DNA from: a virus | Lineage: Duplodnaviria; Caudoviricetes | DNA length: 64,000 bases | IMG/VR virus record: IMGVR_UViG_3300012956_000019 | Coordinates: 7,375 to 71,374 of that record | Strand: one strand, 5' to 3' | In this document: positions 1 to 64,000 of the stretch, one piece after another | Position numbering within the stretch: the stretch's first letter is position 1 | Layout of the letters: every line of letters starts with the position of its first letter | Notes under the pieces: model-generated | Seen by the model: only the letters and a program-made list of their open reading frames with translations | Told to the model about the DNA's origin: nothing | Databases searched by the model: none | Program-made: the position numbers and the translations under genes

Positions 1-413
1 AAATAATCATCTGACATGTCTTTTTGTGGATCATCTGTGAATCCTTGCTTTTCTTGATATGCCCAAAGTTTATTTTTCAATTCATTCAAATCACCATTCT
101 CCCAATTGTAAACATATTCCCTAAGTGATATATCACCCAAATCTTCATTCAAGTTGAACTGTGTTGTTTGATATAAATCTGTGGTATTAAATATTGTGCT
201 GGATGTACCATGTAAAAATCCAATAAGTGACATTGTCACCAATTTGAATGTGACTTTAGCATCCTTCAATTCCTGTATGTTGCTTATAACATCCTGACCT
301 GACTCTATTCCAAATTTTTCCATGAACTCTTCCATCATCTGATATTCAGTTCCCAAAACAATAGATGTTGTTTTGTTTGTTCTGATAATTCCTATGTTAT
401 AACCTGCTTTCAT
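1..413 (-). CDS. hypothetical protein (3' end runs off window)
   Basis: Manually translated ORF MKAGYNIGIIRTNKTTSIVLG... from ATG at 413 with AAGGA upstream; open to position 1. Confidence 0.7.
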   Translation of the reverse strand, partial: MKAGYNIGIIRTNKTTSIVLGTEYQMMEEFMEKFGIESGQDVISNIQELKDAKVTFKLVTMSLIGFLHGTSSTIFNTTDLYQTTQFNLNEDLGDISLREYVYNWENGDLNELKNKLWAYQEKQGFTDDPQKDMSDDY

Positions 414-449
414 TGTGTTGTCCTTTATAAATTGTTGTTGTTGAATTTC

Positions 450-698
450 TTATGAATATCTTACATTCAAGTGATTAAAAACATCTGTTGCGTGTTCTGA
501 TGTACATCTTGAATTTAATTTTGCCTTAACTTCTTTTGGATATTTGTTCATGATTTTTTTCATTTCAGCTTCAAACTCATCTTTTGAACTGACTTCTAAT
601 AAATTGTCTGAAAGATTATATGAAAAAACTGATTCCAAAGACAGCTTGTATATATCCATTCCAAACTTAACTTTGATCATTTCATTTTCTTTTTTCAT
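450..698 (-). CDS. hypothetical protein
   Basis: ORF track 450..704; ATG at 698 follows AAAGGAACTT RBS. Confidence 0.6.
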   Translation of the reverse strand: MKKENEMIKVKFGMDIYKLSLESVFSYNLSDNLLEVSSKDEFEAEMKKIMNKYPKEVKAKLNSRCTSEHATDVFNHLNVRYS

Positions 699-831
699 TT
701 CCAAGTTCCTTTCAAAATTTCTAAATTTGTTTCAATCACCATAAGAAACTTAATAATTGTTTTGACAATATCCTAATGTTTTGTCACAATAATAAAAATT
801 TTTTTTGATTATAATATATGATAATGGCAAT
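695..831 (-). promoter_or_regulatory. copy A of dispersed promoter/RBS cassette
   Basis: Shares CAATCACCATAA..AACTTAA..ACAATATCCTAATGTTT and ATAATGGCAAT blocks with 5256-5404 and, inverted, 58510-58691. Confidence 0.55.
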
Positions 832-878
832 TTAATTTATATCAACAGAAAAGAGATTATTTTTTACCCTAAATAAAA

Positions 879-903
879 AGCAGGTGACATTACACCACCT
901 GCT
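879..903 (-). terminator. rho-independent terminator
   Basis: AGCAGGTG/CACCTGCT stem with T-tract on minus strand, just after the DUF932 gene. Confidence 0.7.
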
Positions 904-921
904 CTCACAACAACACAACAA

Positions 922-2007
922 CTAAAATTCAAGCATCTTTGCTAATCTGGTCTGATATTGACTTCTTGTTCTATAATTAACATAATGAGAAATGTAATAT
1001 GTAAATACATTATATAGTGCCCACATGTCCTTGATTTTATCCTTTGATTCACCATTCTCTTTGTTTAAGTATGCCAATGCCCTTGTTCCAAATGTACTTG
1101 ATACAGCTGTATCAAATTCTGTTGTCTGGTTGAACTCTGTGGCACTTAACAACTTTACTCTTTCATTGATAGTTGGAATCAACTTGTAAGTGTCTTCCAT
1201 CTGTTCCTTTAATCTATCAACTGAAAATCCAGATGTGTGTTTTGCATAAAATCTTGCGAACACTTTTCCAAATACCATTCCATTTGAACAAATACCTCTG
1301 ATAGCACCCCACATTGCTTTTATTCCTTCACTTCCATCATAGCTGTTGTTAATAAACAAACTCATTGCTATGTCAGATGCTCCATCATTAAATATCAATT
1401 CAGGAAATGTTAATTGTATTCTCATTTTTCTGTCATTTATAAATGAGTGAGTTGGATCAACAATCCATTTTGAATCCAATTTATCAAGATGTTCTAACAG
1501 TGGCATTACAATATCTTCATTCCTAACCAAGTTGTAACTGTTCTTAACAACATTTATAATCTTACCATCTTTGTTAACAATAGCTTTATGACCTGGTGCT
1601 GGCACCATTTCAGTTCCATTTGTAAAATATACTTTATCAGCGTGAACTGGTGTCATAAACTGTTGAAGTTGACTAACATTACCTACAACATGAACACCAT
1701 TTTTAACAGTGTCTTCTGTAAAGGTGTGTGTCTGATTTCTTTCAACTTCACTTAATCTCTTTTTAATATCAATCATTTTATTTTCCAACTTTTTGTACAT
1801 TCTTCTTTTGGTTGAATCACTTGCTGTAATCAATTTGAATTTTTCTTCATTGGTTAGGAATTGACATCCAGCTTTCCACAAATTCATTTCCTTTAATGCT
1901 TGATTCAATACCGCACCTGAAGATGTTGGTGACACTGTTGATATATCTGGTGTTGTTTCTAATATTGGTTCAATTATTGATACTGTTGTGTTGTTTGAAG
2001 TTCTCAT
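922..2007 (-). CDS. DUF932 domain protein with N-terminal extension
   Basis: C-terminal YNLVRNEDI...NNSYDGSEG...GAIRGICSNGMV matches the DUF932 signature. Confidence 0.75.
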   Translation of the reverse strand: MRTSNNTTVSIIEPILETTPDISTVSPTSSGAVLNQALKEMNLWKAGCQFLTNEEKFKLITASDSTKRRMYKKLENKMIDIKKRLSEVERNQTHTFTEDTVKNGVHVVGNVSQLQQFMTPVHADKVYFTNGTEMVPAPGHKAIVNKDGKIINVVKNSYNLVRNEDIVMPLLEHLDKLDSKWIVDPTHSFINDRKMRIQLTFPELIFNDGASDIAMSLFINNSYDGSEGIKAMWGAIRGICSNGMVFGKVFARFYAKHTSGFSVDRLKEQMEDTYKLIPTINERVKLLSATEFNQTTEFDTAVSSTFGTRALAYLNKENGESKDKIKDMWALYNVFTYYISHYVNYRTRSQYQTRLAKMLEF

Positions 2008-2060
2008 TGTAAAGTTCCTTTATATTAAATTTATGTTTGTTTGTTTTGTTGTTTGTTTTG

Positions 2061-2073
2061 TTATAATATACAA
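2061..2073 (-). promoter_or_regulatory. putative promoter -10-like motif TTGTATATTATAA
   Basis: Identical 13-mer also at 13059-13071; each lies about 40-55 bp upstream of a gene start. Confidence 0.35.
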
Positions 2074-2079
2074 TTGAAA

Positions 2080-2107
2080 AAGTGGACAATAAATTTACTG
2101 TCCACTT
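2080..2107 (-). terminator. rho-independent terminator
   Basis: AAGTGGACA/TGTCCACTT 9-bp stem followed by TTTC on minus strand. Confidence 0.65.
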
Positions 2108-2116
2108 GATGTGAAA

Positions 2117-2710
2117 TTATTTTACCAATTCTTTGAAAATGATTCCTAACATTCTGAAATGTTCAGCATCTGGAATCATTTCATTCAGTTCATCAACTTT
2201 AGAACTTAATTTTGTGTTCGATTCATTAAGTTGTTGAATTTTCAATCTTAAATTAGCACCTGATGCTTCAAGTTGTCCGATCTTGTTTGTCCATTCCTTT
2301 TCTTTATTAAACAATTCAATGCTTTTGACAACCAATCCTGTTTCCTTTTCATCTACATCTTTCATTCTGGTTTCATATTCCAACTTCAAATAATAATCTG
2401 CCTTAAAATTAGCATAAATGTTTAATAAATCAAGTTGAGCATCTACACCCATGGCTTTGCCCACTGAAAAAATAACCATCCTGAATTCAGCCATCTTCTT
2501 GTCAGAGTGTAATTGTAAAAAACATTTCTCAATGTCTTCACCTCTTGATTTACCATAAATGTCTTGTAAGCCACACATTATCTCTGTTCCAACCTTATTA
2601 GCAGTGGTTGTTCTATTAACAGCATCAGCCCAACTATGTAGTTGTTCAGGTGATGTAATAATTGCAAAATTGATTTGCATTGTGTCAAGTAATAATTTTG
2701 AAGTTGTCAT
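2117..2710 (-). CDS. hypothetical protein with C-terminal coiled coil
   Basis: 197 aa ORF; heptad-like C-terminus; ATGA overlap with upstream gene. Confidence 0.7.
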   Translation of the reverse strand: MTTSKLLLDTMQINFAIITSPEQLHSWADAVNRTTTANKVGTEIMCGLQDIYGKSRGEDIEKCFLQLHSDKKMAEFRMVIFSVGKAMGVDAQLDLLNIYANFKADYYLKLEYETRMKDVDEKETGLVVKSIELFNKEKEWTNKIGQLEASGANLRLKIQQLNESNTKLSSKVDELNEMIPDAEHFRMLGIIFKELVK

Positions 2711-2964
2711 AAATCACACCTTTTTTTATTTGATAAATAATATTTTTTGTTTTTTAATAACATTGTATAAATTGAATCTGAATGAACTCTATTTGATCTG
2801 GCATAATTACTCAGCCATCTTAATACACCAGCACCTAAATCATTTACATTTAGTTCCTTACCATTTAATACAATAATGTTTTCTTTACTTGAATTGCATA
2901 TTGTATAAATTTCTGAATAAGGTGTCAATTGCTTGAATGTTATTTTTTTTGCTTTCTTTTTCAT
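2707..2964 (-). CDS. hypothetical protein
   Basis: 85 aa ORF with AGGAACT RBS. Confidence 0.6.
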   Translation of the reverse strand: MKKKAKKITFKQLTPYSEIYTICNSSKENIIVLNGKELNVNDLGAGVLRWLSNYARSNRVHSDSIYTMLLKNKKYYLSNKKRCDL

Positions 2965-2972
2965 TTTAGTTC

Positions 2973-3374
2973 CTATTCAAACTGTTGAGTGTTGTCAAAT
3001 TCTATTTTATTTATATATGAATCATCATCCATTTCTCTGACTCTATCATGTGGGTCACCATTTTCTAATCTATTCAATTCATCATCAGCTTCATCTAAAT
3101 TCTTTTGTTCATCTTTCCAGACAGGATGTAAATACCAATAATTTGATGATAAATAAATCAAGCCCTGAAAATCACCCATTTCAGCAAATAATATTCCCTT
3201 TTTACACAAGCTACCAACCACACCTTTAACAGTGTTAATTTTAAGTGAAGTTGATTTTGCTAAATCTGTACAATCAATATCTGAAAATCCAGGTTCAGCA
3301 TATAATAAATCAATTTCAGCTTCAAGAACTTTTAATTCAAGTTCAGTCAATCCAAGTTCATTTATTGTTTTCAT
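2973..3374 (-). CDS. putative winged helix-turn-helix protein
   Basis: LTELELKVL...DLAKSTSLKINTVKGVVGSLCKKGIL resembles a wHTH; start MKTINE after AGGAACT RBS. Confidence 0.55.
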   Translation of the reverse strand: MKTINELGLTELELKVLEAEIDLLYAEPGFSDIDCTDLAKSTSLKINTVKGVVGSLCKKGILFAEMGDFQGLIYLSSNYWYLHPVWKDEQKNLDEADDELNRLENGDPHDRVREMDDDSYINKIEFDNTQQFE

Positions 3375-3415
3375 CTTAGTTCCTATTAAAATTGTTGTTT
3401 GTTGTTTAATAAAGA

Positions 3416-3435
3416 AGGGCATTTTTCAATGCCCT
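3416..3435 (-). terminator. rho-independent terminator
   Basis: AGGGCATT-GAAA-AATGCCCT then TCTTTATT on minus strand. Confidence 0.7.
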
Positions 3436-3441
3436 GTCTGA

Positions 3442-4659
3442 TTACATTTTTGTTGATTTCCAAGTGTACTGTGATAATTCAACTGTTGATAACTTATTTC
3501 CAATAAATTCAATCATTTCTTTCATTCCTGATTCATTTATTGGATTATTCATAGGATTCATTGTAATTACAACATCTTTTTTGAATGTGAAGTTGTTTAC
3601 TATAATATTAACAAATTCCTGATACATTTTACCTGTTATGAATTCACCACCAATTTCTAATATTCTAAATGTCTTGAAATCTTCAGTTGTAAACTTAATG
3701 CCTGTTCCAAAATTTTCATCTCTATTTGAAAATTCATTTTTCTTTGTTTCTTTTATGAATACAACTTCAAAATGTTCTGATTCATATGAATATCTGTCTC
3801 TGCCTGTTCCACTGTAATGTGTTTCTTTAACTGATTGAACACTATCACCAAAGATGTTTTTAATTTTACCTATCTTTGTTTGGCTTGCCTTTTCTACTTT
3901 TATTTTATTCTCAACTGTTTCTTTCAAATTTTCATATTCTGTCTTTACTCTTTTAATAATTCCATCTGTTGTTTTGTACAAGCCCAAATGATTGTAACTT
4001 TCTTTTAATGCCCAGCCTGAAAATTTACTTTGTGCACTCCATTTACTTACAGCTGTGAAATTGTTAACAAGGCTGAATGTCTTTTTAACTGTCTTGTGAG
4101 AAATTACAATGTGATAAGAAATTTCTGAATTTGACTTCTTATCAAAATTTGTATAATCAGCATATGATGGCGTAACTATAAAGCCAATTGCTGTTGGTGT
4201 AGCATCATTAAATAATTTACAATTTTTTACATACCAACTGTTTTCATAATTCTTAACTGCTTTGGCTGTCCAAAGTGTTCTGTACAACATTTCATTTTCT
4301 TTTCTTAGTTCCTTAAATTTTGAATACAATTCAGAAAAATCAATTTGTATTCCTAATGTCTTCAACTGTTTCAAGTCAAATCCTTGAAGTGTTATATTAT
4401 ATTTTTCAACTTGATAATCTGTTTCTGTTTCTGTCATAAATGTTTCAGTGTACTCATCCATCTTTGCTTTAATCTCATCAAGTGAATATGAATGTTTTGA
4501 ATAATTATAATCATCATACCATAAAGTGAATTGTGATTCTAAATTATTAAATAATACTACACCAATCATCTTATTTGTACATTTGCCTGTTAATTCATTT
4601 TTGTCAGCTAATAATTGAGCATCCATTAATTTTACTGTTGTGTTATTTGTAGTTGTCAT
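3442..4659 (-). CDS. hypothetical protein
   Basis: 405 aa ORF; RBS and N-terminus shared with the DUF932 gene. Confidence 0.75.
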   Translation of the reverse strand: MTTTNNTTVKLMDAQLLADKNELTGKCTNKMIGVVLFNNLESQFTLWYDDYNYSKHSYSLDEIKAKMDEYTETFMTETETDYQVEKYNITLQGFDLKQLKTLGIQIDFSELYSKFKELRKENEMLYRTLWTAKAVKNYENSWYVKNCKLFNDATPTAIGFIVTPSYADYTNFDKKSNSEISYHIVISHKTVKKTFSLVNNFTAVSKWSAQSKFSGWALKESYNHLGLYKTTDGIIKRVKTEYENLKETVENKIKVEKASQTKIGKIKNIFGDSVQSVKETHYSGTGRDRYSYESEHFEVVFIKETKKNEFSNRDENFGTGIKFTTEDFKTFRILEIGGEFITGKMYQEFVNIIVNNFTFKKDVVITMNPMNNPINESGMKEMIEFIGNKLSTVELSQYTWKSTKM

Positions 4660-4719
4660 TGTAAAGTTCCTTTATATTAAATTTTTGTTTGTTATTTATT
4701 TTTGTTGTTATAATACTTA

Positions 4720-4932
4720 TTATGCAAATGACCATGAATATTTTACTATGCTAAACAATTCAACAACTTCTGCTTTTGTATATATAATTGTTTCATTATT
4801 TTCAAAAACAGTTAGTACATCAGTTTGAATATTTAATATTCCAAGACAATAATGATTTGACCTATTTTTCAAAGTCACTCTTGTGAAATTTTCAATAAAT
4901 TCTATGTTTGCTTTTTTTATTGAGTTTGCCAT
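4720..4932 (-). CDS. hypothetical protein
   Basis: 70 aa ORF with AAGGAAC RBS. Confidence 0.6.
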   Translation of the reverse strand: MANSIKKANIEFIENFTRVTLKNRSNHYCLGILNIQTDVLTVFENNETIIYTKAEVVELFSIVKYSWSFA

Positions 4933-5255
4933 GTTGGTGTTCCTTATATTATATTGTTATTTGTTGTTTCTGTTTTTTGACTTCTTCAGTTGAGTGTATC
5001 TTATTAAATAAGAAACTCAAGACAACTTTGTTTTTTGGTGTTTCACAGTTTTGCATCCCTGCCAGTTGGCATATCATTTTGAACCAGTTGGTGATTTGAA
5101 CCTTTGTAACCTTATAACCTTATTTGGTTTTTTGTATTCCTAAATTTTGGTGTATTATAAAGAGTATCAAAAACCAGTGTCAAACTGCTGTGTTTGGGAA
5201 AACATTGGCTGAGCAACTCTCTCAACCAATCAATCTTTCATCATTTCAAATAACT

Positions 5256-5404
5256 GTCTCAATCACCATAAGAAACTTAAAAAAGTTTTTAACAATATCC
5301 TAATGTTTTTTGAAAATATTTTTAATTTTTTTTGGATTGGATAGCCAATAATGGCAATATCATTTAGAATTGTGGAAAAGGGTACAAAAAAATACCCTAA
5401 ATTA
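5256..5404 (-). promoter_or_regulatory. copy B of dispersed hairpin-promoter cassette
   Basis: About 150 bp similar to reverse complement of 58510-58660; includes AGGGTA-CAAAAAAA-TACCCT hairpin right after the primase stop. Confidence 0.6.
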
Positions 5405-6433
5405 TTTTGTTATATTATTATATAGATTGGCAACTTTATATATTTGTTTTGAATTGCTATATATAGAACACCATTTTTTATATGTGATGTTGTTTACATC
5501 TTGACCCTTTGGCAACAAAGTTCTATATAGTTCAACACCAGTTCCCAACATCTTGTCTTTTGCTTTCACAAATCCTTTAATGCCAGCTGGGTCATTATCT
5601 AAACACAGAAACACTTTATCAAATACCATCAATTGTTCTATCTGCTCATCAGATATATCAGCACCAAAACAACAAACAGCAGGAACACCCCAAAACCATA
5701 AATTCATTGCATCAACTATTCCTTCAGCTACAATACACCAATTGAATCCTTTTCTCAATACCCTATGTATGTTGAACAAATATTCTATCTTATTAACACC
5801 AAATGGCCTGTAATACTTTCTGTCTGTTTTAGCCTCTGTAATCAACCTGCCTTCACTCCATATGTATTTTCCTTCAACATTATGGCATGGTATTATTATT
5901 CTGTTCAAATATTCTTTTCCATATGAACTATCTGATTTGGTTGTATAGCCAATATTAAACATTCCAATCCATTCAGTCATGTTTCTCTTCACAAGATAGT
6001 TATAATGATTGCTACAGTGTATATCTGTGGCAGATATATGTTCAAATCCTTTTGGGATATGAAATGTTTTTTCTTTATGATTTTTTAGGCTTGTTATTTC
6101 TTTTATTCTTTGTTTGCTTTCTTTCCATAATGAATCAGGCAACATCCCAACAGTTACACTTTCCAAATTCATATCCCAATTCATATGGGTGCACAATTCA
6201 CTCCAAGTGCCACTTCCACACCCTGAATAACAGTTATAACCACCATGATCTTTGTGTATAAAAAATGATGGTGTATGATCTTCGTGCCCAAAAGGCAATA
6301 TACACTTCATTTTAAGCCATTTACCAGACACTATATATTCAATGCCTTTTTTAGCAATAAAACTTTCTACATCAACTGGTGCAAATGAATTACTATTGAA
6401 ATCTGATTCAACAAAATCTTTTAATGATGGCAT
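5402..6433 (-). CDS. DNA primase (DnaG-like, Zn-binding + TOPRIM)
   Basis: KCILPFGHEDHTPSF...CYSGC zinc motif; EGIVDAM and CLDNDPAG TOPRIM motifs. Confidence 0.9.
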   Translation of the reverse strand: MPSLKDFVESDFNSNSFAPVDVESFIAKKGIEYIVSGKWLKMKCILPFGHEDHTPSFFIHKDHGGYNCYSGCGSGTWSELCTHMNWDMNLESVTVGMLPDSLWKESKQRIKEITSLKNHKEKTFHIPKGFEHISATDIHCSNHYNYLVKRNMTEWIGMFNIGYTTKSDSSYGKEYLNRIIIPCHNVEGKYIWSEGRLITEAKTDRKYYRPFGVNKIEYLFNIHRVLRKGFNWCIVAEGIVDAMNLWFWGVPAVCCFGADISDEQIEQLMVFDKVFLCLDNDPAGIKGFVKAKDKMLGTGVELYRTLLPKGQDVNNITYKKWCSIYSNSKQIYKVANLYNNITK

Positions 6434-7062
6434 ATATTTCTAAAACAATTTGCTTTTTTGGCTATTTCTTTATCAAACATTGGATTATTTAACTTCATTC
6501 TTTCAGACATTTGAATTTTTTGTTCTGGTGTCATTCCTCTATTTTTATTGGCTTCTGCTATTTTCTTTTTGTGTTCTGGTGAATGTACATATTTTTTACC
6601 TTTATTCCAAGGCACCATTCCTTTGTTAGCCTTGCTAATTTTATTTTTTGTAGTTGTTGATATAATTCTATTTTTATTTGCTTCTGCTAATTTTCTTTTT
6701 GTCTCATCAGAATGTGTCTTTCCAAAAAAAGGATTTTTGTCACCACTCATTCTTTCACACAATTTTTCTCTCATCTTAATTATTCCTTCAGTTCCACCAT
6801 CAGATATATTATAACCATTTGGTGATTTGGAATTATAAGAAATGATAAAATATTTTTCCAACTCATTTGCATCATTTTGGTTATAACAAATTGCCAGTGT
6901 TACCTTCTGAAAATTTTTCTTTCCATATTTAATTATTGCACTTTCAATAGCATATCCACTACCAAAATAATTTTTATATGCACCATTTGATCGAGTGGTT
7001 TGGCCAATATAAATTTTTTTATTGATGAGATTTTTCACCATATAAATTTTATATTTTATCAT
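6421..7062 (-). CDS. GIY-YIG homing endonuclease with NUMOD3-type repeats
   Basis: KIYMVKNLINKKIYIGQT; GDKNPFFGKTHSDETKRKL and KKYVHSPEHKKKI repeats. Confidence 0.9.
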   Translation of the reverse strand: MIKYKIYMVKNLINKKIYIGQTTRSNGAYKNYFGSGYAIESAIIKYGKKNFQKVTLAICYNQNDANELEKYFIISYNSKSPNGYNISDGGTEGIIKMREKLCERMSGDKNPFFGKTHSDETKRKLAEANKNRIISTTTKNKISKANKGMVPWNKGKKYVHSPEHKKKIAEANKNRGMTPEQKIQMSERMKLNNPMFDKEIAKKANCFRNICHH

Positions 7063-7455
7063 CTTTTTACAACCATTTCAGTAATTTTTACCTGTTATGT
7101 TGTTTTGATTTATTTTAACACTTTTCATAAGTTTGCCAATTAAAACACTTATATGACACGATTGTATGACATTTTTGAACATTATAAAAAATTTTTTACA
7201 CCATATAAGTTGTGTAATTATATGATGTTATGTCAATTGTACAATTTTGTGGAATATAATTACATGTGTGTTGATATATTTTTGTCATCTTGATGCATCT
7301 ATGGAATTTACATTTTTTGACACCCATTTGAAACCATATCTGATGGTCTGAAAGTGGTCATCAATATGATGCCATATTCAATGTACAATTTATATATAAC
7401 AAAAACATTAACAACCAATACAATACATATAATAACAATTAAAAATGTCCTGTAT

Positions 7456-8928
7456 TTATTCTTCATCTGGGTCAGTTTCTGTTGGTTCTTGTTTATCTGG
7501 GTTTGGCAGGTTCATTTCTGTTCTTTCCTTGTCACAAAATCTGCTCTTTGCAAAGTCAGGGAATGTATAAAATGATACACCCTTTTTTCCAAATCTCATT
7601 TTGAAAATTTCAAATTTTATTCTACCATATTCAGCATCTTCTTTAGATTGACCAATGCCCAAACCAACACTTGCGTGTTGTGCTGGCAAAGGTGAAAATG
7701 CTGCATCCTGCCAGTCAGTTGATCCAGTTCCTGCTTTGGTTGTTTTCTTTTGATTGCCAGTCAAAACAGGAATGCCTGCCCTGTCATTCCATCTTTTTGC
7801 AATCTGTGCCAAATCCCAACTTATTTCACCCATGGCATCCCAGCCCTTCAAATTTTGGTATTTGCCCATAGGTTTCATGTCATTTAGATAATCAATTGAA
7901 AATAAGTCAAATTTAACACCATATTTGTTTTCAGCATCCTTTGCTTTCATTTCTATGTCATTTGCTGTGGCACCTTTATCAAAGGAAACAACATGTAATA
8001 TTCCACAATTCTTTTGCCACCAGTTCAATTTCTTTTTTACTAATATCAGTTCATCCCTTGTTATTTCACCAGTTCTAAATCTGTCAAATGGTATGCCTGA
8101 AATCCTGCTATAAATTCTCATTTGTTGGTAAATTTTATTCATTTCAATAGTAAACAAAATACAGTTGTTTTTATTGACCATTGAAGCATACAATGGTATT
8201 TCCATAAGCAGGAATGATTTACCAACATTATTTTCTCCAACAAGAAAATAAAACTCACCAGGGAACAATCCACCATCTAAAAAATTGTCCAAATGAACTA
8301 TCTTGCCTTCATCCAAATCTGAATCATAGTGAACACCATAAATTCCTGTTGGAACTGGTTTGATCAATTTTCTTTTCTTTTGTTTTATCAGATTGACATG
8401 TTGTTGAAAATCATCAACAATATTCCCTTCCATCATCTGATTTTCAACCACCTTCATTTCATTCAGTGCAAATGAAATATCTTCATTGATCAAATCTAAC
8501 TTTCCACTGTCCAAATTCTTTTCACTAACATACAACAAGTTCTGAACCAACCTTGTTTTTCTCATGTGTTCTAACATTGCAACATCTGACTCTTTGTTGC
8601 CTGCTACACCTTCTGGCAGTTTATTGTATAGCCTCTCAACTGATTTCAACCAAATTTTTCTTTGATTTTCTGGTGTCTTGAATCTTGCATCAAATTTGAT
8701 ATGTGGTACTATTTCAACTTGTAATTTTTCAATTGTTGGAATTGTGCCATACTTATTGTAGAACTTTTTTATGGCAGAAAAGGCATTTTGGTGAAACAAA
8801 TCTGTAAAATGAGTTTCAATTATGGAATTATTTATGAAGACACTATTGCTAAAATTTTGAATCTGTAACAAACACTTGATTACACTTCTTTCTATCTCAA
8901 CATCATTCAGTTTCATTCTGCACACCAA
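7456..8928 (-). CDS. DnaB-like replicative helicase
   Basis: Walker A GENNVGKS, FTIEM, IDYL, IFKMRFG motifs. Confidence 0.9.
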   Translation of the reverse strand: MVCRMKLNDVEIERSVIKCLLQIQNFSNSVFINNSIIETHFTDLFHQNAFSAIKKFYNKYGTIPTIEKLQVEIVPHIKFDARFKTPENQRKIWLKSVERLYNKLPEGVAGNKESDVAMLEHMRKTRLVQNLLYVSEKNLDSGKLDLINEDISFALNEMKVVENQMMEGNIVDDFQQHVNLIKQKKRKLIKPVPTGIYGVHYDSDLDEGKIVHLDNFLDGGLFPGEFYFLVGENNVGKSFLLMEIPLYASMVNKNNCILFTIEMNKIYQQMRIYSRISGIPFDRFRTGEITRDELILVKKKLNWWQKNCGILHVVSFDKGATANDIEMKAKDAENKYGVKFDLFSIDYLNDMKPMGKYQNLKGWDAMGEISWDLAQIAKRWNDRAGIPVLTGNQKKTTKAGTGSTDWQDAAFSPLPAQHASVGLGIGQSKEDAEYGRIKFEIFKMRFGKKGVSFYTFPDFAKSRFCDKERTEMNLPNPDKQEPTETDPDEE

Positions 8929-9502
8929 CTATATATTGATAAATTTCAAAAGATGATTCTATTGTCCTATACAGCTCATCACCATATATTTTACCAATAT
9001 CACCCAGATCATTGCTTTCAACTTCTATACACATTACAATGCTTTTATCCATAACACCATTGAATAAGCTATCTACAAAGGAACTAAATACACCCATCAT
9101 TCTATCATACATTTTTCCATACGATCTTATGTTGGTTATGGAAATCAACTCACAACTGTTCATCTGTCCAATCAGTTCCATATTCATTTGACCAAACTTA
9201 TCAATCATTGTATTCACAACATATACAAAATCCAAATATCTACAAACTGTTTTTGATTTCAATAATTCCCTAACCAAAATGGAAACTATTTTATTGGCTT
9301 CTGTTATGTTATTTGTTACAATTGCTACTGAACTACCACTTTGTATCATTCCCTTCAATTGTTCTACAGCCAGTGTTTCAGTTTCTGTTATTGGTGAAAA
9401 CCAATATTTTTCAGGCAAGCCAATATTGTACAAAGTCATTACCTGTCTAAGTTTGTTGACTCCATACTTTTTTTTCAGTTTCTCCATCAAATTTATTTCC
9501 AT
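8903..9502 (-). CDS. putative DnaC/IstB-like helicase loader with degenerate P-loop
   Basis: GLPEKY N-terminus and alpha/beta pattern typical of DnaC-like proteins; adjacent to helicase; no GxxGxGKT. Confidence 0.45.
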   Translation of the reverse strand: MEINLMEKLKKKYGVNKLRQVMTLYNIGLPEKYWFSPITETETLAVEQLKGMIQSGSSVAIVTNNITEANKIVSILVRELLKSKTVCRYLDFVYVVNTMIDKFGQMNMELIGQMNSCELISITNIRSYGKMYDRMMGVFSSFVDSLFNGVMDKSIVMCIEVESNDLGDIGKIYGDELYRTIESSFEIYQYIVGVQNETE

Positions 9503-9544
9503 TCACACACCTTCCAAAATTTACCGTTTTGTTAATATACAATT

Positions 9545-10408
9545 TCACTTCTTAATGTTACTGTGTACTTTCTTTGAAAATTGAAAGTTTTTGTTATTTT
9601 TACCCTTAGAACTGTATTTCAAATCATGTGTCCATTCAGTCATCATTCCCTTGTTACAAATAAAATTCAATGTTACAGGGAATTTCAATTCACCACTTTT
9701 CTTTTCATACATCCAGTCAATGTAATTTTTCAAATCCTGTCTGACCATATTTGAATTAACAAATACATCAATCAGTTGTCTTTTTATGACTGTTCTAATT
9801 ACACCAGATGCTGATTTTGCATATTTCTTTCCACCAAATACTGTAAATTCCATGCTATTGTATCCATAAGTGTCTTTGTATTTGTTTTGCATGTATTTCA
9901 AAAAATCTTCAGATGTCCACTTGTTGATTAGTTCATCTGGCTTTGGTTCAAAATATTTCTTGTGTTTTGCATTGACTTGTTGCGCTTGACTGTGTTTTAC
10001 AAATACCTGATCTGTCACATCAACTGAATTGTCATTCTCATCAATAATTTCATCACTTTTATTTCCACAAACTTTCTGTTTTTCTTGTTGTTTTTCTCTG
10101 TCTTTCTTTTCTTTGTATATTTCTTTTCTTTCTTTCTCTTTTATTTTTTCTTTTTTTCTTTGATTGATTATTTCAATTAAAGTATTAAATTTCAGTAAAC
10201 TGAAATTAACAGAAGATGAAGCACCAATGTTCTCATTTTCTTCAATCTCACTATTGACACTTGTTATTATTTCAATCTCTTCAATCTCATCCTGAAAGTC
10301 AACTTGTTCAAATATCTGTTCCATAGCATCCAATAAATCCAATTTCACAATTACTTTCAGCTTGTTACCTCTGTAAAATGGATAGAATTCAACTTGATTA
10401 TTTATCAT
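9545..10408 (-). CDS. hypothetical protein, possible replication initiator
   Basis: 287 aa with charged linker and helical C-terminal domain; sits upstream of loader and helicase (positional inference). Confidence 0.5.
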   Translation of the reverse strand: MINNQVEFYPFYRGNKLKVIVKLDLLDAMEQIFEQVDFQDEIEEIEIITSVNSEIEENENIGASSSVNFSLLKFNTLIEIINQRKKEKIKEKERKEIYKEKKDREKQQEKQKVCGNKSDEIIDENDNSVDVTDQVFVKHSQAQQVNAKHKKYFEPKPDELINKWTSEDFLKYMQNKYKDTYGYNSMEFTVFGGKKYAKSASGVIRTVIKRQLIDVFVNSNMVRQDLKNYIDWMYEKKSGELKFPVTLNFICNKGMMTEWTHDLKYSSKGKNNKNFQFSKKVHSNIKK

Positions 10409-10638
10409 AAATTCACTTTATTGTTTTGATTTGTGTATAAAATAAAAAGTGGTTTGGTTTTCAAAGCAATGTTGGGTGTGACATTGAATCTAATCACCAA
10501 ACCATTTTGGGTGTGAGAATGTTCTGACCTAATATACAATTGGAAATTCATTTTTGAGCTCATTTTATTTTCAAATTCTAAAAATTGTGGTTCAATGATA
10601 CTAATACATGTGACAGATTTGAGCCATAAACCAGTCAT
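10405..10638 (-). CDS. hypothetical protein
   Basis: 77 aa ORF with ATGA overlap to the next gene. Confidence 0.45.
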   Translation of the reverse strand: MTGLWLKSVTCISIIEPQFLEFENKMSSKMNFQLYIRSEHSHTQNGLVIRFNVTPNIALKTKPLFILYTNQNNKVNL

Positions 10639-10720
10639 TTGACTGTGTAACTTTGCTCACCCATACCTTTTTATGCACAGAACATTATAGATCAAATTTG
10701 ACTGACATTTCAAAGTGGTG

Positions 10721-12508
10721 TTACTTTCTAAAATCAATCAAGTTCCTAATGTCTTTTATTGTCAACCTGTTTTCCATCCTATTGTTATCAAGAATATTTG
10801 TACTCATTTTTCTTTTCTCCCAAACAGTTTCAAATACTTGTTCTTCAATTGTTCTCTCAGCAATAATGTTTACAATGTTGATTACTTTATGCTTTGTGCC
10901 CAATCTATCAATCCTGCCCACTCTTTGTTCCATTTTAGCTGGATTAAAAAGCATGTCAAAGTTTACTACATAATTGGCTGATGTTATATTAACACCTTCA
11001 GTTAAAATATCTGATGTGACTAATATTTTACAACTTTCATCAGCATTAAACTGATTTATCACTTTAACTCTATCATTAACACCACAGAACAAAGGTGAAT
11101 TTTGATTTCCATGAATACAAATATTTTTATATTTATATTTGTCAAGTGTTTCTTTTAACAATTCCACCATTCCTATGAAATGAGTGAAAACAACGATCTT
11201 GCTTTTATCATCAAGTGAAGCAAGAAAATCAATCAATTGATCTGTCTTTGTGCTGATATTTTCTGGATGACCAACTAACTTAGCTGACAAACAACATTGC
11301 CTTAAATATGTAATCATAGGCAAAATTTCAGCATATTTTATCTTTTCTGCCTTTTCCATATCTGAAATTTGTGTTACAACCTGATTACTTATTTCATCAT
11401 AAAACTTTCTTTGTATATGTGAAAGCTCAACCCAATAATTATTTTCAATCTTATCTGGTAATTCATCCAACACATCTTCTTTCATCCTGCGTATTAAATA
11501 TGGTGCCATTCTTTCTTTAATAGTTTGTTCATCTTTATATCCAACAGCATTACCAAACCAATCTGTTTCAATAAATTTTTCCTTAAAATGCCAATACAAT
11601 CCATCACCACCAAATATGTTGAAATCAATAGCTTGAAATATACTCCACAAATCCATCATACTATTTTCAATTGCTGTAGCACTCATTCCAATAGAATACT
11701 TTGCAAACCTTGAAATCATTTTAGTGTGTTTACTTCTTTTTGTTTGATGATTTTTGATATATTGAATTTCATCCATAATCAGAGCATAAACATATCCTTT
11801 TTGCAAAATATGTTCATCTATCATGTCAATATCCCAATTCAATAAATCATAATTTATAATCAAATAATCATATTTATAAGCCTGTTTGTATAATTTTTTT
11901 CTTTTATTTTTATCACCATCAATAACAACACATGTTTTAGTTGTCCATTTTGAAATTTCTTGTTCCCAATTTCTTTTAAGTGTTGATGGACAAATTATAA
12001 TACAAAAATTTATTGATTTATCACTCATGTGTTTTTCAACAGCTGTTAAACTTTGAACTGACTTGCCCAAACCAACCATGTCGCACAACATTGAGTCTTT
12101 TGCTTTATAAAGAAAATAAGCACCAACAACTTGAAAAGGATATAATGTTGGATTGCTGTTCATTTTTTCTCTTAAATTGCTTATAATGTATCCATCTCTT
12201 AAATTGGATAAATTATTTTTAATATTTATTTGTTCTCTTTTCCATGTTAAATAATTAAAGAAGTGTTGTTTGACTGATGGATGTGCTTTTATATTAGAAT
12301 TAAATATATATTTATTATTTTTAATGTTTTTAATTAACAGTGCTAAATCCCTAATTGGCACTGTGTAAACTTTCTTAATTTTATCAAAGTGTCTAACTGG
12401 CATTTTTTTTACTTCAGATAATGTGTGTGAAAAAACACTTCCATTTATATTAACAAAATTTATATAAAATTGTTCTTCATCAAGTTCACTAAAAATTATT
12501 TTTGACAT
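10721..12508 (-). CDS. SNF2/SWI2-family SF2 helicase with HARP-like N-terminus
   Basis: DMVGLGKS, MDEIQYIKN, SATAIEN, QRVGRIDRLG motifs. Confidence 0.9.
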   Translation of the reverse strand: MSKIIFSELDEEQFYINFVNINGSVFSHTLSEVKKMPVRHFDKIKKVYTVPIRDLALLIKNIKNNKYIFNSNIKAHPSVKQHFFNYLTWKREQINIKNNLSNLRDGYIISNLREKMNSNPTLYPFQVVGAYFLYKAKDSMLCDMVGLGKSVQSLTAVEKHMSDKSINFCIIICPSTLKRNWEQEISKWTTKTCVVIDGDKNKRKKLYKQAYKYDYLIINYDLLNWDIDMIDEHILQKGYVYALIMDEIQYIKNHQTKRSKHTKMISRFAKYSIGMSATAIENSMMDLWSIFQAIDFNIFGGDGLYWHFKEKFIETDWFGNAVGYKDEQTIKERMAPYLIRRMKEDVLDELPDKIENNYWVELSHIQRKFYDEISNQVVTQISDMEKAEKIKYAEILPMITYLRQCCLSAKLVGHPENISTKTDQLIDFLASLDDKSKIVVFTHFIGMVELLKETLDKYKYKNICIHGNQNSPLFCGVNDRVKVINQFNADESCKILVTSDILTEGVNITSANYVVNFDMLFNPAKMEQRVGRIDRLGTKHKVINIVNIIAERTIEEQVFETVWEKRKMSTNILDNNRMENRLTIKDIRNLIDFRK

Positions 12509-12546
12509 TTATTTCTTTCTTATTGCCTGTTATAAGATACAAACAA

Positions 12547-12576
12547 AATGCCCAGCAACTTTCATCACTGGGCATT
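12547..12576 (-). terminator. rho-independent terminator ending the late operon
   Basis: AATGCCCAG/CTGGGCATT stem with TTTGTTT tail on minus strand. Confidence 0.75.
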
Positions 12577-12598
12577 ATTCAATTATATTAAATCATAA

Positions 12599-13021
12599 TT
12601 AAATAAGATGCATCATTTCAATGCTTCTATCTTTTATATTTTCAGAAACCAATTTATTCATCCAGTCTTTACCTAACAAATCATTTATACCTTGTACAGC
12701 TGAACTTATTAACAGCTTAAATAAAATATCATCAAATGGTTCAAATATTGAAAACCATCCTTTGAATTCAACTAATTCATCAAGAAGTTCTGATGCAACA
12801 TCAATTCTTTCATCTTTTGTACACAATTTATATTCAGCTTGTACTATTTCAACTGCCATCACAACAGCTTTCAATAATATCCAAAATGAAGCAAATGCTA
12901 ACATAAATGATTTGAATGATTTAATACTTTTTACAATGTTCCATGCTTCTTTGACTTTAGCATCTTGCAAAACAATAGCTTTTGCTTGCTCAATGGCTTG
13001 TCTTAATTCAATCTTGCCCAT
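12599..13021 (-). CDS. hypothetical membrane protein
   Basis: Hydrophobic segment FMLAFASFWILLKAVVMAV; AAAGGAACT RBS. Confidence 0.6.
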   Translation of the reverse strand: MGKIELRQAIEQAKAIVLQDAKVKEAWNIVKSIKSFKSFMLAFASFWILLKAVVMAVEIVQAEYKLCTKDERIDVASELLDELVEFKGWFSIFEPFDDILFKLLISSAVQGINDLLGKDWMNKLVSENIKDRSIEMMHLI

Positions 13022-13091
13022 GATCTTTAGTTCCTTTCATTTTTTATTATTGTGTTATTTATAATATACAAATATTAAATAAAAGTTTTTT

Positions 13092-14351
13092 TTATTGTCC
13101 AGATTTCACAGATATTTCATCAAACCAAATTGGTGCTGATTGATTTGAATATAAAAACAAATTCCCTGTTGTACTTGCTGTCGCAACAAAATCATAATTT
13201 ATTTCTGTCAGACCAATTGTTGATACTGATTTTGTTAAAACTATATCACCTAATTTGAATGTTAAGGTTGTATTTGCAGTTGTCGTAAATGCATAAATCT
13301 TAAATCTATAATGCAATCCATTTGTAACAGCTGTAAATTGACTATTTGAAAGTGAAATAGTATTTGTTGTTCCATTACCTACACCAGTTGAAACAATTTT
13401 GAATGAATAACTGCCTGCTTGTTTATAAATTGATGAAGTATCTACACTGTGATTACCATTACCTAAATAAATTGGTATTTCTTTACAAGAAATATCATCC
13501 ACATAAACTGATTGAGCAACTGAGCCATTTGTTCCCCAATACCACAGCATACTTGTAAAATTTGCAGCAGTAGTAAATTCATATGTTGTTTTAGTATATG
13601 TTGTACTTCTATTTTTAGTTGAATCACTTATAAGATAAGTTGCATTTGCATTGTCTCGTACATTATATTTCAAACTTTTATATAAATCACCTCTTGACCA
13701 AAAAGAATATTTATACCTTTTTAATGGTGTTAATGTTGTTCCATAGTTTCTTGTTGAATTTACTCCAGTCACATAAATAAGTTTCATAGCATAATTGCCA
13801 CTGTGTTTAGAAACTGTAGCATCATTTATACTTCCTGATGTACCAGATTCCAAATATTCAGTCCAATCATCTGTTGTTCCATCATCTGGTGTACCTGTAA
13901 AAATTTCAAACCCAAGATTGCCTACAATTTTTTCTGTACCTACTTCCATAGTTCTGTTAATTGAATTGGTGATTAGTTCTGTGCCATTATAATTTCCAGA
14001 TGTATCATATGCATTATTAGAATAATTAGAAACACCATTATTATTGACAGCTTTAATTCTATAATAATATAATGTTCCAGCTGATAAAGGTGTATCAATA
14101 TAAGTAGTTAATTGTGTATTAGTTAATAATGTAGTTGGATTTATAGATGTACTTCTATAAATATTATATGAAGTTGCTCCACTAATTGCATAATTTATCA
14201 GTGTAATTTTACCTAATGAACCATTAGCTATTAAAGATGTAGATGCATTAGGCAAAATATTACTCAATACAGTTATTACTATATTTAATTTATTAACTTG
14301 TGAAAAATTTATAGATGATAATAAAAATAGCATTAAAATTATTTTTTTCAT
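13092..14351 (-). CDS. signal-peptide protein with FN3 and CBM4/9-like domains
   Basis: MKKIILMLFLLSSINFSQ signal; SYNIYRS...YYYRIKAVN FN3; GNLGFE...YVDDISCKEI CBM-like jelly roll. Confidence 0.7.
   Translation of the reverse strand: MKKIILMLFLLSSINFSQVNKLNIVITVLSNILPNASTSLIANGSLGKITLINYAISGATSYNIYRSTSINPTTLLTNTQLTTYIDTPLSAGTLYYYRIKAVNNNGVSNYSNNAYDTSGNYNGTELITNSINRTMEVGTEKIVGNLGFEIFTGTPDDGTTDDWTEYLESGTSGSINDATVSKHSGNYAMKLIYVTGVNSTRNYGTTLTPLKRYKYSFWSRGDLYKSLKYNVRDNANATYLISDSTKNRSTTYTKTTYEFTTAANFTSMLWYWGTNGSVAQSVYVDDISCKEIPIYLGNGNHSVDTSSIYKQAGSYSFKIVSTGVGNGTTNTISLSNSQFTAVTNGLHYRFKIYAFTTTANTTLTFKLGDIVLTKSVSTIGLTEINYDFVATASTTGNLFLYSNQSAPIWFDEISVKSGQ
13861..13910. repeat. 50-bp exact direct repeat, copy 1
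   Basis: Identical to 14742-14791; encodes FEIFTGTPDDGTTDDWT. Confidence 0.9.
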
Positions 14352-17302
14352 AATATTTCCTTCAATGAAATTGAATCATACATAATTGTACTTATATTTG
14401 TTGTATTACCATAAAAATAAACTAATATAGACAAACATCCAGCAGGTGATGTAAAATCATAAGTGACTAAAGTCCATATATCATCTGTAACACCAGTTGG
14501 TTCATTCAAAACAAAATAAGTTGAATTAGTCACATCTCGTAAAGTTATTTTACCTTGATATGTGCCATCACCTTTTGTCCAATAAGTCAATCTATAATTT
14601 GTTTCAGGTGTAACTGTTATGCCTAATGTCCTTATCACATTAACATCTGCCCCTGTTGAATTTATAATTTTAACAGCATATCCAAATTTAGAGTCTATTG
14701 TGGCATCAATTTTGCCTAATGTTGGTGATTCTATCCAATTTGTCCAATCATCTGTTGTTCCATCATCTGGTGTACCTGTAAAAATTTCAAATGATTTATC
14801 TGTTAATAATTCAGCACCCAATGTATCTTGAACTGTAAAAACAGAATCATTATTTAATAAATTCATTTTCTTTATTTTTAATCCACCATCAATTACAGTT
14901 GCTATCTTAAATAAATTATCTTTCATATAAATACCAACACCATAATCTAATAATTCACCCACTTCAATATCATCTTCAACTTCTTTTATTAAAAGTTTTT
15001 TATTGCTTAATGTAATCCATTCTGTTCCATCCCAAGTTTTAATCTTTGAATCATCACTGTCCAAAACTATTTTACCAATAACTTCATCATCATTTGTTAT
15101 AACTTTAGTTCTTAATGTTAATCCTTGTGAATGTAAACCATTCATATCTACATTTGCTATTTGTTGCCTATCTTCATAAGTACTGGGAGCAGTATAATAT
15201 TGATATGCTTTAGTTATACTTGAAGGATAATTGTTAAAACTAACATCAATATAGTTATTAGTTCCTTGATATATCCATCTATTTGGAAATGAATTGTTTT
15301 TAATTATTAAACTATCAATATTTTTTAACCATAAAGCATTAGTTGAATATCCTGTCTCTGTAAAAAACATATTATTTTCTATATTTAATTTAGGCAGTCC
15401 AGTAATACTAATAGCATTAATTCCTATTGCTGTACCATAACCAACTGACCATCTATAAAATGTATTATTTTTAATAGTGAATTCTGTTGTTGGTAAATAA
15501 TAATTTTTGTTAAATTGTATTCCAAAAGCACCAGCATTCATAAATATATTATTTTCAATAATTGTATTTTTTATTATGTGTGATGTATCTGGATAGTTCC
15601 AATTATTAGTTTGTTCATAAAAAGTCACTTGAGTTTGTGAACCATTAAAAACATTCCTGGATATGGATAAATTTGTAATATTTGTAGAAGCCATCTGAAT
15701 CAAAGTTCCACTTTGAATATTATCATCAGTACCTGTTAAATTTTGCCAAGTAAATTCATTATCACTTATATTTATATTATTACCTGAATAAGTTCTTAAT
15801 CCATAATATTGTGCTTTAACAATATTATGACTAACTAATAAACTATAAGTTGTGTCTGGTGCTGGTGGTGCTGCTTCACAAACCAATTCCATACCTAAAT
15901 AACATTCAGATATATAGTTGTTAAATATTCTCATATCTATTCCTGCCATTGTTATAGCAGCACCTTGATACCATGCACAATTTTTGAATGAACAATTTTG
16001 TATCAATACATCTCTACAATATAAACCAGCAATAGTTGTTGATGACCAATTTTCCATTGATATATTATCAAACACAACTTTATTCCACATTGCTTGACCT
16101 GTACCCCAATGTAAATAAAGTCCAACTTGTATTGTTGAACTTGATGGTGTTGTTTTATTTATCCAACTTGCTTGACCCATCATCTTAAAATTTTTAAAAG
16201 TAGCATTTCTTAAATCATAATTACTTCTATAATCATTACCAGAACCAACAGCAACTGTTGCACCAGGAAAAGATAAAATTGTTTTATCACCTTCACCTTC
16301 CCAATTAGTATTATATTGTAAATTTATTCCTTGATAACTAAATGGTGTTTCATCAATCAAATAAATACCTTCTGGAATTTTTAATAATTTACCACTACTT
16401 CCAAGACTATTTACTGAAGATTGAAATGCTCTTTGAGTAACACCACCTTGTGTTGAATCTGATTTTGCACCAAACCAAATAGGATTTATTTCAGAATTTT
16501 TACTGTTAGACAAATCTATATTTCCACTTGTATCGAATATTTGATAATATCCAGCATCAACATATCCATTTATAGTTAAAGTTTTTTCATAATCTACAGA
16601 TAATATTGAATTTTTTGTAAATTTCATAATAATATTACTGGGTATAATCAAATCACTTACAACAGATTGATTCTCAGTAATTATTATTGTTTTATAATTA
16701 CCACCAATAGTTGCAACAGCTTCAGATAATGTTTCATAATTTATATTACCAATTTTAATTTCTATTTCAGAAAAAACAGTATTTATCCAAGCATCCTTCA
16801 CTCCAATCACACTTCCTGGCTTAGTTTCTAAAGTTATATCATCTGGATTATTAGTTACATTTCCACCAGAACTAACCAAATCTATAACAGCTTGTGATAA
16901 TTTAGGAATTGTAATATTTGCATCTAATATTTTTGGTGTTGTTACAGCATTATTTTGAATACCAGTATTTCCAAGTTCACCATTACTATTGAACTTATTA
17001 GATATTATAGACAGCTTATTGCCACCAATCCAAATTCCTGATTCTTTTTTAATACTATTTATATATATATCATATTGTCCAATAGACACTGAATTGTGAT
17101 AATAAGTGCCTGGTGTACTTTCACTTTCTAATAAATTATAAGCTAAAACAGTTGTTTCAGTATTATATAATTGAACTAATAATCCTGAAACTGGTTTACC
17201 AAATGTATTTCTAATGACTTTAGAATATCTTGTTGTAAGTGTTTGAGAAAATACACTTACAACTAAAAATATTAACATTATAATTACAATTATTTTTTTC
17301 AT
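14348..17302 (-). CDS. tailspike-like beta-helix depolymerase with signal peptide and C-terminal CBM-like domain
   Basis: MKKIIVIIMLIFLVVSVFSQ signal; INPIWFGAKSD...KIPEGIYLI pectate-lyase-3-type start; N/I-rich beta-helix repeats. Confidence 0.75.
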   Translation of the reverse strand: MKKIIVIIMLIFLVVSVFSQTLTTRYSKVIRNTFGKPVSGLLVQLYNTETTVLAYNLLESESTPGTYYHNSVSIGQYDIYINSIKKESGIWIGGNKLSIISNKFNSNGELGNTGIQNNAVTTPKILDANITIPKLSQAVIDLVSSGGNVTNNPDDITLETKPGSVIGVKDAWINTVFSEIEIKIGNINYETLSEAVATIGGNYKTIIITENQSVVSDLIIPSNIIMKFTKNSILSVDYEKTLTINGYVDAGYYQIFDTSGNIDLSNSKNSEINPIWFGAKSDSTQGGVTQRAFQSSVNSLGSSGKLLKIPEGIYLIDETPFSYQGINLQYNTNWEGEGDKTILSFPGATVAVGSGNDYRSNYDLRNATFKNFKMMGQASWINKTTPSSSTIQVGLYLHWGTGQAMWNKVVFDNISMENWSSTTIAGLYCRDVLIQNCSFKNCAWYQGAAITMAGIDMRIFNNYISECYLGMELVCEAAPPAPDTTYSLLVSHNIVKAQYYGLRTYSGNNINISDNEFTWQNLTGTDDNIQSGTLIQMASTNITNLSISRNVFNGSQTQVTFYEQTNNWNYPDTSHIIKNTIIENNIFMNAGAFGIQFNKNYYLPTTEFTIKNNTFYRWSVGYGTAIGINAISITGLPKLNIENNMFFTETGYSTNALWLKNIDSLIIKNNSFPNRWIYQGTNNYIDVSFNNYPSSITKAYQYYTAPSTYEDRQQIANVDMNGLHSQGLTLRTKVITNDDEVIGKIVLDSDDSKIKTWDGTEWITLSNKKLLIKEVEDDIEVGELLDYGVGIYMKDNLFKIATVIDGGLKIKKMNLLNNDSVFTVQDTLGAELLTDKSFEIFTGTPDDGTTDDWTNWIESPTLGKIDATIDSKFGYAVKIINSTGADVNVIRTLGITVTPETNYRLTYWTKGDGTYQGKITLRDVTNSTYFVLNEPTGVTDDIWTLVTYDFTSPAGCLSILVYFYGNTTNISTIMYDSISLKEIL
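14742..14791. repeat. 50-bp exact direct repeat, copy 2
   Basis: Identical to 13861-13910. Confidence 0.9.
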
Positions 17303-17325
17303 TTTTATACCTTTATATTTATTTA

Positions 17326-18243
17326 TTATATATACAACAAATCATCTTCTATATACACAACATCACTACTTTGACTTATTGGCTTGTTTATAAAATATTC
17401 ACACCCAATAATATTTATAATTCCAAAATGACCAAAAAATCTATTGAATGAATATGACCTAATAAATTCATTTACACCCCACTTTCCTAAAAATCCAAAA
17501 TTAGCATCTTTATGAGGCAAACAGAATACTAATGGACACTCACTTAATTCTTGTCTATATTGTTCATGTAAATTATTCAAATATTCATATGTACATATGT
17601 AATTTGGTATCCATTTTACATTATATTCTTTTTTCATTCCTGTTAATAATGTACTTTCACCAATAATATCTTTATTAAATATCAATTCACCACTATCGTG
17701 TGGTTGATTAAAAGAATAATCATTTATAACTTCATACATCATAATATTATCAAAAAATATATTAGCATCACCAGGATCACCAGGCTCTTTTTCAACACCA
17801 TAAATTCTAAATTTTATTTCATTCCCTGTTTGACCAACAGAATTACCAACAATAAAACATTTTTCAATTATATTATAATTCAAATCATAATCAGCTGATA
17901 TAATTACACTGCTACCTGCTATTTCTAATGTTATTTTTGATAAGTTAATTAAATTTAATACACTTATACTAAATAAAAATATTTTATCAGCTATTGAACT
18001 TCCATAATCATAAACATATTCAATATATCCATTACCTGATTCAATTTGTAAATTTAACATATATTGACCATATGCTTTTGTGTGCTCAGTTCTAACCATA
18101 GATGATACACCTGATATATGATTCACCCAAGAAATAACATTGGTACTAAAAAATCTATTATTACAAAAATTAGTTTCATTTAATACCAAAAATCTTGGTG
18201 TATCTACACCACCTAAAACAAGTTGTTCCCATGGATGACTCAT
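17326..18243 (-). CDS. putative tail tip component
   Basis: 305 aa; follows the tail hub gene; position only. Confidence 0.5.
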   Translation of the reverse strand: MSHPWEQLVLGGVDTPRFLVLNETNFCNNRFFSTNVISWVNHISGVSSMVRTEHTKAYGQYMLNLQIESGNGYIEYVYDYGSSIADKIFLFSISVLNLINLSKITLEIAGSSVIISADYDLNYNIIEKCFIVGNSVGQTGNEIKFRIYGVEKEPGDPGDANIFFDNIMMYEVINDYSFNQPHDSGELIFNKDIIGESTLLTGMKKEYNVKWIPNYICTYEYLNNLHEQYRQELSECPLVFCLPHKDANFGFLGKWGVNEFIRSYSFNRFFGHFGIINIIGCEYFINKPISQSSDVVYIEDDLLYI

Positions 18244-18260
18244 TTGTAATTTTCCTTTAA

Positions 18261-21200
18261 TTATGATATAATAATTGGTGGTTCATCTTCAACAATTTCC
18301 AATGATTCCAACACAATATTAAAATCTGATCTTTTTGATATTCCTATTATTAAAAAATTAGTTATTTCATCTAAATCAATTATATTTGCTGGCATAAATA
18401 AATTATATTTATCCAATAATTCTAATTGTATTAATGGAATTGTTTTTAATTCCTTAATATTTAATCTATATTTAGAATAAAAATCATATAAATTATCAGC
18501 AACCAATTTAGCTATATGTTCATTCTGAATCAGTATACTATTTATGTCCATTATTTTTTTAAGCCATCCAGTGTATCCTGCTTTTTTATCACCATCATCT
18601 TCAATTATTAAACTTCTATATTCAACTTTTACAGCATCATAAAAATGTTCCCAATTAACTACATCTGGTTTTTCAGTTAATACATTTTCATCCCAAGTCA
18701 AATCTATTGTTCCATTGTATTCATCTCTTTTAATAAATCTGATAAATCTTTCTGAGTGAATAATATACATACAATTAGAAAATAATGCCAATTCATTTAT
18801 TATATTTCTAATATTTTCAACAGATGAAAAATTAGCAACTTCAATTCTTTGATAAAATTCAGTTGAATATTCCCACAAACTATATTCCTTGTCTTTTGAA
18901 ATTCCATAAATATTTCCATTTTCATCATCAAAAGATAAATCAACATTGCCCCACTCTTTATTTCTTGGCTCACCTTCTTTTGTAAGTGTTATAGCATTGG
19001 TGCCTGAATCATATTCAGCCTTAACTAAAAATCCAATTTTTTCTTTGTGTCTTTTGCTTTCAGCAAAACAATAAACAAATCCATCAAATGAATTATAAAT
19101 AAAATCTTTATAACTATATGAAGCATCAAAATTAAAATTATCACCAGTTCTTGAAGGATATAAAATTTCACTTGTTAAGTCTAAAACAAAATAACACCAT
19201 TGATATGGAAATGTGTCTGTGCTTTGTCTATTAAATAAACAACCGTGAATTGTATTTTCAGCAATATTTAATACCATCCATGTTGGCATATATCTGGACA
19301 TACCATCTCCACTTGTATTATCAGCTATGCTGTCCCAAATCACTCTTTCTCTTAATTGACAATTGGTGTGTGTTGGTGTGGCTAAATATGATGTACACTT
19401 CATCCAAACATAATAGAAATCACCAAATCCATGATCTTCTGTTTGCCAATCATTTGGTATTGAAAAGGAAATTATTTTATCATCATCCTTAAATCCATTT
19501 CCAACATTAGGTAAATTAACAAATGTAGTACCGTTCCAATATTGATAATCATATGTATTAGCATTATCTTCAAGATTCATATAAATTTGTCTAATTTTTT
19601 TAATTGAACCAAATATTACAGAATCATTTGTTGCTTGAAAAATAGTACCTAATGGTGAACCAGCATTTGCTAATGTTGTTTTATCATTATAAATTCCTGT
19701 TCCAGCATTATAATAAGCAACATTTCCAAAATCACCAACTTTAACATTCAATTTCAATTTTGTTATGTAACTATATGCTGGAATTGCAGCATCACTTGCT
19801 CCAGTTCCTGTTGCTCTGTCACCCCACACTGTATATCCTAAATAAAATATTTCATTATCACTATCATAATGATGACTAATTGGATGGTGTTGTTCATTAT
19901 AACTTTTCCACCCTAATTTAGTCAAATTTTTCATACTATATAAATAATAACATATATTGCTATCTGAATCTTCATTTCTTTTAACAATATAAATATCAGC
20001 ATCATTTCCAACTTTATCTATAACAATCAAATTGCCTTTTTGATTATAATCTATTAACAAATTCATTGGTTGATCACTTACACCAATACCACTATTTTCT
20101 ATACACAAATAATTATTTTTAGCATTATATTCTGGCCCATTTTTATCAACAAATAAACCACCTTCATTAAAAATAGAATGAAATAAAAATGACATATAAC
20201 CAGATAAATCATCTGCTAAATCAATCATTATAGCACAAGATGCATCAGTGTCACCTGCTCTATATATCCTTAATATTTGTTCAAATGGAACACATAAATT
20301 TTCACTGCCTCTATTTATAGATATGCTTCCACCACCACTATTATTCCAACCATGACCTATAACATCAGTGTAAGATGCTCCATTATAATATCTGCATCCA
20401 TTTCTAAGTGCTTTCAATCCATCATATAAAAATGATGTTCCATTTATTAGTGTTAATGTTTCTGTTCCTAAATCATATGAATGAAAAAAACCAACATAAT
20501 TCACCTGACTGACATAAGGCAAAATTGGTTTTTGAATAAATTCTGAATATATATACAACAGTCCATCATCTTTACTTATCCAGAATTTTTTAATAAACAT
20601 ATATTGTTCAGCAATAGGATATTCATATTTCACTGAAACAACAAGTTCCCAAGTGCCTGTTATATGACATCTCCATATATCTGTTTTAGTTGCTATATAA
20701 ACATATTTATTTGTACTATCAATAACAACACTTGATGGATTATACAAGTAATTTCTTTTTGGTGGTTTGCCCCAAATATTAAAATATCTATTTGCTTTTA
20801 TTATTTTTAAGTCAGTCAAATATCTATCATCAGTGGTGTAATTAGCTTGATCCAAAGTAAGTTCAAGCAACTGTTTTATAGTTATATTTTGATACCATAT
20901 TGATGGTGTTAAAGTTCCATTAACATCTTTTATAACAACTTCATCAATAGCATCTTTTGTATAAATCTTATCTTGGTAAAATTTTAATTGTAAATAATCA
21001 CCTGTTTTGCCCCTAAGTCTTAACACTTTTTTCAATTCTTGAATTTTAGGTGAATCAACCCATGTGGTGTTAGTTATTTTTATCATATAACCTTTGAATG
21101 ATTCACCATCATTAGTTCCTATATTATTCATTGTCCAATTACTTAAATCATTCCATTTCAGTATTCCACTTTGAGTCAGTCCTGATGTTCCATCAACAAA

Positions 21201-22610
21201 TCCACTATTTGCAAAATTCATTACAACAGAAAATAATATGCCACCTTGACTGTATTGAAAATCATATACATTTCCAGCATCACCACCACCATCTAAACTT
21301 AATAACATTTCCATTGCCCAAAACTTTTCTGGCGCAATAATAAATAACACATCATCAACTTCATCAAATAAATCAGTATTCAAATCAAGTTTATATCCTT
21401 CATTGACCAAATCTGTTATATCTGTATATACATCCAAATCTGAATCCCACTTTACTATTCTGGCAAAATGTATCTTAATACTTTCTGATATTCCACCATC
21501 ATAAGAAATTTTTGGTTCACCATATTCTGTTACAACTTTATCACCAGCATCAACAACATTTTCTAATACATTCATCCAAACTTCCATATCCAAATCAGGA
21601 AATGAATTCAATTCATTTTGTTTACCAAAATTCAGAGTAATAAATAGAACATCACCACTACCATCTTTGGCATATATTCTTTTGTTTCCTTCAGCATCTA
21701 AATCTGTATTTACAACATCAGTCCAAGCCCCATTGTCCCATTTGAATGAATTTGGATACATAAATTCCAACTTTTTAACACCTGGTGTTGTATCAATAGA
21801 AACACTGACAACACTAACACCAGATAATGGATTTGTGGATACAAATGGCTTGTACTCTATTTTTTTCACACCAACTTCACTATCTGTTGATGGTGTGAAT
21901 TCAACTATTTCAATGCCTGATATAATTGACAAATCCTTATTAACTGTATCAGTAACATTAAATGATGAATATCTTTCCAATTCTTTACTATGTCCCAGTG
22001 CTCTAAAAAAATATGTTTTGTTATAATAATCTGGTTGTGAATCAGTCAATGATAATATTCCACCAAAATATATCATATCTGGCTGACTTGATGCTTTGAA
22101 TTTTAATAAATATTTAACATAAAATATATCACCATCATCAATCAATCCTGTTTTAGTTTTATTTGAAAAATATCCATCTTTATTATCAACAAAAAAGTCT
22201 AATTTACCTGAATCAAAATTATTAAGTTTAACACCTTCAACTTTATTAACAACATCACTTATTCCATCTTTCAATAATCTATCTGTAATATCAATTTTTA
22301 ATGATATATTTGAATTCAAAAATACTGATGAAATCAATGCTATTGTAAAAATTATGGTTGTCTCATCTGTTCCAGAATTGTATGATATTGTGTCTATTAT
22401 ATTTCCATTGGAAAAGTCTATGTTTGGAAACAATATTTCATCACCTGAGCTCAAATAAATGGTTAAATCACCATTCATTTTTATTGTTGTAGTTGAAACT
22501 ATTTCAATAACAGTACTCTGATCAAATAACTTGAAAAGAAATATATTTTCAATTATGAAAATATTATTATTTTTTTGAATATTTAATGAATTAGCATTAA
22601 GTGTTTTCAT
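18261..22610 (-). CDS. large tail tip/hub (Tal-like) protein
   Basis: 1449 aa beta-rich ORF directly after the tape measure; C-terminal FIRFIKRD...YDAVKV hub-like segment. Confidence 0.6.
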   Translation of the reverse strand: MKTLNANSLNIQKNNNIFIIENIFLFKLFDQSTVIEIVSTTTIKMNGDLTIYLSSGDEILFPNIDFSNGNIIDTISYNSGTDETTIIFTIALISSVFLNSNISLKIDITDRLLKDGISDVVNKVEGVKLNNFDSGKLDFFVDNKDGYFSNKTKTGLIDDGDIFYVKYLLKFKASSQPDMIYFGGILSLTDSQPDYYNKTYFFRALGHSKELERYSSFNVTDTVNKDLSIISGIEIVEFTPSTDSEVGVKKIEYKPFVSTNPLSGVSVVSVSIDTTPGVKKLEFMYPNSFKWDNGAWTDVVNTDLDAEGNKRIYAKDGSGDVLFITLNFGKQNELNSFPDLDMEVWMNVLENVVDAGDKVVTEYGEPKISYDGGISESIKIHFARIVKWDSDLDVYTDITDLVNEGYKLDLNTDLFDEVDDVLFIIAPEKFWAMEMLLSLDGGGDAGNVYDFQYSQGGILFSVVMNFANSGFVDGTSGLTQSGILKWNDLSNWTMNNIGTNDGESFKGYMIKITNTTWVDSPKIQELKKVLRLRGKTGDYLQLKFYQDKIYTKDAIDEVVIKDVNGTLTPSIWYQNITIKQLLELTLDQANYTTDDRYLTDLKIIKANRYFNIWGKPPKRNYLYNPSSVVIDSTNKYVYIATKTDIWRCHITGTWELVVSVKYEYPIAEQYMFIKKFWISKDDGLLYIYSEFIQKPILPYVSQVNYVGFFHSYDLGTETLTLINGTSFLYDGLKALRNGCRYYNGASYTDVIGHGWNNSGGGSISINRGSENLCVPFEQILRIYRAGDTDASCAIMIDLADDLSGYMSFLFHSIFNEGGLFVDKNGPEYNAKNNYLCIENSGIGVSDQPMNLLIDYNQKGNLIVIDKVGNDADIYIVKRNEDSDSNICYYLYSMKNLTKLGWKSYNEQHHPISHHYDSDNEIFYLGYTVWGDRATGTGASDAAIPAYSYITKLKLNVKVGDFGNVAYYNAGTGIYNDKTTLANAGSPLGTIFQATNDSVIFGSIKKIRQIYMNLEDNANTYDYQYWNGTTFVNLPNVGNGFKDDDKIISFSIPNDWQTEDHGFGDFYYVWMKCTSYLATPTHTNCQLRERVIWDSIADNTSGDGMSRYMPTWMVLNIAENTIHGCLFNRQSTDTFPYQWCYFVLDLTSEILYPSRTGDNFNFDASYSYKDFIYNSFDGFVYCFAESKRHKEKIGFLVKAEYDSGTNAITLTKEGEPRNKEWGNVDLSFDDENGNIYGISKDKEYSLWEYSTEFYQRIEVANFSSVENIRNIINELALFSNCMYIIHSERFIRFIKRDEYNGTIDLTWDENVLTEKPDVVNWEHFYDAVKVEYRSLIIEDDGDKKAGYTGWLKKIMDINSILIQNEHIAKLVADNLYDFYSKYRLNIKELKTIPLIQLELLDKYNLFMPANIIDLDEITNFLIIGISKRSDFNIVLESLEIVEDEPPIIIS

Positions 22611-25600
22611 CAGTCAAATCTCTTTTTTAATTTCACAAATGCTGGTTCAACATGTTCTTCAACAACTTTCTCCCAATATTTTTTATCATTGACAGATGGA
22701 TTATTTACAACAACACTAAAATTATAATTTGAAGTGCCATATCGTTTTCTGTCTGATCCTTTTCTCATAGCTTCATTATATTTATCATCATTTGCTCTGA
22801 CTATTCTTGCTGGTACAACTAATTCATCTTTATGTACAATCATCTTTCCTGTCTTCTTAACATCAGCACCAACTGCTCCAGCAGGACTGGCTGGCATTGC
22901 TGTTGCAGCACCCATTACAGCACCACCAATAACACTACCAACTGGGCCAAATAAACTTGCTACCAATTTGAAAAATAGCTTTGTAATTTCAGCTTGAAGT
23001 GCTTCCATAACAGCATTTAGAAAAGCATTTTTCATAGCTATCCAAACAGCATCCAAATCATTTTTAGCCTCTCTTGCTCCAATTACATATTTTGACCACA
23101 TAGCATTCCAACCTGCCCATACAGCATTGGATGTTGCTGTGGCCATATCTTGTATTGATAAAAACAACACTCTGTTTCTTTCCAATTCCCTATTGGTGAT
23201 TTGTTGTTTAACATCTTCCATTTGTAAAAGAATGTCAACATAATTGTCTGACCATTCCTGAGTAAGTTCTAATTGTTTCTGTAAATACAAATAATATTCT
23301 TCAAGTGCCTTGCCATCAAAACCTTCTTTGTCTTGATTAAACATCTCAATGCCAAACTTCATTTTATTAACAGCAGGTGCATTTATCATATCTGTTGTAG
23401 CATTGATTGCATCTACAATTGATGACCATTCATCAGTGTATTTCTTACCAGCATCCTCAAGTGCAATCCTTTTATTGTCAAGTGTTTCTTTCCAAGCAAT
23501 TAAATCTTCACTGTTTAATTTCAAGTTGTATTTGAATTCATTATTCTTTTTGTCCATATTCTTTCTGAACCACTTGTCTGAAATATCCTTTTTGCCTTTT
23601 TGATATTTATCTTCAAGTGCCAAACCACTTTCAACAGCTAATTTATCAACATTGTCTATCTCTTGTTTGGATGCTTTCAAATCAACAAGTTTCTGTTTTT
23701 GTTGTTTAGAATAAAATTCCAAATCAGCTTGTTCCATCTTATATTTGGCTTCATAATATTTCAATTCAGCCTCTTCAGAATCATCAACAAATTGTTCTAA
23801 TATGGACAATTGATTTTCCATACTTTTCTTTTTCAACTCATAAATTTCTCTTTCAAGCTGTTCCACTCTTGATTTTTCTTCATCTGTTGGAATGCCATCT
23901 GGCTCAGCATATATTGGCTCAATTTTATCTGGTGGCTTGATTCCCTTTTCTTTAACATCCTTCAGTTCCTGTTCCTTAGCAAGTATTTCAGTTTGAAGTT
24001 CCAATTGTTTTCCAGCCATTCCTGTAACATCTGAATAAACAGCATTCAATTTATCTAATTCAGGAACAGTTCTCATCAATACATCTAATCTTTTTTGTTC
24101 ATTAGTTCCTAACTTGCCATTGTTTTCACTTTGTTTTTGTAACAGTTCATTTCTTTCATCTTCTAAATTTGTTATGCTATTGGACAATATTTCTTGGTCA
24201 CCCATGATTTTATTTGAACCATCTTGATCAATTAAAATCCTTTGTAGATTTTGTCTAAATTCTTCAATATTATAAACACCTTTTTTTGTCCAATCACTCA
24301 TGCTTTTCATAGTTTCAGGCAACATCTGACTCAAGTTCACTGATTTATCTAATTTGGTCAGTGATGTACCAAATATCTTTGAAAATTCAGTTTCTGTATT
24401 TTTAATATCACTATTTAATACCCTTAAATCAGTTTTGGCTTTTGTTATATCAATTCTCAGTTCCAATTCCCTTAATTTTGCTTTTTTCTGATACAAACTT
24501 TCCAATTGTTCTGCTGTTTCTTTGGATGTCACTTTTAATCTGCTAAGTGCTGTGTTGTAATCATCTGTTGAAGAAATAAGTGATGGATATAAAACTTTGA
24601 TTTTATTGAAAGCACTCTTTTGAGCTTCAACCTGTTGCGTTGTTTTATTTTGTGTTTCAGCTAATTTAACATATGAATCAATAACCTCTTTTTGTTTTTC
24701 CTTTTGTTGTATCAGCCTGTTGTTATTTTCTTTTAATCTTGCTACACTTTCAGTCAATGTATCATTGTGTTTTTGTTGGGCATTTGTTATTGATCCAAAA
24801 GCAACAACCAGTGCTGTAACAGCTATTGATACACCAACCACCCATCCTAATGATACATAAAATGCTGTTCCAAGTGCTGTAACTGAAGCAATCAATGTTG
24901 GTATTTTAGCAACTAATAGTGCCATTGGTCCAACTATGAGCCCAAATCCTGTGGCTACAGCCAGTGTATTTGATAATATTGTTTTGAATACTGGTGATAA
25001 ACTATTAAATGCTTTAACAACATTTGTTAAAGTGAACTGAAGTGTTCTTAAAATAGGTTGTAAACTTTTGCCGATCTGAATGGCTGTTTCCTGCATTGCT
25101 GATTCTAATAATTTCCATGACCCTTTGAATGTATCAATTTGAATTTTTGACATCTCTGATGCCTTAGATGTGCCTGTAATTTTTGTTTCCATTATATCTA
25201 ATGCATCTGAGCCTTGTCTGATAAGTGTAGCAAAAGCACCAGCACTTCTTACATCAAAAATCTTAGCAAGTTCATCACCTTTATCTATGGCACCAGCACC
25301 AGCATTTTCAAAATTCTTTATAATTTCAACCAAAGAATGCATCTGTGGATTTACATCATCCAAACTTAATCCCATGGACAATATAGCATCTTGTGCCTCT
25401 TTAGTTGGCTTTTGTAATCTTACCAAGCCTTGTCTCAAATAAGTTCCTGCCTGGCTTGCTTGAAAGCCAGCATCATATAACATACCAAGTGCAGCAGTTA
25501 TTTGTTCAAGTGGAATATTTAATTGTGCTGCCTGTGTTGCTACATACTTCATTGAATCCCCAATTCTTTCCATTGTAGCTTGTGACCCTGATATTACAGC

Positions 25601-26143
25601 AGAAAACAAATTGGCAACCCTTGTTGCTTCTGTGGCTTCTAATTGGTATGCATTTAATGTTGATACCACTATTCTTGTTGTTTCAGCCAAGTCATACTGT
25701 GTTGCAGCAGCAAGGTCAAGTGTACCTTTTAATGCTCCCATGACCTGATTAGCATTATAGCCAGCTGAAGCCAGATAATACATAGCATCTGCTGCTTGTG
25801 ATGCCATAAAGATAGTTGTCTCACCCATCTTTCTTGCATATTTCTCCAAGTCATCCATTTCTTTTTTGGTAGCACCTAAAACAGAAAATGTGTTTGCCAT
25901 GCTTTGTTCAAAACCAGCAAACACACTGTTTATTAAATAACCAAATCCAGCCATAGCACCAGCAACAATTGTAGTTGTCTGACCAAATTTTCTCATCTGT
26001 TCAGAACTTGAGCCCAGCTGATTAACAAATCCCTTTATATCATTTTGAGCTTGTTTTAATCCAGCTTGTAATGAAGCATAATCTGCTTTAATACCAACCC
26101 AAAGTTCCTCAATATATTTTTTTGTTCCACCAGTGTCAGGCAT
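22610..26143 (-). CDS. tail tape measure protein (TP901-type core)
   Basis: FEQSMANTFSVLGAT...ARKMGETTIFMASQAADAMYYLASAG core; long coiled coils; hydrophobic segments. Confidence 0.92.
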   Translation of the reverse strand: MPDTGGTKKYIEELWVGIKADYASLQAGLKQAQNDIKGFVNQLGSSSEQMRKFGQTTTIVAGAMAGFGYLINSVFAGFEQSMANTFSVLGATKKEMDDLEKYARKMGETTIFMASQAADAMYYLASAGYNANQVMGALKGTLDLAAATQYDLAETTRIVVSTLNAYQLEATEATRVANLFSAVISGSQATMERIGDSMKYVATQAAQLNIPLEQITAALGMLYDAGFQASQAGTYLRQGLVRLQKPTKEAQDAILSMGLSLDDVNPQMHSLVEIIKNFENAGAGAIDKGDELAKIFDVRSAGAFATLIRQGSDALDIMETKITGTSKASEMSKIQIDTFKGSWKLLESAMQETAIQIGKSLQPILRTLQFTLTNVVKAFNSLSPVFKTILSNTLAVATGFGLIVGPMALLVAKIPTLIASVTALGTAFYVSLGWVVGVSIAVTALVVAFGSITNAQQKHNDTLTESVARLKENNNRLIQQKEKQKEVIDSYVKLAETQNKTTQQVEAQKSAFNKIKVLYPSLISSTDDYNTALSRLKVTSKETAEQLESLYQKKAKLRELELRIDITKAKTDLRVLNSDIKNTETEFSKIFGTSLTKLDKSVNLSQMLPETMKSMSDWTKKGVYNIEEFRQNLQRILIDQDGSNKIMGDQEILSNSITNLEDERNELLQKQSENNGKLGTNEQKRLDVLMRTVPELDKLNAVYSDVTGMAGKQLELQTEILAKEQELKDVKEKGIKPPDKIEPIYAEPDGIPTDEEKSRVEQLEREIYELKKKSMENQLSILEQFVDDSEEAELKYYEAKYKMEQADLEFYSKQQKQKLVDLKASKQEIDNVDKLAVESGLALEDKYQKGKKDISDKWFRKNMDKKNNEFKYNLKLNSEDLIAWKETLDNKRIALEDAGKKYTDEWSSIVDAINATTDMINAPAVNKMKFGIEMFNQDKEGFDGKALEEYYLYLQKQLELTQEWSDNYVDILLQMEDVKQQITNRELERNRVLFLSIQDMATATSNAVWAGWNAMWSKYVIGAREAKNDLDAVWIAMKNAFLNAVMEALQAEITKLFFKLVASLFGPVGSVIGGAVMGAATAMPASPAGAVGADVKKTGKMIVHKDELVVPARIVRANDDKYNEAMRKGSDRKRYGTSNYNFSVVVNNPSVNDKKYWEKVVEEHVEPAFVKLKKRFD

Positions 26144-26453
26144 TGGTTGCTTCTTTCTTTTTAATTTTACTTTCCATCACTCTTTTGATTTTATTCCTTG
26201 CCTTTTCACTCATCTTCATACCTGGCAAAGACATTAATTCATACAATCCACTTCCAGTTGACTTTCCATCTTTGTTGCCATCATTGGAAATATTAACATT
26301 TGTGTTATTGTTGCCTTTATTTCTGTCATAATCCTTTTGAGCTTTGTCCTGTAATTCTACAATTTCAGTTTGACCTTCCAACAATACTCTGACCTGTCTT
26401 CTGGTCAACTTCATTATGTATTCAATTGTCCATCCATATTTTTCTGCAAGCAA
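26136..26453 (-). CDS. tail assembly chaperone, downstream (GT-like) part
   Basis: LAEKYGWTIEYIMKLTRRQV...LL typical of GT C-termini; lies in the -1 frame of the upstream chaperone. Confidence 0.65.
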   Translation of the reverse strand: MLAEKYGWTIEYIMKLTRRQVRVLLEGQTEIVELQDKAQKDYDRNKGNNNTNVNISNDGNKDGKSTGSGLYELMSLPGMKMSEKARNKIKRVMESKIKKKEATNA

Positions 26454-26473
26454 ATGTACATAACCTTTTAAGG

Positions 26474-26887
26474 TTATTTTTGGGTTGTCAGGTTTGCTTT
26501 TGTCATTGCTGAGTTCATTTCTTGCAGTTCTGATAAAAAATCATTTACATCCATAACAATTCTAACTGCTTTGGCCATTACTCCAAGTGAAAATGTTTTC
26601 TTTATTTCATCAACAGTCAATTCTGGATGCATTCTTTTCAGTGATATGAGTAAAATTTCAGCACCATTCTGAGTGTTCTCTGGTGTCCATTTAGTCATAT
26701 CAGCACCTTCAAAAAATACATTTAATTTAGTCATCAAATTTGGAATTTCTTCAAGTGGTGCTGGTGTGAAATGAAATTTCTTAATGTCCTGCTTGCCATC
26801 TGATGTTAATCCAACCAACACTGACATCTCTTTTCCAAATCCCAAAATGTCTTTTATCTCTTGTTTTTCATCAACCATGTTATCCAT
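26474..26887 (-). CDS. tail assembly chaperone (G-like)
   Basis: Between tail tube and tape measure; 137 aa, helical. Confidence 0.7.
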   Translation of the reverse strand: MDNMVDEKQEIKDILGFGKEMSVLVGLTSDGKQDIKKFHFTPAPLEEIPNLMTKLNVFFEGADMTKWTPENTQNGAEILLISLKRMHPELTVDEIKKTFSLGVMAKAVRIVMDVNDFLSELQEMNSAMTKANLTTQK

Positions 26888-27013
26888 AATTTTTTCCTTT
26901 ACCTGTTCCTGTTTTTACCTGTTTTTATTATAAGTGAACTGTTGCTTCAAATGTTACAGGCATGCATCATCCACAACAGTCCACCAATTGGCACCAGCAG
27001 GCACCATTCTTAA

Positions 27014-27463
27014 TTAACTAACATCACCAACATCAATAGTTGCTACAGAGCCATCTGTGTCTGCTTCAATACTGAAATCAAAGTTAGGAATCAAATGTCC
27101 ATCTCTAACAAATGCTAAAGACAACTTTGTTGACCTAACTTTTTTGAAAGTAACCACAAAAGAAACACCATCTGTGATGAGTGTAACTTCCATCTGAAAT
27201 GTTGAAGGCTTGCTTGTATCAGTTATTGCTACTGAGTCACCTGTTCTGGTGCCACCCAATAACTTCTCAAGTGCCAATGCTGTTAAGTCAGCAAATTCAG
27301 CATTCCCTGTTATTTTACCTGTATGAACTCTAACATCTTGTGGAAATGTGCCATTGCCACAATATAACTCAGCAACACTGAAACTGAAATCCATGCTTAC
27401 ATTCTGTAAACATCCTATTTCATCAGCACCTAATTTCATTGTTGCCATTCCAAAGTGTATCAT
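27014..27463 (-). CDS. major tail tube protein
   Basis: 149 aa beta-rich (IGCLQNVSMDFSFSVAELY...KITGNAEF); GAGG RBS; canonical position; no sheath gene. Confidence 0.75.
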   Translation of the reverse strand: MIHFGMATMKLGADEIGCLQNVSMDFSFSVAELYCGNGTFPQDVRVHTGKITGNAEFADLTALALEKLLGGTRTGDSVAITDTSKPSTFQMEVTLITDGVSFVVTFKKVRSTKLSLAFVRDGHLIPNFDFSIEADTDGSVATIDVGDVS

Positions 27464-27489
27464 TTTGACCTCACTGTTTTAGTTTGTGT

Positions 27490-27969
27490 TTAATTATTAC
27501 ATTGTATTATTTCATCATCAAGAACAACTTCAAATATTAAGTTTTTTGTATGAACTTCTTTTAATTCATCAGTGGTTTTCAACCCTGATATTTTGTTAAT
27601 CAACCTACATCTTAATTTTTTGCTTGGTACAGCAAGATTTAGTGATGATGGTTTCTTATTCAACAAATACTCTATTCTGGCTGTCAAATTATCTAATGTT
27701 GTTTGGGCATATGCCATATCCTTTTTGACATGTCCACTAACTGTCAACTGATATTTTTGTGTTGGTATTAACAAATCAGTTTCATATTCATCTACTTCAA
27801 AAGTCACCTGTGGAAATTCAGCACCCATCTCAAGCCTTGGTCTGTTAATATTATCACCAACATAAAAATTCATTTCTCTCATTGTATAGCCAGTGTTTGC
27901 ACTGTCTTCAGAAAGTATTTTGTAAACAGCTTCCAATAGGATATTTGTTTTTGATTCTTTAACATTCAT
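27490..27969 (-). CDS. tail terminator/completion protein
   Basis: Position before tail tube; AEFPQVTF motif. Confidence 0.6.
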   Translation of the reverse strand: MNVKESKTNILLEAVYKILSEDSANTGYTMREMNFYVGDNINRPRLEMGAEFPQVTFEVDEYETDLLIPTQKYQLTVSGHVKKDMAYAQTTLDNLTARIEYLLNKKPSSLNLAVPSKKLRCRLINKISGLKTTDELKEVHTKNLIFEVVLDDEIIQCNN

Positions 27970-28472
27970 TTGTATATCTCTAATTTGTAAGCATCAATTA
28001 TCATTTTTATTATTTCTGCTTTTTTATTAGCCAAAGCATCAGTCAAGAATGGTCTTTTGCCATCCTCTCCATGTGCTTTACCACTTCTTTGAGCACCTAT
28101 TTTCATCAACTTAGTTCCTTCATGAACATATATAGCATAATCAACATTTGTTCCATATCTGCCTTCAATAGCTGTAAATGTAAATTTGTCCAACTTGTTA
28201 GTTATTGTTCCAATCATTCTATTATGGTCAATTGGATTTTTCCAATAAACATTACCTCTAACAAGCCTGATTGATTCAGCTTCTAACACTATCAATGCTG
28301 ACTTAAATCCAGCTTTCAATTTCATATTAGATTTACTGCCATAATTTGCTATGGCATTTATAACAGCATTTGTATTCTTAACTTGAAATCCAAATGAACC
28401 ACCTGCTGAACCTTTGAAACCTTTTGGTACACTTGGCATTATGGCTCCACAATGGTGGCATATATCTGCCAA
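27966..28472 (-). CDS. HK97 gp10-like tail component
   Basis: GTNVDYAIYVHEGT...KRPFLTDA signature. Confidence 0.8.
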   Translation of the reverse strand: MADICHHCGAIMPSVPKGFKGSAGGSFGFQVKNTNAVINAIANYGSKSNMKLKAGFKSALIVLEAESIRLVRGNVYWKNPIDHNRMIGTITNKLDKFTFTAIEGRYGTNVDYAIYVHEGTKLMKIGAQRSGKAHGEDGKRPFLTDALANKKAEIIKMIIDAYKLEIYK

Positions 28473-28786
28473 TGACTATTATCAACACCACCAGGCAAAT
28501 CATCTATGTAATCAATTTTATATTTCTTCAATGAAACTGTATCCTCAACAACATCACCAACTTCAATTGTTATTCCAATTATAGGCTTGCAAAATATTAA
28601 ATGTGAACTTGAATTCATCACACCAGTTTGATTTCCATAATCAAATGATGACCTTTTATTGGTTGTTATCCTAACTTTAACAGATGTTGCAATATTCACC
28701 AAATTATTACTAACATCACCTGATGTATTCTTTATATTGGAATATCTTTTAATGTTTGCTAATCTATTTAACAACCTATCTAACAT
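28439..28786 (-). CDS. head closure/head-tail adaptor
   Basis: 115 aa beta-rich; IEVGDVV...YKIDYI; canonical position. Confidence 0.65.
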   Translation of the reverse strand: MLDRLLNRLANIKRYSNIKNTSGDVSNNLVNIATSVKVRITTNKRSSFDYGNQTGVMNSSSHLIFCKPIIGITIEVGDVVEDTVSLKKYKIDYIDDLPGGVDNSHWQIYATIVEP

Positions 28787-28789
28787 TCA

Positions 28790-29410
28790 TTACACTCCAT
28801 TGGCATAATATTCTTGTGCCCTTTTAATCATTGGAAGTAAGATTTCATCATATTCACTTTTTATATTCATGAAAGATAAATCAAATGTTTCACTGTAATC
28901 ACCTATTCTAACTGCTTTCAATCCATCACCTTCAGCTTGAGTGTCTTTAATTTTTGCCCATTTTGCTGCCATAAGTGTAGCAATTTGAGCAATTATTTCT
29001 GGCACTGTTGCATACCCATGTGTGTAAGTGACTTTGACTGAATTAAATCCCTTTTTGAATTCACCTAAACAACCTGAAACAATTGAATTTACCTTTTTTA
29101 TCAATTGAATAATTCCTGTGCTTTTATCAACCACATATGAATCAATGGATAGAACTGTGGGTGTGGATGATTGAGCATCATTAACAAGCTCAGAAACACC
29201 AATTATTGGAAAATTATTTAATATCAGTTCATCTTGATTTGACTTTCTAATATCATAATATTCAATGACATCTTGGCTCTGTTCAAATCCAGTCCACTTA
29301 ATATTTGCTTTAATCCAATTGTTAATTGTTTCTTGCATTTCTGCTGTTATATCAGTAACAACAACACCTGCTAAATTAGATGCCTTTGTCACATCACCAT
29401 AAAATGCCAT
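28790..29410 (-). CDS. head-tail connector (gp6/gp15-like)
   Basis: VKVTYTHGYATVPEIIAQIATLMA...VRIGDYSETF pattern. Confidence 0.75.
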   Translation of the reverse strand: MAFYGDVTKASNLAGVVVTDITAEMQETINNWIKANIKWTGFEQSQDVIEYYDIRKSNQDELILNNFPIIGVSELVNDAQSSTPTVLSIDSYVVDKSTGIIQLIKKVNSIVSGCLGEFKKGFNSVKVTYTHGYATVPEIIAQIATLMAAKWAKIKDTQAEGDGLKAVRIGDYSETFDLSFMNIKSEYDEILLPMIKRAQEYYANGV

Positions 29411-29491
29411 TTAATTATTCCTTTTTTCTTTGTGCTAAAAATATGTTTAACAAAGTGTTTTCCAAAACAAAATTATTCATTTACATACTTG

Positions 29492-30010
29492 TCAAGACTG
29501 CATAATGTTGGATATCACCCAAACATCTCTGTACATTCCATCCTTGTATGCATACTTTCTCAACACACCATCTATTTCAAATCCACAACTTGTATAATTT
29601 AATACCCTTACATTATCTTCAGGGAACACAAATGCTTGTATCCTGTTGAAATCTATTTCTAAATTTGTAACATTTGTAATTATCCATCTGATTAACTTCT
29701 TGTCATATTTATATGCTTGAAATTGTGGTGCTACAACATAATTAACAGAACATCTTCTGTGTACCAAACTTTCTATATGGTATTGTACATATCCAATCTG
29801 ACATTCTAATTTATCATCATAAGCAATCCATATTTTATGGTTTTCATCTTTACAGTACTCATTTTCATACCAAAATTCCTGTTCCACTCTTGTTATTTGT
29901 TTTGAGTGAAAAAGATTTTTGATGACTTCTGGATGACTTCTGGTTGCTCTCAAAAATTCAAGATTTTGCCATGAGCAACCATCCTTATACAACTGTTTGA
30001 ATCTCAGCAT
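29492..30010 (-). CDS. GNAT N-acetyltransferase, PseH/RimJ-like
   Basis: LEFLRATRSHPEVIKNLF..KQITRVEQEFWY...GFEIDGVLRKY resembles PseH-type sugar N-acetyltransferases. Confidence 0.75.
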   Translation of the reverse strand: MLRFKQLYKDGCSWQNLEFLRATRSHPEVIKNLFHSKQITRVEQEFWYENEYCKDENHKIWIAYDDKLECQIGYVQYHIESLVHRRCSVNYVVAPQFQAYKYDKKLIRWIITNVTNLEIDFNRIQAFVFPEDNVRVLNYTSCGFEIDGVLRKYAYKDGMYRDVWVISNIMQS

Positions 30011-30021
30011 CAGTTAGTTCC

Positions 30022-30609
30022 TTATTGTTTTGGATATATGAAAATAATGCCTCTATTTGCTCCATCAGCTTGTTCATTATAATGATATGAATATCCATCC
30101 AAACCATATATTCTTTCAACATGTTTTTTAATAAATTCAAAAGTGTATTCTGTTCCATCACTGAACTTATCAAATCCAAAATTCTTTCCAGGCACTTTGA
30201 AATCATGAATAGCAATTAAACTATTATTCAACTTGAATTTACTTATAACAGCAAGTTCATCCAATAAAGGATTGTATTTGTGCCAGTGTGCATCAAGATA
30301 AAATAAAATTGGCTTTTCTATCTTGGTGTAAATCCCTTTAATTATTTTTTCCATCTCAACAGGTGAAGTTCCTTTCACAGCAGTGATAGGCAATTTATTT
30401 TTTGAAAAAACTTCAACAGCACCTTTGTAATATGTTTCATTTATTTCTATTGTAAAAACTTTGTTAACAATTTTACAAAATTCCATTGTTGTTCCACCAT
30501 GAAAAGTTCCTGTTTCAACAATTGTTTTAACACCAAACTTTTCTACCAATTTTACAAGTTCACCTTTAATGAAACTATCACCATTGAAACCTCTAATCAC
30601 TTCAGACAT
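30022..30609 (-). CDS. class I SAM-dependent methyltransferase
   Basis: IVETGTFHGGTT...FTIE...FYLDAHW...PLLDEL...IHDF; start at MSEVIRG. Confidence 0.75.
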   Translation of the reverse strand: MSEVIRGFNGDSFIKGELVKLVEKFGVKTIVETGTFHGGTTMEFCKIVNKVFTIEINETYYKGAVEVFSKNKLPITAVKGTSPVEMEKIIKGIYTKIEKPILFYLDAHWHKYNPLLDELAVISKFKLNNSLIAIHDFKVPGKNFGFDKFSDGTEYTFEFIKKHVERIYGLDGYSYHYNEQADGANRGIIFIYPKQ

Positions 30610-31253
30610 ATGTTTGTCCCTTCTTTTATGTTGTACCATTTTCTGTTTAATTTATCTGTGCCCCAATCTTGTTTAATTTCATAATCAAGTTTATTTTTAG
30701 GAACTAATTCATCATCCATTTCTTCATTTAATACAAATATCATATTTGTATTATTATTTTTAACAAGTGTGTATCCTTTTGATTGTCCAAGTTCTAACAA
30801 AGCATCCCAACTTGCACCATAATAAATTGTTTCATCAAATCTGTGGTTTTTATCATAAGGTATTGTCAACAACATTCCTTTTGGTAAAAATCTATTGAAT
30901 TCAACAATAACAACTCTTGGATTGTATTTCAATTCTTTCCATACCCAATAATCATTTCCATCAATATCCATAGACATCAAATCACATCCACCAATCAGCT
31001 CATATTTTTCAAATAATTCATTTATATTTGATGGCATTACCTTTTCCAAATTTACTTCTTTGCTCTTTGGGTCAATATCCCATAGAACACCTGTAAAATC
31101 CCACTGTTCTATGAAGTGTCTGGTGTTAGATAAAGCATATCCATTACCAGCACCAAACTCAACACTCTTTAGATGTTTGAATTTTATTTTATCAAATACA
31201 TCTAACAACATATATTGTTCACCAAACTGACTGTAATCTTTAACTAAATTCAT
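30597..31253 (-). CDS. FkbM-like methyltransferase
   Basis: YSQFGEQ...VEFGAGNG...SNTR...DLMSMDIDGNDYWVW...PRVVIVEFN. Confidence 0.75.
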   Translation of the reverse strand: MNLVKDYSQFGEQYMLLDVFDKIKFKHLKSVEFGAGNGYALSNTRHFIEQWDFTGVLWDIDPKSKEVNLEKVMPSNINELFEKYELIGGCDLMSMDIDGNDYWVWKELKYNPRVVIVEFNRFLPKGMLLTIPYDKNHRFDETIYYGASWDALLELGQSKGYTLVKNNNTNMIFVLNEEMDDELVPKNKLDYEIKQDWGTDKLNRKWYNIKEGTNICLK

Positions 31254-32191
31254 TTGAGTACATCCTTTTTTATTGTTTCAATTCTATTTTTCCATCTGTG
31301 ATTTTTCCACACTTCATTATATCCTTGTTTGGCAATTTCAATTCTTTCAGAATTATTTGACAAATAATAATCTATGTGTTCAATCAGTTCATCTGTTGTC
31401 TTCCACCATACCAGATGTTTTTTATTTTCAAAATCTCTTTCAATTCCATCATAATAATTTACCAAATAAAAACATCCTGATGCCATAACATTGAACAGCC
31501 TATCTGATGTGTAATGATAATTGGCTATATTGTTGATGCCAATAGCTATTTTTGAGCCCTTATAAATTGCTGGTGCTTTAGTCATCTTGACCATAACTGT
31601 TTTTCCACCCCAGCCATTTCCATACAAAGTAAATTTATCACCATATTTTTCAGCCAACAAATCTGATGTTTTCTTTTTCAATTCAGCCATAGGAAAATGT
31701 TTGTAAAAATTAGATAAAAACACAATATCATTTCCAAATTCATCATCTGGTTTGCATGACATTATAGTTTCTTCAAATCCTATTTGGATGTGATAAACAT
31801 TTTTTATTCCTTTTGACTTTAGAATCAAAACTGATTCAGCATCTGAAAATCCAGTGTGAATATTATCAGACAATTTAGCAACATCAAAATACCATTCATC
31901 AAGTGATATTGATACATCACCTGTCCAATTAAAAATAATAACACCAGGCACAATTTTTAATATTCTGCTAATTATTTCTGGTGTTATTATTCCACCCCTC
32001 TGAATTTGCATGAATATAAAATTAGGCTTGTATGATTTAACTGTATCCAATATGTATTGTTCCATTATTGTTTTACCTTTAATTGAAAAAATTTTTCTCC
32101 AATCTAAAGAACAATATTCACCCAATGATTTAATAGCTTTAATCATTGTTGTGTTATATTCAAAATTTAATCCAATGTGTAAAACTTTCAC
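31250..32191 (-). CDS. CgeB-like glycosyltransferase (Glyco_trans_1_2 type)
   Basis: IYKGSKIAIGIN...SDRLFNVMASGCFYL...EIAKQGYNEVWKNHRW. Confidence 0.8.
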   Translation of the reverse strand: MKVLHIGLNFEYNTTMIKAIKSLGEYCSLDWRKIFSIKGKTIMEQYILDTVKSYKPNFIFMQIQRGGIITPEIISRILKIVPGVIIFNWTGDVSISLDEWYFDVAKLSDNIHTGFSDAESVLILKSKGIKNVYHIQIGFEETIMSCKPDDEFGNDIVFLSNFYKHFPMAELKKKTSDLLAEKYGDKFTLYGNGWGGKTVMVKMTKAPAIYKGSKIAIGINNIANYHYTSDRLFNVMASGCFYLVNYYDGIERDFENKKHLVWWKTTDELIEHIDYYLSNNSERIEIAKQGYNEVWKNHRWKNRIETIKKDVLK

Positions 32192-33915
32192 TGGTTCAAT
32201 ACTTTCTGTTTTATTATCTCAATTCTATTTATCCATCTGTGATTTTTCCATATCTCATCATATCCTTGTTGAGCAATCTGTCTTCTTTCCTTAGCATGAT
32301 TCAAATAATAATCAACCTTTTTATCAAGTTCATCTAAATCATGCCACCAATCCAGATGATAACCTTGTTTGAATTGTTCTTCAATCCCTTCATAATAATG
32401 AGCCAAACAGAAACATCTTGAAGCCATTATATTGAATAATCTATCTGATGTGTATTTATAAGCATTTATATTGTTAATTGACAATGCTATTTTAGCACCT
32501 CTGTATATATGGGTGGAATATGATTTTGGAATGTGTTTAACACCATTCAATATTGTATCCCAACCAGTTCCATATACCTGAAATTTATCAACATATCTAA
32601 ATTTCATTTTTGCTATGACATTTTTTCTTAGTTCTGTTAATTCAAATCTGTCACCATAGTTAGTTCCTATAAAAACAATACTTGGCATATGAATTCTTTT
32701 TGATTCAGCTACATTGAAAATACCTTCTTCAAATGACATTGGCATATAAAATGAATTGCTATAACCTAAATTCAACAATGTATTAACATCTCTATAATTT
32801 GTGAATGATGTATATATGTTGTTGAATGAAGCCAAATCAATCATCCACTTTGGTGTTTCATCCCTTATATCACCACACCAATTTATTATTTTTATTTCTG
32901 GTGCAATTATATTGATGTGTTGAATTAGTTCCTTTGTTATTATATCTGGCCTCTGTATCTGCATAAATATCAAATCAATGTCATATTCATTTATTGTTTC
33001 CAATATTTTTCTATACAACATCTGTAAATTTCCATACTCAAGCTCATTTCTCCAGTCAATCAAGAAATAATTTCCAAGTGTGGATAGTGCTTTGACTAAT
33101 GTTTTTTGATATTCTGTGTTCAGTCCAATATGTAAAATAGATTTTTCACCAACAGCCTTGATTCTTTTATGTATCCTAAAATTGCCTAATAATGATGGTG
33201 TAACAAGTTGATATGGTGGTGGCACCCTTTGTACTATTCCTTTGTTTACATAATTTCTAACACCAGTATTGTGTAGATGCATTGATTTTATAGACAAAGA
33301 TGGATTTAACAGCTTGTATCCTGATGTGTGAAATTCATGAGCAATTTTATTATCACACCCAGCAACACCCATGTAAAAATTACCACCTTGAAATTTTGAA
33401 ATTTTACCTCTAAATGCCCAAACATCTTGGCTGTCTTTCCTATTGTGGAATTGTAATTCACCATTGGTTAAAACATTCCATCTTGTAAGACAATAAACAG
33501 TTTTGTTATCAAGTGTTGGTTCAATAAATCTTATTGTATCATCAAAATAAATATCTGTATTTGCTAAAATGTTTATGTCTGAATCACCACTTACACTATT
33601 TATGATTTCAAAAATATCCTTGTATTTCAATCTTTCATTAACAGATATAAATTTGAATTTATTAGAATATTTGTCAATGTTTAATGGTGAACTATGCTCA
33701 CACAATACATAAATATTTGTTATGTGGCTATTAAGAAAATTGTTGTTCAAACAATATTCATATTCCTTTAATCTTTCAGAATTATTTTCACCATACCAAC
33801 AAATAAAAAGATTTACAACACTATCAAATTCAAATGATATTTCATTTATCTTTTTTGATTCTTGATTTAGAATTGTTTTTGATTGATTTTTCAGATTTTG
33901 TAGTGTTTCTTGCAT
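32188..33915 (-). CDS. two-domain glycosyltransferase (GT-A-like + CgeB-like)
   Basis: N-terminal ANTDIYFD...CLTRWN...SQDVWAF...GCDNKIA domain; C-terminal half paralogous to 31250..32191. Confidence 0.75.
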   Translation of the reverse strand: MQETLQNLKNQSKTILNQESKKINEISFEFDSVVNLFICWYGENNSERLKEYEYCLNNNFLNSHITNIYVLCEHSSPLNIDKYSNKFKFISVNERLKYKDIFEIINSVSGDSDINILANTDIYFDDTIRFIEPTLDNKTVYCLTRWNVLTNGELQFHNRKDSQDVWAFRGKISKFQGGNFYMGVAGCDNKIAHEFHTSGYKLLNPSLSIKSMHLHNTGVRNYVNKGIVQRVPPPYQLVTPSLLGNFRIHKRIKAVGEKSILHIGLNTEYQKTLVKALSTLGNYFLIDWRNELEYGNLQMLYRKILETINEYDIDLIFMQIQRPDIITKELIQHINIIAPEIKIINWCGDIRDETPKWMIDLASFNNIYTSFTNYRDVNTLLNLGYSNSFYMPMSFEEGIFNVAESKRIHMPSIVFIGTNYGDRFELTELRKNVIAKMKFRYVDKFQVYGTGWDTILNGVKHIPKSYSTHIYRGAKIALSINNINAYKYTSDRLFNIMASRCFCLAHYYEGIEEQFKQGYHLDWWHDLDELDKKVDYYLNHAKERRQIAQQGYDEIWKNHRWINRIEIIKQKVLNQ

Positions 33916-34099
33916 TTCTGATAACCTTCTTTTCAGCTTGTGATTTTTTAACCATTGATATATTGTCTGTTGTTAATACAACTTTTTTAGCCATAACAAA
34001 ACTATCTTTATTTTCAACAAGTTCTGGCTCAGTGGCTTTTGATTCAGCCATCTTTACAGCTTGATTTAATATTAGCTTTGTGGTGTTAATTGTTCCCAT
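33842..34099 (-). CDS. small basic hypothetical protein
   Basis: 85 aa Lys-rich ORF with GGAATAG upstream; overlaps the next gene. Confidence 0.45.
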   Translation of the reverse strand: MGTINTTKLILNQAVKMAESKATEPELVENKDSFVMAKKVVLTTDNISMVKKSQAEKKVIRNARNTTKSEKSIKNNSKSRIKKDK

Positions 34100-34104
34100 G
34101 TGTT

Positions 34105-36243
34105 CTATTCCTTTTTTAATTGTCTAATGTCTTCAAATTCTTTATATGGATGGTCACTTAATACTCTTGGTAATACACCACCAAATGGTTCATCCCAACT
34201 TTTAACTTTTTGTGTTGGTTGTGTTGGCATTCCCTTCTGCCAACCAGAAACTGTATCTGTTACAAAAGTTTCTATGCCTCTATTTTTGTAATATTTTATT
34301 TTATTTTGAAGTGTATCAATTTTCCTAACATATCCAAAATGATATATGCAATCACCAACATATGGATGTTCAGTGACATATGGTTCACCAACTTTCTGTC
34401 CATCTTTATTCAAGTTGTTAAAGAAATTAAATGATTTCAGATGTCTGAATCCTGTATTCCATCTCCATACTCTTGGGTGTTGTGTACTCCATTTGCCACC
34501 AGCATCCTTTGCAACTGTTTTGAAATTCAACCAAAAATGATTAAATGGCATCCTGACAATGCTTATCTGTTTATTATTTTCCATCATATTTATTACATCA
34601 ACCAATGTCTCTGGTTTCCAAATTTCATCATGGTCAACTTTAACATAATAATCACCAGTGACTCTTTTGGCTATCTCATTTTGCATTTCAATTTTATCAT
34701 TCCAAAATTTACCTTTTTTTGATTGTACAAATTCTATCTTGTTCAATACATCAAATTGTTTTAGCTTTTCAACAATTTTTATTGTTTCATCTGTGCTATT
34801 TGGTTTGATAGCATATCCCTTTACAGCACCTTCAACAATTATAATTTGATTAACAACACTGTAAATAGATTTAACAGCATATTCAAGATAGTCAGCACCA
34901 TTGTAAACTATTATTCCAGCTGATATCTTAGGAATTTTGAAAACACTTAATAATGAATTTGTAGCATTGCCAATTAAACTAAATGACCCACCATTGCTGA
35001 CCCAATCAATTTGCTCCATAGATTGGTTGCCCTCACATATTTGTTTAATGGCTTGTATAAATTTACTCACATTGCCAGATTCAACATATTGGATGGAATT
35101 TTTGTACACTTCTTTTAACACAGGCAATTCATAAGCTATAACTGGAACACCACAATACAATGCTTCCATTGGTGGCATACCAAATCCCTCAAATGTTGTT
35201 GGAAACACCAACACACTTGCTTTGGCTATTATTCTAAATTTTTCTTCATCTGATATCTTACCATGTGTTGTAATACTAACATTATCTAATTTGTTTATGT
35301 AATCAAGTTCATCTTTCCAAATTTTACCTATTATGTCAAAATGATATTTATCATTTGAAAATTTCTTTAATACAGGAATGAGTGTTTTGAATGGTGTCAT
35401 TCTGGAAATGTAAACAACATTGTATTTATTATTGGTTGCTAAATCATGATTGCTTAATACCTTATCAGCCACAATCTGATTTATACATGGATAAATTACA
35501 TACACATCCTTGTCTGGATTTAATTTCCAAACTCTCTCATCATCTTTCATCCATTCAATCAAGTGTTTTTTACTTTCTTGGCTGATTGTTATTATCTTAT
35601 CTGCTTGAAATAAACACCCTTTATAACTTGCCCAAAATTCATTGCTGGCATCTACACCATCCCTCATTGTTTGAATCCAATTTGGTGTTTCAAATATAAT
35701 CAAATACAATGGCAACATGTATCTCTTGGCATATTCAGTGGCATGTAATCCACCTGTCACTGGACATCCTACAATCAAATCAAATTTGTTATCTGAATTA
35801 TCACCCAAGTATGTTGGTGTAGTGATGATTTCAAAATTATCATTGTAATAATCTTTGAAGTCATTATAAAATGGTGGTTTGTCATTTGTTACAACTGTTA
35901 CTTTGGTATATTGAGAAAGTAACACAGCTTGGTGAAAAATAGAATATCTGCCACCAGTGTAATGTGGCATGTGTTCTATGAAAAATGCTATGTGCTTAAA
36001 TGATTTGAGTGTATTATATGTTGGTTGTGTTATAGTCTTGTTTTTATTCATCAACAATGGTGATAGTGAAATAAGGATTGCTGATGTAATTTCATGTGAT
36101 GTGGATTTATCAATAAAAGATTTACTGATTGTGATATTGACTTCAGTTTCTGTATGAGCTATCTTGAAAGATGGTGTGTCTGATGATATATTCTTTGAAT
36201 CAACTTTATGTTGTTGTTGGTTCAAAATAAGTTTGCCTGTCAT
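34105..36243 (-). CDS. GT4-GT2 fusion glycosyltransferase
   Basis: GT4 motif FEGFGMPPMEALYCGVPVI; GT2 ISAGIIVYNG...YVKVDHDE. Confidence 0.88.
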   Translation of the reverse strand: MTGKLILNQQQHKVDSKNISSDTPSFKIAHTETEVNITISKSFIDKSTSHEITSAILISLSPLLMNKNKTITQPTYNTLKSFKHIAFFIEHMPHYTGGRYSIFHQAVLLSQYTKVTVVTNDKPPFYNDFKDYYNDNFEIITTPTYLGDNSDNKFDLIVGCPVTGGLHATEYAKRYMLPLYLIIFETPNWIQTMRDGVDASNEFWASYKGCLFQADKIITISQESKKHLIEWMKDDERVWKLNPDKDVYVIYPCINQIVADKVLSNHDLATNNKYNVVYISRMTPFKTLIPVLKKFSNDKYHFDIIGKIWKDELDYINKLDNVSITTHGKISDEEKFRIIAKASVLVFPTTFEGFGMPPMEALYCGVPVIAYELPVLKEVYKNSIQYVESGNVSKFIQAIKQICEGNQSMEQIDWVSNGGSFSLIGNATNSLLSVFKIPKISAGIIVYNGADYLEYAVKSIYSVVNQIIIVEGAVKGYAIKPNSTDETIKIVEKLKQFDVLNKIEFVQSKKGKFWNDKIEMQNEIAKRVTGDYYVKVDHDEIWKPETLVDVINMMENNKQISIVRMPFNHFWLNFKTVAKDAGGKWSTQHPRVWRWNTGFRHLKSFNFFNNLNKDGQKVGEPYVTEHPYVGDCIYHFGYVRKIDTLQNKIKYYKNRGIETFVTDTVSGWQKGMPTQPTQKVKSWDEPFGGVLPRVLSDHPYKEFEDIRQLKKE

Positions 36244-36252
36244 TTTGAAATC

Positions 36253-36369
36253 CTATTTTTTTTTGTTGTCTGCTGGTTGTACTTTTTGTTTATTTTCTAC
36301 TGTTGTAAAAACTTCTTTGAATCCTTTTGTTTTTTCATTTAACTTTTTTTTGACAATTACTTTTTTCAT
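36253..36369 (-). CDS. small Lys-rich protein (38 aa)
   Basis: Manually translated MKKVIVKKKLNEKTKGF...; ATGA overlap with upstream stop; ends in TAG. Confidence 0.45.
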   Translation of the reverse strand: MKKVIVKKKLNEKTKGFKEVFTTVENKQKVQPADNKKK

Positions 36370-37049
36370 TTGAACCAATTCATTATCCAATTAAACATGT
36401 CTGTGAATGAGTGTATCCCTAATGTTGTCATTACATAAAGGAATAAAATAACAGCACTTAATCCACCAATAAATAAAGTTCTAAGTGGTTTTGTTTCATA
36501 TTGTTTTCTAATCCAACCAAATATAGTCTTTTCTGCTATGAATTCCATTTTAGCAATAATTAAATCATGTTGTGTGGCTTGATATATTTTATAATCATCT
36601 AAAACACTGTGTTGTGCTTCTTGTTTTTGTGTAATATTTTCAAGTGATTTAGCTATCTTTTCAAATTTGTGATTAACTATTTGGTGTACAACTTTAGATG
36701 CTATGTCAGGAACTTTATCCACTTGACAAGAAATTTCATGTGTTGCAAATTCTTCAAATTTAATTTTTGTCTCAGAAACTCTTTTTTCAACTTCAACAAT
36801 TCTGTCATCAAGTTGAACACTCAATTTATCAAACATCTTAGCAATTTTGTGAACATTTTTTCTAATATAAAAAGCATCCAATTGACTCATATTAGCTTTT
36901 TCAAGTTGTTGTAATACAGCCATTGGTATTTGTTCATTGTTATAATCAATTGAAATTTCTTTACCATCAACAATGTATTTTCCTTCTTCAGTCCAACACA
37001 TCACATCATCCTTTTTATTGATGATAACATTCCCTTTTTTATTTTCCAT
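36366..37049 (-). CDS. coiled-coil protein with C-terminal transmembrane segment
   Basis: LFIGGLSAVILFLYVMTTLGI near C-terminus. Confidence 0.65.
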   Translation of the reverse strand: MENKKGNVIINKKDDVMCWTEEGKYIVDGKEISIDYNNEQIPMAVLQQLEKANMSQLDAFYIRKNVHKIAKMFDKLSVQLDDRIVEVEKRVSETKIKFEEFATHEISCQVDKVPDIASKVVHQIVNHKFEKIAKSLENITQKQEAQHSVLDDYKIYQATQHDLIIAKMEFIAEKTIFGWIRKQYETKPLRTLFIGGLSAVILFLYVMTTLGIHSFTDMFNWIMNWFK

Positions 37050-37102
37050 ACAATATTTTTACCATTGGTGTTTATATTATGCTTCATATTATTCAATAAT
37101 TA

Positions 37103-37130
37103 AAGCCAGACAATGTTAGTTGCCTGGCTT
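37103..37130 (-). terminator. terminator after major capsid gene
   Basis: AAGCCAGGCAA/TTGTCTGGCTT stem on minus strand, AT-rich tail. Confidence 0.7.
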
Positions 37131-37150
37131 ATAATAAAAATCAACAACAA

Positions 37151-38146
37151 TTAGCTTGCTGTGGATGGTGTATCAAGATTGTACAGCTGGCACAAAGCAC
37201 CTTTGTACATTACAGTGAAATCCATTCTTTCTGTAATGACATAAATCTTTGTGTCTTCCTGAATGTAGTCATCCTGTTTGATTCTGACCCTTCTTCTGTC
37301 ACCAATAACAGGATTGCTCTTGTGGGTTAAAACACCATAACCATCAGTACAATAAGCACTGTTGATTACAGCAACTTTACCATATAGCTTTCCAAACTCA
37401 CCAGTGAATATGGTAGCATTTGGGCCATATTTTTCAAGTGTAACAAGTTTGCTATCATCAAGCAACTGATTTGCTGACCATGGATTAAGAATGAGAACTA
37501 AATTGCTCATCACTCTGCCATACTTTCCTAAGTTAAACATTGCCTGTCTAACTAAGGCAGTGGCCATATCTGCACCACTTGCATTGACTCTGTTTGCTGC
37601 TCTTGTGTCCAAAGCTATGGAACCAGCAATGTCACCTGAAAGTGTTAGCAAGCCATTGAAAGCAAATCTGTGGTCTTTGGTGTACCATGTTACATCAGTG
37701 GCATTTGCTTCAACTGCTGTTGAAGGTGAGTGAGCTGTATCACCCTGAATCATTGCTTCCTCTTCTGCTGCAGCAAGTGTTGCAGCAAAATGCTCTCTGA
37801 TGATTGACTGCATGTCATTCTGAGCATCTTCAAGAACTTCTTCACTGGCATCCATTCTTGACATGAATTTTTTAGCTTCCAATCTGATTGTACCAGTGTT
37901 AAGATTGGTTGAATTTGCAGCACCACCTTCTGTTGACTGATAGTACACTTTTGTTCCACCTAAGATTTTTGGATAATCTCTTGTTTTTGTGGCCATAGGA
38001 ACAACTGTGAATGCCTGTCTCAAGAAGTTTTGGTCATACACATGGTTGATGAATTCTGTTGCCAATGGTGTTGGTAAAAAATCACCACCTGCTCCAGCTG
38101 ATGTGGATAATGCTTTTTTAATAGCATCATTTAATGATTTACTCAT
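37151..38146 (-). CDS. major capsid protein (HK97 fold)
   Basis: GGDFLPTPLATEFI...SEEVLED...EEEAMIQGD...GKLYGKVAVINS...ERMDF. Confidence 0.92.
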   Translation of the reverse strand: MSKSLNDAIKKALSTSAGAGGDFLPTPLATEFINHVYDQNFLRQAFTVVPMATKTRDYPKILGGTKVYYQSTEGGAANSTNLNTGTIRLEAKKFMSRMDASEEVLEDAQNDMQSIIREHFAATLAAAEEEAMIQGDTAHSPSTAVEANATDVTWYTKDHRFAFNGLLTLSGDIAGSIALDTRAANRVNASGADMATALVRQAMFNLGKYGRVMSNLVLILNPWSANQLLDDSKLVTLEKYGPNATIFTGEFGKLYGKVAVINSAYCTDGYGVLTHKSNPVIGDRRRVRIKQDDYIQEDTKIYVITERMDFTVMYKGALCQLYNLDTPSTAS

Positions 38147-38238
38147 TTTGTCTCCAATAATTTAATGAATTTATTTTTGTTTAATTTACTTTTCAAAATA
38201 CCTAAGAACAATGAACTATGAACTATGAACTATGGCAA

Positions 38239-38817
38239 TTAACTTTTGCCTGGAAAAATAACTGATTTGAAGTAATGGTCAAGTGCTTCTTTTTTCTGGT
38301 CTTTGTCTAATGAATTCAACTCTTTAGTTAATTCATCAACATCTTCATCCTCTTCATCATCACCAGAAACTTTTTTGCTGAAATTTTCATCTTCAACAAC
38401 AGTTCCTTTTTTCTTTTCTTTAATAACAAAATCAACATCAACATTTTCAGGGTCAATGCCCATTGATTTAACAAGTTCCACCATACCTGCTTTAATATCA
38501 GCTTGTTTCTTGGCCAATTCTTCAGCAGTCTTTTCATCTGATGGTTTTTCATTGAGTTTTTTGGTCAACTCTTCAACCTTTTTGGACAAATCAGAAATTG
38601 ATTTTGTCACTTCTGTTTCACCAGGTGTAGGTGTTGGTTCAGCAGGTGTTTCAGACACCACTGGTTTTTCACCTTCTGCTGGTTTGGTAGTTTCAGCTGG
38701 GTCACCATCTGCTGGTTTCTCTTTTATCTCTTTGATAACAGCATCAGCAATCTCAGTCAACTTTCCTGTAAGTGCTTTGACAATCTCATCTTTTGTTTTA
38801 CTCATTTTGTACTCCAT
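38239..38817 (-). CDS. putative scaffolding protein
   Basis: Acidic, low-complexity, coiled-coil; between protease and capsid genes. Confidence 0.6.
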   Translation of the reverse strand: MEYKMSKTKDEIVKALTGKLTEIADAVIKEIKEKPADGDPAETTKPAEGEKPVVSETPAEPTPTPGETEVTKSISDLSKKVEELTKKLNEKPSDEKTAEELAKKQADIKAGMVELVKSMGIDPENVDVDFVIKEKKKGTVVEDENFSKKVSGDDEEDEDVDELTKELNSLDKDQKKEALDHYFKSVIFPGKS

Positions 38818-38855
38818 TGTTTTATGAATTTATTTAATTAATGCTAACTTCTTTT

Positions 38856-39761
38856 TCAACCTTCAGCTGGGATGCCTAATTGTTCTTCAATTGTAGCAGT
38901 CAGTTCAGCTATCTCTGAAGCCAATTGTTCAATCTTTACAGCAAATTCATTTGCTACACCCAAAATCTTTTCTTTCTTTTGTGTTGGTGTTAAATCTGAA
39001 CTTTCAACTATTGAATACAATGTTTCCCTGAAGGCATAAAATATATCCCACATTTCATCTTTCACCTTGTTGGTTTGAACCATCTCATCTAATGTTTTGG
39101 TGAACTTCTTAACAAGGTTATCATCCACTGAATCAACATCTGTGGTGGTAGTTGAGTCAGTTTCTTTTTTTAGTTGTTCTTGAATTTCTGGCTGTGTGAA
39201 TAAATCACTGAGTGATTTTCTGATTGGTACTGTCCATGTGTCAACACCAGCAGGCATGGCTGTTAAGCTGACTTCATATATTTCACCATCTTCAATTTCT
39301 GTTATTGTTTTCTTTAACTGTTCATCAAAATATTTACTGGCTTTGGTTATTCTGCCACCAATGCTGTATCCTATTTTTGTGCCATGTTTAATTTTGTTTA
39401 GAATAGATTTAACAAGTGGATTGTCATCTTCATTTTCCAATGCTGTATCAACTACAACTGCATCACCATCATCAATTACTTCATCAATATAACCAACTGT
39501 TTTTTCAATAGAATGTTCATGTTCAGCAAATACATTTAAGCCTTGAACTGTTGATTTTATTTTATCAACAAATGCTTTGCTCATCCTCTCATCTTCTTTA
39601 TCTATTTGAGTGTTGGTTGCTGTGCCTCTCAAATATTTAACTTTGACACCATTGCTAATTTCTTTTTCAAATATCTCTATGTGTCCATTTTTTTGATTCA
39701 ATGGAATCAATGCTTTGAAAAATCCCTTATCTTTGGTGTTGTTGGCAATTGATTGTTTCAT
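38856..39761 (-). CDS. HK97-family prohead protease
   Basis: LRGTAT...FAEHEH...GYSIGG...YEVSLTAMPA catalytic motifs. Confidence 0.88.
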   Translation of the reverse strand: MKQSIANNTKDKGFFKALIPLNQKNGHIEIFEKEISNGVKVKYLRGTATNTQIDKEDERMSKAFVDKIKSTVQGLNVFAEHEHSIEKTVGYIDEVIDDGDAVVVDTALENEDDNPLVKSILNKIKHGTKIGYSIGGRITKASKYFDEQLKKTITEIEDGEIYEVSLTAMPAGVDTWTVPIRKSLSDLFTQPEIQEQLKKETDSTTTTDVDSVDDNLVKKFTKTLDEMVQTNKVKDEMWDIFYAFRETLYSIVESSDLTPTQKKEKILGVANEFAVKIEQLASEIAELTATIEEQLGIPAEG

Positions 39762-39855
39762 TGTTTTTCCTTAAAATATTTTTTATTTTCTGTTGTGATA
39801 AATTTAATTGTTTAATACACTTGATAACAAATACATTTTCACCATTCCATACTTA

Positions 39856-40068
39856 TTAGGACTGTTGTGTTTTATCTATTATTACAACATCAGGCATTTC
39901 ATATCCAATGCTGTTTAAGAATTTCACCAAATCCTTTGTTGTCTTGTCATCATCTTCCATCATCTCCATACAATTGGTATGAAACCAAATGTCTGAATTA
40001 TTATTGCTTGGGTCAGTTCCTTCAGCAACTTTATTTTTCTTTTTTTTCTTTTCAAATTCTTGAGACAT
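39856..40068 (-). CDS. small protein, candidate MuF-toxin immunity protein
   Basis: 70 aa; start overlaps the MuF stop codon. Confidence 0.5.
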   Translation of the reverse strand: MSQEFEKKKKKNKVAEGTDPSNNNSDIWFHTNCMEMMEDDDKTTKDLVKFLNSIGYEMPDVVIIDKTQQS

Positions 40069-41939
40069 TATTTCATACCTATATAATTTTTCAATATTTT
40101 AATACTATTTCCATTTTTATCTAATAACAATTCACCTCTCCACCATCCTCTATTTAACATGAAATCTTTACCACTTATTTTCACACCATTAATTGTTTTG
40201 TTATATGTAGCAAAATCCCAGCTGTGTTTGAAATTAGAAGTGTCAACAATAACACCAGCTTTTTGTTCTATGTATCCACTAAATGCTCTTGCATAATTTC
40301 TTAATGTTATGTCTGATTCAAAATCAAATCCATATTTTGCCCAAGCATATAGCCCTACATCACCATTGGCATGAACTGTTATTTTATAAACATTATATTT
40401 CTCATAAAATTGAATTTGATTTCTAAATAATTCTTTACCAATTTGCCTATTTTGAAAAGCACCTTCAAGAAAAAATGAATCATGATCAACAATAAGTTTC
40501 TCTGATATTTGTTTTCCTTCAGTAACAATTGACCTTCTTTGAAAATTTCTATGAAATGAACCTATTTCATCACCAGATTTATATGATTTTTCGTGTAATA
40601 TTTGTTTGCTTTCACCATATCTTGTTTCTGTTGTGTACCACTGCAAATTATTGTAATCTTTTTGAGCTTTTAAGTGACCAGACACTCTGAAATTATCTCT
40701 GCCAAGTGGCATTATTTCAACATCTGTCTTAAATTCTGAACCTGTATTGAATGCTTTTTGAAAATCTTCATAAAATATTTTTTGTTCTTGTTTAATACCT
40801 AAAATTGATTTGATGTCATTCTCAAATTCCAATGCTTCTTTTTCAGCTGATCCATTCTCCATAAAATAATCTTTCATGGATGTCTGATTGGCCAATGCTA
40901 TGTTTTCTGCCGCAAGCAATTTGGCTTCATCAAAAGTTTCTGTTGCTAATAATGGCACCCATTGGCATCTACAATTGGCGTGTTGTGGTATTACACCACT
41001 TGCTTGTTCCAATGTATAAATCATCCCTTCAAGCCCAGCGCAAATTGGACACAATCTCTCATCTGGTGAAGTGCTAAATTGTACACGATCTACAACACCA
41101 GATTGCTTAAATCCATCTAATCTGCCTGCATTATAAGCACCATTTATTTCTGTTCTTGCTACAGTATTTGCCCAATGTTTTGGTGACATCTGATATGAAT
41201 AACCTTGTCTGATCACAGTTCCATCTGGTGATATTCTTGGTGGAACTTTAACATCAATTGGTTTATTCCATAATGCCAAAATATTTTTTCTAACTTCAGG
41301 AATGCTATCACCATTTTTAATAGCTTCCAACAAAGTGTATTTTATATTGCTTGAAATCTCTTTACTAACTTGTTCAGAAAGTTTCAATATGTAGTTGTTA
41401 AAAAATTTCTCAACATTCTTATCTCTGAGTGCAAAATCTATTCCAACATCAAAAATACCAAATACAGTGTTTCCACCCATGTTGTAAGAATCAAATACAC
41501 TGTGTGAAATTGCTTCATTGAATGGGTCAGGATTGATGAATGATATACTGTTGATGGTCTTGTCCACACCTGATTTATTTAGCCAATCTCTCATCTCCAC
41601 TGAAAATGTAAATTCCTTAAATCTGGTGATGCCAACAGTTGTATATTTCACCCTTGGTTCAAGTGGAATGTTTTCAAGTTGAACAATACTATCTTTTATG
41701 AACTTTTGGGTGTAAATTTTCTCCAATTGATTTAGCTTTGACAGAACTTCTTTTTGAGCATTGTCAAAAGCTATAATCAATTGCAATTCAAGTTTCTCTT
41801 CAGCCAATATAATCCAATCATAATACCTCTTTTGTATGTCTGATTTTTTCTTGGCCAATCTTTCAACAATAGAAAGTGTTTCAAGAAATTTTCCAACATC
41901 CTGAACCTTCATTGGTGGTGTTAAACTTAATTTATTCAT
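40068..41939 (-). CDS. MuF/SPP1 gp7-like head morphogenesis protein with GNAT-like C-terminal extension
   Basis: TVARTEINGAYN...DERLCPIC...PQHANCRC MuF core; C-terminal FQNRQIGKELF...HANGDVGLYAWAKYGF. Confidence 0.85.
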   Translation of the reverse strand: MNKLSLTPPMKVQDVGKFLETLSIVERLAKKKSDIQKRYYDWIILAEEKLELQLIIAFDNAQKEVLSKLNQLEKIYTQKFIKDSIVQLENIPLEPRVKYTTVGITRFKEFTFSVEMRDWLNKSGVDKTINSISFINPDPFNEAISHSVFDSYNMGGNTVFGIFDVGIDFALRDKNVEKFFNNYILKLSEQVSKEISSNIKYTLLEAIKNGDSIPEVRKNILALWNKPIDVKVPPRISPDGTVIRQGYSYQMSPKHWANTVARTEINGAYNAGRLDGFKQSGVVDRVQFSTSPDERLCPICAGLEGMIYTLEQASGVIPQHANCRCQWVPLLATETFDEAKLLAAENIALANQTSMKDYFMENGSAEKEALEFENDIKSILGIKQEQKIFYEDFQKAFNTGSEFKTDVEIMPLGRDNFRVSGHLKAQKDYNNLQWYTTETRYGESKQILHEKSYKSGDEIGSFHRNFQRRSIVTEGKQISEKLIVDHDSFFLEGAFQNRQIGKELFRNQIQFYEKYNVYKITVHANGDVGLYAWAKYGFDFESDITLRNYARAFSGYIEQKAGVIVDTSNFKHSWDFATYNKTINGVKISGKDFMLNRGWWRGELLLDKNGNSIKILKNYIGMK

Positions 41940-43497
41940 TTATTTTTGTAACCTTATCAGCTGGAAATGTATATGTCTTGCTCAAAAATTGTTCCCTGTC
42001 ATTAATTATCTGCTCAACAATAGCCAATCTTTGACTTGGCTCCATTGTTTCCCAGCCAACAGGTGTCTGATTGTCTTCTGACAAATACTTAGTCAACAAC
42101 GATCTGCTAATCAAATTAACATTTGGAACATTGCCTGCTTGTGGTGTTTTATCAACAGCATTTGGATCACCAGGCACTGATTGTCCATTTGGTCCAATTC
42201 CAAATGGTGCAACATTATTCTGTAAATAAGGAACATCACCCCAAGGAACAGGCATCAAGCCCAATGCTGTTGTTCTTATCTCATTTATTGTAATAACACC
42301 TTTATCCAAATACATTTGATGCCATTCAGCTTGATCCTTTTTATCAATAATGTCCAAATCAAAATCTAAATACACATCAGTCATTCCTAATGCTGTTTTA
42401 TCAAATATAATATGCTTGTTGTATTTATCTGTAAATGATACCATGTGTGGTTTTACAGCATCAATCTTAAATTGTTTGACTTGTTCAGTGACTGAACCTT
42501 TTGCTGCACTTCCAATTTCAACACCTAAAACAACTGGTTGCATTTTATAAACAGCCATGATCTTTTGTAACAACATTTTACTGTATTCTTGAAATTGCAT
42601 TTCTTCATTGCTCATTCCAACTTTCTGAAATGATATTTTACCATTTTCAGTTCCTATGACAATTGGTCTATGTGGCTGACCTCTCAATTCAGTGTCCCAC
42701 CATGTTCTAAATCTTGTCAATGCTGTCTGACCTTGTCCTGTTCCAAGCCCTTCCATCAATACAGCAAATCTTGGTGTAGCATTATTGTAAAAGAAATCAA
42801 GATTAAATTGGCTGGAATATAATTCAGCTGTTACAGTTTGGATAAGTGATTCAAGTGGTGATAATCCATACAGCCTATCTGATTGTGGATTAAGTTTATA
42901 ATACAATAGTTGATTTTTTTTCCATGATGTTATCTTTTTCATGTGTCTATCAACTTGAATATAGGCTTCATCTTCTTTCAACAATCCTTTTTCATCAGCA
43001 TTTATCTTAACTGTATTGCCAGGTACAGCATAAATTTCAACTAATTTCTTGCCTTTATTCAAGTCAGCACCTCTGACTATTTCCATTGACCCAGCATCAT
43101 ATACCAAAATGTCTCTGGCAATTTTTTTCCTTATCTCTGTCAAAGTTTCATAATTTGAATTTGGTTTTTCAAGAAGTTCTGAAACCAAATCCATGTTCTT
43201 TTTAGTTTCATCAGAAAGTTTTGCCTCACTCTGATCTGATCTTAATCTCAGTGGTTTAACTAATGGTGCCACCTCTGTTATTCTTTCAATAGTTTTATCA
43301 ACTATTGCTCTCACCCATGTATTACTGATATACATCATTTTCATTTGTGGAAATGACAAGCCCTTGACAGCAAGTTTCTCTGCATATGCTACATTCCCTG
43401 ATCCACCAACTCTGCCCAATGACAATTCATCACTATCAATGGAACTTTCTTTTGTGTTGGCTTTGTAGAAAAAAGATTTTGAAAAATTTATCATCAC
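41932..43497 (-). CDS. portal protein (HK97/lambda-type)
   Basis: YGLSPLESL...FFYNNATPRFAV...GVITINEIR. Confidence 0.9.
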   Translation of the reverse strand: MMINFSKSFFYKANTKESSIDSDELSLGRVGGSGNVAYAEKLAVKGLSFPQMKMMYISNTWVRAIVDKTIERITEVAPLVKPLRLRSDQSEAKLSDETKKNMDLVSELLEKPNSNYETLTEIRKKIARDILVYDAGSMEIVRGADLNKGKKLVEIYAVPGNTVKINADEKGLLKEDEAYIQVDRHMKKITSWKKNQLLYYKLNPQSDRLYGLSPLESLIQTVTAELYSSQFNLDFFYNNATPRFAVLMEGLGTGQGQTALTRFRTWWDTELRGQPHRPIVIGTENGKISFQKVGMSNEEMQFQEYSKMLLQKIMAVYKMQPVVLGVEIGSAAKGSVTEQVKQFKIDAVKPHMVSFTDKYNKHIIFDKTALGMTDVYLDFDLDIIDKKDQAEWHQMYLDKGVITINEIRTTALGLMPVPWGDVPYLQNNVAPFGIGPNGQSVPGDPNAVDKTPQAGNVPNVNLISRSLLTKYLSEDNQTPVGWETMEPSQRLAIVEQIINDREQFLSKTYTFPADKVTKINE

Positions 43498-43505
43498 TTT
43501 ACCTT

Positions 43506-43964
43506 TCAGCTAATTTGTTTATTCAAATAAATAGTCAACCATACAAACAAACATCCTACAACAGTCATTATTGGATTATTGTTTAACAAAAAATTCAATG
43601 TCACCAAAACAGCAACAATGATTATTACTATTGAAAAAGCATTTAATGAAAAATCCATAATTTTAGCAACACCAGACATAAATCCTGTTTCATTTTTGAA
43701 AACATTCAGAACTTTCTTTTTCAATATTTCTCTATTGACTTTGTCTTGTTCTTTTTTCATTTTCTTTTTCATGCTTTTATCAAATACCTTTTTTGGTTGT
43801 TCTTTATCATCCTGAACAACTTTATCATCCTCATCATCTTCAATATTGAAAAATCTTTCATCCTCTTCAACTGTATCAGATGCTTTTGAATCCACTATTA
43901 AAACACTGCCTTGCTTTGATGATATCTCATCTTGCTGTTTAGTGTCTTGTTCATTATTCTCCAT
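43506..43964 (-). CDS. membrane protein with acidic N-terminus and two C-terminal TM helices
   Basis: FSIVIIIVAVLVTLNFLL and IMTVVGCLFVWLTIYL. Confidence 0.65.
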   Translation of the reverse strand: MENNEQDTKQQDEISSKQGSVLIVDSKASDTVEEDERFFNIEDDEDDKVVQDDKEQPKKVFDKSMKKKMKKEQDKVNREILKKKVLNVFKNETGFMSGVAKIMDFSLNAFSIVIIIVAVLVTLNFLLNNNPIMTVVGCLFVWLTIYLNKQIS

Positions 43965-43978
43965 CTTGCATATCCTTA

Positions 43979-44437
43979 TTATTTTTGTAATTGAACATTT
44001 GGTGTACCTATTCTGTGTGGTACAAATCCATTAAAGAAAAAACAGCCCTCATTTTGATCTGTAATTAAATTTCCAGCAACATCCTTAACATTAAACACTT
44101 GTACACAATATGGTGCACTTTGTTTTATTCTTTTTGTAATCAGTGCAACAACTGTTGTACCAACACTGTCAACTATTATTGGTGTTGATGGTGGTGAATC
44201 ATCAATAGAAATCACCCTTCCAACTTTATAAAGTTTCACCAGTGTATTAGTTGAGTCATACACTTTGTAGTTATGAACATCCAACAAACCATCCATAGAC
44301 ATTGGCTCAGAAAATTCAAGCAAAATCACTGATGTTGTGTCTGTCCATATATCCACTGTGTCAGAATATGTTATTTGCATATCTGACACAGGTGTGATTG
44401 TAAGCCAAGCACCAATTAAGAATAATGTTGGCCACAT
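43979..44437 (-). CDS. exported Ig-like (Big_5-type) protein
   Basis: Hydrophobic N-terminus; ILLEFSEPM...NYKV...YCVQVFNVKDVAGN Ig-like pattern. Confidence 0.6.
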   Translation of the reverse strand: MWPTLFLIGAWLTITPVSDMQITYSDTVDIWTDTTSVILLEFSEPMSMDGLLDVHNYKVYDSTNTLVKLYKVGRVISIDDSPPSTPIIVDSVGTTVVALITKRIKQSAPYCVQVFNVKDVAGNLITDQNEGCFFFNGFVPHRIGTPNVQLQK

Positions 44438-44439
44438 TA

Positions 44440-44844
44440 TTATTGTACCTTTATAAATGTAACACCACCAGGAATGCCTGGAACATTTCCAACACTTCCT
44501 GTATTAGTTCCCATGCCACCATAAAATCCCTGACTATTTTCAGCCACAATTCCAACTCTGTATTCTGAGCCATCATTGTCCAAATCTTGAACTATAAATG
44601 ATGGTGTAGCAGATTCACCAATTTTTAATACAGTTACATTAACTGGTGACAAATAATCCATTCCCTGTTGTAGTTTATATGGCAACACTGGTGCTTTCTT
44701 TTCTAAAAAGAAATGATATTTTGTTGCTCCAACAACAGAATTTGAAGCAATTTCATAATCATTTTTTGGCTGTCCATTACAATTGACAAAACTTACTGTC
44801 AACATAATTAACACCATCAAGAGAAACAATTGAACCTTTTTCAT
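44440..44844 (-). CDS. exported FN3-like protein
   Basis: MKKVQLFLLMVLIMLTVSFVNC signal; GATKYHFF...YRVGIVAEN FN3-like strands. Confidence 0.6.
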   Translation of the reverse strand: MKKVQLFLLMVLIMLTVSFVNCNGQPKNDYEIASNSVVGATKYHFFLEKKAPVLPYKLQQGMDYLSPVNVTVLKIGESATPSFIVQDLDNDGSEYRVGIVAENSQGFYGGMGTNTGSVGNVPGIPGGVTFIKVQ

Positions 44845-44860
44845 AGCACTTTCCTTTTTG

Positions 44861-45214
44861 TTAATGAATGATATTGTTACTTTTAAGATTTTTCATCTCA
44901 TAATCCTCATACACAACTCCATTATTGTGTATTCTATAATTAAAATTTGCAATGCTTAAATTGAATTTAACACAAAATTGAGTGATTGTCATCTTGTGTT
45001 TTAATATGTATTCAATACAAGCTATTGTTACACCTGTTATTTCCATTTCCCTTTTTAACCATTCCCAATCATATTTATCAATTCTTGAAAATTTTCCATC
45101 TGATTTTCTTTTTTGACAATTCCATCTACACAATGATATATCCCTTAATAAAATATTTTGAAGGTGAATAAATTTTGATAAAATATCCACCAAATCCACA
45201 TATACATATCTCAT
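44861..45214 (-). CDS. hypothetical protein, possible C-terminal HTH
   Basis: 117 aa; ATGA overlap with TerL stop; TITQFCVKFNLSIANFNYRI. Confidence 0.5.
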   Translation of the reverse strand: MRYVYVDLVDILSKFIHLQNILLRDISLCRWNCQKRKSDGKFSRIDKYDWEWLKREMEITGVTIACIEYILKHKMTITQFCVKFNLSIANFNYRIHNNGVVYEDYEMKNLKSNNIIH

Positions 45215-46956
45215 CCAAAAAATATTCCTACATCAAGTGAAAATCTATCATAGGCATTTTTAGTTGAACCCACAATTGCATCAATAACATCCTTGCTACC
45301 AACTTCAATTCCCTCAAGCAAAAATCTGTCCCAACTTTCTACTGGGTGATCCACTTTACCATTATCACCAATGGTTAGTTCCTTTGATTCCCTGTGAGCT
45401 ATTGGATGTGGATAACATCTAACAAGCTGTTGATACATCAATTCTTTCCAAGTGTCATATGATTCATTGCTTTTGTCCACAGAAAATGCTTCAGTTGGTA
45501 TGCCCTCTTGATTCATTATCTGTATGCTGTCTCTGCTTTGCCATCCATCATAGGTTACAATGCCAATATTAAATCCAAACTGATTTTTTAATCTCAATAT
45601 GAACTTTCTTACATCTGAAAATTGCACCTCTGTACCTGATTTAGCAACTAATTGAATGGCCAAATCAATTACAACACCTTTTCTTGTTATGTTAAGTTCA
45701 GGATCATCAGCATTGAATTCAACAATAATACCTTCTTTGTACAAATCCTTTTTTAGCCTATCATCTAACTTTGGAAACATAGAATCAATATGAGTCAGAG
45801 CAAATCCAGCACAGTCATTCTTTTTGTCTTTCTTACCAGTGCCTAAATCCACATGTACAGCATACATTCTGCCTTCAGTTCCTTTGAAAAAAGATTTGAA
45901 CTGAAGTGATTGAAGAAAAGCACTGTCAATACTTAACAAATCACCCACTATTGGATTTTCATAAGCTGGTGAAAACATGTATGACAGCATATATTTCTTA
46001 CTAACATATCCACCAACTTCAGCATCACCTTCACACTCATAAGTCATCTTGGCTTTTTCATAATTCCTTTTATATTGTTGTGCCAACTTTTCTCTTGTGA
46101 CCATTAAGTTCACTTCATGTGTCGCTTTCTTACTGCTAAACACTCTTTCATTATCCAATTCCTTTTTGTAAAGAACATCCATTGGATCATTGTGATAATA
46201 CTTATATGAAATAACACATGTTTTACCAACACCTGAAAATCTTGATGTCACTGTATCCCTAACAGCATCCAATAATTCAAATGCCTTTTCAAAAGGAAAT
46301 GAACCAAACTCATCTATTGTTACAAAGAACAAGTTCAATCCTTCACCTGTATTAGTTTCACTGTTTAGAGAATGTGCTGTAATGGAAAATGGAAACTTGA
46401 CTTCAGATGTCTGTAAGTCATATCCATCTCTCATATCTACACCCTTTTCAGCAAACCAGTTTTTACCAGTTCTTGGATTGATACATTTCTTTAACAATGA
46501 TTTGAACTTTTTGAAATACACATTTATTGCTTGTCTGGCATTAATGGACATATTAGCCACATCAATAGCATCATCATCACCAATTGAACATCCATATTCT
46601 GTTCTTAGGAACTCATGTGGATTTTTAAGACACATTAATTTGTATATCAAATACACCTGCATCTTGCTGATTGTTCGATCTTTACCACTTCCCTTGCCCC
46701 AAAAAGCATGTCCTTCATCATAATCTGTGTTAAATTCTGTGGCTAATTCACCAAGCATAGCCCTGCTGAATTCATCTTGAACTGGAAACAACCCTTCACC
46801 CAGCCAATCTAAACAAAAAGTTTGTATGTCCACTGGTTTCTCTGACCAAACATCACTATCTATTTGGCTAACAGATGATGGTGTAACAACAGCTGAATAT
46901 AGTTCATCCATGAACACTGTTTTAACTGGTTGAGCTTTTGTAAGTGTCCTTGCCAT
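45211..46956 (-). CDS. terL: terminase large subunit
   Basis: Walker A GKGSGKD, Walker B VTIDE, nuclease HVDLG...TYDGWQS...SKDVIDA. Confidence 0.92.
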   Translation of the reverse strand: MARTLTKAQPVKTVFMDELYSAVVTPSSVSQIDSDVWSEKPVDIQTFCLDWLGEGLFPVQDEFSRAMLGELATEFNTDYDEGHAFWGKGSGKDRTISKMQVYLIYKLMCLKNPHEFLRTEYGCSIGDDDAIDVANMSINARQAINVYFKKFKSLLKKCINPRTGKNWFAEKGVDMRDGYDLQTSEVKFPFSITAHSLNSETNTGEGLNLFFVTIDEFGSFPFEKAFELLDAVRDTVTSRFSGVGKTCVISYKYYHNDPMDVLYKKELDNERVFSSKKATHEVNLMVTREKLAQQYKRNYEKAKMTYECEGDAEVGGYVSKKYMLSYMFSPAYENPIVGDLLSIDSAFLQSLQFKSFFKGTEGRMYAVHVDLGTGKKDKKNDCAGFALTHIDSMFPKLDDRLKKDLYKEGIIVEFNADDPELNITRKGVVIDLAIQLVAKSGTEVQFSDVRKFILRLKNQFGFNIGIVTYDGWQSRDSIQIMNQEGIPTEAFSVDKSNESYDTWKELMYQQLVRCYPHPIAHRESKELTIGDNGKVDHPVESWDRFLLEGIEVGSKDVIDAIVGSTKNAYDRFSLDVGIFFG

Positions 46957-47064
46957 GTTATATTGTTACTCCATCATACATCTGTTTTGCTAAATTTGAT
47001 GGCTGTCTGTTTATTCCTGCCACTGTTACCTGTTTGTCCATATACTTTTATGCCTGATTATTAT

Positions 47065-47355
47065 TTACACAATTTCTTGCCATGTCAAAGCACCTTCAAC
47101 ATCCACATTAGAACTTCCACCAATTGGTCTAACACACAAAACCACTGTATCAACAGTTCCATCAATCTTACTGCCCAAATTCAAAGCATTATTTACACCA
47201 CCTGATGCTGATCCAGCACCACCTGATGCTACACCAGCACTATCTGATGGAACAGTTTTTACCCTCAAAACATCTCTTGTTTTCTCAAATACTCTCCACA
47301 GAAAATTTTCTGTTTCCTCTCTAAATTCCTGTTTATCATCATTTTTGTGTGACAT
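47065..47355 (-). CDS. hypothetical protein
   Basis: 96 aa with GGAG RBS; Gly/Ser linker in the middle. Confidence 0.55.
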   Translation of the reverse strand: MSHKNDDKQEFREETENFLWRVFEKTRDVLRVKTVPSDSAGVASGGAGSASGGVNNALNLGSKIDGTVDTVVLCVRPIGGSSNVDVEGALTWQEIV

Positions 47356-47366
47356 TTCTCACTCCA

Positions 47367-47561
47367 CTATTTAATTACAATTATTTCTGAATCAATAGCA
47401 AGTTCCTTAACTGCTTTGATACCACCATTAACACCACCTTTGGTTTTGTAACCTTCTGACTGACAAATGATTTTACCATTCTTAGCAATCAACCTGAATC
47501 TGTATTCTTTCTTACTATCTTTGAATATTTCAAATTTTCCTGACACAATTTTTCCTTTCAT
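47367..47561 (-). CDS. DUF1508 (YegP-like) protein
   Basis: KFEIFKDSKKEYRFRLIAKNGKIICQSEGY signature. Confidence 0.85.
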   Translation of the reverse strand: MKGKIVSGKFEIFKDSKKEYRFRLIAKNGKIICQSEGYKTKGGVNGGIKAVKELAIDSEIIVIK

Positions 47562-47564
47562 TAT

Positions 47565-48347
47565 CTATCTAATTACACCACCAACATCAGCCAATTCATC
47601 TCCTGTTGTACCTGTTAATAATGTTGCATTGCCTTTTACAATTGTTGAAGCATAAGTTGCATGCATACCATATACTGGTTTTGTTACAACAGATTCACAA
47701 TTATAAGTTATAACAGTGCTAACATTCTCAGCTTTTAAGCCTCTAAATGCTCCACCAGTACAAACATTTTCAACAAATCTGCCTGTTGCTACACTTAAAA
47801 AATATGCACATATTCCAGATGTAGCATTGTTATTAGAAATATAACAAGCATATGCTTGAGTCAAACCAGAACATCTATCAAAACTCAAAGCCATACCACC
47901 AGCACTGGCATATGAGTGTATTATTTTTATGTTCCTTACTGTTATATATGAAGTCATAAATTGAAACACTATTCCCTTTTGTGCTGATGTGTTGAATATA
48001 ACACTTTGGGTTGTGTACTTTCCATCACCTTCAGAAGTTTTGCCCATAAAATTTACTTGTCCACCATAGAATTTTGAAATAATTATTGCTGATGTAAAAG
48101 TGTATGTTCCATCACCAAATTGAAGTGTCAAATCATACCCATTCAAATTTTTAGGTATTGTATCAATAACAGCTTGTATTTGTGCTGATGTTTATGCTGA
48201 TGTAAAATTAAGTGTTACATTGTCTGTCAACAATTTATTTATTTTTACAATGCCACTATCTATTCCACCACCAGTAAATGTTGATTCATATTGACTATAT
48301 ATAAGTGGTGCCATCAACATCATTAAAATTAAAATTATTTTTTTCAC
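47565..48347 (-). pseudogene. signal-peptide beta-helix protein interrupted by one in-frame TAA
   Basis: GTG at 48347 with AAGGA RBS; VKKIILILMMLMAPLIYSQ...NFTSA*TSAQIQAVIDTIPKNLNG; TAA at 48192-48194, otherwise open to 47565. Confidence 0.75.
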
Positions 48348-48351
48348 TTCT

Positions 48352-48597
48352 TTATTCCTTTACTAAAAAATATTGATTGTCATTTGTTTTTAGTGTATCA
48401 CCATTTGATAATATAAAAAAATCAAATCCATTTGGTGGTGTATAACCTGGTGTTGGCTGTGTTGTATCTGGTTGAACTACCATCAATGATGGTGTAGCCA
48501 ATATAACAATTGTATTCAGTTTTGCAACTTTCTTTTTATTATCTTGTGAATAACCAAATACAGTCAACAAACAAAATATTACAACTAAATATTTCAT
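48352..48597 (-). CDS. exported small protein
   Basis: MKYLVVIFCLLTVFGYSQ signal peptide; AAGGA RBS. Confidence 0.6.
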   Translation of the reverse strand: MKYLVVIFCLLTVFGYSQDNKKKVAKLNTIVILATPSLMVVQPDTTQPTPGYTPPNGFDFFILSNGDTLKTNDNQYFLVKE

Positions 48598-48599
48598 TG

Positions 48600-48989
48600 T
48601 TAATATTCCTTGATTTGTATAATGATATATCCACCCAGTGTTTGTGGTGCACTGAATTGTAATTTCCAATTTTGTGAAAAGCCAATAAAATAAGCTGGCT
48701 GAAGTAACACTGTCTGGTTGGCTTTCACACCTGAAACTTTCAATGTATCATCCATAAATCTAACATTGTTAAATATTTTAGTGTTTCGATCTGTGTACAT
48801 CAAAAAACTCACATCACATGAATCAAATCCAGCAGGAAAGTCCAACACTGAAGGCTTCATATTTTCATTGACAACTATTTCATTGGTCACTGTTGAGCCT
48901 GGTGGATAATATGTTCTGATGTACTGTTGTGAAAAGGTTACAACAGTCATTATTAAAAACAATCCAGCAATTAAAATTAGTTTTTTCAT
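48600..48989 (-). CDS. exported beta-rich protein
   Basis: MKKLILIAGLFLIMTVVTFSQ signal peptide; AAAGGA RBS. Confidence 0.65.
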   Translation of the reverse strand: MKKLILIAGLFLIMTVVTFSQQYIRTYYPPGSTVTNEIVVNENMKPSVLDFPAGFDSCDVSFLMYTDRNTKIFNNVRFMDDTLKVSGVKANQTVLLQPAYFIGFSQNWKLQFSAPQTLGGYIIIQIKEY

Positions 48990-49002
48990 TTTCTTTCCTT
49001 TT

Positions 49003-49653
49003 TTATTGTAAATAATTTTCATCTGTAATTAAAGTGTATGTAAAAACATTGGCATACAACTCTTTGTGCACTCTGGCAAGCCCCATGAGTACATCAAAAT
49101 CTTTTATGTCTTGAATCACCTGGCATCCAGCACTATTCTTATCAATCCACTGTAATATTCTCCACTGGCTTGCTCTATGGATGTTAATACCAAACATGCC
49201 CCACTCTTTACCTTCCATTTCATACAACTCATCCTTGTCAGCATCTCTATAAACACACACATTCTTTAGTCTTTGGCACAAGGCTTCATATTTACCATTG
49301 TGCATATCTATCTTATATGTGTTTATGTATTGACCTTCAGCCAATATTGCTGTACCTTTTTTGTTAATTGGATTTAATAGGTATGATTTGCCTGGCTCAG
49401 TTGTGGCTGGAAATTGATATAACACAACATTTACACCATTTCCTAAGTCATAAACTGACCTTTTTTCATTGGAACTAAGTTGGCTTGGATTGTCTTTACT
49501 GTAATAAAAGACACATATTGTGTCATCAAATTTGTTAATTTCTTTACCAATATGCCTGATTCCAACAATATTAAGCCTGTTAAAATCATTATAAATGATG
49601 TATTTTTTGCTATTTAACACACTTATAAGTTTATTCAAATCAATATTCATCAT
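49003..49653 (-). CDS. YkuD/L,D-transpeptidase-like cysteine enzyme, putative endolysin
   Basis: GINIH-x14-SAGC motif; next to holin-like and spanin-like genes. Confidence 0.65.
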   Translation of the reverse strand: MMNIDLNKLISVLNSKKYIIYNDFNRLNIVGIRHIGKEINKFDDTICVFYYSKDNPSQLSSNEKRSVYDLGNGVNVVLYQFPATTEPGKSYLLNPINKKGTAILAEGQYINTYKIDMHNGKYEALCQRLKNVCVYRDADKDELYEMEGKEWGMFGINIHRASQWRILQWIDKNSAGCQVIQDIKDFDVLMGLARVHKELYANVFTYTLITDENYLQ

Positions 49654-49991
49654 TTTTTCTCTGTTTTTGGTGGTTCAATTCCATCAGTTCTTGGTAAATT
49701 ACCATCTCTGTTACTTGTTTTCAGTAAGTTCTTGACCTCTTGGTCATCCCAATCAGCACCATCCTTAACACCCATGGCAAAACTCAATATTGTTGTTGAA
49801 AATAAATCTTCAATTTTTTCCCATGTAGCCTTGCCCAATCTGGTTGTTCCAATATTGCTCAGCCACTTGCCAACAGCAAAACCATATGTGTGAAATTGGC
49901 CAGCCTTGACCATTGTAGCAATTAAAGATGTTACAATGCCTATAATTGCTGTTGTTCCTACACCAACCAACACATCTTTTAATACATCCAT
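49650..49991 (-). CDS. putative holin
   Basis: N-terminal TM LVGVGTTAIIGIVTSLIATMV, charged C-terminus, overlaps the endolysin start. Confidence 0.5.
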   Translation of the reverse strand: MDVLKDVLVGVGTTAIIGIVTSLIATMVKAGQFHTYGFAVGKWLSNIGTTRLGKATWEKIEDLFSTTILSFAMGVKDGADWDDQEVKNLLKTSNRDGNLPRTDGIEPPKTEKK

Positions 49992-50096
49992 GTTATATTC
50001 CTTAAAATAATAATAAAAGTTTCACACAATAATATAACACCACATCCAACTGTTAACAAATAACTATTTACAACAATCAATCCTTTTGAGAACACT

Positions 50097-50660
50097 TTAC
50101 TTTTTGACCTTCTTAGCAATATGTCTAATAACATCCAGCACTATTAAGCCAGCTATGACAGCACCAATAATTCCTAAGAATGTTTTGAATTCAAATTTAG
50201 GAACTGGTGTTGGTTTTATTACTACATTTGGCTTATTGGCATTGTTAATACTGTCCTGCTTTTCCAAATTCCATATTTCATCATTCAAGCTATGTATCAT
50301 TTCAAGATATTTTTTTGTCTCAGCAGAATTGATGTCACCTTGGTTCAATATTCTTTCCAGTTCCAAACTAATATCAGTGCAGTTGTTAATCATTGCTGTC
50401 CAAATCTTTTCTTCAACCAATTTCATTCCCTCAGGCAGTTTCTTTTCCAGATATATGATTGAATCTTTGCCTGGTGTGTACAAAGATATGATGCTGTCTA
50501 TGTAATTGTTGCCTGACTGGCTCAAACTATCTTTTATGTGTTGTAGCTGTTCATCATTGCTGGCATTATATGTGGTACAGCCAATTGCTCCATACAAAAT
50601 ACCTAATAAAAAAGCAATAATCCATGCCATCAACCATTCTCTTGTTGTTATTTTTCTCAT
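50097..50660 (-). CDS. putative unimolecular spanin (lipoprotein with C-terminal TM)
   Basis: Lipobox LYGAIG-C after hydrophobic N-terminus; C-terminal FLGIIGAVIAGLIVLDVI followed by basic tail. Confidence 0.65.
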   Translation of the reverse strand: MRKITTREWLMAWIIAFLLGILYGAIGCTTYNASNDEQLQHIKDSLSQSGNNYIDSIISLYTPGKDSIIYLEKKLPEGMKLVEEKIWTAMINNCTDISLELERILNQGDINSAETKKYLEMIHSLNDEIWNLEKQDSINNANKPNVVIKPTPVPKFEFKTFLGIIGAVIAGLIVLDVIRHIAKKVKK

Positions 50661-50672
50661 TTTAAGTTCCTT

Positions 50673-50918
50673 TTATACAGTTATGTATGTCAAATGAATG
50701 TAACCTTTTTTCATCTTAATCAGCTCACCCTTCAGGAACTTGTCCAACTTATCCAAGTCAGCTTGGCTTATTTTGCCCACAATTGGAACATTTATTTCCA
50801 TAACTTTGTACAAATCCATCTTAGATAAAACACTTTTTATGTGCTTTTTTCTTTCTTTCCAGCATCTCTCACAATTTTCTGGTGGTGCATTGAACTTTAT
50901 AATTGGTTGTTGTTTCAT
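50673..50918 (-). CDS. hypothetical protein
   Basis: 81 aa with CERC motif; AAAGGAACT RBS. Confidence 0.55.
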   Translation of the reverse strand: MKQQPIIKFNAPPENCERCWKERKKHIKSVLSKMDLYKVMEINVPIVGKISQADLDKLDKFLKGELIKMKKGYIHLTYITV

Positions 50919-51217
50919 TTTGGCAGTTCCTTTATGTTTAATTTTGAAAATGTATAATCTATTTTGTTGTAAATTCTTTCTAATATCCTATTGGCCAGAA
51001 ACTTAACAGCCTCATCAAAATCACTTGTCTTAAAAACAAGCACACTGAAATCATCCCTATTTAATATGATTGAATTGGTGTCTTTGAAAAAATAGCCACA
51101 ACCCTTTTTTACCAAATCACTATCTATAACACCAATGCCTCTCATTCCAAAGTATTGTACTGTCAATTGGTTTCCATTTAACTTAACACTGTCCATGAAT
51201 CTTAATATCTCCATCAC
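50915..51217 (-). CDS. hypothetical protein
   Basis: 100 aa; overlapping neighbours on both sides. Confidence 0.6.
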   Translation of the reverse strand: MMEILRFMDSVKLNGNQLTVQYFGMRGIGVIDSDLVKKGCGYFFKDTNSIILNRDDFSVLVFKTSDFDEAVKFLANRILERIYNKIDYTFSKLNIKELPK

Positions 51218-52116
51218 TCACCCACACCAAATGCTCTTTCCACAAACCAACTCAAATCAAACTCCACACTGAAATAGTAAAATGGCTTGCCATACTTTGC
51301 CCAGCCTCTATAAATAGTTGCCATTGTGTTCTTAACCACAAAATGATGGGCATAAGCAATCAACCAACTGCCATAGAACTTTTCCAAATCCTTATATGCC
51401 AGCCTATCAAACACATCATTCAATTCCCTGCCTATTTTATTTGGGTGATGGAACTTAAAAAATTGGTCACCAGATGTATTCATTGTTAAATAGTTTTGAA
51501 GCCAGCCATCACTGTCCAATGTTGGATACATATATCCAAATGCATGGCTTTCTAACACACCCAAACCAATACCACTAACAGTTGAGTACACACTGCCCAA
51601 TATAATATCCTTGCTATGGTAAACACGAACCTCATCATACACCAATTTGTATTTCTCATACAATGCCTCAAGTTCTAATGGTGTCTTGATGTTACTGTAC
51701 CACACTCCATTGCTGTCTTTGTCCAACATTCCTTCACTAATTAACATTTCACTAATAATTCCAACACTTTCTTTCCATTCTCTTTGACTCATTGTCTGCC
51801 CAACCACACTTAACTGTGTACAGAATATGAGCAATATCAATATGCTATATAACTTGTGCCCAAACTGCCTATGGAATGGTGGATAAATTGTTTTGTCAAG
51901 CATGAATGGTGTTTCAGCTTCCACTGCCATTGGTACTGGTGTCTGTGTTTTTAGCCTTAACCAAACTACACCAGTAAACATTACAATAATTCTTTCCCAA
52001 ATTGATAACTTCCAGCAACTTATGTATTGCTCATCATCTCTATATGCATACATATCAGACACAGGTGGTTTGCCTAACAATTTCACATTAACTTGCTTAA
52101 ATTGTATTGGTTTCAT
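51214..52116 (-). CDS. hypothetical protein, two-part with central hydrophobic segment
   Basis: N-terminal MKPIQF...SCWKLSIWERI...FTGVVWL phage-type domain; LYSILILLIFCTQLSVVG segment. Confidence 0.65.
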   Translation of the reverse strand: MKPIQFKQVNVKLLGKPPVSDMYAYRDDEQYISCWKLSIWERIIVMFTGVVWLRLKTQTPVPMAVEAETPFMLDKTIYPPFHRQFGHKLYSILILLIFCTQLSVVGQTMSQREWKESVGIISEMLISEGMLDKDSNGVWYSNIKTPLELEALYEKYKLVYDEVRVYHSKDIILGSVYSTVSGIGLGVLESHAFGYMYPTLDSDGWLQNYLTMNTSGDQFFKFHHPNKIGRELNDVFDRLAYKDLEKFYGSWLIAYAHHFVVKNTMATIYRGWAKYGKPFYYFSVEFDLSWFVERAFGVGE

Positions 52117-52130
52117 ATCACTAAATCCTT

Positions 52131-52589
52131 TTAATTGTTTCCAACAACTTCAATTGTCTTTTCTAATGTTACCACACCATCATTTCTTGTCACAAATTGG
52201 AATGGTGTATTCAAAGGGAACACTGCCATCTGTTCAAATAACACCATACTGTATCTCATATTGTCAAACACCACTACTTTCTGTCTTGGATTGATTTTGA
52301 TTTGGAACTTATCTAATGTATATATCAATCTGTCCCAATCATAATGTGTTATAATGGCTGTTCTGATAGCTTTGTAAACTTCTTTCAACAACTTTAACAA
52401 TTTGTACCTCTTAATAACCTGCCACCACTTCAAGTCAACCAAAATATTTATAATTCCATAAACATCTTCATCCAAACTGACCACATCAATAAAATTATTT
52501 CCATCACCACTCAACCAACTGTAACTGATGCCATGTTTCTTCAATTGTTTACCTAACAAATCCATTCTCTCATCAAAATCCTTCATCAC
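52131..52589 (-). CDS. hypothetical protein
   Basis: 152 aa; AAGGAACT RBS. Confidence 0.65.
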   Translation of the reverse strand: MMKDFDERMDLLGKQLKKHGISYSWLSGDGNNFIDVVSLDEDVYGIINILVDLKWWQVIKRYKLLKLLKEVYKAIRTAIITHYDWDRLIYTLDKFQIKINPRQKVVVFDNMRYSMVLFEQMAVFPLNTPFQFVTRNDGVVTLEKTIEVVGNN

Positions 52590-52686
52590 TTTAGTTCCTT
52601 ATGTTTAATTTTTACTGTTGTATTAAAATCTCTCACAAGCTGAAACAGAACAGTTAAGATTTTGTTTCAATACTTGCCCAACTAAT

Positions 52687-52857
52687 TTAATCTTCAATCA
52701 ATGATTCTGTTTTGACTGTAGATGTAATTGTAATCTTTTTGAGCTTGTAATTTCTAATAATGTAAACAGCTATTTTTTCCATCATCTGCTCAAATGTTTT
52801 ACAACCAGCAACTGAATCTTTCAAATCATTCACTATGTCATTCTTAGTTTTGGCCAT
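52687..52857 (-). CDS. small hypothetical protein (56 aa)
   Basis: Manually translated MAKTKNDIVNDLKDSVAGCK...; AAAGGA RBS. Confidence 0.55.
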   Translation of the reverse strand: MAKTKNDIVNDLKDSVAGCKTFEQMMEKIAVYIIRNYKLKKITITSTVKTESLIED

Positions 52858-52889
52858 TTTGTATTTTTCCTTTTATTTTCATTAAATTA

Positions 52890-53460
52890 AATCTGCCAAC
52901 AGGACAACTGATGCTCTGTGCTGGCATTTGGTATTTGACTGTTTGATATTATTCCCTTATATTGTCCAGTTGTCCAGCTGGTGGAAACTGAAATGTTGTT
53001 GTGAAAATGTATGTGTGTCAGAAGAGCACATTGCCCAACCCCTGGTGCCACCATTGGCCACAAAATGCCACCACCCCCACCAATTGGCCAGCAATTCCCA
53101 CTTTTGCACAGTCTAATGTGACAGATGTTGTCCAGATGTTGTGGCATGGTTACACTTGATACACTTGACACAGATGTTGTCCGATCTTTGCAATAAATAA
53201 ATTCCTTGCTCATATAGGTAAAAACACACTGAACTGTTGATAATCCAACTGTTATGGCAAGCGTATGGTGTATGTCATCTGGGTATTGTGGTGGTGAAAT
53301 GGCGTGGCAACCTGGCAATGTGTCAATGGCACACACACAATGCAACCACCATGGCATTACTTCAACACCAACTCCATCACCACTTTCTTTCCTTACAACA
53401 GGCATTCCCAACACAGTACAGCCACCATTCCAAGTGACTATTTCATTAAATTCTTTCATC
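52890..53460 (-). ncRNA. candidate structured non-coding RNA / long hairpin element
   Basis: About 45% GC island with nested inverted repeats (53008-53020/53327-53339, 53027-53035/53314-53322, 53046-53055/53298-53309, 53092-53100/53280-53288); strand assumed from flanking genes. Confidence 0.4.
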
Positions 53461-53677
53461 ATCTTCTGTTCCTCACTGGCAACTCCATACATTCCCAAGT
53501 GATATTATTAACAATAACACTATCATTACACACATTCTGTTCTACACTGACACATTTACTTAGTGATACTATACATAACAATAAGATAAACAACTTAATA
53601 GTTACATTTAGTTCTATATGTTTCTTACGTACAAATGTATTTATCTTAGTTCTCAATCTTTTCTTTCTGTCCTTCAT
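53459..53677 (-). CDS. small membrane or exported protein
   Basis: Basic N-terminus plus LFILLLCIVSLSKC. Confidence 0.4.
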   Translation of the reverse strand: MKDRKKRLRTKINTFVRKKHIELNVTIKLFILLLCIVSLSKCVSVEQNVCNDSVIVNNITWECMELPVRNRR

Positions 53678-53721
53678 CCTACACCATATTGGTTGTTGTT
53701 CTTAGGATTTATTTAATTGTA

Positions 53722-54039
53722 TCAAATCTTTTGGGTGATGATAGGTTGATTACACTTGATGTCCAGTACAGTATTGTCCACCATATGTAGAGTCAGATGT
53801 AAGTCAACAACTGGGTTGGTGTACAATAAATCTCTTGTTAAGCTACTGACTGAACTGAATTGTGTATCAATGACTGTAAAGTGTTTATTAACATTTAGTG
53901 TTACTGATGCATAATTGCCTTTAATAAGTGTACAAAGTTCCTTTTGTTCTTTTAATGTTAATCGTTTATCAATATCAACTTTATTAAACAACTGTTGTAA
54001 TCTTTTATGGTTGTATTTATTACTTAATTTTAATGGCAT
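53722..54039 (-). CDS. hypothetical protein
   Basis: 105 aa; GAGG RBS. Confidence 0.6.
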   Translation of the reverse strand: MPLKLSNKYNHKRLQQLFNKVDIDKRLTLKEQKELCTLIKGNYASVTLNVNKHFTVIDTQFSSVSSLTRDLLYTNPVVDLHLTLHMVDNTVLDIKCNQPIITQKI

Positions 54040-54043
54040 GTTT

Positions 54044-54340
54044 TTAATCCTCAGTGAATATGTTCATGTGTTCAATATAGATTGTTATTGCTGTATTTTG
54101 TAAGCTGAAATAACTTTGTACAGGTGTTGTGTTAGTTAGTTCCTTTGACCTTCTTAATATCTCAGTATGATTTACACCATCTTGTTTTAGTGTTACAGCA
54201 ACTGTATATGTATCTGTCAGGTGGATCTGCTTTACATATTCTGATTTACTAAAATGTTCTATTAAATCAGCCAACACCTTTTGTCTTTCCTCAAATAACT
54301 TTATGCTGTCTTGTAGTGTCATCTTATAAAAATTGTACAT
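54044..54340 (-). CDS. hypothetical protein
   Basis: 98 aa; AAGGGA RBS. Confidence 0.6.
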   Translation of the reverse strand: MYNFYKMTLQDSIKLFEERQKVLADLIEHFSKSEYVKQIHLTDTYTVAVTLKQDGVNHTEILRRSKELTNTTPVQSYFSLQNTAITIYIEHMNIFTED

Positions 54341-54352
54341 ACATTTGTTCCC

Positions 54353-55165
54353 TTATATTGATTCAATTTCTGCCTTAAATAATTCAGTGGGCATATAATT
54401 ATCAGACAAATCATTTAATACATCTATTGATTGTTTAGGTGTTAAAAACATGGCATTCTTTTTTATCTTAGTTAAACAGTCAAGTGTAACAACATCACCA
54501 ACTGGTCTTTTCTTCAGCCAATAATAACAGGCATCTTTGTATTGTACTGCTATACAATTATAAAACTGTTCTGGCTTGGTATCATCTACATCTTTCTTTT
54601 CCAAGTGTACAACAGTGTAACTTCTTATAATGTAATTTTTATCTGATTTAATTAAAGTGTCCAACATCTGTTTAGCTTCATATGTTTCTTCAGGTGTTCT
54701 GAATATCAGTGCTTTCGATCTTTGTATTGTAAGATTTATGTCATATGTGAATGTTAAGCCATCTGTCAGTTGTTTCAACCAAAACTTATTTTCATCCTTG
54801 TTTGTTATCTCTATGATATCACCATTGTAATGGACAGCTGGCTTATTATCTAAGTTTTGTTTCACCAACTGTGCTATGGTCTCATTGTTATTAGCTATGT
54901 CTGTGAGCTTATCAATGATGAGCCAAATGTTATATTCACTTGCTTTCTCCCATCTGTTGTGTAGTGTCACTTCATCTTTCCTAACATCTGCTAATTGCTT
55001 TGCTGTATTTATTCTTTTGGTCAGGATATTTTTCAATTCACCTGAATATGATTCTATAACTTCCAACACCTCAACAAGCCTCTGATCAGCTAATTCATCA
55101 AGTGTTATCTGTTTAATAGCTTTTGTTATGTTTTCTATATGGTGTATTTGTTTCTCTACAGTCAT
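54353..55165 (-). CDS. hypothetical protein with two similar C-terminal modules
   Basis: FWLK...ALIFRTPEE and YWLK...AMFLTPKQ repeats; similar AHIFTPTE in 55345..55617. Confidence 0.7.
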   Translation of the reverse strand: MTVEKQIHHIENITKAIKQITLDELADQRLVEVLEVIESYSGELKNILTKRINTAKQLADVRKDEVTLHNRWEKASEYNIWLIIDKLTDIANNNETIAQLVKQNLDNKPAVHYNGDIIEITNKDENKFWLKQLTDGLTFTYDINLTIQRSKALIFRTPEETYEAKQMLDTLIKSDKNYIIRSYTVVHLEKKDVDDTKPEQFYNCIAVQYKDACYYWLKKRPVGDVVTLDCLTKIKKNAMFLTPKQSIDVLNDLSDNYMPTELFKAEIESI

Positions 55166-55187
55166 GATTGTTTTATCCTTGTTTTAG

Positions 55188-55347
55188 TTATGTGCATAAA
55201 ATTAGCATAAAAAACATTTGATGTAACATTGGTGCATAAATTTACATTAAAATCTGTATTATCACTACAATACTGTCTTTTTAGCAAGAAATTATGCATG
55301 TTTACTACACCAACTGATTTTTAACATAAATTTATGCACCAATGTTA
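55188..55347. repeat. palindromic intergenic element, copy 1
   Basis: Perfect 20-bp inverted repeat TAACATTGGTGCATAAATTT (55224-55243 / 55328-55347); direct repeat of 56397-56553. Confidence 0.9.
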
Positions 55348-55617
55348 TCCTATTTTGATCTTATCTATAACAACATCAAGTGTATTAACATTATCAACAA
55401 TATTTATTATTTCAACCGATCTAACAATTGAATCTTGATTCAATATGATATTAGCTGTGTTCATAGCTTTTAATGTTTCAGTTGGTGTAAATATATGTGC
55501 TTTGTTTTTATATTCACTAAATGTTATTTCATTTCCATCACTTGATATTCCATCAAAATACTTAGGAATGATGCTACCAATAAATGACACTGATAATATT
55601 TTACTCTTTGTGGCCAT
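55345..55617 (-). CDS. hypothetical protein
   Basis: Start MATKSK after AAGGATAAC RBS; stop overlaps the palindromic element. Confidence 0.6.
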   Translation of the reverse strand: MATKSKILSVSFIGSIIPKYFDGISSDGNEITFSEYKNKAHIFTPTETLKAMNTANIILNQDSIVRSVEIINIVDNVNTLDVVIDKIKIG

Positions 55618-55621
55618 CTTG

Positions 55622-55825
55622 TTATCCTTGTTTGGTCTTGTCTTCTTTAACACCTAATAATGTATTCAACCGATCTTCATCAGTTGTACTAAGTTTCTTT
55701 GTTTGTATCATCCTGCTAACTATCTTGATGAATTCCTTTTCATTCTTGACTCTTTTTTTAACCAGTTGCATAATTTCTACATATTTATTGTATTTTGCTA
55801 CTGTTAATTGTGAATTTACTTCCAT
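55622..55825 (-). CDS. hypothetical protein
   Basis: 67 aa ORF. Confidence 0.55.
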   Translation of the reverse strand: MEVNSQLTVAKYNKYVEIMQLVKKRVKNEKEFIKIVSRMIQTKKLSTTDEDRLNTLLGVKEDKTKQG

Positions 55826-55931
55826 TTATGTCTTTCAATGTTTTGAAAATGTTTTCTATGATAAATTTATGCACATAAGTAACATATGACACAACATTTA
55901 TAACATAGCTTGTTTTTTAAGGTTTCAAATA

Positions 55932-56141
55932 TCATATGTTTACACCATTGTGTATAAAATAGGTAATGAAAGCAACATCAATTGCCACCATAAATGCCCA
56001 TAGTGCCATGTACTTTCTCATCTGTCTAATCTCTACACATTTGTATTGATAAATGAAAAGAAGTATGCCTGATGGCACAATTATAGCAATAGTTGCTACC
56101 AAACCAATAATGATAATTGTTATCAATTCAGGATTTACCAT
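55932..56141 (-). CDS. small two-TM membrane protein
   Basis: Two hydrophobic stretches. Confidence 0.55.
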   Translation of the reverse strand: MVNPELITIIIIGLVATIAIIVPSGILLFIYQYKCVEIRQMRKYMALWAFMVAIDVAFITYFIHNGVNI

Positions 56142-56374
56142 GGCACTGTTATCCTTATGCTATATTTGTTTGCTTTGATTCCATCTTCAAATTCATACTT
56201 TCCTGTCACATCTGATTTATTTCTTTCAACCATATTATTTACCAAGTCAAAAGCATCTGTCTGTTGTGTACAACTGGTTATTAGTCTGTATCTAACTTGT
56301 TCTGTTACAGTTCCTTTATTTACATCATTGCCTTCATATGTTGTAAATATTATTTCAGCCAAATATACTTTCAT
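56135..56374 (-). CDS. hypothetical protein
   Basis: 79 aa; AAGGGA RBS. Confidence 0.6.
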   Translation of the reverse strand: MKVYLAEIIFTTYEGNDVNKGTVTEQVRYRLITSCTQQTDAFDLVNNMVERNKSDVTGKYEFEDGIKANKYSIRITVPW

Positions 56375-56396
56375 CTGTTCCCTTCTAATGTTTCAA

Positions 56397-56553
56397 TTAT
56401 GTGCATAAATTTAGCATAAAAAACATTTGGTGTAACATTGGTGCATAAATTTACATTAAAATCTGTATATTGATTACAATACTGTCTTTTTGACAAGAAA
56501 TTATGCATGTTTACTACACCAATTGATTTTTAACATAAATTTATGCAATGTTA
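56397..56553. repeat. palindromic intergenic element, copy 2
   Basis: Near-identical to 55188-55347; right arm overlaps the last codons of 56541..56864. Confidence 0.9.
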
Positions 56554-56864
56554 TGCACCACTTTGTTTATTCTTAACTTATCTACACTGTGAACATCCAT
56601 CTTTCCAGATGTCTTAATGTTATTCCAATGTAGTTCTATTTCATCTGGTGACAAATTAAATCTTTTCCAAAAACTTTTTTTCTTGTGATTCTTAAAACAA
56701 ATTTCACCACTGATAACAATTCCATTGTGTATTATCAATACTATATTCATCTGTGAAGTGCTAAGTGGTGCATAGGTTATCATAACACTATATTTAACAT
56801 TGCCATCATCACCTGTTCCAATAGCATTAACAGACAAATCTTTTATTTTATCCTTTTGGTACAT
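56541..56864 (-). CDS. hypothetical protein
   Basis: 107 aa ORF. Confidence 0.6.
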   Translation of the reverse strand: MYQKDKIKDLSVNAIGTGDDGNVKYSVMITYAPLSTSQMNIVLIIHNGIVISGEICFKNHKKKSFWKRFNLSPDEIELHWNNIKTSGKMDVHSVDKLRINKVVHNIA

Positions 56865-56952
56865 ATCTAATCAGTTGAATGACATTTATAAAAATAATTA
56901 CAGTAATAATAGCCATAATAATAATAACACCATAAAATATTATTTTCTTCAT
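56848..56952 (-). CDS. small membrane peptide (34 aa)
   Basis: Manually translated MKKIIFYGVIIIMAIITVIIFINVIQL...; GAGG upstream. Confidence 0.45.
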   Translation of the reverse strand: MKKIIFYGVIIIMAIITVIIFINVIQLIRYVPKG

Positions 56953-57013
56953 CTCAAGCCTCTCTTTTGATGAATTATATTTTTTGAAATAGTTTAACGC
57001 ACAGCACACTTAA

Positions 57014-57205
57014 TTACATATCAACATCATCTTCTGGTTCATCTTGGTGACTCATATCAGATTCAATTGATGTGATATAATCTCTACAAGTATCAATGAT
57101 TTCACCCAAGCTATCTATGGTTGTTTGTTGGCCAACAGATGTGTCTCCAAATACCTTTTCAACAACTTCCAGTGCATTCTTTTTTATCAATTCATGTTCA
57201 GTCAT
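57014..57205 (-). CDS. hypothetical protein
   Basis: Start MTEHELIKK after AAAGGAACT RBS. Confidence 0.6.
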   Translation of the reverse strand: MTEHELIKKNALEVVEKVFGDTSVGQQTTIDSLGEIIDTCRDYITSIESDMSHQDEPEDDVDM

Positions 57206-57218
57206 ATTAGTTCCTTTT

Positions 57219-57434
57219 TTAATCTTGTCCAAGTGCTTCTGAGCTAAATGGATGCTCACTATCATGAACAACATCCTGTTCATATTGTTTTTTACAGACT
57301 ATACAATACACAGCTATAAATCTGCCACTGTTACTTAATTTGAAAATAACATCATCACCTTTTTTTATCTTATCTTTACAGTCAGTGCACCATACTCTAT
57401 CTGTTCTGGCTGTTGATTCAACATACTTACTCAT
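57219..57434 (-). CDS. zinc-finger protein (PARP-zf-like)
   Basis: ARTDRVWCTDCKDKIKKGD...YCIVC. Confidence 0.6.
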   Translation of the reverse strand: MSKYVESTARTDRVWCTDCKDKIKKGDDVIFKLSNSGRFIAVYCIVCKKQYEQDVVHDSEHPFSSEALGQD

Positions 57435-57886
57435 TTAACACCATTATTAAGTACAGCAGGTGATATTCTCCATCTGTTAGTTCCTTTATTGTACCAAATA
57501 CATCCTGCTTTAACAAGTTGTTTAAGGATATAATCAGCCCTTTTTTCCATATTCTTTTTAAGTTTTACATCACCATCACTGTAATCTATATTTTTATAAG
57601 TGATTTGGTGTGTACACATAAATCCTTGATCAATATATTCTTTCTGATATGCCCAAAAACACTTACCACAATCCTTTTTAACAGATAAACAGACACTACA
57701 TTTTTGATTGTCATTAAATCCTGTTAAATTTCTAAGTTTGGATGATGTCTTCCAGTTGTCTTTCTGTCTCTTGGTGTTATTAAGTGTTTCTACTGTTATT
57801 GTTTTGTACTGAAGTGCCAGCCACAGAAGTGCTTTAATATTATTTTTTGAAATCTTACTTTTCAATTCATACATTTTCATAAACAT
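57431..57886 (-). CDS. Cys-rich hypothetical protein
   Basis: CSVC...CGKC...C motifs. Confidence 0.6.
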   Translation of the reverse strand: MFMKMYELKSKISKNNIKALLWLALQYKTITVETLNNTKRQKDNWKTSSKLRNLTGFNDNQKCSVCLSVKKDCGKCFWAYQKEYIDQGFMCTHQITYKNIDYSDGDVKLKKNMEKRADYILKQLVKAGCIWYNKGTNRWRISPAVLNNGVK

Positions 57887-57920
57887 TGCCTGTTTTTATC
57901 CTAATATACAACACATTGCA

Positions 57921-58118
57921 TCAACTATTTTTATATTTTTCAATAAGTTCCTTGTACAATTCATGTTCCTTAGTTCCTAACTCAATGACATGTATGTCAC
58001 CAAACAGCTTCTTTTTACACTTCTTACAAAAAATAATGGCACCAACTTTTATCATCTGATGTTCTACAGTTGTACAATTAAAACACTGTGGTGATTCTAT
58101 TTCATATATTTGTATCAT
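57921..58118 (-). CDS. small zinc-ribbon protein
   Basis: CFNC...FCKKC. Confidence 0.55.
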   Translation of the reverse strand: MIQIYEIESPQCFNCTTVEHQMIKVGAIIFCKKCKKKLFGDIHVIELGTKEHELYKELIEKYKNS

Positions 58119-58477
58119 TCTTCAACCCAATCATTAATTGTTAACAAAGTATTATTTTTTAATGTATCCCTGCTTATTTGTTCAACTAAATAAGCCATCT
58201 GTTGTTTAGTTAAAATGAATGCCTGAAATTTATATTCAAATTGAGCATTGCCATGTGGTATTATTTTGAAAAAACTTTCCTTGTCTTTTCTTTCCATCAG
58301 ATTATCAGACAACTGATAAATCAATTCTGATTTAATCCTTTTATCAATATCTATGGAAACACTTTCAAGTTCTATCTTATTAACAAAGTGACTATATTTG
58401 TATTTTGTGTTATCCATTATTAAATTAGCTGTAGATGAAATTGAATTATATCTTACTGCTTTGACTTTATCTGACAT
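58115..58477 (-). CDS. hypothetical protein
   Basis: Likely start MSDKVKAV; ATGA overlap with the next gene. Confidence 0.6.
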   Translation of the reverse strand: MSDKVKAVRYNSISSTANLIMDNTKYKYSHFVNKIELESVSIDIDKRIKSELIYQLSDNLMERKDKESFFKIIPHGNAQFEYKFQAFILTKQQMAYLVEQISRDTLKNNTLLTINDWVEE

Positions 58478-58509
58478 TTCATTCTTTCTTTTTACTAATA
58501 TACAAAAAA

Positions 58510-58691
58510 AATTTAAGGTATTTTTTTGTACCCTTTTCCACAATTATAAAGTATATTGCCATTATTGTATCCAACTGTCACAATAAATTAAAAATATTTT
58601 CAAAAAACATTAGGATATTGTCAAAAATATTATTAAGTTAGTTATGGTGATTGAAACAAATTTAGAAATTTTGAAAAGGAACTTGAAAATG
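58510..58691 (+). promoter_or_regulatory. copy C (inverted) of dispersed hairpin-promoter-RBS cassette
   Basis: Reverse complement of copies A and B; TTGCCA-17bp-CACAAT; AAAAGGAACTT before ATG 58689. Confidence 0.6.
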
Positions 58692-58919
58692 AAAACAAAC
58701 TTAAACACAACCGCAGTTGAAATACCTGAAACAGTTGAAAACATTTCAGAACTTGAAACACTTGGTTACAAAGTTAAGGAAACAATTTCAAATGGTTCAG
58801 TTGAATTAACAATCATGGTTAAAAAAGGATCACCAAAACTCAAATTGAGAAAAGTTGAAAAATTTGTAACAAACAAACTTAATTTCACATTTGATGAATC
58901 TTACTTTGAAATTTTTTAA
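58689..58919 (+). CDS. hypothetical protein
   Basis: Plus-strand ORF driven by cassette C; MKTNLNTTAVEI. Confidence 0.65.
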   Translation: MKTNLNTTAVEIPETVENISELETLGYKVKETISNGSVELTIMVKKGSPKLKLRKVEKFVTNKLNFTFDESYFEIF

Positions 58920-58954
58920 TTAAACAATAAACAATTTTATACAAGGACAAGCCA

Positions 58955-59149
58955 ATGAATACAGCATCAAAAATCAAATGTACACCAAAATCAACTTTCT
59001 TTAGTGGCAGAAAATTTAATTTTGGAAAACAATACAAAGCAGAAATTAGTGAAAATGGATATTGGTTACAAGTGTATGGTGGTGAGTCATTTTTCCCTAC
59101 AGAAATTTTCAAAGCAAATTTTACAATAGTTACATCAACCAAAAAATAA
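58955..59149 (+). CDS. hypothetical protein
   Basis: Plus-strand ORF with AAGGA RBS; no competing minus-strand gene. Confidence 0.55.
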   Translation: MNTASKIKCTPKSTFFSGRKFNFGKQYKAEISENGYWLQVYGGESFFPTEIFKANFTIVTSTKK

Positions 59150-59178
59150 TTTCAACCACCATCTACAAGAATTGCCTG

Positions 59179-59442
59179 TTATTTAACAGGCATTTCTGCT
59201 ATCTCTTTCACCTTATCTGTATTCATCTTAATCCATTGTCCATCCTTTTCTCTGTAAAATTCAATTACAGTATGCTCTATGAACAACGATCTTACCACTG
59301 AATACATATTCCAACCCTTCAGTGAATCAAATTCTTTCCTGTTATCTGATACAATATTCTTAACCAATCCTGCTTCATTATTCATCAATACAATTGGAAC
59401 ACCATCCAAAACAATTTTCCATTTCCTTATCTTTTCAATCAT
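59179..59442 (-). CDS. hypothetical protein
   Basis: Start MIEKIRKW with ATGA overlap. Confidence 0.55.
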   Translation of the reverse strand: MIEKIRKWKIVLDGVPIVLMNNEAGLVKNIVSDNRKEFDSLKGWNMYSVVRSLFIEHTVIEFYREKDGQWIKMNTDKVKEIAEMPVK

Positions 59443-59633
59443 CTGAATTTGCCATATAAATCTGCCCACTGTATCTTACCACACTCAGTACATTTTCTGT
59501 ACATATTACTTGGGTATTTGTTTGGATTATATGGCACAATAAACTTAATCCAATAATGAATACATTTGGTTTGTCTCCACCATTTTCTAATATTGAAAAA
59601 CCATGCATATTTTTTGTTCTTATTTCCAATCAT
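59439..59633 (-). CDS. small C/H-motif protein
   Basis: KCIHYW...RKCTECGK; coupled to neighbours. Confidence 0.55.
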   Translation of the reverse strand: MIGNKNKKYAWFFNIRKWWRQTKCIHYWIKFIVPYNPNKYPSNMYRKCTECGKIQWADLYGKFR

Positions 59634-59874
59634 ATGCTATTCCTATCCAAAAACAAGCTATTGATAACACTATCCAAAAAATCATCAATAATAATGCACT
59701 GTTCCTTTTCTTTCTTGTATCAGTTTCACTGATGTTATGTAGATTGTATTTAATATTCCACTGTTGGAAAAACATCTTTGAACTGTATCTAATGGCATTT
59801 AGAGTACACCATACACCAGCTGAATATATTACCAAATAGAAAAGTGTTCCATTAAAAATATCCATATCATTCAA
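59620..59874 (-). CDS. two-TM membrane protein
   Basis: LFYLVIYSAGVWCTL and ALLLMIFWIVLSIACFWIGI. Confidence 0.6.
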   Translation of the reverse strand: MNDMDIFNGTLFYLVIYSAGVWCTLNAIRYSSKMFFQQWNIKYNLHNISETDTRKKRNSALLLMIFWIVLSIACFWIGIAYDWK

Positions 59875-59879
59875 GCCCT

Positions 59880-60254
59880 TTAATTGGTTATGATTCTAAC
59901 ATTCAGCTGTAACTGTGTTTCATATTTTATTTGAATGCTTCTTAATACAAATTGAAAGATTTGTTTGTATCTATCCAATGGAACAGCTGTCTTTAATTGT
60001 TCTTCAGTGAGTGCGCTGTACATCTTATCCATAGCACTAATTTGTAGTGTATAAACTTCATCAAAAAATCTCTGAATGATCTTTTTTAATTTTTCCTTTT
60101 TACCTATTGTATTGTAATTTTCTGCCAGCAATGCTAAGATAAAAGTGTCCTTTAATTCACTTTCAACTCCACCAACTAAATCAGCATAAATTTGTTGTTC
60201 AAGTGGTGTGTTCAATTCAAATTTTTCTTGTTTGCTCATGTCAACTATTTCCAT
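59880..60254 (-). CDS. hypothetical protein
   Basis: 124 aa helical ORF; AAGGA RBS. Confidence 0.65.
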   Translation of the reverse strand: MEIVDMSKQEKFELNTPLEQQIYADLVGGVESELKDTFILALLAENYNTIGKKEKLKKIIQRFFDEVYTLQISAMDKMYSALTEEQLKTAVPLDRYKQIFQFVLRSIQIKYETQLQLNVRIITN

Positions 60255-60280
60255 TTGTCTTTCCTTGTTTTGTTGTGTTT

Positions 60281-60465
60281 GTGCAACAAATTTTCACTTG
60301 ATTTTATTTTGTTGCAAGAAATTTTTTAACTGCATTTTCAATTGTTGCAAGAAATTTTATTTTGTTGCAATAAATTTTTAATCCTTAAATTTGATTTGTT
60401 GCACATATGAATTTCTTGCAGATGTTTATTTTTTTATTGCAACAATTGACTTAATTTGTTGCACA
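60281..60465. repeat. cluster of TTGTTGCA(A/C) direct and inverted repeats
   Basis: Direct copies near 60309, 60342, 60362, 60396, 60457; inverted copies near 60282 and 60438. Confidence 0.75.
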
Positions 60466-60647
60466 ACACTGTCATCAATAATTTCTATTTCAATTTGCAT
60501 CTCACCTTTGGTCAACAAAACATCTCTTACATTCCTGACAACTCCAATAAATTTTCCTGATTCATCTACCACATCAAATCTTTTTTCAATAGGATCAAAA
60601 CCATTGGTGAAATTTCTTTCTTTACTCTGCAATATGAATATTCTCAA
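60426..60647 (-). CDS. hypothetical protein
   Basis: 73 aa ORF; its 3' end overlaps the repeat cluster. Confidence 0.5.
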   Translation of the reverse strand: MRIFILQSKERNFTNGFDPIEKRFDVVDESGKFIGVVRNVRDVLLTKGEMQIEIEIIDDSVVQQIKSIVAIKK

Positions 60648-60678
60648 TTAATGAATCCTTTTATTTTGTTTCTCTCAA

Positions 60679-61440
60679 TCATAAGCCACTCAATTTGAGA
60701 ACTTTACTATCACAAGCATACAAATATACCTCAATTAGTTCCTTCACACCATTCTGTTCCAAATTCAGTTCTGATCTTTCTTCAACTATCCAATACATCA
60801 CTGTGTTAATAGAATTTATCAAAACAGTCACCTCACCATCTTGTTTAGCCATTTCAATTATGTCTATTCCATTTGGATAATGTTCTTCAACAATCCATTT
60901 GAAGCTGTTGTAATTAGCTGTAAACAATTGCATGTAGATGTCATTGAATATTTCTTTTGAAATCTTATCTATATTGACCACTGCCTTTGGTGTACTGATG
61001 TAAAATGGTTTTTGTAATGTTACATATATTTTCAATGCTTCAGTCAACATCTTTATCCTAACACTATCACCATTATCATCAAGTGAATCATAATTTACTT
61101 CTTTATTTTGATTGTTTATTCTTACACCAATCACATCATTATTTTCCAAAACTATAAAACACACCAAGTGTGTATCAAAATACTTTTTTATCTCTGATGG
61201 CAATTCACCTTTATTTGTATGTTTGTAAATATCTGCTAAATAAAATGGCAAGTGTTCCAGTGAATCATTTACATCATTTATTCTATGTTCCAGTGATTTA
61301 ATACCCTTCAGTTGATTATATCCTAATTTCAAGCCTTCAATCAGCTTTCCAATGTAACCAAAATCATTTGTAGTTACAATAATGCCTGTTGGCATGTGTC
61401 TTAATTGTCTAATAATCATTTGTAAATTGTTAATTTTCAT
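60679..61440 (-). CDS. hypothetical protein
   Basis: 253 aa; ATGA overlap. Confidence 0.7.
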   Translation of the reverse strand: MKINNLQMIIRQLRHMPTGIIVTTNDFGYIGKLIEGLKLGYNQLKGIKSLEHRINDVNDSLEHLPFYLADIYKHTNKGELPSEIKKYFDTHLVCFIVLENNDVIGVRINNQNKEVNYDSLDDNGDSVRIKMLTEALKIYVTLQKPFYISTPKAVVNIDKISKEIFNDIYMQLFTANYNSFKWIVEEHYPNGIDIIEMAKQDGEVTVLINSINTVMYWIVEERSELNLEQNGVKELIEVYLYACDSKVLKLSGL

Positions 61441-61655
61441 GACAACATATACCTTAATTGATATTTTTTTATAAATCCTTTTTTAATCAATTTGATTTTA
61501 GTATGATGTACAATAGCACCTCTGACATCATAGTGATAATTTATCACCCACCAGTCATCTGGTGTTCCTAATACAACACCCTTAACTATATCATCATTGT
61601 GATTCTTATATGAAACCAAATCACCAATGTTGAATTTTCTTTTCTTTCTTTTCAT
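61437..61655 (-). CDS. small SH3/KOW-like hypothetical protein
   Basis: KFNIGDLVSY...KGVVLG pattern. Confidence 0.55.
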   Translation of the reverse strand: MKRKKRKFNIGDLVSYKNHNDDIVKGVVLGTPDDWWVINYHYDVRGAIVHHTKIKLIKKGFIKKYQLRYMLS

Positions 61656-62614
61656 ATGATAAATCTTTTTTCAAATTCTAATGTAAAGTTCAAATTATAA
61701 ATCTGTTTACATTCAATTGATGTTATTCTTTTAATATCAAATTTATTCAACACATCTTGTGTGTTTTCTAAATATACAGACATGTCTGTGTACTTTGACA
61801 ATGATACATCTTTTTTTGATATTTTTATGTGGTGGAATTTATCATTGCCCAATTTAACAAGCCTATAACTTGAAACAAATTGTTTAATTTGTTCCTTGTT
61901 AAAAATATTTCTCAAATTGTCTTTGGTTATTTGACCTGCTTGAATCATTTGTAGTGCTTTCACTGGTCCAAAATTCTTAACACCTTTAACATTGTCAGAT
62001 GTGTCTCCAGCTATGGCCAACAACTTAGGAATGTCTGTTGGCTTAACACCAAATTGATTATAAACATCATCTTCATAAAACAGGCTGTAATTCCCTTTTC
62101 CAATTGGTCTGAGCACATATCTATTCTTTGAATTGTTTACTAATTGCATAAAATCTTTATCATTGCTGACTATTATAACATTTGAATCATATTTTAATGT
62201 TATGAGTGCTATAATATCATCTGCTTCACAATCCTGTTTTATTACTTGTATTATTCCAACAGCTGTCAGAAGTTCCTTTGTCCTAACCAAACTTAGATTG
62301 AAGGCTTCATGATCTTCATCAGTGAATTGATTGTTCCTGCTCTTTTCTCTATCTTGTTTGTAATCATCATTTTCATCTTTTCTCCAATTCTTATCTCCAT
62401 CCCAACAGACAACAAATTTATTGGACAACAATTGACTTTTGAAATTCAACAAGCCACTTATAAATCCATATGCTGTTCCATAAGGATATTTGCCAAATAT
62501 GTGATAAAATCTATGAAACAAATTCATTCCATCAACTATAACAACATCTGTGTTCTTTAATGGCACTGCGGCAATCTTTGTCAAATCATATTTATTATTC
62601 ATAATGTACATCAC
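61652..62614 (-). CDS. 5'-3' exonuclease / flap endonuclease (T5 D15, PolI N-terminal type)
   Basis: IVDGMNL, WDG..NWR...YKQDR, EADDII, SNDKDFMQL, GDTSDNVKGVKNFG. Confidence 0.92.
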   Translation of the reverse strand: MMYIMNNKYDLTKIAAVPLKNTDVVIVDGMNLFHRFYHIFGKYPYGTAYGFISGLLNFKSQLLSNKFVVCWDGDKNWRKDENDDYKQDREKSRNNQFTDEDHEAFNLSLVRTKELLTAVGIIQVIKQDCEADDIIALITLKYDSNVIIVSNDKDFMQLVNNSKNRYVLRPIGKGNYSLFYEDDVYNQFGVKPTDIPKLLAIAGDTSDNVKGVKNFGPVKALQMIQAGQITKDNLRNIFNKEQIKQFVSSYRLVKLGNDKFHHIKISKKDVSLSKYTDMSVYLENTQDVLNKFDIKRITSIECKQIYNLNFTLEFEKRFII

Positions 62615-62997
62615 TCATCTTCACAGTTGATTATCAAATTCATAATTGGAATGTTGTGTGTTATTGATTTTTCAACAAGTTCCTTGATAATATCTCCATG
62701 GCAACTTTTTGGCTTACAATAACAAACTAAGTTTATTTCATGGTTGATAGCCATCTTTTTAATAAATTCTAATTCACCAATAACATCACCATCAAATTCA
62801 TTGATTTTACCCTTAATCCATTTTCTGTATTCTGTGATTGCCTTTTCTCTTGAATCAACTTGAACTTGTGCTTTGCTTTTATTCAATGGTAAATGTGTGA
62901 AAGGATTGCCAAGGACACTGCCTCTGCCAATATAAATATCACTTGGTTCATTTACATGTTGATGTTTATTCACTACATTGATTTTAATTTGTTTCAT
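62611..62997 (-). CDS. DUF4326 protein
   Basis: IYIGRGSVLGNPF...LVCYCKPKSCHGD signature. Confidence 0.85.
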   Translation of the reverse strand: MKQIKINVVNKHQHVNEPSDIYIGRGSVLGNPFTHLPLNKSKAQVQVDSREKAITEYRKWIKGKINEFDGDVIGELEFIKKMAINHEINLVCYCKPKSCHGDIIKELVEKSITHNIPIMNLIINCEDE

Positions 62998-63467
62998 TTT
63001 TCTTTATCTATTGTTAGTTGTAAAAATCTTATCACCCTTGATTCTATTCCTGGTGAAACACTTTCTCTGTTCCCTGCTACATTTAGAACTTTAATATTGT
63101 TATCATTCAGCCATTTTATAAAATTAGCAGGTGTTGGATTAACAATATGTGGCACTCTATTTTGTGAACATACATTTTTTGTTAATTTACTTCCAACAGA
63201 TGTTTGTTCAGCAAATATAACAGTTCCATCTGAAATTTTTATATTTTCAATTGTTCTTTCTCTGTAATCATTACCTGATTTGCAAGTTGTTTCTACAAGT
63301 CCAAACATATCTTTTAATAATTCTGGATCACTTCCATTTTCAGTTCTAAATCTTTTGGGAGCAATTCCACCAGTTTTTATTCCTATCATATAAGCAAATT
63401 TTAATCCTGCTACATCAGCACCTGTCTGACCACCAGAAATTATTTTTTCAATTTTTCTGTATCTCAT
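62994..63467 (-). CDS. SLOG-fold protein (putative molybdenum carrier / cpYpsA-like)
   Basis: KIISGGQTGADVAGL...RTIENIKISDGT...LNVAGNRES. Confidence 0.85.
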   Translation of the reverse strand: MRYRKIEKIISGGQTGADVAGLKFAYMIGIKTGGIAPKRFRTENGSDPELLKDMFGLVETTCKSGNDYRERTIENIKISDGTVIFAEQTSVGSKLTKNVCSQNRVPHIVNPTPANFIKWLNDNNIKVLNVAGNRESVSPGIESRVIRFLQLTIDKEK

Positions 63468-63521
63468 TTTTTCTTTCTGTAAATTTCATTTTGTTTAATA
63501 TACATAGATGTGTAAATAAAA

Positions 63522-63545
63522 TGAGCCAGTTGATGTACTGGCTCA
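63522..63545 (-). terminator. rho-independent terminator
   Basis: TGAGCCAGT/ACTGGCTCA 9-bp stem then TTTTATTT on minus strand. Confidence 0.75.
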
Positions 63546-63549
63546 ATTG

Positions 63550-63840
63550 TTATTTTTTCTTTGCTGGCGCTTTTGATGTGACTTTTTTCTTTTCATCCTC
63601 TGGTTCATCTTCTGGTTCAAGTTCATCCTGTTCAATAGGTGGTGGAATTACAGCAACCATCTGACTACCAACAGGCAGGATATACTGTGTTCCATCATCA
63701 GTTTCTAAGGTAACATGAGCATCAGGTGGATTCAAATTTTCATATTCAATCACCTTGCCCTCATATTCCATTCCACCAAAAATTACTTTCACTTGATTGC
63801 CTTCTTTCAAGTGTGATTTTAGTCTTTGTTTGAAAGCCAT
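63550..63840 (-). CDS. hypothetical protein, Sm/SH3-like barrel with acidic tail
   Basis: LKEGNQVKVIFGGMEYEGKVI; GGAG RBS. Confidence 0.65.
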   Translation of the reverse strand: MAFKQRLKSHLKEGNQVKVIFGGMEYEGKVIEYENLNPPDAHVTLETDDGTQYILPVGSQMVAVIPPPIEQDELEPEDEPEDEKKKVTSKAPAKKK

Positions 63841-63886
63841 TTCTTATATCTCCATTGTTTGTTAATGATAATGTTAATTTAGCAAA

Positions 63887-64000
63887 AAATTATGCATGTT
63901 TTATATCCTTGTTAAAATTACATGTTTTATAAATACTGTCTTTTTATCAAGAAATTATGCATGTTTTATATCCTTGTTAAAATTACATGTTTTATAAATA
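63887..64000. repeat. 65-bp-period tandem repeat (runs off window)
   Basis: 63887-63935 identical to 63952-64000; shares AATACTGTCTTTTT..CAAGAAATTATGCATGTTT core with the 55.2/56.4 kb elements. Confidence 0.85.

Follow-up and report, generated by a model that had tools for sequence, protein, structure and literature searches.

An uncultured tailed phage has lost about 96% of the CG dinucleotides expected in its DNA, and a large share of the remaining ones is found in a single hexamer, AGATCG, which is over-represented and occurs in one orientation only. We lean towards the reading that two separate forces shaped this genome, namely selection against CG and positive selection of the polar AGATCG, for which a Chi-like reader is preferred. 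The DNA studied here, called the window, comprises 64,000 nucleotides (bases 7375-71374 of a contig of 71,374 bp). The contig is incomplete, as about 19% of the genome is absent; about 15 kb of early genes are missing.

In the window 53 CGs were counted as compared to about 1,438 expected from the base composition (C 11,941, G 7,706), giving an observed to expected ratio (O/E) of 0.037, in agreement with the original prediction of about 50-55 CGs in 64 kb; the whole contig contains 60 CGs, again with an O/E of 0.037. The deficit is mirrored by an excess of TG (O/E 1.64) and CA (O/E 1.51) in the window. Such an excess is equally predicted by selection acting via single transitions. CG is missing irrespective of the reading frame, with O/E values of 0.040 at codon positions 1-2, 0.037 at positions 2-3, 0.039 across the codon junction (3-1) and 0.05 in intergenic DNA. 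This comparison had been proposed as a check in the original prediction, and none of the outcomes named as speaking against it, a near normal ratio, a depletion due only to codon or amino-acid bias and absent from intergenic DNA, or a lack of CGATC enrichment (see below), was found. In a synonymous-codon shuffle test 54 CGs were observed as compared to 605. How this was achieved is visible at the codon junctions. GAC accounts for 226 of 827 Asp codons when a base other than G follows, and for 0 of 469 when G follows; the corresponding numbers are 285 of 1,084 and 1 of 393 for AAC, and 197 of 669 and 0 of 273 for TAC. Codons of the type NNC are thus otherwise common and almost never used directly before G. 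CG was lost via synonymous and codon-junction choices, independent of the protein sequence. Since all 16 NCGN flanking contexts are depleted, about 25-fold, and the four palindromic tetramers are no worse off than the others, the purge seems to be aimed at the dinucleotide as such rather than at a set of longer sites.

The depletion is a property of the lineage. Relatives from other metagenomes contain no CG at all (L033, 9.3 kb; L034, 10.9 kb) or have O/E values between 0.018 and 0.53. A second phage, here called phage B (L036, L020 and L035; 40.5 kb; capsid protein 72% identical to that of the present phage), shows a mild CG loss with an O/E of 0.29. For the relative L005 the metagenome-assembled genome (MAG) holding it has a CG O/E of 0.7-1.0, the viral contig itself 0.39. 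These data support a CG-directed force that acts on the dinucleotide, not on codons or amino acids, across the whole lineage. A cultured relative was not found, portal matches being at most 26% identical, and the MAG bins that contain relatives disagree among themselves.

Within the window no CG occurs between the ones at 25,072 and 40,592, confirming a CG-free span anticipated at about 25.1-40.5 kb. In the block listed in Table 1 the gap in CG coincides with a gap in GATC, each being significant (p < 0.0002). This block is a mosaic module with 94% nucleotide identity to the metagenomic contig L033, which likewise has 0 CG and 0 GATC. About 43 CG-creating differences (C/T before G, A/G after C) would be expected between the present phage and L033 (93.8% identical, 555 substitutions), and none was present. 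CG is not the only word that was purged: CTAG is found 0 times as compared to 69 expected, TTTAAA once (73 expected), AAGCTT 0 times (24 expected), ATTAAT 10 times (74 expected) and AGATCT 0 times (13 expected), RGATCY being nearly absent in general. GATC as such is depleted in the present phage (73 versus about 190), and the closest relatives have none. Relatives differ in the words that they have purged: CTAG, which is missing from the present phage, G002 and G003 (0 in each), occurs at normal frequency in phage B.

Which CGs escaped? Within CGATC or GATCG lie 14 of the 53 CGs of the window, as compared to 1.6 expected under a first-order Markov model (binomial p = 5e-10); the original prediction had put this number at about 14, and its list of positions was right except for one, 55397, which should read 55417. 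On the plus strand 13 of these CGs are in CGATC, every one of them in CGATCT, that is AGATCG on the coding strand, and one is in GATCG. On the coding strand of the contig AGATCG occurs 18 times and CGATCT 0 times, so that this hexamer accounts for almost a third of all remaining CGs; TGATCG, GGATCG and CGATCG are each absent and CGATCA is found once. The orientation in coding sequence is 17:0 as compared to 1:1 in the codon-aware null (p = 1.5e-5). AGATCG is also the most enriched of all hexamers relative to the synonymous-codon shuffle (17 versus 2.9), a null that carries 11 times too many CGs. The motif is found in three reading frames (AAG ATC G, AGA TCG, GAT CGN) and in one intergenic copy, and in each frame it involves codons that are rarely used elsewhere. 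Among 552 Ile codons preceding G, ATC was found 6 times, always in xAG ATC G; TCG is used in 6 of 23 AGA-Ser pairs as compared to 8 of 1,322 Ser codons overall, and CGN in 5 of 19 'A GAT-Arg' cases as compared to 12 of 633 Arg codons overall. An independent scan of phage B again gave AGATCG as top hexamer (23 observed, 3.7 expected), with an orientation of 28:0 in 40.5 kb. The enrichment over the codon-aware null is 5- to 6-fold in both phages, with one copy per about 1.4 kb in phage B and, if the CG-free block is left aside, one per about 3 kb in the present phage. In the CG-free relative L034, synonymous codons stand in place of the motif at three orthologous sites (Table 1). AGATCG is dispensable, since close CG-free relatives and 15.4 kb of the present genome do without it.

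Table 1. Location of the sequence features discussed in the text (positions within the window)
Feature	Position	Strand	Remarks
Genome-wide CG depletion with TG/CA excess	1..64000	.	53 CG, O/E 0.037; all codon positions and intergenic DNA
CG- and GATC-free block, about 15.4 kb	25078..40483	.	tail, neck, glycosyltransferase cluster, capsid, protease
DnaG-type primase (zinc ribbon and Toprim)	5402..6433	-	would read the motif if it were a polar initiation site
AGATCG	2278..2283	-	frame AAG ATC G
AGATCG	9122..9127	-	frame AGA TCG
AGATCG	11194..11199	-	frame AAG ATC G; SNF2 helicase gene
AGATCG	25072..25077	-	left edge of the CG/GATC-free block
AGATCG	41086..41091	-	frame GAT CGT; MuF-like gene; L034 has synonymous GAT AGA
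AGATCG	42100..42105	-	frame AGA TCG; portal gene; L034 has synonymous AGG TCA
AGATCG	46676..46681	-	frame GAT CGA; terminase-like gene; L034 has synonymous GAT AGA
AGATCG	48787..48792	-	frame GAT CGA
AGATCG	53182..53187	-	frame GAT CGG; 13 bases in common with the copy at 2278
AGATCG	54716..54721	-	frame AGA TCG
AGATCG	55417..55422	-	frame AGA TCG; within a repeated element
AGATCG	55671..55676	-	intergenic; second copy of the repeated element
AGATCG	59287..59292	-	frame AGA TCG
Sole GATC-context CG other than AGATCG (coding strand CGATCA)	6989..6993	+	GIY-YIG endonuclease gene

How could a phage lose a dinucleotide almost completely? We infer selection rather than mutation, with an agent that reads CG: strong and continuing purifying selection against CG would act in the phage lineage, an extreme form of word avoidance akin to the avoidance of restriction sites, and the putative selecting agent would be a CG-reading nuclease or defence system of the host, or one that attacks DNA methylated at CG. 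As in restriction-site avoidance, words were eliminated through synonymous codons and at the junctions between codons, and several palindromes were purged besides CG. What differs is the target, a bare dinucleotide whose depletion is about 25-fold in all 16 contexts and complete in some relatives. To our knowledge, no restriction enzyme has a bare-CG specificity, and among the restriction and defence systems characterised in prokaryotes we know of none that reads CG with almost no flanking context. The original prediction had offered, next to a CG-targeting defence, long exposure to a CG-specific 5mC methyltransferase of host or phage (M.SssI/M.MpeI type) that converts CG to TG and CA via deamination, with GATC methylation shielding overlapping CGs. 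The defence fits the data better, and the methylation scheme appears quite improbable to us. The excess of TG and CA and the uniform depletion in coding and non-coding DNA are what it predicts, and under-representation of CpG in Mycoplasma penetrans has been linked to M.MpeI (cited in PMC11282364). The present phage resembles the genomes exposed to M.SssI (Spiroplasma) and M.MpeI in its CG loss, its TG/CA excess and its AT-richness. It differs in that the depletion goes far beyond the decay that we would expect from methylation and is complete over stretches of 10-15 kb, in that words without CG were purged too, and in that no such methyltransferase is encoded on the contig: a search of the 71 kb, which lack about 19% of the genome, gave no match to PF00145 (C5), PF02086 or PF01555, and thus no C5, Dam-type or N4/N6 enzyme. 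For mutation alone to yield zero CG in the 15.4-kb block, L033 and L034, the ratio of CG loss to CG gain would have to exceed about 1,000, which we consider implausible. Very fast deamination of 5mC may be imagined, provided that a host enzyme methylates the DNA and that lesions go unrepaired during the virion stage. Deamination cannot explain, however, the loss of the palindromes without CG, which were equally purged. Selection on the CG word is favoured over methylation and deamination because of these losses, the lack of a recognisable methyltransferase on the contig, the zero-CG relatives and the 0 of about 43 differences to L033. The proposed shielding by GATC methylation is not supported either. 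A mark on palindromic GATC would shield both strands alike and predicts both orientations and every NGATCG; it can therefore not produce a pattern consisting of AGATCG only. AGATCG is furthermore not merely spared but over-represented, also in phage B, and GATC itself is depleted, in the closest relatives completely.

Why then do the remaining CGs concentrate in AGATCG? We propose that it is because the hexamer itself is positively selected. On the coding strand it would serve as an orientation-dependent cis signal, which would be built from synonymous codons that are otherwise almost forbidden, and it looks like a selected polar DNA signal and not like a side effect of GATC methylation. The most likely reader would be a machine that tracks along DNA. 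Preferred is a Chi-like site that would tame a host exonuclease of the RecBCD/AddAB type, as in Chi-rich lambdoid phages, and this function is inferred. In the E. coli phage LLS 20 Chi sites are in the active and 3 in the inactive orientation, and in the Pseudomonas phage MD8 the numbers are 32 and 0 (PMC12315714). AGATCG shares with these sites that a short oligomer is over-represented in a single orientation, independent of the reading frame and at a density of about one per 1.5-4 kb, and that its abundance varies between related phages; the over-representation holds against a codon-aware expectation. It differs from them as a 6-mer that is not G-rich, unlike most known Chi sequences, matches no known Chi sequence, and persists despite the background purge of its own CG. 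As to a recombination module or a RecBCD inhibitor of the phage's own, a scan of about 40 ORFs gave no match to RecT, Erf or Gam-like proteins; many small ORFs lack a family assignment, and the early genes of about 15 kb are not on the contig.

Other machines could read the motif. AGATCG could be the preferred start site of the phage DnaG-type primase, consisting of a five-base primer template and a cryptic 3' G, with the CG being kept for priming; T7 primase uses 5'-GTC-based pentamers and E. coli DnaG uses 5'-CTG. The location of the motif on the coding strand would follow, since this is the lagging-strand template when replication is co-directional with transcription. In favour of this, the phage has genes for a DnaB helicase and for a primase with zinc ribbon and Toprim domains, every gene is on the same strand, the GC skew cumulates monotonically, and the motif is polar, frame-independent and dispersed. 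We nevertheless hold a priming site to be unlikely, as the absence of the motif from 15.4 kb here and from close CG-free relatives is hard to reconcile with an essential function, the homologous primases of G002 and G003 (39% and 36% identity) go along with no AGATCG enrichment, and a hexamer exceeds the length of known primase recognition sites. Evasion of a Type III or Type ISP-like host enzyme with the site AGATC(G/R), which cuts only between inverted sites, would explain why the phage keeps one orientation, and hemimethylation by the host Mod subunit might in addition hide the adjacent CG. Phage T7 keeps all 36 EcoP15I sites in one orientation and thus evades Type III restriction (PMC3874151). 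The likeness extends to an asymmetric word of 5-6 bp, present many times in one direction and almost never inverted, in a genome with all genes on one strand. Coding sequence contains 34 AGATC and 1 GATCT (47 and 35 in the null), the depletion of GATCT is specific, as AATCT, CATCT and TATCT are not depleted, and the ratio of AGATC to GATCT in phage B is 56:4. Evasion, however, predicts only the loss of one orientation, leaving the other at roughly neutral frequency, whereas the retained orientation is enriched here, with AGATCG 5- to 6-fold over the null and AGATCR in phage B 3-fold (33 versus 11). In addition, avoidance of RGATCY together with the CG purge covers most of the GATCT deficit, only TGATCT (1 versus 12) remaining unexplained, and we accord this reading a low probability. 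Less probable still would be a strand-specific mark at which a phage nickase cuts and which is retained for replication or packaging, by analogy with the single-strand interruptions of T5-like phages. All copies being on one strand at kilobase spacing would be in line with nicking, and the contig encodes two candidate nucleases, a protein of the DUF559/Vsr fold and a GIY-YIG protein. The latter, with its NUMOD3 motifs, resembles a homing endonuclease, and neither close relatives nor a 15-kb portion of the present genome contain AGATCG.

If selection indeed removes a two-base word 25-fold, and fully in sister phages, something in the host reads CG almost without context. What is new in this case is the polar hexamer with its CG, a short and testable sequence retained at a cost to the phage in spite of the purge. 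Finding its reader, be it an exonuclease, a primase, a nickase or a translocating restriction enzyme, would help to identify the host and reveal a cis signal. More specifically, it could be imagined, albeit with considerable doubt, that an uncultured bacterial lineage of marine, sediment or sulfidic habitats possesses a bare-CG defence, that the whole phage family deleted CG in response, some members entirely, and that AGATCG, as the sole word with a CG that part of the family retained and multiplied, serves this host as its Chi-type signal or as a polar signal equivalent to it. If both the bare-CG defence and the Chi reading were true, a phage genome would reveal the specificity of a defence for which no enzyme is known and in addition the recombination signal of an uncultured bacterium. 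The case also calls for caution in general, as a word enriched among 'survivors' can mean positive selection and need not indicate chemical protection. Among the remaining CGs two further words, GCGC (6) and CACG (9), are somewhat over-represented, a hint that shielding dependent on context may contribute to the pattern of survivors.

The window contains 53 CG dinucleotides where about 1,438 are expected (observed/expected ratio, O/E, 0.037) and the whole contig contains 60; TG and CA are over-represented in the window (O/E 1.64 and 1.51). The original prediction, counting by eye, was accurate in its estimate of 50 to 55 CGs, in the gap it described (none occurs between 25,072 and 40,592) and in the enrichment of CGATC/GATCG among the survivors, which hold 14 of the 53 CGs as compared to 1.6 expected (p = 5e-10), 13 in plus-strand CGATC and one in GATCG. 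Is CG avoided as a DNA word or lost through the choice of amino acids and codons? Depletion is equally strong across codon positions 1-2, 2-3 and 3-1 (O/E 0.040, 0.037 and 0.039) and is not confined to coding DNA, as intergenic O/E is 0.05. Coding DNA contains 54 CGs as compared to 605 in a synonymous-codon shuffle, which keeps proteins and codon usage but not the dinucleotides at codon junctions and is therefore conservative for CG-containing and liberal for TG-rich words. The clearest single result for a word-level pressure is the choice of codons according to the following base: GAC, AAC and TAC make up 27%, 26% and 29% of Asp, Asn and Tyr codons if the following codon begins with A, C or T, but 0 of 469, 1 of 393 and 0 of 273 if it begins with G. 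This dependence and the uniform depletion rule out codon or amino acid bias as the cause and place the pressure on the DNA word CG. Moreover, CG is depleted in every NCGN context and the four palindromic tetramers are no more depleted than the rest, GCGC being relatively spared, so that the target looks like CG itself. We know of no prokaryotic activity that reads bare CG. Clustering of the CGs outside AGATCG, as expected for recently acquired DNA, was not significant except for the one 15.5-kb gap.

CG is not the only avoided word. Relative to the codon shuffle, CTAG (0 observed versus 69 expected), TTTAAA (1 versus 73), AAGCTT (0 versus 24), ATTAAT (10 versus 74), AGATCT (0 versus 13) and TGCA (125 versus 228) are all reduced, and inside genes Shine-Dalgarno-like words are rare on both strands (AGGAG 1 versus 57, GGAGG 0 versus 33, CTCC 2 versus 48, CTCCA 0 versus 34). 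Such efficient purging of words without CG indicates strong word-level selection in this lineage, and the loss of CG fits the same process. The set of purged words varies among relatives, as CTAG is absent from the complete relative G002 and from G003 and has a normal count (73) in phage B, a divergent relative pieced together from L036, L020 and L035. GATC is under-represented (73 versus about 190 expected) and wholly absent from the closest relatives. RGATCY, comprising AGATCT, AGATCC, GGATCT and GGATCC, occurs once in total, which points to a BstYI-like pressure and, together with the CG purge, accounts for most of the deficit of coding-strand GATCT (1 versus 35), only that of TGATCT (1 versus 12) being left over. 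The GATCT deficit does not stem from a broader bias against TCT- or CT-rich words, since AATCT, CATCT and TATCT are near expectation.

The capsid family is abundant in marine and sediment metagenomes. Relatives were found via the capsid protein in marine, sediment and sulfidic-cave metagenomes, and their CG content is graded from an O/E of 1.26 (L006, 63% GC) through 0.53 (G002), 0.52 (L022), 0.39 (L005), 0.29 (phage B), 0.26 (L021), 0.15 (L017 and L023), 0.11 (L015 and G003) and 0.018 (L003) to zero CG in the 5.1, 9.3 and 10.9 kb of L002, L033 and L034. The original prediction offered CG-specific cytosine methylation followed by deamination, or a CG-targeting defence. L033 aligns with part of the window at 93.8% identity with 555 substitutions; among those with conserved neighbours are 110 C/T and 145 A/G differences, and none creates or destroys a CG, where the background predicts about 22 C/T and 21 A/G differences of this kind. 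The CG-free block of the window, L033 and L034 contain thousands of TG and CA dinucleotides, each one transition away from CG, and a balance by mutation only would need CG loss to be more than about 1,000-fold faster than gain. The hypermutability of 5-methylcytosine is roughly ten-fold, far below this requirement. Furthermore, words beyond the reach of deamination are nearly eliminated from the same genome, and profile searches of the contig, which represents about 81% of the genome, found no C5, Dam-type or N4/N6 DNA methyltransferase; a 245-residue Rossmann-fold methyltransferase encoded outside the window matches only generic small methyltransferase families. Methylation and deamination are thus left as a minority alternative, and the defence half of the prediction is favoured by the L033 comparison, the relatives with zero CG and the purge of other words: with moderate confidence, the absence of CG is maintained by selection, exerted by a putative CG-reading activity. 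The metagenome-assembled genome (MAG) binned with L005 has a CG O/E of 0.7–1.0 as compared to 0.39 for the viral contig, which is weak evidence for selection as the binning may be wrong.

The long gap in CG is also a gap in GATC. Both are significant (p < 0.0002 each) and have common borders, and the L033-like stretch lies within them, while 73 GATC copies and a few CGs are tolerated in the remainder of the genome. The phage thus looks like a recombinant that received one module from a CG- and GATC-free lineage.

Almost a third of the surviving CGs lie in a single hexamer. Read on the coding (minus) strand of the contig, GATC is flanked as AGATCG 18 times, AGATCA 17, TGATCA 13, GGATCA 11, TGATCC 10, TGATCT twice, AGATCC and CGATCA once each, and never as CGATCT, TGATCG, GGATCG, CGATCG, AGATCT or GGATCC. 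The survivors linked to GATC are thus one hexamer in one orientation rather than CGs next to GATC. Among all 4,096 hexamers, AGATCG ranks first in enrichment (17 versus 2.9 in a shuffle null whose CG count is eleven times too high). CGATCT, its reverse complement, occurs 0 times versus 2.9 (orientation p = 1.5e-5), and AGATCG is used in all three reading frames and in one intergenic copy. Before G, the codon ATC occurs only six times, always in xAG ATC G, as compared to 356 ATT and 190 ATA; TCG makes up 6 of 23 AGA-Ser pairs versus 8 of 1,322 Ser codons overall; and CGN accounts for 5 of 19 A GAT-Arg cases versus 12 of 633 Arg codons. The CG-free L034 carries synonymous AGGTCA or GATAGA instead at three orthologous sites. 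Protection of GATC-overlapping CGs by a competing GATC methylation, as originally proposed, is contradicted on all three counts: a palindromic mark acts on both strands alike, should leave CG intact in either orientation and in all NGATCG contexts, and could at most restore neutral frequency, whereas AGATCG is spared in one orientation and one context and is over-represented.

Several other sources of the hexamer were rejected. A protein-level motif does not fit three frames with differing dipeptides (KI-G/V/E, RS, DR); a conflict with another avoided word does not force it, as synonymous AGATCA, GATAGA and ATT before G exist and are used; an origin from the Illumina adapter (AGATCGGAAGAGC) is not borne out, as the flanks of the copies are unlike it and the reading frames are uninterrupted; and an assembly artefact is countered by the JGI (L020) and Logan (L036) assemblies of phage B, identical over 3,000 compared overlap bases. 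No extended consensus above 0.6 bit was found around the copies in this phage, and local hairpins at the sites are the same as in random windows. Two copies lie within an identical 13-base stretch (plus strand, GTTGTCCGATCTT), in unrelated genes and differing reading frames. Two others with identical 3' flanks, AGATCGGTTGAA, lie in two copies of a repeated palindromic element and are not independent occurrences. Outside AGATCG, 9 of 42 CGs are in CACG (His CAC followed by G), five of them CACGC; CAC before G is tolerated at 15% as compared to about 0% for other NNC-G junctions. CACG and GCGC (six copies) may be further exempt contexts.

Phage B, whose capsid protein is 72% identical and whose GC content is 37.6%, carries AGATCG 28 times and CGATCT 0 times in 40.5 kb, about half of its genome. 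Its GATC flank spectrum matches that of this phage, AGATCG again ranks first in an unbiased hexamer scan (23 versus 3.7), AGATCR is three times over-represented, and a preference for G at +1 is the sole extension of the consensus. As CG loss in phage B amounts to only about 70% and its CTAG count is normal, AGATCG is not a mere residue of the purge but positively enriched independently of the other avoidances. Other relatives lack this pattern: the orientation counts are 9:0 in the 88 kb of G002, about the composition expectation, 4:0 in 16 kb of the relative L039, and 0:2 in G003. There are precedents for word avoidance, for the decay of CpG under CG methylases, for phages rich in Chi and for Type III sites in a single orientation. 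Added here are a series of CG loss that is graded within one phage family and ends in complete absence, a mosaic block, which appears to document exchange between purged and less purged lineages, and a CG-containing polar hexamer that two divergent phages seem to keep by positive selection in spite of the purge.

What could such a hexamer do? It is quite likely a selected polar cis signal, and its enrichment in one orientation, independent of frame, dispersed and variable among relatives, fits a signal that would be read by a machine tracking along DNA. A Chi-like anti-exonuclease or recombination signal is ranked first among the possible functions, as a tentative reading by analogy. Among phages, Chi is the precedent with the best documentation: host Chi sites are numerous, and in active orientation, in lambdoid phages that have no recombination module of their own, such as LLS (20 versus 3, or roughly one every 1.9 kb) and the Pseudomonas phage MD8 (32 versus 0) (PMC12315714). 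AGATCG occurs once per 4 kb in the contig and once per 1.4 kb in phage B, and its absence from the CG-free sisters and the 15.4-kb block makes it dispensable; such density and dispensability are more in keeping with an adaptive signal that depends on the host than with a core function of the phage. Alternatively, AGATCG could be a primase initiation site specifying a five-base primer with a cryptic 3' G, the coding strand being the lagging-strand template if replication and transcription run the same way. A T5-like strand-specific nick site remains a further candidate, as does single-orientation evasion of a Type III-like system, known for T7 and EcoP15I (PMC3874151), which accounts for the polarity but leaves the enrichment unexplained.

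Coordinates of features in the contig (L001, own numbering), the window and relatives
Feature	Location	Remark
DUF559 (Vsr-like endonuclease fold) protein	L001:155-754	outside window; last gene on contig
Rossmann-fold methyltransferase	L001:5123-5860	outside window
DnaG-type primase gene	window 5402-6433	
GIY-YIG/NUMOD3 homing-endonuclease-like gene	window 6421-7062	between primase and DnaB genes
Block with zero CG and zero GATC	window 25,073-40,484	
L033-like stretch	window 31,069-40,365	94% identity
Identical 13-base stretches containing AGATCG copies	window 2272-2284, 53176-53188	
Repeated palindromic element	window 55188-56553	
AGATCG copies in palindromic element	window 55417-55422, 55671-55676	
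CACG copies	window 491, 1641, 6283, 7674, 17697, 19244, 40592, 40979, 53303	
Inteins (Pfam Intein_splicing)	L017:1386-4538, L017:6739-8271, L020:2400-3578	relatives' terminase-like/MuF-like genes

The contig (71,374 bp, 30.7% GC, classed linear) carries nearly all genes on the minus strand. It encodes an HK97-fold capsid protein, portal, MuF-like and terminase-like proteins, a glycosyltransferase cluster between capsid and tail genes, long tail proteins, and SNF2 and DnaB helicases, a DnaG-type primase, a GIY-YIG/NUMOD3 endonuclease and a 5'-3' exonuclease. Genes for a sigma-like protein, a SprT-like protein, a HAD protein (nucleotidase or kinase) and the DUF559 protein lie just outside the window. 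The DUF559 gene, which follows those of the HAD protein and a FAD-motif protein, could encode a nickase or mismatch endonuclease. The GIY-YIG/NUMOD3 gene is missing from G002, G003 and phage B and contains the sole CG in GATC context outside AGATCG. Inteins are present in relatives and absent from this phage's terminase-like and MuF-like genes, and Rfam gave zero family matches in the window. G002 (87,945 bp, L043-L047) ends in direct terminal repeats and shares the one-strand gene order. It indicates that genomes of the family measure about 88 kb and that, to the right of the window, some 15 kb of early genes are missing from the contig. By the completeness estimate of the contig, about 19% of the genome is missing.

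Megablast against phages returned no match to the contig, the best cultured-phage matches to the portal and DnaB proteins reach at most about 26% identity, and a host search in Atlas returned viral clusters only. Genes start 7–10 nt downstream of AAGGA or TAAGGA, not GGAGG; this ribosome-binding motif, the bacterial-type replication genes and the lysozymes encoded by relatives identify the host as a bacterium. The MAGs that hold the capsid relatives P0029, P0083 and L005 bear the labels Hodarchaeales, Lokiarchaeota and Chloroherpeton thalassium, which conflict with one another and with the bacterial-type genes (DnaB, DnaG-type primase, sigma-like factor, lysozymes). Composition-based misbinning of viral contigs is the probable reason for their presence in such MAGs, and the one labelled "Chloroherpeton" has a GC content of 32%.

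Follow-up and report, generated by a model that had tools for sequence, protein, structure and literature searches.

A glycosyltransferase island between the capsid and head-tail adaptor genes of an uncultured tailed phage, with a predicted role in virion glycosylation

Described glycosylation systems and the island

To our knowledge, Che8 and Corndog are the only phages for which virion glycosylation has been demonstrated. Bacteria possess soluble enzymes that transfer the first sugar from a nucleotide sugar directly onto Ser, Thr or Cys of folded or unfolded proteins, such as GmaR (the Listeria flagellin O-GlcNAc transferase, GT2), SunS and ThuS (peptide S-glycosyltransferases, GT2) and GtfA/Gtf1 (GT4 enzymes acting on serine-rich adhesins). 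CgeB and SpsA are involved in the spore-surface glycans of Bacillus subtilis. For mycobacteriophages, O-glycosylation of the virion is described for Che8 (gp108-110), Corndog (gp35-38) and Myrna (Freeman et al. 2023, Cell Host Microbe 31:1216, as cited in PMC12619734, PMC11600133 and PMC12363180); according to PMC12619734 and PMC11600133, the Che8 and Corndog glycans are on the C-termini of capsid and tail tube. Chloroviruses and mimiviruses glycosylate their capsids or fibrils autonomously with virus-encoded cytoplasmic enzymes (PMC4691112).

The window, which is the whole stretch of 64,000 nucleotides that was analysed, belongs to an uncultured tailed phage and has a GC content of 30%. Its minus strand carries six co-oriented enzyme genes (29492-36243), which are flanked by the capsid and head-tail adaptor genes and encode five glycosyltransferase domains, two methyltransferase-like proteins and one GNAT acetyltransferase. 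Like the mycobacteriophage system, this island combines soluble phage glycosyltransferases with putative O-methyltransferases. Corndog also keeps its genes (a methyltransferase and three glycosyltransferases) inside the head module, and both mycobacteriophages share the Ser ends on capsid and tail tube (Che8 gp6 ..TGS and gp11 ..DGS; Corndog gp41 ..VGS and gp49 ..GDS). Differences are nevertheless pronounced: the core enzyme is a two-domain GT4-GT2 fusion, the island is larger, hypervariable and known here from sequence alone, and its carriers, uncultured environmental phages, are not actinobacteriophages. Corndog gp36-38 show no detectable similarity to the fusion or to the GT-A N-domain family described below (hhalign probability < 1%). 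By analogy, the window phage probably glycosylates its particles as Che8 and Corndog do, using unrelated enzymes.

The fusion resembles the bacterial protein O-glycosyltransferases in being soluble, and GmaR is the best solved relative of its GT2 domain by profile (1.6e-7). When a single sequence is compared with the PDB, SpsA comes first (E 0.003, a weak match), followed by SunS, and Gtf1 also appears; the likeness to GmaR, SunS and Gtf1 is at the general level of GT2 and GT4 domains (E 1e-7 to 1e-3). Unlike these enzymes, the fusion has no TPR or other known acceptor-binding module and carries a conserved C-terminal extension of 150 residues, for which no named counterpart was found. Likeness to the spore enzymes consists of the SpsA match, of a PF13524 domain above the Pfam cut-off in two island proteins, and of the predicted decoration of a dormant, dispersing particle's surface; the acceptors differ. 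The sequence-only reading had called these glycosyltransferases CgeB-like. This holds for PF13524 but stops there; DUF3880, the N-terminal domain of CgeB, was not detected.

Giant viruses likewise use virus-encoded cytoplasmic glycosyltransferases and sugar tailoring on their own structural proteins, but they infect eukaryotes and have another capsid fold and other linkages. In organisation the island is analogous to O-antigen and capsule loci, where a variable cassette of glycosyltransferases and tailoring enzymes, differing among close relatives, stands behind a conserved initiating enzyme. Unlike such loci, the island contains no lipid carrier, flippase, polymerase or ligase, and the predicted acceptor is a protein.

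Layout and enzymes of the island

Table 1. Features of the island and its surroundings, in the order of the minus strand
Feature	Coordinates	Strand	Basis
Major capsid protein, HK97-type, 331 aa, ends ..LDTPSTAS	37151..38146	-	PF05065 2.4e-18; phrog major head protein
Terminator-like hairpin	37103..37130	-	11-bp stem directly after capsid stop codon; consensus scan
Coiled-coil protein, 227 aa, one C-terminal membrane segment	36366..37049	-	max KD(19) 2.18, residues 192-210
GT4-GT2 fusion glycosyltransferase, 712 aa	34105..36243	-	PF00534 5e-18 + PF00535 8e-8
Lys-rich ORF, 85 aa, doubtful gene	33842..34099	-	overlaps next gene's start by 74 nt
Two-domain glycosyltransferase, 575 aa	32188..33915	-	C-terminal half PF13524 6e-25
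PF13524 (CgeB-type) glycosyltransferase, 313 aa	31250..32191	-	PF13524 5.8e-26
FkbM-like (Methyltransf_21) putative sugar methyltransferase, 218 aa	30597..31253	-	ESM Atlas neighbours carry PF05050
Class I methyltransferase-like (CmcI/rhamnosyl O-methyltransferase-like), 205 aa	30022..30639	-	PF04989 (RMNT_CmcI) 6.4e-4, below cut-off
GNAT N-acetyltransferase, 172 aa	29492..30010	-	PF00583 above cut-off
Head-tail adaptor, downstream island boundary	28790..29410	-	phrog_442 5.7e-15
Tail tube protein, 149 aa, ends ..IDVGDVS	27014..27463	-	AF2 model, Foldseek probability 1.0 to siphophage tail tube proteins

All six ORFs named in the sequence-only reading are present on the minus strand at the positions it gave, flanked by capsid and adaptor genes, and its count of five glycosyltransferase domains, including both fusion proteins, is confirmed by Pfam and by AF2/Foldseek (Table 1). 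The block is tightly packed inside the head-to-tail operon: between the 575-aa and GNAT genes the successive gaps measure -4, -4, -13 and +11 nt. No membrane segments were found in any of the six enzymes. The hairpin behind the capsid gene may reduce expression of the enzyme genes downstream. The slot between capsid and fusion is filled by the coiled-coil gene, which had gone unmentioned; similar tail-anchored proteins occupy this slot in four relatives (L004, L014, L020, L059), and in other relatives it contains unrelated proteins or nothing. Whether this protein belongs to the glycosylation system is uncertain. A doubtful 85-aa ORF inside the cluster had also been passed over. It has no family match and no homolog in any fetched locus, and in the relative G001 the genes flanking its position abut, leaving no space for such an ORF.

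The GT4-GT2 fusion is predicted to be the initiating transferase and conserved core enzyme of the island. Its EX7E motif (E352, E360) and D537/D539 do not vary among 20 homologs. In the 575-aa protein, the N-terminal 255 residues show no Pfam match. The AF2 model of this part (pLDDT 88.9) has a GT-A fold, which Foldseek relates at a probability of 1.0 to chondroitin synthase, WrtF and the protein-modifying enzymes ppGalNAc-T and SunS. As modelled, the protein is a novel GT-A-fold N-domain joined to a CgeB-type GT-B C-domain (PF13524). Orthologs are found in G001 and G002, and the ESM Atlas clusters nearest to the N-domain are mostly from Nucleocytoviricota, which we regard as a lead only. The 313-aa protein is a paralog of the C-domain; in the 575-aa orthologs the C-terminal half is 42-44% identical to it.

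The remaining enzymes are of tailoring types. Two SAM methyltransferases had been proposed, and both proteins are indeed methyltransferase-like, but the family match of the 205-aa protein is sub-threshold and the support for the 218-aa protein is indirect. The latter shows neither a Pfam nor a PDB sequence match; it resembles ESM Atlas neighbours with PF05050 (FkbM) at a score of 0.96 and a TM of 0.86. No homolog was seen in the fetched loci of relatives, and among these phages it is unique to the window. The 205-aa protein gives weak PDB matches to class I methyltransferases; its orthologs in G001 and G002 (53-55%) begin at residue 11-15, and its true start is probably M11 (position 30609). 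Similarly, the acetyltransferase described as PseH-like is a GNAT protein, but PseH (TIGR03585), although its best NCBIfam match at 1e-9, lies far below its cut-off, and the top PDB matches are diamine/spermidine N-acetyltransferases. The protein is equally near to the polyamine acetyltransferases and PseH. In G024 the ortholog (44%) immediately follows a DegT aminotransferase. We consider the window protein probably an amino-sugar N-acetyltransferase; neither an aminotransferase nor a sugar dehydratase for amino-sugar supply was found in the window record.

Distribution of the fusion and the C-termini of capsid and tail tube

Homologs of the fusion form more than 120 clusters, and members of the family were located on at least 107 viral contigs of IMG/VR. 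A search of 185,579 species genomes of prokaryotes gave generic matches to the GT4 domain but no full-length fusion. Of 63 records with a recognisable PF05065 capsid gene, 58 have the fusion on the same strand, beginning 0.15-4.6 kb downstream of that gene, across three capsid clades and in phages from 30% to 62% GC. The GT4-GT2 fusion is a phage-restricted family fixed beside capsid genes. In the five records with the fusion elsewhere, the capsid protein ends in Ser all the same. Close relatives differ in the genes behind the fusion, which are all of glycan-tailoring types (PF13524 and GT2 enzymes, methyltransferases, DegT, GNAT, pyruvyl transferase); in G010 the fusion is the sole island gene.

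A capsid protein ending in Ser is seen in 55 of 57 distinct proteins from phages with the fusion against 12 of 44 relatives without it, a co-variation that amounts to about five independent contrasts because the capsid trees show one change of fusion state in clade 1 and about four in clade 2, so that a sign test is unable to reach significance. As a chance baseline, 10 of the 85 window ORFs end in Ser. All 27 clade-1 relatives with the fusion have the terminal Ser. L244, whose slot is syntenic except that the fusion is missing, has a capsid ending in ..TDAL, and L233 (62% identical to it), with the fusion present, ends in ..SDVAS. Exceptions exist in both directions: L056 and L083 carry the fusion but their capsids have no terminal Ser, and a distant capsid subclade is Ser-ended although the fusion is nowhere in its records, 4 of 5 of which have other glycosyltransferase genes.

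The pattern extends to the tail tube, whose gene is followed downstream by chaperone-like ORFs and the tape measure gene. Tail tubes of 12 fusion-bearing phages, at identities down to about 40%, all end in D-x-S. Among 16 protein families common to at least five of seven related genomes, the last residue is fixed in capsid and tail tube only. From these comparisons the C-terminal tail of the capsid is the predicted glycan acceptor and the tail tube the predicted second one, as the sequence-only reading had suggested from the Ser ends of the window proteins.

Glycosylation of virion proteins at another site (an upstream Ser/Thr or another surface, with the terminal Ser as a recognition tag), or of one of the two proteins only, is unlikely. 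Most capsid tails do offer a further Ser or Thr at -3 or -4 (PSTAS, PSTWS, GSGS), but others (..PDAAS, ..ANIAS, ..KPPAS) have no other hydroxyl residue, and in the tail tube ends GDVS, GDIS and GDAS the terminal Ser is the sole one in the last four residues. Of all positions in these tails, the last alone is invariant.

Virion glycosylation and alternative functions

The best explanation, and in our judgement a likely one, is that the island encodes enzymes that O-glycosylate the C-termini of capsid and tail tube in the cytoplasm. The soluble fusion would recognise short exposed tails (..P-S-T-A-S-COOH on the capsid, ..G-D-V-S-COOH on the tail tube) and, drawing on nucleotide sugars of the host, start a glycan there, with the terminal Ser as the most likely site. 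Extension of this glycan would fall to the GT-A/PF13524 protein and the PF13524 paralog, after which the two methyltransferase-like proteins would O-methylate it and the GNAT protein would N-acetylate an amino sugar. If so, head and tail of the particle would be covered by a lineage-specific glycan, of which we can only infer the sugars and the biological benefit. A virion protein as target, proposed earlier, is favoured by the phage-restricted fusion beside the capsid gene, by the invariant Ser ends and by the same ends in Che8 and Corndog.

An alternative is that the enzymes remodel a glycan of the infected host, be it LPS, capsule or another polymer of the envelope, possibly to block superinfection or to keep progeny from sticking to debris, with the Ser ends unrelated. 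GT4, GT2, PF13524, pyruvyl transferase, DegT and GNAT proteins are the usual parts of polysaccharide loci, and a membrane-anchored coiled-coil protein lies beside the fusion in the window and four close relatives. That membrane protein, however, is not conserved in the slot, none of the six enzymes is membrane-bound by prediction, and the island lacks a polyprenyl-phosphate transferase. Absence of the family from the prokaryotic genomes searched and its fixed place beside capsid genes in very different phages also argue against this function, which leaves the invariant Ser on capsid and tail tube unexplained. We therefore regard it as improbable.

Still less probable is synthesis of a free or lipid-linked oligosaccharide or modification of a small molecule, the place behind the capsid gene being a permissive insertion site. 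The junction between capsid and adaptor genes is known as a hot spot of accessory genes, and relatives also carry unrelated genes there (an ORF of 692 aa in G001, one of 924 aa in G024). This does not explain the constant position of one family across three capsid clades, its restriction to phages, or a fixed Ser end confined to capsid and tail tube.

Glycosylation of hypermodified DNA bases against restriction, as in T-even phages and 5hmC glycan arrays, is very improbable: DNA-decorating multi-glycosyltransferase arrays are known in phages (bioRxiv 10.1101/2023.12.21.572611), but searches of G000 and four relatives (three at least 92% complete) found no homolog of thymidylate synthase/dCMP hydroxymethylase, no C5 DNA methylase and no TGT/DpdA, and the genes lie in the head-to-tail operon away from replication genes, in line with the earlier preference for protein over DNA. 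The CG dinucleotide is almost fully avoided (53 seen against 1438 expected), which fits sequence avoidance rather than base masking, and the pyruvyl transferase and sugar methyltransferases of relatives fit glycan tailoring.

Enzymes of the predicted glycosylation island

The six genes that a sequence-only reading had assigned to a glycosylation island were all found as given, in the midst of the late operon. The IMG/VR viral record is 71.4 kb long (CheckV completeness 81%), and the window covers 64 kb of it; the window's genes are almost all located on the minus strand and its GC content is about 30%. The isolate phage collection, searched with both DNA and protein, yielded no relative of the island and no isolate with DNA-level likeness to the window, and the window's capsid protein shares only 21-24% identity with T5-like and Aeromonas phage capsids. 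The number of CG dinucleotides in positions 1-64000 is 53 against 1438 expected from base composition (GC dinucleotide: 1564). The island is CG-depleted too and hence not a recent import.

Coordinates of the late operon and of features around the glycosylation island in the window
Feature	Position	Strand	Remarks
Terminase	45211-46956		late operon
Portal	41932-43497		late operon
MuF	40068-41939		late operon
Protease	38856-39761		late operon
Scaffold-like gene	38239-38817		late operon
Major capsid protein	37151-38146		ends ..DTPSTAS
Terminator-like hairpin	37103-37130	-	11-bp stem, immediately 3' of capsid stop codon
Coiled-coil protein	36366-37049	-	227 aa, one C-terminal membrane segment
Glycosylation island	29492-36243	-	six enzyme genes
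GT4-GT2 fusion	34105-36243	-	712 aa, first gene of the island
Lys-rich ORF	33842-34099	-	85 aa, plausible ribosome-binding site
Head-tail adaptor	28790-29410		late operon
Neck genes	27490-28786		late operon
Tail tube	27014-27463		149 aa, ends ..VGDVS; siphophage tail tube fold
Two chaperone-like ORFs	26136-26887		late operon
Tape measure	22610-26143		late operon

From the 575-aa gene through the GNAT gene the neighbours are tightly packed, with overlaps of 4-13 nt, and none of the six enzymes has a membrane segment (maximum KD(19) at most 1.64). Pfam and structure together confirm five glycosyltransferase domains between the capsid and adaptor genes, besides two methyltransferase-like genes. 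The first enzyme is indeed a GT4-GT2 fusion (the fusion, below): both PF00534 (5e-18; 65.6 bits, cut-off 26.4) and PF00535 (8e-8; 32.8 bits, cut-off 23.3) exceed their curated cut-offs. Its EX7E motif (E352 and E360; FEGFGMPPME) and its acidic DxD-type motif (D537, D539 and E540; VDHDE) are unchanged across 20 homologs. Among solved proteins, the flagellin O-GlcNAc transferase GmaR is closest to the GT2 domain in profile searches; the peptide glycosyltransferase SunS and Gtf1 are also among the matches.

The C-terminal half of the 575-aa protein corresponds to PF13524 (6e-25; 88.3 bits, cut-off 25), as does the 313-aa protein (6e-26; 91.6 bits, cut-off 25), which is a paralog of this C-domain. 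The CgeB-likeness proposed for both proteins holds for the C-terminal PF13524 domain; DUF3880, which CgeB proper carries at its N-terminus according to the Pfam architecture, is not among the matches listed (E up to 0.01). The N-terminal 255 residues of the 575-aa protein gave no match in Pfam or, by profile and single-sequence searches, in the PDB. A model built from an alignment of 29 homologs confidently predicts a GT-A fold (pLDDT 88.9), in agreement with the GT-A-like domain suggested earlier, and Foldseek relates this model with probability 1.0 to chondroitin synthase, WrtF fucosyltransferase, polypeptide GalNAc-transferases and SunS.

Two SAM methyltransferases had also been proposed. 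For the 205-aa protein, whose true start judged by its orthologs is probably M11, only a weak likeness to CmcI and class-I methyltransferases was found; the 218-aa ORF has no sequence match in Pfam or in PDB profile and single-sequence searches, and only its ESM Atlas neighbours, FkbM-type methyltransferases, point to such a function. The supposed PseH-like enzyme is a GNAT with PseH (TIGR03585) as best NCBIfam match, but its 38.7 bits stay far below the equivalog cut-off of 93.1. This 172-aa protein is equally close to polyamine acetyltransferases and PseH, which its sequence does not separate. No DegT/PseC or sugar dehydratase was found in the window's own viral record. GNAT orthologs in relatives do come after a DegT gene, and an amino-sugar substrate is favoured because the ortholog in G024 (G numbers denote related IMG/VR records) sits right behind one.

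The Lys-rich 85-aa ORF extends 74 nt into the beginning of the 575-aa gene. It has KLILNQ at its N-terminus in common with the fusion, and TILNQ occurs at residues 14-18 of the 575-aa protein. The ILNQ motif is not a DNA repeat, because the codons differ among the three consecutive ORFs; it is probably shared by chance, or alternatively a relic of module shuffling. The slot of the coiled-coil protein, between capsid gene and fusion, holds similar tail-anchored proteins in four loci of relatives (L004, L014, L020 and L059) and a protein with an N-terminal membrane segment instead in L009. In phages of clade 2, one of the capsid-protein clades among the relatives, the slot is taken by a soluble 129-160-aa protein, several of which end in ..VEVIG.

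The fusion family and the terminal serine of capsid and tail tube

In the metagenomic protein collection, more than 120 clusters of homologs belong to the fusion, labelled at most as generic glycosyltransferase; by profile scan, at least 107 IMG/VR contigs carry a relative. Against one genome per species of 185,579 prokaryotic species the profile gave generic GT4-domain matches only; on these searches we read the full-length family as phage-restricted. A PF05065 capsid gene is present in 63 of 80 fetched records, and in 58 of the 63 the fusion starts 0.15-4.6 kb downstream of it on the same strand, usually directly behind it or with one small ORF between. Five records have the fusion 14-20 kb upstream of a capsid gene coding for 593-660 aa. 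The adjacency is seen in two widely divergent capsid clades, one of about 330 aa and the other of about 460 aa, and spans genomes of 30% to 62% GC. A literature search found no published description of the family or of a rule for serine ends.

Both the capsid and the tail tube protein of the window end in Ser, as had been stated from the sequence, where the background rate is 10 of 85 window ORFs. Counting distinct capsid sequences and correcting for two truncated fusion genes, a terminal Ser is present in 55 of 57 capsid proteins of fusion-bearing phages, two of them lacking it, and in 12 of 44 capsid relatives without the fusion. Clade-1 capsids without the fusion end in ..GIDTV or ..GINTI, about four residues short of the ..P-S-x-x-S ends. 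Within clade 2, the capsid of L233 (with fusion) ends in ..SDVAS and that of L244 (without) in ..TDAL; the two are 62% identical and share their flanking genes, and L244 carries a 73-aa ORF where the fusion would be. The terminal Ser is the sole hydroxyl residue in tails such as GDVS, PDAAS and KPPAS.

Tail tube orthologs from 11 further fusion-bearing phages (about 40-67% identity to the window's) all end in D-x-S, as does the window's. No homolog of this tail tube family could be detected in fusion-free phages to serve as a control. Among 16 protein families present in at least five of seven related genomes, the last residue is invariant only in capsid and tail tube, and is Ser in both. The same proteome-wide comparison in clade-2 phages yields only four shared families and does not inform on their tails.

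A Fisher test of capsid Ser against fusion presence gives a raw p of about 4e-13, but this 2x2 table overstates the evidence. We rejected it as a measure of evidence, since the trees leave no more than 1 plus 3-4 independent pairs. With the last eight residues excluded from the capsid trees, a single change of fusion state is seen in clade 1 and about four in clade 2, too few independent contrasts for a sign test.

A distant clade-2 capsid subclade (L253-L264, L268; G103-G110, G113) has Ser ends (..GGGS, ..SDPS, ..GGVS) without the fusion. Other glycosyltransferase genes occur in four of five records checked; a GT2 protein of 523-555 aa is encoded in three of the five, and in one the capsid gene is followed, 2.8 kb downstream, by GT1 genes. 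The subclade may represent a second enzyme solution to the same tag, which fits a broader rule.

Island content in relatives

Behind the fusion, G001 has a GT-A/PF13524 protein, a pyruvyl transferase, a methyltransferase and a GNAT; G024 two PF13524 enzymes, a methyltransferase, a DegT aminotransferase and a GNAT; G003 two PF13524 enzymes, three GT2 enzymes, two methyltransferases and DegT; G005 PF13524 and GT2 enzymes; and G007 PF13524 enzymes, one methyltransferase and one DegT aminotransferase. In G010 nothing lies between fusion and adaptor. Judged by gene content, the islands seem to follow a pattern in which a conserved initiating enzyme is joined by elongating and tailoring enzymes that diversify.

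In G001, the closest island relative, the polysaccharide pyruvyl transferase (L179:12358-13170; PF04230, 1.6e-12) stands where the window has the 313-aa glycosyltransferase and the 218-aa putative methyltransferase, a clean cassette swap with the rest orthologous. Away from its island, at 29.9-32.9 kb, this record carries two further genes for NAD-dependent sugar epimerases/dehydratases. Capsid-to-adaptor inserts without a Pfam match include large ORFs of 692 aa in G001 (L179:5711-7789) and 924 aa in G024 (L194:2985-5759). A minimal system is seen in L379 (G010:C1:16000-22000), with capsid (..QPTSTS), fusion, adaptor, neck genes and tail tube (..DAGDAS), and with no glycan gene apart from the fusion.

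Proposed role and alternatives

The comparative evidence argues for glycosylation of virion proteins, the function originally suggested for the island, and we consider it likely that uncultured environmental phages glycosylate themselves with unrelated enzymes. The soluble enzymes would be made together with the structural proteins, and the fusion would have to perform the protein-directed step, because it is the only enzyme kept universally. Both C-termini would point outward, as the display systems of T7 and P22 suggest for HK97-fold capsids and C-terminal Ig-like decorations for siphophage tail tubes. A glycan on these ends of capsid and tail tube would produce a coated particle; the remaining glycosyltransferases would extend this glycan, with its capping or tailoring left to the methyltransferases and GNAT.

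That the enzymes instead remodel a host envelope glycan (Gtr-type or Wzx/Wzy-type) is unlikely: lipid-carrier transferase, flippase and membrane glycosyltransferase families of Pfam are absent from the six enzymes, a membrane anchor occurs only in the neighbouring 227-aa protein and not in the enzymes themselves, and the Ser ends would be left unexplained. We give still less credit to the view that the capsid-adaptor junction is merely a permissive insertion site, which leaves a phage-restricted, capsid-linked family unexplained. Glycosylation of phage DNA (T-even type, 5hmC glycan arrays) is highly improbable, as the earlier preference for a protein target implied: the modified-base genes PF00303, PF00145 and PF01702 (thymidylate-synthase-type hydroxymethylase, C5 methylase and TGT) were not found in the window's record and four relatives, five genomes in all; the island genes belong to the structural operon; and the genome depends on an extreme avoidance of CG.

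To our knowledge, mycobacteriophages are the only phages with experimentally demonstrated virion glycosylation, which protects their particles against antibodies. In the deposited genomes of the mycobacteriophages Che8 and Corndog, the capsid proteins end in ..NKTGS (Che8 gp6) and ..PLVGS (Corndog gp41) and the tail tube proteins in ..YSDGS (gp11) and ..IKGDS (gp49), whereas none of their portal, protease, scaffold and adaptor proteins ends in Ser. Secondary sources (PMC12619734, PMC11600133) place the glycans of both phages at the C-termini of capsid and tail tube subunits; for cluster O phages, secondary sources describe an O-methyltransferase followed by three glycosyltransferases in tandem. 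Corndog carries gp35-38 immediately ahead of its protease and capsid genes. Window and Corndog both have glycosyltransferase genes and, putatively in the window, a methyltransferase amid structural genes. Ser is the last residue of capsid and tail tube in the window, Che8 and Corndog alike; in the window it would be a candidate acceptor. The enzymes differ, however: hhalign gives probabilities of only 0.1-0.4% when the fusion profile is compared with gp36, gp37 and gp38, or the GT-A N-domain profile with gp38. Because Ser ends and gene placement match and profile similarity is absent, the window system would resemble the mycobacteriophage one in tags and gene placement while using a different enzyme family.

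Phage virion glycosylation itself was already known; what the comparison supports as new is a putative self-glycosylation enzyme family unrelated to that of Corndog. It offers a concrete enzyme-tag pair, the fusion and x-x-S-COOH on capsid and tail tube, in a widespread group of uncultured phages far removed from the mycobacteriophages. If true, phage sugar coats are common in nature, a large orphan enzyme family gains a function, and one enzyme with one short tag forms a minimal kit for glycan display on capsids; the question then arises what drives glycan diversification on water and soil phages. A wider claim, on which we are nearly evenly divided but lean slightly towards doubt, is that a Ser ending each of the two most abundant shell proteins is a general, convergent 'glycosylate me' tag of tailed phages, read by unrelated enzyme sets (the fusion family; the Che8/Corndog enzymes), and that the fusion marks a large unrecognised environmental phage group, with host GC from 30% to 62% and lineage-specific head and tail glycans. 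Were such a general tag real, glycans would diversify like O-antigens, implying a selective agent that reads phage sugars outside animal immunity.

A sigma-70 promoter scan of the window gave 84 matches against 78.6 in shuffles, though sigma-70 promoters may not be those of the host. The hairpin behind the capsid gene could attenuate read-through into the island enzyme genes.

What the first reader, a model, noticed from the sequence alone, without database searches (positions are those of the whole stretch)
39856..41939. MuF head protein with GNAT-like C-terminal domain plus coupled small gene: candidate acetyltransferase effector-immunity pair
After the MuF core there are about 270 more residues. 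They end in a segment resembling GNAT motif A and the following strands (FFLEGAFQNRQIGKELFRNQIQFYEKYNVYKITVHANGDVGLYAWAKYGF). MuF proteins with C-terminal toxin domains and a downstream immunity gene are an established polymorphic toxin class; MuF/gp7-type proteins are packaged in heads. A 70-aa ORF starts on the MuF stop codon. Inference: a virion-delivered acetyltransferase acting on a host target.
Basis: partly seen in the sequence, partly recalled or inferred. Interest (0 to 1): 0.7.

Follow-up and report, generated by a model that had tools for sequence, protein, structure and literature searches.

The report
Phage head protein carrying acetyltransferase cargo
A phage head-assembly protein (MuF) ends in an acetyltransferase-like domain, and the tiny gene after it encodes a partner predicted to bind that domain's cofactor groove. 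This looks like a virion-carried enzyme with its own safety catch, a design known in outline, and no activity has been measured.

Summary
Window 40068-41939 (-) encodes a 623-aa SPP1-gp7/MuF minor head protein lying between portal and prohead protease. Residues 349-623 form one confident fold (pLDDT 95) whose structural matches are all GNAT acetyltransferases (Z up to 8.9). A 70-aa ORF (39856-40068) starts inside the MuF stop codon (TAATG).

The extension belongs to a large, unannotated GNAT-like family: 925 cluster representatives. In the contigs sampled, the domain ends within 15 residues of the protein's C-terminus in 67 of 74 proteins. These include MuF, portal and giant multi-domain proteins. 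It is usually followed by a small partner gene.

- **Real gene:** the 70-aa gene is conserved (66-77% identity in four homologues; dN/dS 0.27).
- **Predicted binding:** its product is modelled over the acetyl-CoA groove (score 0.78, best control 0.14).
- **Cassette swap:** a related phage keeps MuF (57% identity) and protease (61%) but carries an unrelated HExxH extension and an unrelated small gene.

Caveats:
- This copy has Q where the cofactor loop normally has its central glycine.
- No integrase was found.
- Activity, toxicity and packaging are untested.

The scan had already noted the same MuF-GNAT-plus-partner theme on other DNA (24 notes, at least 18 genomes). Verdict: a new variant of MuF/polyvalent-protein effectors, of moderate interest.

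The parts
40068..41939 (-). MuF-GNAT gene, 623 aa (P0001), stop TAA at 40068-40070
   Evidence: ORF and translation. Six full-length relatives are 35-67% identical over both halves.
40896..41939 (-). MuF/gp7 part, residues 1-348. This part is shared with the L006 MuF protein, which carries a different extension.
   Evidence: BLASTP 57% identity over residues 1-348, then no similarity.
40962..41348 (-). Pfam Phage_Mu_F domain, residues 198-326
   Evidence: E 4.2e-15; TIGR01641 phageSPP1_gp7 54.7 bits.
40071..40895 (-). C-terminal extension, residues 349-623: one compact GNAT-like fold
   Evidence: AF2 on residues 340-623: pLDDT 95.3, pTM 0.89. Foldseek and VIA-align top hits are all GNATs.
40071..40580 (-). 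Family-conserved core, residues 454-623, including H486, Q496, Y512, N525, G529, Y531, W533, H572-W574-D575, K591 and W600
   Evidence: 925 cluster representatives at E<=1e-3; column counts.
40437..40454 (-). Cofactor-loop equivalent of GNAT motif A, residues 496-501 (Q-N-R-Q-I-G). The family consensus is Q-G-x-G-I-G.
   Evidence: Alignment A1. The central G is Q in this copy and A in its closest relatives.
39856..40068 (-). Partner gene, 70 aa (P0002). Its ATG overlaps the MuF stop by one base.
   Evidence: Sequence; homologues; dN/dS 0.27; predicted binding 0.78 against best control 0.14.
41932..43497 (-). Portal gene directly upstream, overlapping the MuF start by 8 nt
   Evidence: PHROG portal families, E 1.8e-49.
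38856..39761 (-). Prohead protease/scaffold-like gene directly downstream of the pair
   Evidence: PHROG head maturation protease, E 3.5e-6; 61% identical to the L006 counterpart.

Best explanation
The pair is a head-internal effector module. The MuF part anchors the protein in the capsid near the portal, as established for SPP1 gp7 and Mu gpF (cited in PMC5512222 and PMC5576092). The C-terminal GNAT-fold domain is cargo that enters the next host cell with the DNA and acylates a host target there. The target is unknown. By fold neighbours it is a protein amino group or a charged tRNA.

The translationally coupled 70-aa protein is largely unstructured alone. It folds onto the domain and covers strand beta4, the cofactor loop and helix alpha4, which is where GNATs hold acetyl-CoA. 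This would keep the enzyme silent in the producing cell until the two separate at packaging, maturation or ejection.

Shown: fold, family, position, gene coupling, co-exchange of the two parts, and predicted binding. Inferred: packaging and ejection, catalysis, inhibition and the target.
For: (1) MuF identity and head-module position.
(2) GNAT fold: pLDDT 95.3. All top 50 structural matches are GNATs, Z 8.9-7.1, including protein N-terminal acetyltransferases and the tRNA-acetylating toxins AtaT, TacT and KacT. The family profile hits PDB GNATs. 21 of 60 relatives hit Pfam Acetyltransf_1. Large relatives reach E 1e-16 to 1e-20 and sit next to Phage_Mu_F, an ADP-ribosyltransferase and a peptidase.
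(3) Terminal-cargo architecture: in 67 of 74 non-redundant proteins the domain ends within 15 residues of the C-terminus.
(4) Partner linkage: 54 of 74 are followed at once by a member of one of three small partner families. Partner family tracks the GNAT clade (10 changes against 24.7 in shuffles).
(5) The partner here is a real, constrained gene.
(6) Predicted complex: score 0.78, best of 3 controls 0.14. That mark was reached by 58 of 80 solved complexes and 2 of 110 mismatched pairs. Runs agree in at least 43% of contacts and partner pLDDT is at least 54. The interface covers residues 486-491, 500-502, 522, 529-535, 574-583, 591 and 611-619, and partner residues 25-66, which is the partner's conserved block.
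(7) Cassette swap: L006 keeps MuF residues 1-348 (57% identity) and the protease (61%), but has an unrelated HExxH extension (phrog 'zinc-finger protease', E 4e-6) and an unrelated 75-aa gene.
(8) In six loci, four of them from named Bacteroidota genomes, another partner family lies directly downstream on the opposite strand. It could therefore be expressed apart from the late operon.
Against: This copy lacks two glycines conserved in the family: G499 is Q in the cofactor loop and G516 is N. Its own Pfam GNAT score is below threshold. It may therefore bind acetyl-CoA poorly or not at all.

The window's partner family shows no detectable similarity to the commoner partner families (hhalign probability below 2%), so evidence from those families transfers only by analogy.

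In some relatives the partner is fused to the next cargo protein or to the GNAT protein itself. That fits a tether as well as an inhibitor.

Solved GNAT toxin-antitoxin complexes exist, so the complex score may partly reflect likeness to them. The alignments were my own, with only three rows for the partner.

No virion proteomics, activity or toxicity data exist.
Confidence: 0.55

Rival explanations
1. Docking module rather than enzyme. The GNAT-like domain is a pseudo-enzyme platform anchored through MuF or portal, and the small partner sequence is a tag that binds it. The tag may load further cargo into the head or act as an assembly chaperone. In this phage the tag stands alone.
For: The commonest partner family is fused to the N-terminus of the next protein, which carries a Zeta_toxin kinase domain or a Peptidase_S78 prohead protease. 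In one case it is fused to a portal-GNAT protein itself. This copy has a degenerate cofactor loop. Several invariant family residues (G529, W533, A577, K591) lie in the predicted partner interface. Hardies et al. note that T7 internal virion protein A matches acetyltransferases (PMC4819975).
Against: 48 of 60 relatives keep the central glycine of the acetyl-CoA loop and 50 of 60 the leading Q. Many pass Pfam GNAT thresholds. That conservation is hard to explain without cofactor binding. Here the partner carries no cargo. In L006 the whole module is replaced by a protease-like domain, which is an effector type and not a dock.
Confidence: 0.2
2. Assembly-time enzyme. The domain acetylates a phage component during head assembly, for example scaffold, portal or the Lys-rich 70-aa protein itself. 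The small protein would then be its substrate or specificity factor, not an inhibitor.
For: The partner's N-terminus is Lys-rich. The nearest folds include protein N-terminal and ribosomal-protein acetyltransferases such as NatD, RimL, RimI and PA3270. Both genes sit in the late head operon.
Against: The Lys-rich N-terminus is the least conserved part of the partner and lies outside the predicted interface, which uses residues 25-66. Other partner families have no such tract. An essential assembly step would not be swapped for a protease-like module in a close relative.
Confidence: 0.12
3. Classical MuF polymorphic toxin for competition between bacteria. The toxin is released with or on particles from lysogens and kills non-immune kin. 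The 70-aa protein would be the lysogen's immunity protein.
For: All the architectural hallmarks of Jamet et al. are present: an N-terminal MuF domain, a variable C-terminal domain and a small downstream ORF. Family members occur in bacterial genome contigs of up to 709 kb, presumably as prophages, with the partner sometimes on the opposite strand.
Against: No integrase or resolvase was found in this 71-kb record, although it is only 81% complete. The partner is translationally coupled to a late gene, so it would not be made in a silent prophage.
Confidence: 0.1

Closest known systems
MuF polymorphic toxins of temperate phages (Jamet et al. 2017, PMC5576092; Apk2-type domains, PMC12226406)
   Same: An N-terminal MuF domain next to the portal. 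A C-terminal extension that is exchanged between related MuF proteins. A small ORF directly downstream that changes with the extension.
   Different: The main text of that paper does not mention a GNAT or acetyltransferase domain (0 occurrences). It lists nucleases, metallopeptidases, ADP-ribosyltransferases, RelA-like domains and 'unknown' extensions. No sign of a temperate lifestyle was found here. Toxicity is untested.
GNAT domains of phage polyvalent proteins (Iyer, Burroughs, Anand, de Souza, Aravind 2017, PMC5512222)
   Same: GNAT domains carried by virion-associated multi-domain proteins, often beside an ADP-ribosyltransferase or MuF, and predicted to be injected and to modify proteins. 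Large relatives of this domain show exactly such neighbours.
   Different: I could not test whether this family is one of the two named there (accession BAR32501.1; Mycobacterium phage Alice gp113). The GNAT section of that paper describes no dedicated small partner gene.
Type II GNAT toxin-antitoxin pairs (TacT-TacA, AtaT-AtaR, KacT-KacA, GmvT-GmvA)
   Same: A GNAT fold (Z 7.1-7.6, rmsd 3.1-3.9 A over 119-134 residues) paired with a small protein that binds the toxin.
   Different: Here the partner is downstream and has no DNA-binding domain detected. The enzyme is fused to a capsid protein, and sequence identity is only 8-12%. It works like these pairs at most and is not a member.
T4 Alt, a packaged ADP-ribosyltransferase injected with the DNA (as summarised in PMC5512222)
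   Same: A protein-modifying enzyme carried inside the head and delivered at infection.
   Different: The chemistry and fold differ. Alt has no known coupled inhibitor gene (from my own knowledge).

Membership tests
MuF polymorphic toxin family (Jamet 2017) | N-terminal MuF domain (PF04233) | tested here: met
   E 4.2e-15, 56.9 bits against 29.6; TIGR01641 54.7 bits against 39.65.
MuF polymorphic toxin family (Jamet 2017) | C-terminal extension that varies between otherwise related MuF proteins | tested here: met
   L006: 57% identity over residues 1-348, then an unrelated HExxH extension. Five other relatives keep the GNAT domain.
MuF polymorphic toxin family (Jamet 2017) | Small ORF (<150 aa) directly downstream as candidate immunity gene | tested here: met
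   A 70-aa ORF with TAATG overlap, conserved, and swapped together with the extension.
MuF polymorphic toxin family (Jamet 2017) | Encoded by a temperate phage or prophage | tested here: inconclusive
   No PF00589 or PF00239 match in the 71,374-base record, which is estimated 81% complete.
MuF polymorphic toxin family (Jamet 2017) | C-terminal domain is toxic and is neutralised by the downstream protein | not testable with these tools
   Only predicted binding is available.
GNAT superfamily | GNAT alpha/beta fold | tested here: met
   pLDDT 95.3. All 50 best VIA-align entries are GNATs, Z 8.9 (rmsd 3.4 A, 133 aligned) down to 7.1. Foldseek probability 1.0.
GNAT superfamily | Motif A acetyl-CoA loop Q/R-x-x-G-x-G/A | tested here: inconclusive
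   The family consensus is Q-G-x-G-I-G. This copy reads Q-N-R-Q-I-G, with the central G replaced, where 48 of 60 relatives have G.
GNAT superfamily | Passes a curated GNAT sequence model | tested here: not met
   This protein scores 13.5 bits against a cut-off of 23.6. Relatives do pass, and the family profile hits PDB GNATs at E 1.3e-4.
GNAT superfamily | Acyl-CoA-dependent transferase activity | not testable with these tools
Type II GNAT-RHH toxin-antitoxin systems | Antitoxin with a ribbon-helix-helix DNA-binding domain, usually encoded upstream | tested here: not met
   The partner is downstream. It gives only sub-threshold, unrelated Pfam and PHROG matches and no NCBIfam match, none of them RHH. 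The Atlas model of the partner alone has pLDDT 0.39.
Polyvalent-protein GNATs (Iyer 2017) | GNAT domain inside virion-associated multi-domain proteins with ART or MuF neighbours | tested here: met
   Relatives P0014 (Phage_Mu_F), P0018 (ADPrib_exo_Tox) and P0013 (Peptidase_Mx), with several GNAT copies each.
Polyvalent-protein GNATs (Iyer 2017) | Same clade as the exemplars named in the paper | not tested
   The exemplar sequences were not at hand.

The most novel reading that the evidence does not exclude
The window is one member of a very large, unannotated clade of GNAT-fold enzymes that phages carry at the tips of head-internal proteins (MuF, portal, giant polyvalent proteins). Each is paired with a small protein that plugs the cofactor groove. 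On this reading the clade is a general 'injected acyltransferase with safety catch' arsenal. It would modify host translation or defence components in the first moments of infection and be released from its plug by packaging, prohead proteolysis or ejection.
Probability: 0.35. Interest if true: 0.7.

Novelty: new variant of a known kind. Interest (0 to 1): 0.42.

Why it matters
Phage proteins injected with the DNA act before any phage gene is expressed, so they are prime candidates for disabling host defences or taking over the host. T4 Alt is the textbook example.

If this GNAT family is active, it adds acylation to the known repertoire of head-delivered chemistries: ADP-ribosylation, (p)ppApp synthesis, nucleases and proteases. 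It would also supply a ready-made enzyme-inhibitor pair for study. The family has 925 cluster representatives and carries no family annotation in Pfam or NCBIfam, and no function in PHROGs beyond 'minor head protein'.

For this particular window the added value is modest. The scan has met the same theme repeatedly, and this copy has a weakened cofactor loop.

Tried and rejected
- **Homology among partner families.** A visual resemblance between the window's partner and the commoner partner families (a conserved His followed by a hydrophobic helix) was not supported. hhalign probabilities were 0.2-1.7%, and jackhmmer did not connect them.
- **T7 gp13.** This is T7's first internal virion protein gene, which I took to be the 'IVP-A' said to match acetyltransferases in PMC4819975. 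It showed no similarity to the family profile (hhalign probability 0.17%). That is a single-sequence test and therefore weak.
- **Partner alone.** Pfam, PHROG and NCBIfam gave only weak, unrelated matches (NIF phosphatase E 0.002). The Atlas likewise found only NIF look-alikes at 0.80-0.82, below the lead level.
- **Other searches.** phmmer of the whole protein against PDB sequences found only a rubredoxin-like Cys knuckle in the MuF core (E 0.89). The phage GenBank collection holds no close relative. The best match to the extension is Bacillus phage CP-51 gp27, a hypothetical protein.

Full report
**What is there.** On the minus strand the window carries a head module. It runs: a 581-aa ORF read as large terminase (45211-46956, no PHROG match), three small genes, portal (41932-43497), the gene in question (40068-41939), a 70-aa ORF (39856-40068), a prohead protease/scaffold-like gene (38856-39761), an acidic 192-aa gene, and the major capsid protein (37151-38146). 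The 623-aa product has a Phage_Mu_F domain at residues 198-326 (E 4.2e-15) and passes NCBIfam's SPP1 gp7 model. Its stop codon overlaps the ATG of the 70-aa ORF by one base (TAATG). The record is an IMG/VR viral contig of 71,374 bases, linear, estimated 81% complete. It has no match to the integrase or resolvase families.

**The extension is a GNAT fold.** On its own the protein gives only a sub-threshold GNAT hit (E 0.075). An exhaustive search with residues 420-623 found 925 cluster representatives at E<=1e-3.
- Of 60 aligned members, 21 hit Pfam Acetyltransf_1 (best E 1.6e-7).
- Larger members reach E 1e-16 to 1e-20.
- A profile of the family finds solved GNATs (best E 1.3e-4).
- AlphaFold2 with this alignment gives one compact domain for residues 340-623 (pLDDT 95.3, pTM 0.89).
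- Foldseek's top matches are almost all GNATs at probability 0.96-1.0.
- All 50 best VIA-align entries are GNATs, from Z 8.9 (rmsd 3.4 A, 133 residues; PA3270-like) down to 7.1. They include NatD, RimL, RimI, GCN5 and the tRNA-acetylating toxins AtaT, TacT and KacT.

These Z values are middling, so the fold call rests on the unanimity of the list together with the sequence-profile evidence.

In the viral structure library the best matches are uncharacterised phage proteins, from Bacillus phages JL and CP-51 (E down to about 1e-12).

**Family signature and how this copy deviates.** The consensus runs V-x-H-x-x-F-x-L, then Q-G-x-G-I-G, then Y-x-K-x-G-V, then A-N-x-x-V-G-x-Y-A-W-A-x-x-G-F-D-F, then H-x-W-D-x-A, G-K-x-F-L-L and W-x-G.
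- This copy keeps H486, Q496, G501, Y512, N525, G529, Y531, W533, H572, W574, D575, K591 and W600.
- Its loop reads Q-N-R-Q-I-G. The central glycine of the acetyl-CoA loop, present in 48 of 60 relatives, is Q here and A in its four nearest relatives.
- G516, present in 55 of 60, is N here.

Whether this copy still binds the cofactor is therefore open.

**Architecture of the family.** I fetched about 100 contigs that hold the domain and scanned them with my own HMMs.
- Among 74 non-redundant proteins, the domain ends within 15 residues of the C-terminus in 67.
- Carriers include MuF proteins, a portal fusion (L084), proteins of about 500 aa with a roughly 200-residue insertion after the G-F-D-F motif, and giant multi-domain proteins with up to eight copies. 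The giant proteins also carry MuF, ADP-ribosyltransferase or peptidase domains.

This is the 'polyvalent protein' setting in which Iyer et al. described phage GNATs (PMC5512222).

**The small gene is a real, cognate partner.**
- It has four database homologues at 66-77% identity and a distant syntenic one in L001. dN/dS against the L005 copy is 0.27.
- The related contig L006 has the same gene order. Its MuF is 57% identical over residues 1-348 and its protease 61% identical. Between them, both the extension and the small ORF are unrelated to the window's. The L006 extension has an HExxH motif and matches phrog 'zinc-finger protease' (E 4e-6); its small ORF is 75 aa. The extension and the small gene are thus exchanged as one cassette. 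Metallopeptidases are a known class of MuF toxin domain.
- A complex prediction of residues 434-623 with the 70-aa protein scored 0.78, against 0.14 for the best of three controls. That mark was reached by 58 of 80 solved complexes and 2 of 110 mismatched pairs. Runs agree in at least 43% of contacts and partner pLDDT is at least 54.
- The partner's conserved block (residues 25-66) touches strand beta4 (486-491), the cofactor loop (500-502), the end of beta5 (522), helix alpha4 (529-535), the H-S-W-D-F-A segment (574-583), K591 and the last helix.
- By the established GNAT layout, acetyl-CoA lies between beta4 and beta5 against the loop and alpha4. I therefore infer that the partner covers the cofactor groove. 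I did not place the cofactor myself.
- Alone, the partner is poorly folded in the Atlas model (pLDDT 0.39).
- Caveats: solved GNAT toxin-antitoxin complexes exist, so part of the score may come from likeness to them. The alignments were my own.

**Partners across the family.**
- 54 of the 74 proteins are followed at once by one of three small families. 48 belong to a family with the motif F-F-Y...L-H-x-P-I-L...G-L-T, which I label s38. Four belong to a second family, which I label s32. Two belong to the window's family.
- The three families show no detectable mutual similarity, but they track GNAT clades on a tree (10 label changes against 24.7 in shuffles). Relatedness alone can produce such clustering.
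- The commonest partner is sometimes fused to the N-terminus of the next protein, which carries a Zeta_toxin kinase or a prohead protease. In L084 it is fused to the portal-GNAT protein itself. This fits a tether as well as an inhibitor, and it is the main support for the docking rival.
- In six loci, four of them from genomes named Flavobacterium, Bacteroides, Lutibacter and Dyadobacter, the second partner family lies directly downstream but on the opposite strand. It could then be expressed apart from the late operon, as an immunity gene would need.

**Reading.** The best explanation is a head-carried acyltransferase-like effector with a cognate groove-binding inhibitor (0.55). Rivals are a catalytically dead docking module (0.2), an assembly-time acetyltransferase with the small protein as its substrate (0.12), and a classical lysogen toxin-immunity pair (0.1).

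It works like MuF polymorphic toxins and like GNAT toxin-antitoxin pairs. It meets the architectural criteria of the MuF family but not the temperate-phage association. It is not a member of the GNAT toxin-antitoxin family, because the partner is downstream and has no DNA-binding domain.

**Prior notes of this scan.** A word search returned 24 notes in at least 18 genomes on MuF-GNAT proteins with small partners. Follow-ups reached much the same reading. I treated them as leads only and re-derived the points above from this window and fresh loci.

**Novelty and score.** GNATs in phage polyvalent proteins and MuF toxins with downstream immunity genes are both published. The pairing of this unannotated GNAT family with dedicated plug-like partners is not in the papers I could search, but it is recurrent in this scan. 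I rate it a new variant of a known kind, interest 0.42.

Noticed in passing
L006:297-2309 (JACDJC010018682.1): A related MuF protein (590 aa) carries an HExxH extension (phrog_7153 'zinc-finger protease', E 4e-6; weak Peptidase_M90) in place of the GNAT domain. It is followed by its own 75-aa ORF (phrog_33375, unknown function). This is a second candidate effector-partner cassette at the same locus.
   Followed up: partly
L035:4543-6399, L077:4597-6474, L092:4609-5775, L071:2704-3888, L052:4624-7218: The gene after the GNAT protein often starts with the small partner sequence and continues into a Zeta_toxin-type kinase domain (E 1e-24 to 1e-29) or a Peptidase_S78 prohead protease. Gene borders are therefore offset from the functional modules.
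   Followed up: partly
L084:1632-4214: A single 860-aa protein joins a Phage_portal domain (E 9e-64), the GNAT-like domain and the small partner sequence. This is a self-contained fusion that would need cleavage to separate enzyme and partner.
   Followed up: no
L036:3942-4130, L102:3442-3630, L099:4062-4247, L108:3418-3597, L023:4587-4736, L098:3427-3609: In six loci the second partner family lies within about 10-40 nt downstream of the GNAT gene but on the opposite strand. Four are bacterial genome contigs (Flavobacterium cerinum, Bacteroides sp. 51, Lutibacter maritimus, Dyadobacter sp.) and two are viral contigs. In L016 and L032 the same family is co-oriented with the GNAT gene.
   Followed up: partly
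L002:1-3444 and L010:3-4799: High-GC phage proteins of at least 1147 and 1598 aa hold two or three tandem copies of the domain. In L002 the protein sits upstream of a 947-aa protein whose C-terminus looks like a prohead protease.
   Followed up: no
many loci, e.g. L038:2992-4560: About half of the family members have an insertion of roughly 200 residues between the G-F-D-F motif and the H-x-W-D/G-K...W part of the domain. The content of the insertion was not examined.
   Followed up: no
window 32188-36243: Two large glycosyltransferase-like genes (712 and 575 aa; PHROG glycosyltransferase, E 7e-19 and 1e-6) lie just downstream of the capsid genes.
   Followed up: no
window 45211-46956: The 581-aa ORF in the large-terminase position gave no PHROG match at E<=1e-4, which is unusual for a terminase.
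   Followed up: no
L003:4218-5531 (Bacillus phage CP-51 gp27): A cultured Herelleviridae phage encodes a 437-aa 'hypothetical protein' ending in this domain, a few genes upstream of its portal and overlapped by a 1,086-aa ORF. It is a possible experimental handle for virion proteomics.
   Followed up: no

Follow-up and report, generated by a model that had tools for sequence, protein, structure and literature searches.

An AT-rich tailed phage carries a GC-rich island whose reading frame stays open while its amino acids are free to change and whose conserved complementary blocks may pair over a long range

What does selection preserve in a GC-rich island of an AT-rich phage: a protein, a structured RNA or a site in the DNA itself? 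The island in question occupies positions 52890 to 53460 of the window, by which we mean the whole stretch of DNA analyzed, 64 kb of a 71,374-bp IMG/VR virus contig that is 81% complete. The phage is tailed, its genome has a GC content of 30.7%, and its minus strand carries nearly all of the genes. Three of these serve as landmarks:

37151-38146: major capsid gene
41932-43497: portal gene
45211-46956: large terminase gene

The immediate neighbors of the island are small unannotated genes, for which Pfam and PHROGs searches returned nothing significant. The terminase gene lies ~6 kb further along in the direction of transcription, with a lysis-like cassette between it and the island, and we found no paralogs of the island elsewhere in the genome.

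The contrast in base composition that had drawn the initial annotation to this locus was reproduced. GC content is 0.434 over positions 52890 to 53460 and reaches 0.583 over positions 53041 to 53100, against 0.295 and 0.297 in the two flanks, and the 300-nt GC maximum of the window (0.46) falls in the island, with the major capsid gene close at 0.457. The genome is strongly depleted of CpG (60 observed versus 1602 expected). The dinucleotide bias of the island is in keeping with this depletion (rho for CG, 0.11), with TG (2.07) and CA (1.78) both top ranked, and the TG plus CA excess is strongest inside the island. A recent foreign origin was excluded by the shared loss of CpG together with the presence of the island at the same spot in relatives.

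Distant relatives were found through a terminase search, and further islands were found with the small gene next to the island as the anchor:

52687-52857, minus strand: 56-aa gene, directly downstream of the island, used as the anchor for finding syntenic islands

We identified GC-rich islands in the corresponding place in four other lineages, L017, L007, L022 and L021, whose 56-aa homologs are 89% (L017), 60 to 66% (L007 and L021) and 57% (L022) identical to that of this phage. L007, for example, has a terminase that is 72% identical and an island with a GC content of 0.43 to 0.46 directly upstream of a 60%-identical 56-aa homolog. Full-length islands were available from four sequences, namely, this phage, L007, L022 and L021; L022 stands also for the identical copies in L023 to L026. 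L017 is a close relative (79% nucleotide identity) whose island is represented by its last 417 nt only, and the patchiness of its identity to this phage could partly reflect mosaic recombination. L028 covers only the last 90 nt, and the L019 contig likewise breaks off within the island. In L003 and L004 the small gene is present and the island is absent. Across the lineages the GC content of the island is 0.40 to 0.45, versus 0.31 to 0.35 in their contigs, and we counted this GC-richness as conserved, since AT-biased drift should erase unconstrained GC. As an observation on the assemblies, the contigs of related phages nearly always end inside the island or just upstream of it, with the ends scattered and no single boundary.

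The initial annotation had read the island as a long nested hairpin and as a candidate large noncoding RNA or structural DNA site. The inverted repeats on which that reading was built are all there: positions 53008 to 53020 match 53327 to 53339 at 11 of 13 pairs, 53027 to 53035 match 53314 to 53322 at 9 of 9, 53046 to 53055 match 53298 to 53309 with a 2-nt bulge, and 53092 to 53100 match 53280 to 53288 at 8 of 9. The repeats that it had listed in the interior are also present:

53121-53182, plus strand: interior repeats, comprising two copies of ACAGATGTTGTCC 49 nt apart and a tandem pair of TACACTTGA

Because they are 49 nt apart, the two ACAGATGTTGTCC copies lie in different reading frames. 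This segment has the lowest conservation in the island, and L017 carries a different 9-nt tandem pair there. The observation was therefore partly confirmed, in that everything listed is present and the fold does not go beyond chance. Compared with dinucleotide shuffles, positions 52890 to 53460 were not more stable (z = +0.91 for the plus strand and +1.31 for the minus strand), nor were positions 53000 to 53345 (z = −0.74 and +0.03, and −0.39 with DNA parameters). The islands of the relatives gave a mixed picture (z = −2.07 for L007, +0.79 for L022 and −1.48 for L021). Since TG and CA are overrepresented and runs of them are mutually reverse complementary, nested "helices" arise by composition, and dinucleotide shuffles reproduce them.

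The failure of the initial annotation to match the island to tRNA, tmRNA, RNase P or intron signatures was borne out by covariance-model searches. We ran cmscan with Rfam 15 (4227 models) on both strands of positions 52000 to 54500 and obtained 0 matches at an E value of ≤1, and ARAGORN found 0 tRNA or tmRNA genes over the window. A scan for promoters and terminators gave no more sites than were found in shuffles, and the one promoter-like site (52976-52948) is absent from L017.

The limits of the island coincide, to within a few bases, with those of an open reading frame (ORF) on the minus strand:

52887-53462, minus strand: island ORF, 191 aa, with its ATG at 53462, open in this phage and in L017

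The frame of this ORF has 0 internal stops, whereas each of the other five frames has 5 to 10, and an open frame of at least 203 codons arose in 1 of 5000 dinucleotide shuffles. At 11 nt before the ATG is GAGGAAC, a match to AGGAAC(T), the word that recurs at ribosome-binding sites in this genome, and the distance is genome typical. The same ATG overlaps the TGA of an upstream 72-aa ORF in an ATGA arrangement, and the stop codon lies 29 nt before the next gene. Gene callers likewise report an ORF of 215 to 225 aa in each relative (138 aa in the truncated L017 island), and these ORFs end 23 to 44 nt before the small gene or overlap it.

The predicted product is nearly without relatives. Searched against 5.8 G proteins and 1.84 G representatives, the 191-aa ORF had itself as its sole match, and we found no further homologs in the ESM Atlas, in viral contigs or in a phage collection (blastn and tblastn). 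The L017 homolog could be reached only by way of the neighboring 56-aa gene, and outside L017 no homologs were found. Pfam and PHROGs assigned no significant family either to the island ORF or to the ORFs of the relatives, and a profile search with the L007 and L022 proteins returned those two only. The codon-model score of the island ORF (0.012) is the second lowest among 60 ORFs. Its amino acid composition, which the initial annotation had called atypical, proved to be the most extreme in the window (Cys, 5.4%; Trp, 3.4%; His, 4.9%; charged residues, 11.8%). GC3 is 0.38, equal to that of the neighbors, and the GC excess falls in codon positions 1 and 2. We attribute the Cys/Trp/His-rich, Arg-poor composition to a GC-rich sequence in which CpG has been lost to TpG and CpA. 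AlphaFold2, run on the single sequence, predicted no fold (mean pLDDT of 30) and was uninformative.

The open frame is maintained. In this phage and in L017, L007, L022 and L021, one forward frame is free of stops while the other two carry 3 to 21 stops, and compared with shuffles the open frame is significant in each of the four full-length islands (P ≤ 0.0015). Under unconstrained substitution, the probability that the frame would survive without a stop is 0.017 between this phage and L017 and 5e-5 between L007 and L022. Furthermore, the 1-nt frameshifting indels that separate L007 from L022 are compensated nearby.

What is maintained is not the amino acid sequence. Differences between this phage and L017 fall on the three codon positions at 31 of 135, 33 of 137 and 32 of 136 sites, and between L007 and L022 the corresponding proportions are 0.31, 0.37 and 0.35; neither comparison shows a position bias. 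In the adjacent 56-aa gene the distribution is the usual one (16, 10 and 22 of 57). Nor is it one particular frame. One frame is common to L007 and L022 (38% identity; E = 5e-32), and L021 and L028 also use it at block 2 (described below); this phage and L017 alone share another (56% identity; E = 1e-42), and the frame of the relatives, when read in the window, contains at least 8 stops. Homologous DNA is read as different peptides: block 1 is read as HCVCAIDTL in this phage and as GIVCVALTH in L007 and L022, and block 2 is read as QCALLTHIHF in this phage and as AM.SN.HTF in L007, L022, L021 and L028. A hidden conserved small ORF in the frame of this phage, common to all lineages, was rejected because L028 has a TAA in that frame inside block 2. 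An intuition behind the initial annotation, under which this ORF would be no ordinary conserved protein, holds: codon-position bias is absent and the frame is not conserved. The locus has a long open frame and a start signal, as a protein gene would, and lacks both the third-position excess of change that purifying selection on amino acids would leave and a frame shared beyond L017. Judged from these comparisons, selection is shown to keep one frame open and to constrain neither the amino acids nor the identity of the frame.

How two frames came to occupy one locus is suggested by the DNA immediately upstream, which contains the following features:

53459-53677, minus strand: 72-aa ORF with a hydrophobic segment, N-terminal remnant of the 215-aa protein of the relatives
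53464-53552, minus strand: tandem duplication of ~71 nt, marked by 18-mers at 53464-53481 and 53535-53552 that are 83% identical

The proteins of 215 to 225 aa encoded by the relatives are rich in Cys, Trp and Gly, and those of L007 and L022 have an N-terminal hydrophobic anchor. By BLASTP, the 72-aa ORF matched residues 16 to 77 of the L007 and L022 proteins (E = 2e-5 and 6e-5, respectively), a match that spans the hydrophobic segment of the 215-aa proteins. The 72-aa ORF also has a weak match to the Cor exclusion family (E = 0.042), which we record as a lead only. The upstream copy of the duplication is the counterpart of the ...SIEQNV... coding sequence of the relatives, as seen in a three-frame translation and alignment, and the downstream copy holds the ribosome-binding site (RBS) and the ATG of the island ORF. 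The broken frame of the relatives, the 72-aa remnant and an RBS and ATG borne on a duplication together imply that an older gene was split in this phage and that a new frame took over.

Against this background of turnover, three stretches of the island are conserved as nucleotides:

53307-53349, minus strand: block 1 (GCATTGTGTGTGTG-S-CATTGACACATTG), in different reading frames in different lineages
53061-53083, minus strand: G-run block (TGGTGGGGGTGG...), 60 nt upstream of block 2 in every lineage
53006-53036, minus strand: block 2 (GCAWTG, 10 nt, then ACAYACATACATT), in all six lineages that reach the region

Up to 19 of 20 columns of block 1 are invariant among this phage, L007 and L022, against a background of 30%, and it is the sole stretch among these three sequences in which at least 16 of 20 columns are invariant. 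Block 2, which was found also in L028 and L019, has a 13-nt core, ACAYACATACATT, in which 12 positions are invariant across six lineages and one is a Y. In L028 block 2 has GCATTG, and L017 has a C where the window has position 53027. Synonymous sites within block 2 are invariant too, whereas third positions of the neighboring gene differ by 39%. The G-run consists of 5 G's in this phage and L017, 6 in L007 and L022 and 7 in L021; pairing between it and block 2 was considered and rejected, as it is not conserved. Scans of viral contigs and genome contigs with the exact patterns of blocks 1 and 2 gave no matches. Judged from sequence conservation, the constraint is shown to fall on the nucleic acid, that is, on GC-richness, the G-run and two complementary blocks, and the putative conserved signal is best described as the two complementary blocks plus the G-run.

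Blocks 1 and 2, which lie ~300 nt apart, show mutual complementarity in each of the four full-length sequences. From the alignment of these four, RNAalifold predicted one long-range helix of 16 pairs, joining positions 53324 to 53339 with positions 53012 to 53033:

53324-53339, minus strand: 5′ arm of the helix (RNAalifold consensus)
53012-53033, minus strand: 3′ arm of the helix, with a 1-nt bulge and a 5-nt internal loop kept in 4 of 4 sequences

The helix cells are paired in 96.7% of cases with 3 compensatory pairs, a result reached by 2 of 500 shuffles and read with the proviso that RNAalifold picked the helix on the same alignment used for counting the pairs; slid controls were at most 61% paired. 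The compensatory changes are from G-C to C-G in this phage and from U-A to A-U and from G-C to U-A in L021. Because only four full-length sequences are available, the three pairs come from two lineages.

The register proposed in the initial annotation fared less well: it is 71.8% paired in the alignment with 0 compensatory changes, no better than shuffles. Of its arm pairs, only the two outer ones proved meaningful, and they lie in the conserved blocks. The covariation that was to be looked for is thus absent from that register and present, as the three compensatory pairs, in a slightly different one. The earlier register is nevertheless the most stable duplex in this phage, at −31.6 kcal/mol. 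Duplexes between block 1 and block 2 have energies of −31.6 kcal/mol in this phage, −21.4 kcal/mol in L007, −18.5 kcal/mol in L022 and −17.2 kcal/mol in L021, and in each of the four lineages no more than 1% of shuffled partners match the duplex energy. Set beside the roughly two turns of double-stranded RNA that an RNase III-type stem calls for, the duplex is ~23 bp long in this phage, 21 bp in L007 and 14 to 17 bp in L022 and L021, with internal loops in all. Tracts of (TG)5 and (CA)n in the arms pair readily, and the optimal register varies between lineages; in the minimum-energy fold of L021, block 1 pairs with a nearer partner.

Beyond this helix no structure is conserved. The inner inverted-repeat pairs are not conserved in relatives, RNAalifold yielded no further well-supported helix and only weak helices in the interior, and no pair is conserved in the 3′ domain when six sequences are aligned. 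One conserved helix with nothing else suggests a single clamp rather than an ornate RNA. Three cells of the helix are G-U, which favors the sense RNA over antisense RNA or DNA, where A-C mismatches would result, and we tentatively take a long-range stem in the sense RNA to be the most likely form of the conserved signal. Ribosomes, on the other hand, would melt a stem inside a translated ORF, so that the "cover ORF" idea is at least as compatible with a function in the DNA.

Taken together, these results lead us to favor, with a probability of roughly 40%, a translated ORF that is free of amino acid constraint, turns over its frame and is laid over a conserved cis-acting long-range stem. The ORF occupies a conserved position as the last gene before the conserved 56-aa gene, which heads the block that runs into the lysis and packaging genes. 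An ancestral membrane-protein gene at this position has been broken in this phage, and its hydrophobic anchor survives as the 72-aa ORF; the ~71-nt duplication provided a fresh RBS and ATG, and it is now another frame, of 191 aa, that is open. In the sense transcript, the blocks would pair as a stem of 14 to 23 bp, depending on the lineage, and the stem would be a cis-acting signal, such as a site for double-strand-specific processing or stability or, alternatively, a brake on ribosomes or RNA polymerase entering the downstream operon. The main role of the ORF would be to keep ~600 nt covered by ribosomes and so avoid polarity. That the locus represents a new kind of phage cis-element, a conserved long-range nucleic-acid clamp plus G-run at the entry to the late and lysis genes, set inside a "frame-agnostic" ORF selected only for the passage of ribosomes and otherwise free to exchange its frame and protein sequence from lineage to lineage, is a bolder proposal that we regard as unlikely on present comparisons.

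Parts of this arrangement have precedents. Genes can be born by a change of frame in, or overprinting of, an older gene, and like overprinted genes the island has a new frame open over DNA that is read otherwise in relatives, and a product that has no homologs and resembles in composition what random sequence would encode. Unlike in overprinted genes, neither the old nor the new frame shows constraint on its amino acids, and there are conserved blocks that do not depend on the frame. Long-range stems are also known to bracket segments of RNA, as in the RNase III processing stems that flank rRNAs and the long-distance interactions in the genomes of RNA phages. The island resembles these in that distant complementary tracts are conserved with compensatory changes, and its duplex of 14 to 23 bp is near what double-strand-specific nucleases need; it differs in that the putative stem lies inside a predicted translated ORF of a DNA phage and in that the register varies by lineage.

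The open frame in all lineages and the compensated frameshifts would also be expected of a fast-evolving orphan accessory gene, for example, one for an exported or membrane-anchored host interaction or exclusion protein under diversifying selection. Such a gene would also account for the RBS, for the translational coupling to the upstream ORF, for the N-terminal hydrophobic anchor common to L007 and L022 and for the weak resemblance of the 72-aa ORF to Cor. The blocks would then be short protein motifs plus slowly mutating, microsatellite-like DNA and their complementarity a by-product of TG and CA, as the dinucleotide bias toward TG/CA pairing and the fold z scores near zero would allow. We consider the gene itself rather unlikely and this account of the blocks similarly doubtful. 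The frame differs between lineages across the conserved blocks, so the blocks cannot be a single protein motif; the synonymous sites inside them are invariant next to the 39% change at third positions of the neighbor; codon-position bias is wholly absent; and compensatory double changes have accumulated while duplex stability was kept in four lineages. A functionless pseudogene in decay, with the open frame and the blocks as leftovers, would explain why the gene is split, why the frame of the relatives is full of stops in this phage and why its 191-aa product lacks homologs and a predicted fold and has a codon score near zero. It would leave unexplained an alternative frame whose openness is matched by 1 of 5000 shuffles and persists in L017 at 21 to 23% divergence, an RBS and ATG that look functional, and blocks that are nearly identical to those of distant relatives amid diverged surroundings. 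Moreover, phage genomes usually delete dead DNA, and we judge this reading quite improbable.

The remaining alternatives place the function in the nucleic acid and treat the ORF as a bystander. Arms that are conserved regardless of frame and change in parallel would suit an inverted-repeat site in the DNA, be it an inverton, a pair of binding sites for a looping, replication or packaging protein, or a hairpin in single-stranded DNA, which the ORF merely crosses. Translation would leave such a site undisturbed, the relatives' contigs nearly always end in the island or just upstream of it, which a locus with heterogeneity in populations would lead one to expect, and the interior, when flipped, stays fully open in L022. 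However, the assembled copies are all colinear, with 0 inverted; the flipped interior has 3 stops in this phage, 1 in L007 and many in L021; the contig ends are spread out and share no common boundary; and the z score of the DNA fold is −0.39. The imperfect arms, with a conserved bulge and conserved G-T positions, suit RNA better. No serine or tyrosine recombinase or reverse transcriptase was found in the 81%-complete genome, the 71-kb record (81% complete) containing no Resolvase or Phage_integrase domain. A diversity-generating retroelement target was rejected because there was no RVT_1 match and the island has no long direct repeat at any other place in the genome. Invertons that lie within genes have been described as a class (PMC10028968), and with them the island shares imperfect inverted blocks ~290 nt apart inside a coding region; it departs from them in that no inverted copy occurs among the assemblies and no invertase was found in the 81%-complete phage genome, and inversion would add stops in this phage. 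Overall, we see a DNA site as rather unlikely, on a par with the orphan gene.

The large structured noncoding RNA of the initial annotation, with the ORF incidental, retains least. GC-richness kept in all relatives against an AT-rich genome, a conserved long-range closing helix, the lack of amino acid constraint on the ORF and the z score of L007 (−2.07) would be consistent with it, and a GC-rich island of 0.4 to 0.6 kb in an AT-rich phage genome recalls GOLLD, ROOL and self-splicing introns. Unlike these, the island has no covariance-model match, no conservation of multiple helices and no excess folding energy, and it keeps an ORF open. Rfam was empty at an E value of ≤1; folding was ordinary in this phage (+0.03), L022 (+0.79) and L021 (−1.48); the interior is poorly alignable and its structure is not conserved; no further helix was well supported, the best-conserved 3′ part having none; and an incidental ORF would not remain open in five lineages. 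We give this possibility very little credence. The earlier interpretation is partly supported, in that its view of the ORF and its outermost arms hold and its large RNA is not supported.

If the favored reading, an unconstrained ORF over a long-range stem, is correct, three layers of selection act on one stretch of DNA, namely, open-frame status, base composition and long-range pairing, with none on amino acids. The island would then be a clear-cut, naturally occurring "cover ORF," a case of new protein sequence arising by a frame switch in a decaying gene and a pointer to an uncharacterized regulatory signal located where variable early genes give way to the conserved block. Otherwise we are dealing with an ordinary orphan gene that evolves fast. 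For annotation, the island calls for caution, as a "hypothetical protein" of 191 to 215 aa is called in every relative and the products are nonhomologous although the DNA is homologous.

The island is also bracketed by a 12-nt direct repeat, which we rejected as the target-site duplication of an arm-bounded element because its copies lie more than 100 nt outside the inverted arms:

52877-52888 and 53441-53452: two copies of the direct repeat TTTCATTAAATT, 564 nt apart

In 15 of the 18 contigs of related phages that carry the conserved 56-aa gene directly downstream of the island, we found this gene within the first 17% of the contig (the contigs concerned are L017-L020, L025-L028 and L030-L035). 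Across many samples, assemblies therefore stop within the island or slightly upstream of it, which suggests that the locus is either heterogeneous at the population level or difficult to assemble. Relatives of the type of L007, which has a full-length island, also encode an N6/N4 DNA methyltransferase (PF01555), located ~1.3 kb downstream of their homolog of the 56-aa gene:

L029 (the contig of L007), 3776-4420: N6/N4 DNA methyltransferase, PF01555; also present in L030-L033

Inside the island, a perfect 9-nt tandem pair occupies the matching place in the window (53151-53168) and in L017 (~150-170), a close relative with only the last 417 nt of the island. The sequence of the pair differs, being TCAAGTGTA twice in the window versus GTCAGTTGG twice in L017 (coding strand), and this comparison points to either repeated slippage or concerted change. 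Another word, CTGGACAA, is in tandem in the window and present as a single copy at the corresponding place in L017.

The whole genome (window 1-64000 plus the preceding 7 kb) contains 60 CpG dinucleotides versus 1602 expected (rho, 0.037), and the capsid gene has none. It is because of this near-absence of CpG that TG/CA is in excess and that the island ORF is rich in Cys, Trp and His and poor in Arg. Across the relatives, rho runs from 0.00 (L002 and L017) up to 0.57 (L004).

Two words are overrepresented in the window. TACACTTGA occurs in 8 copies, on both strands, versus 1.09 expected, a count reached in 0 of 100 shuffles:

25716, 37434, 39816, 53151, 53160, 53751, 54480, 55376: copies of TACACTTGA, both strands

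Five of the eight copies lie at 53.1-55.4 kb, and GTTGT or GATGT words frequently adjoin them. The 9-mer AGGAACTAA occurs in 22 copies versus 0.44 expected; examples from the 9-mer count are as follows:

52599, 50931, 50671, 30022, 13035, 4671, 2019: copies of AGGAACTAA, minus strand

AGGAAC(T) is located 10 to 13 nt upstream of many start codons in the window and, from this placement, is the preferred ribosome-binding word of the phage, rather than a canonical GGAGG.

The 72-aa ORF (53459-53677), the N-terminal remnant of the 215-aa protein of the relatives, weakly matched the Cor superinfection-exclusion family of PHROGs over its hydrophobic segment (E = 0.042). As a lead, this suggests that the 215-aa ancestor may have been a small protein, either exported or membrane anchored. 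The 105-aa ORF (53722-54039, minus strand), with a codon-model score of 0.010, as low as that of the island ORF, may be another poorly constrained ORF; it contains TACACTTGA followed by TGTCCAG words resembling those of the island.
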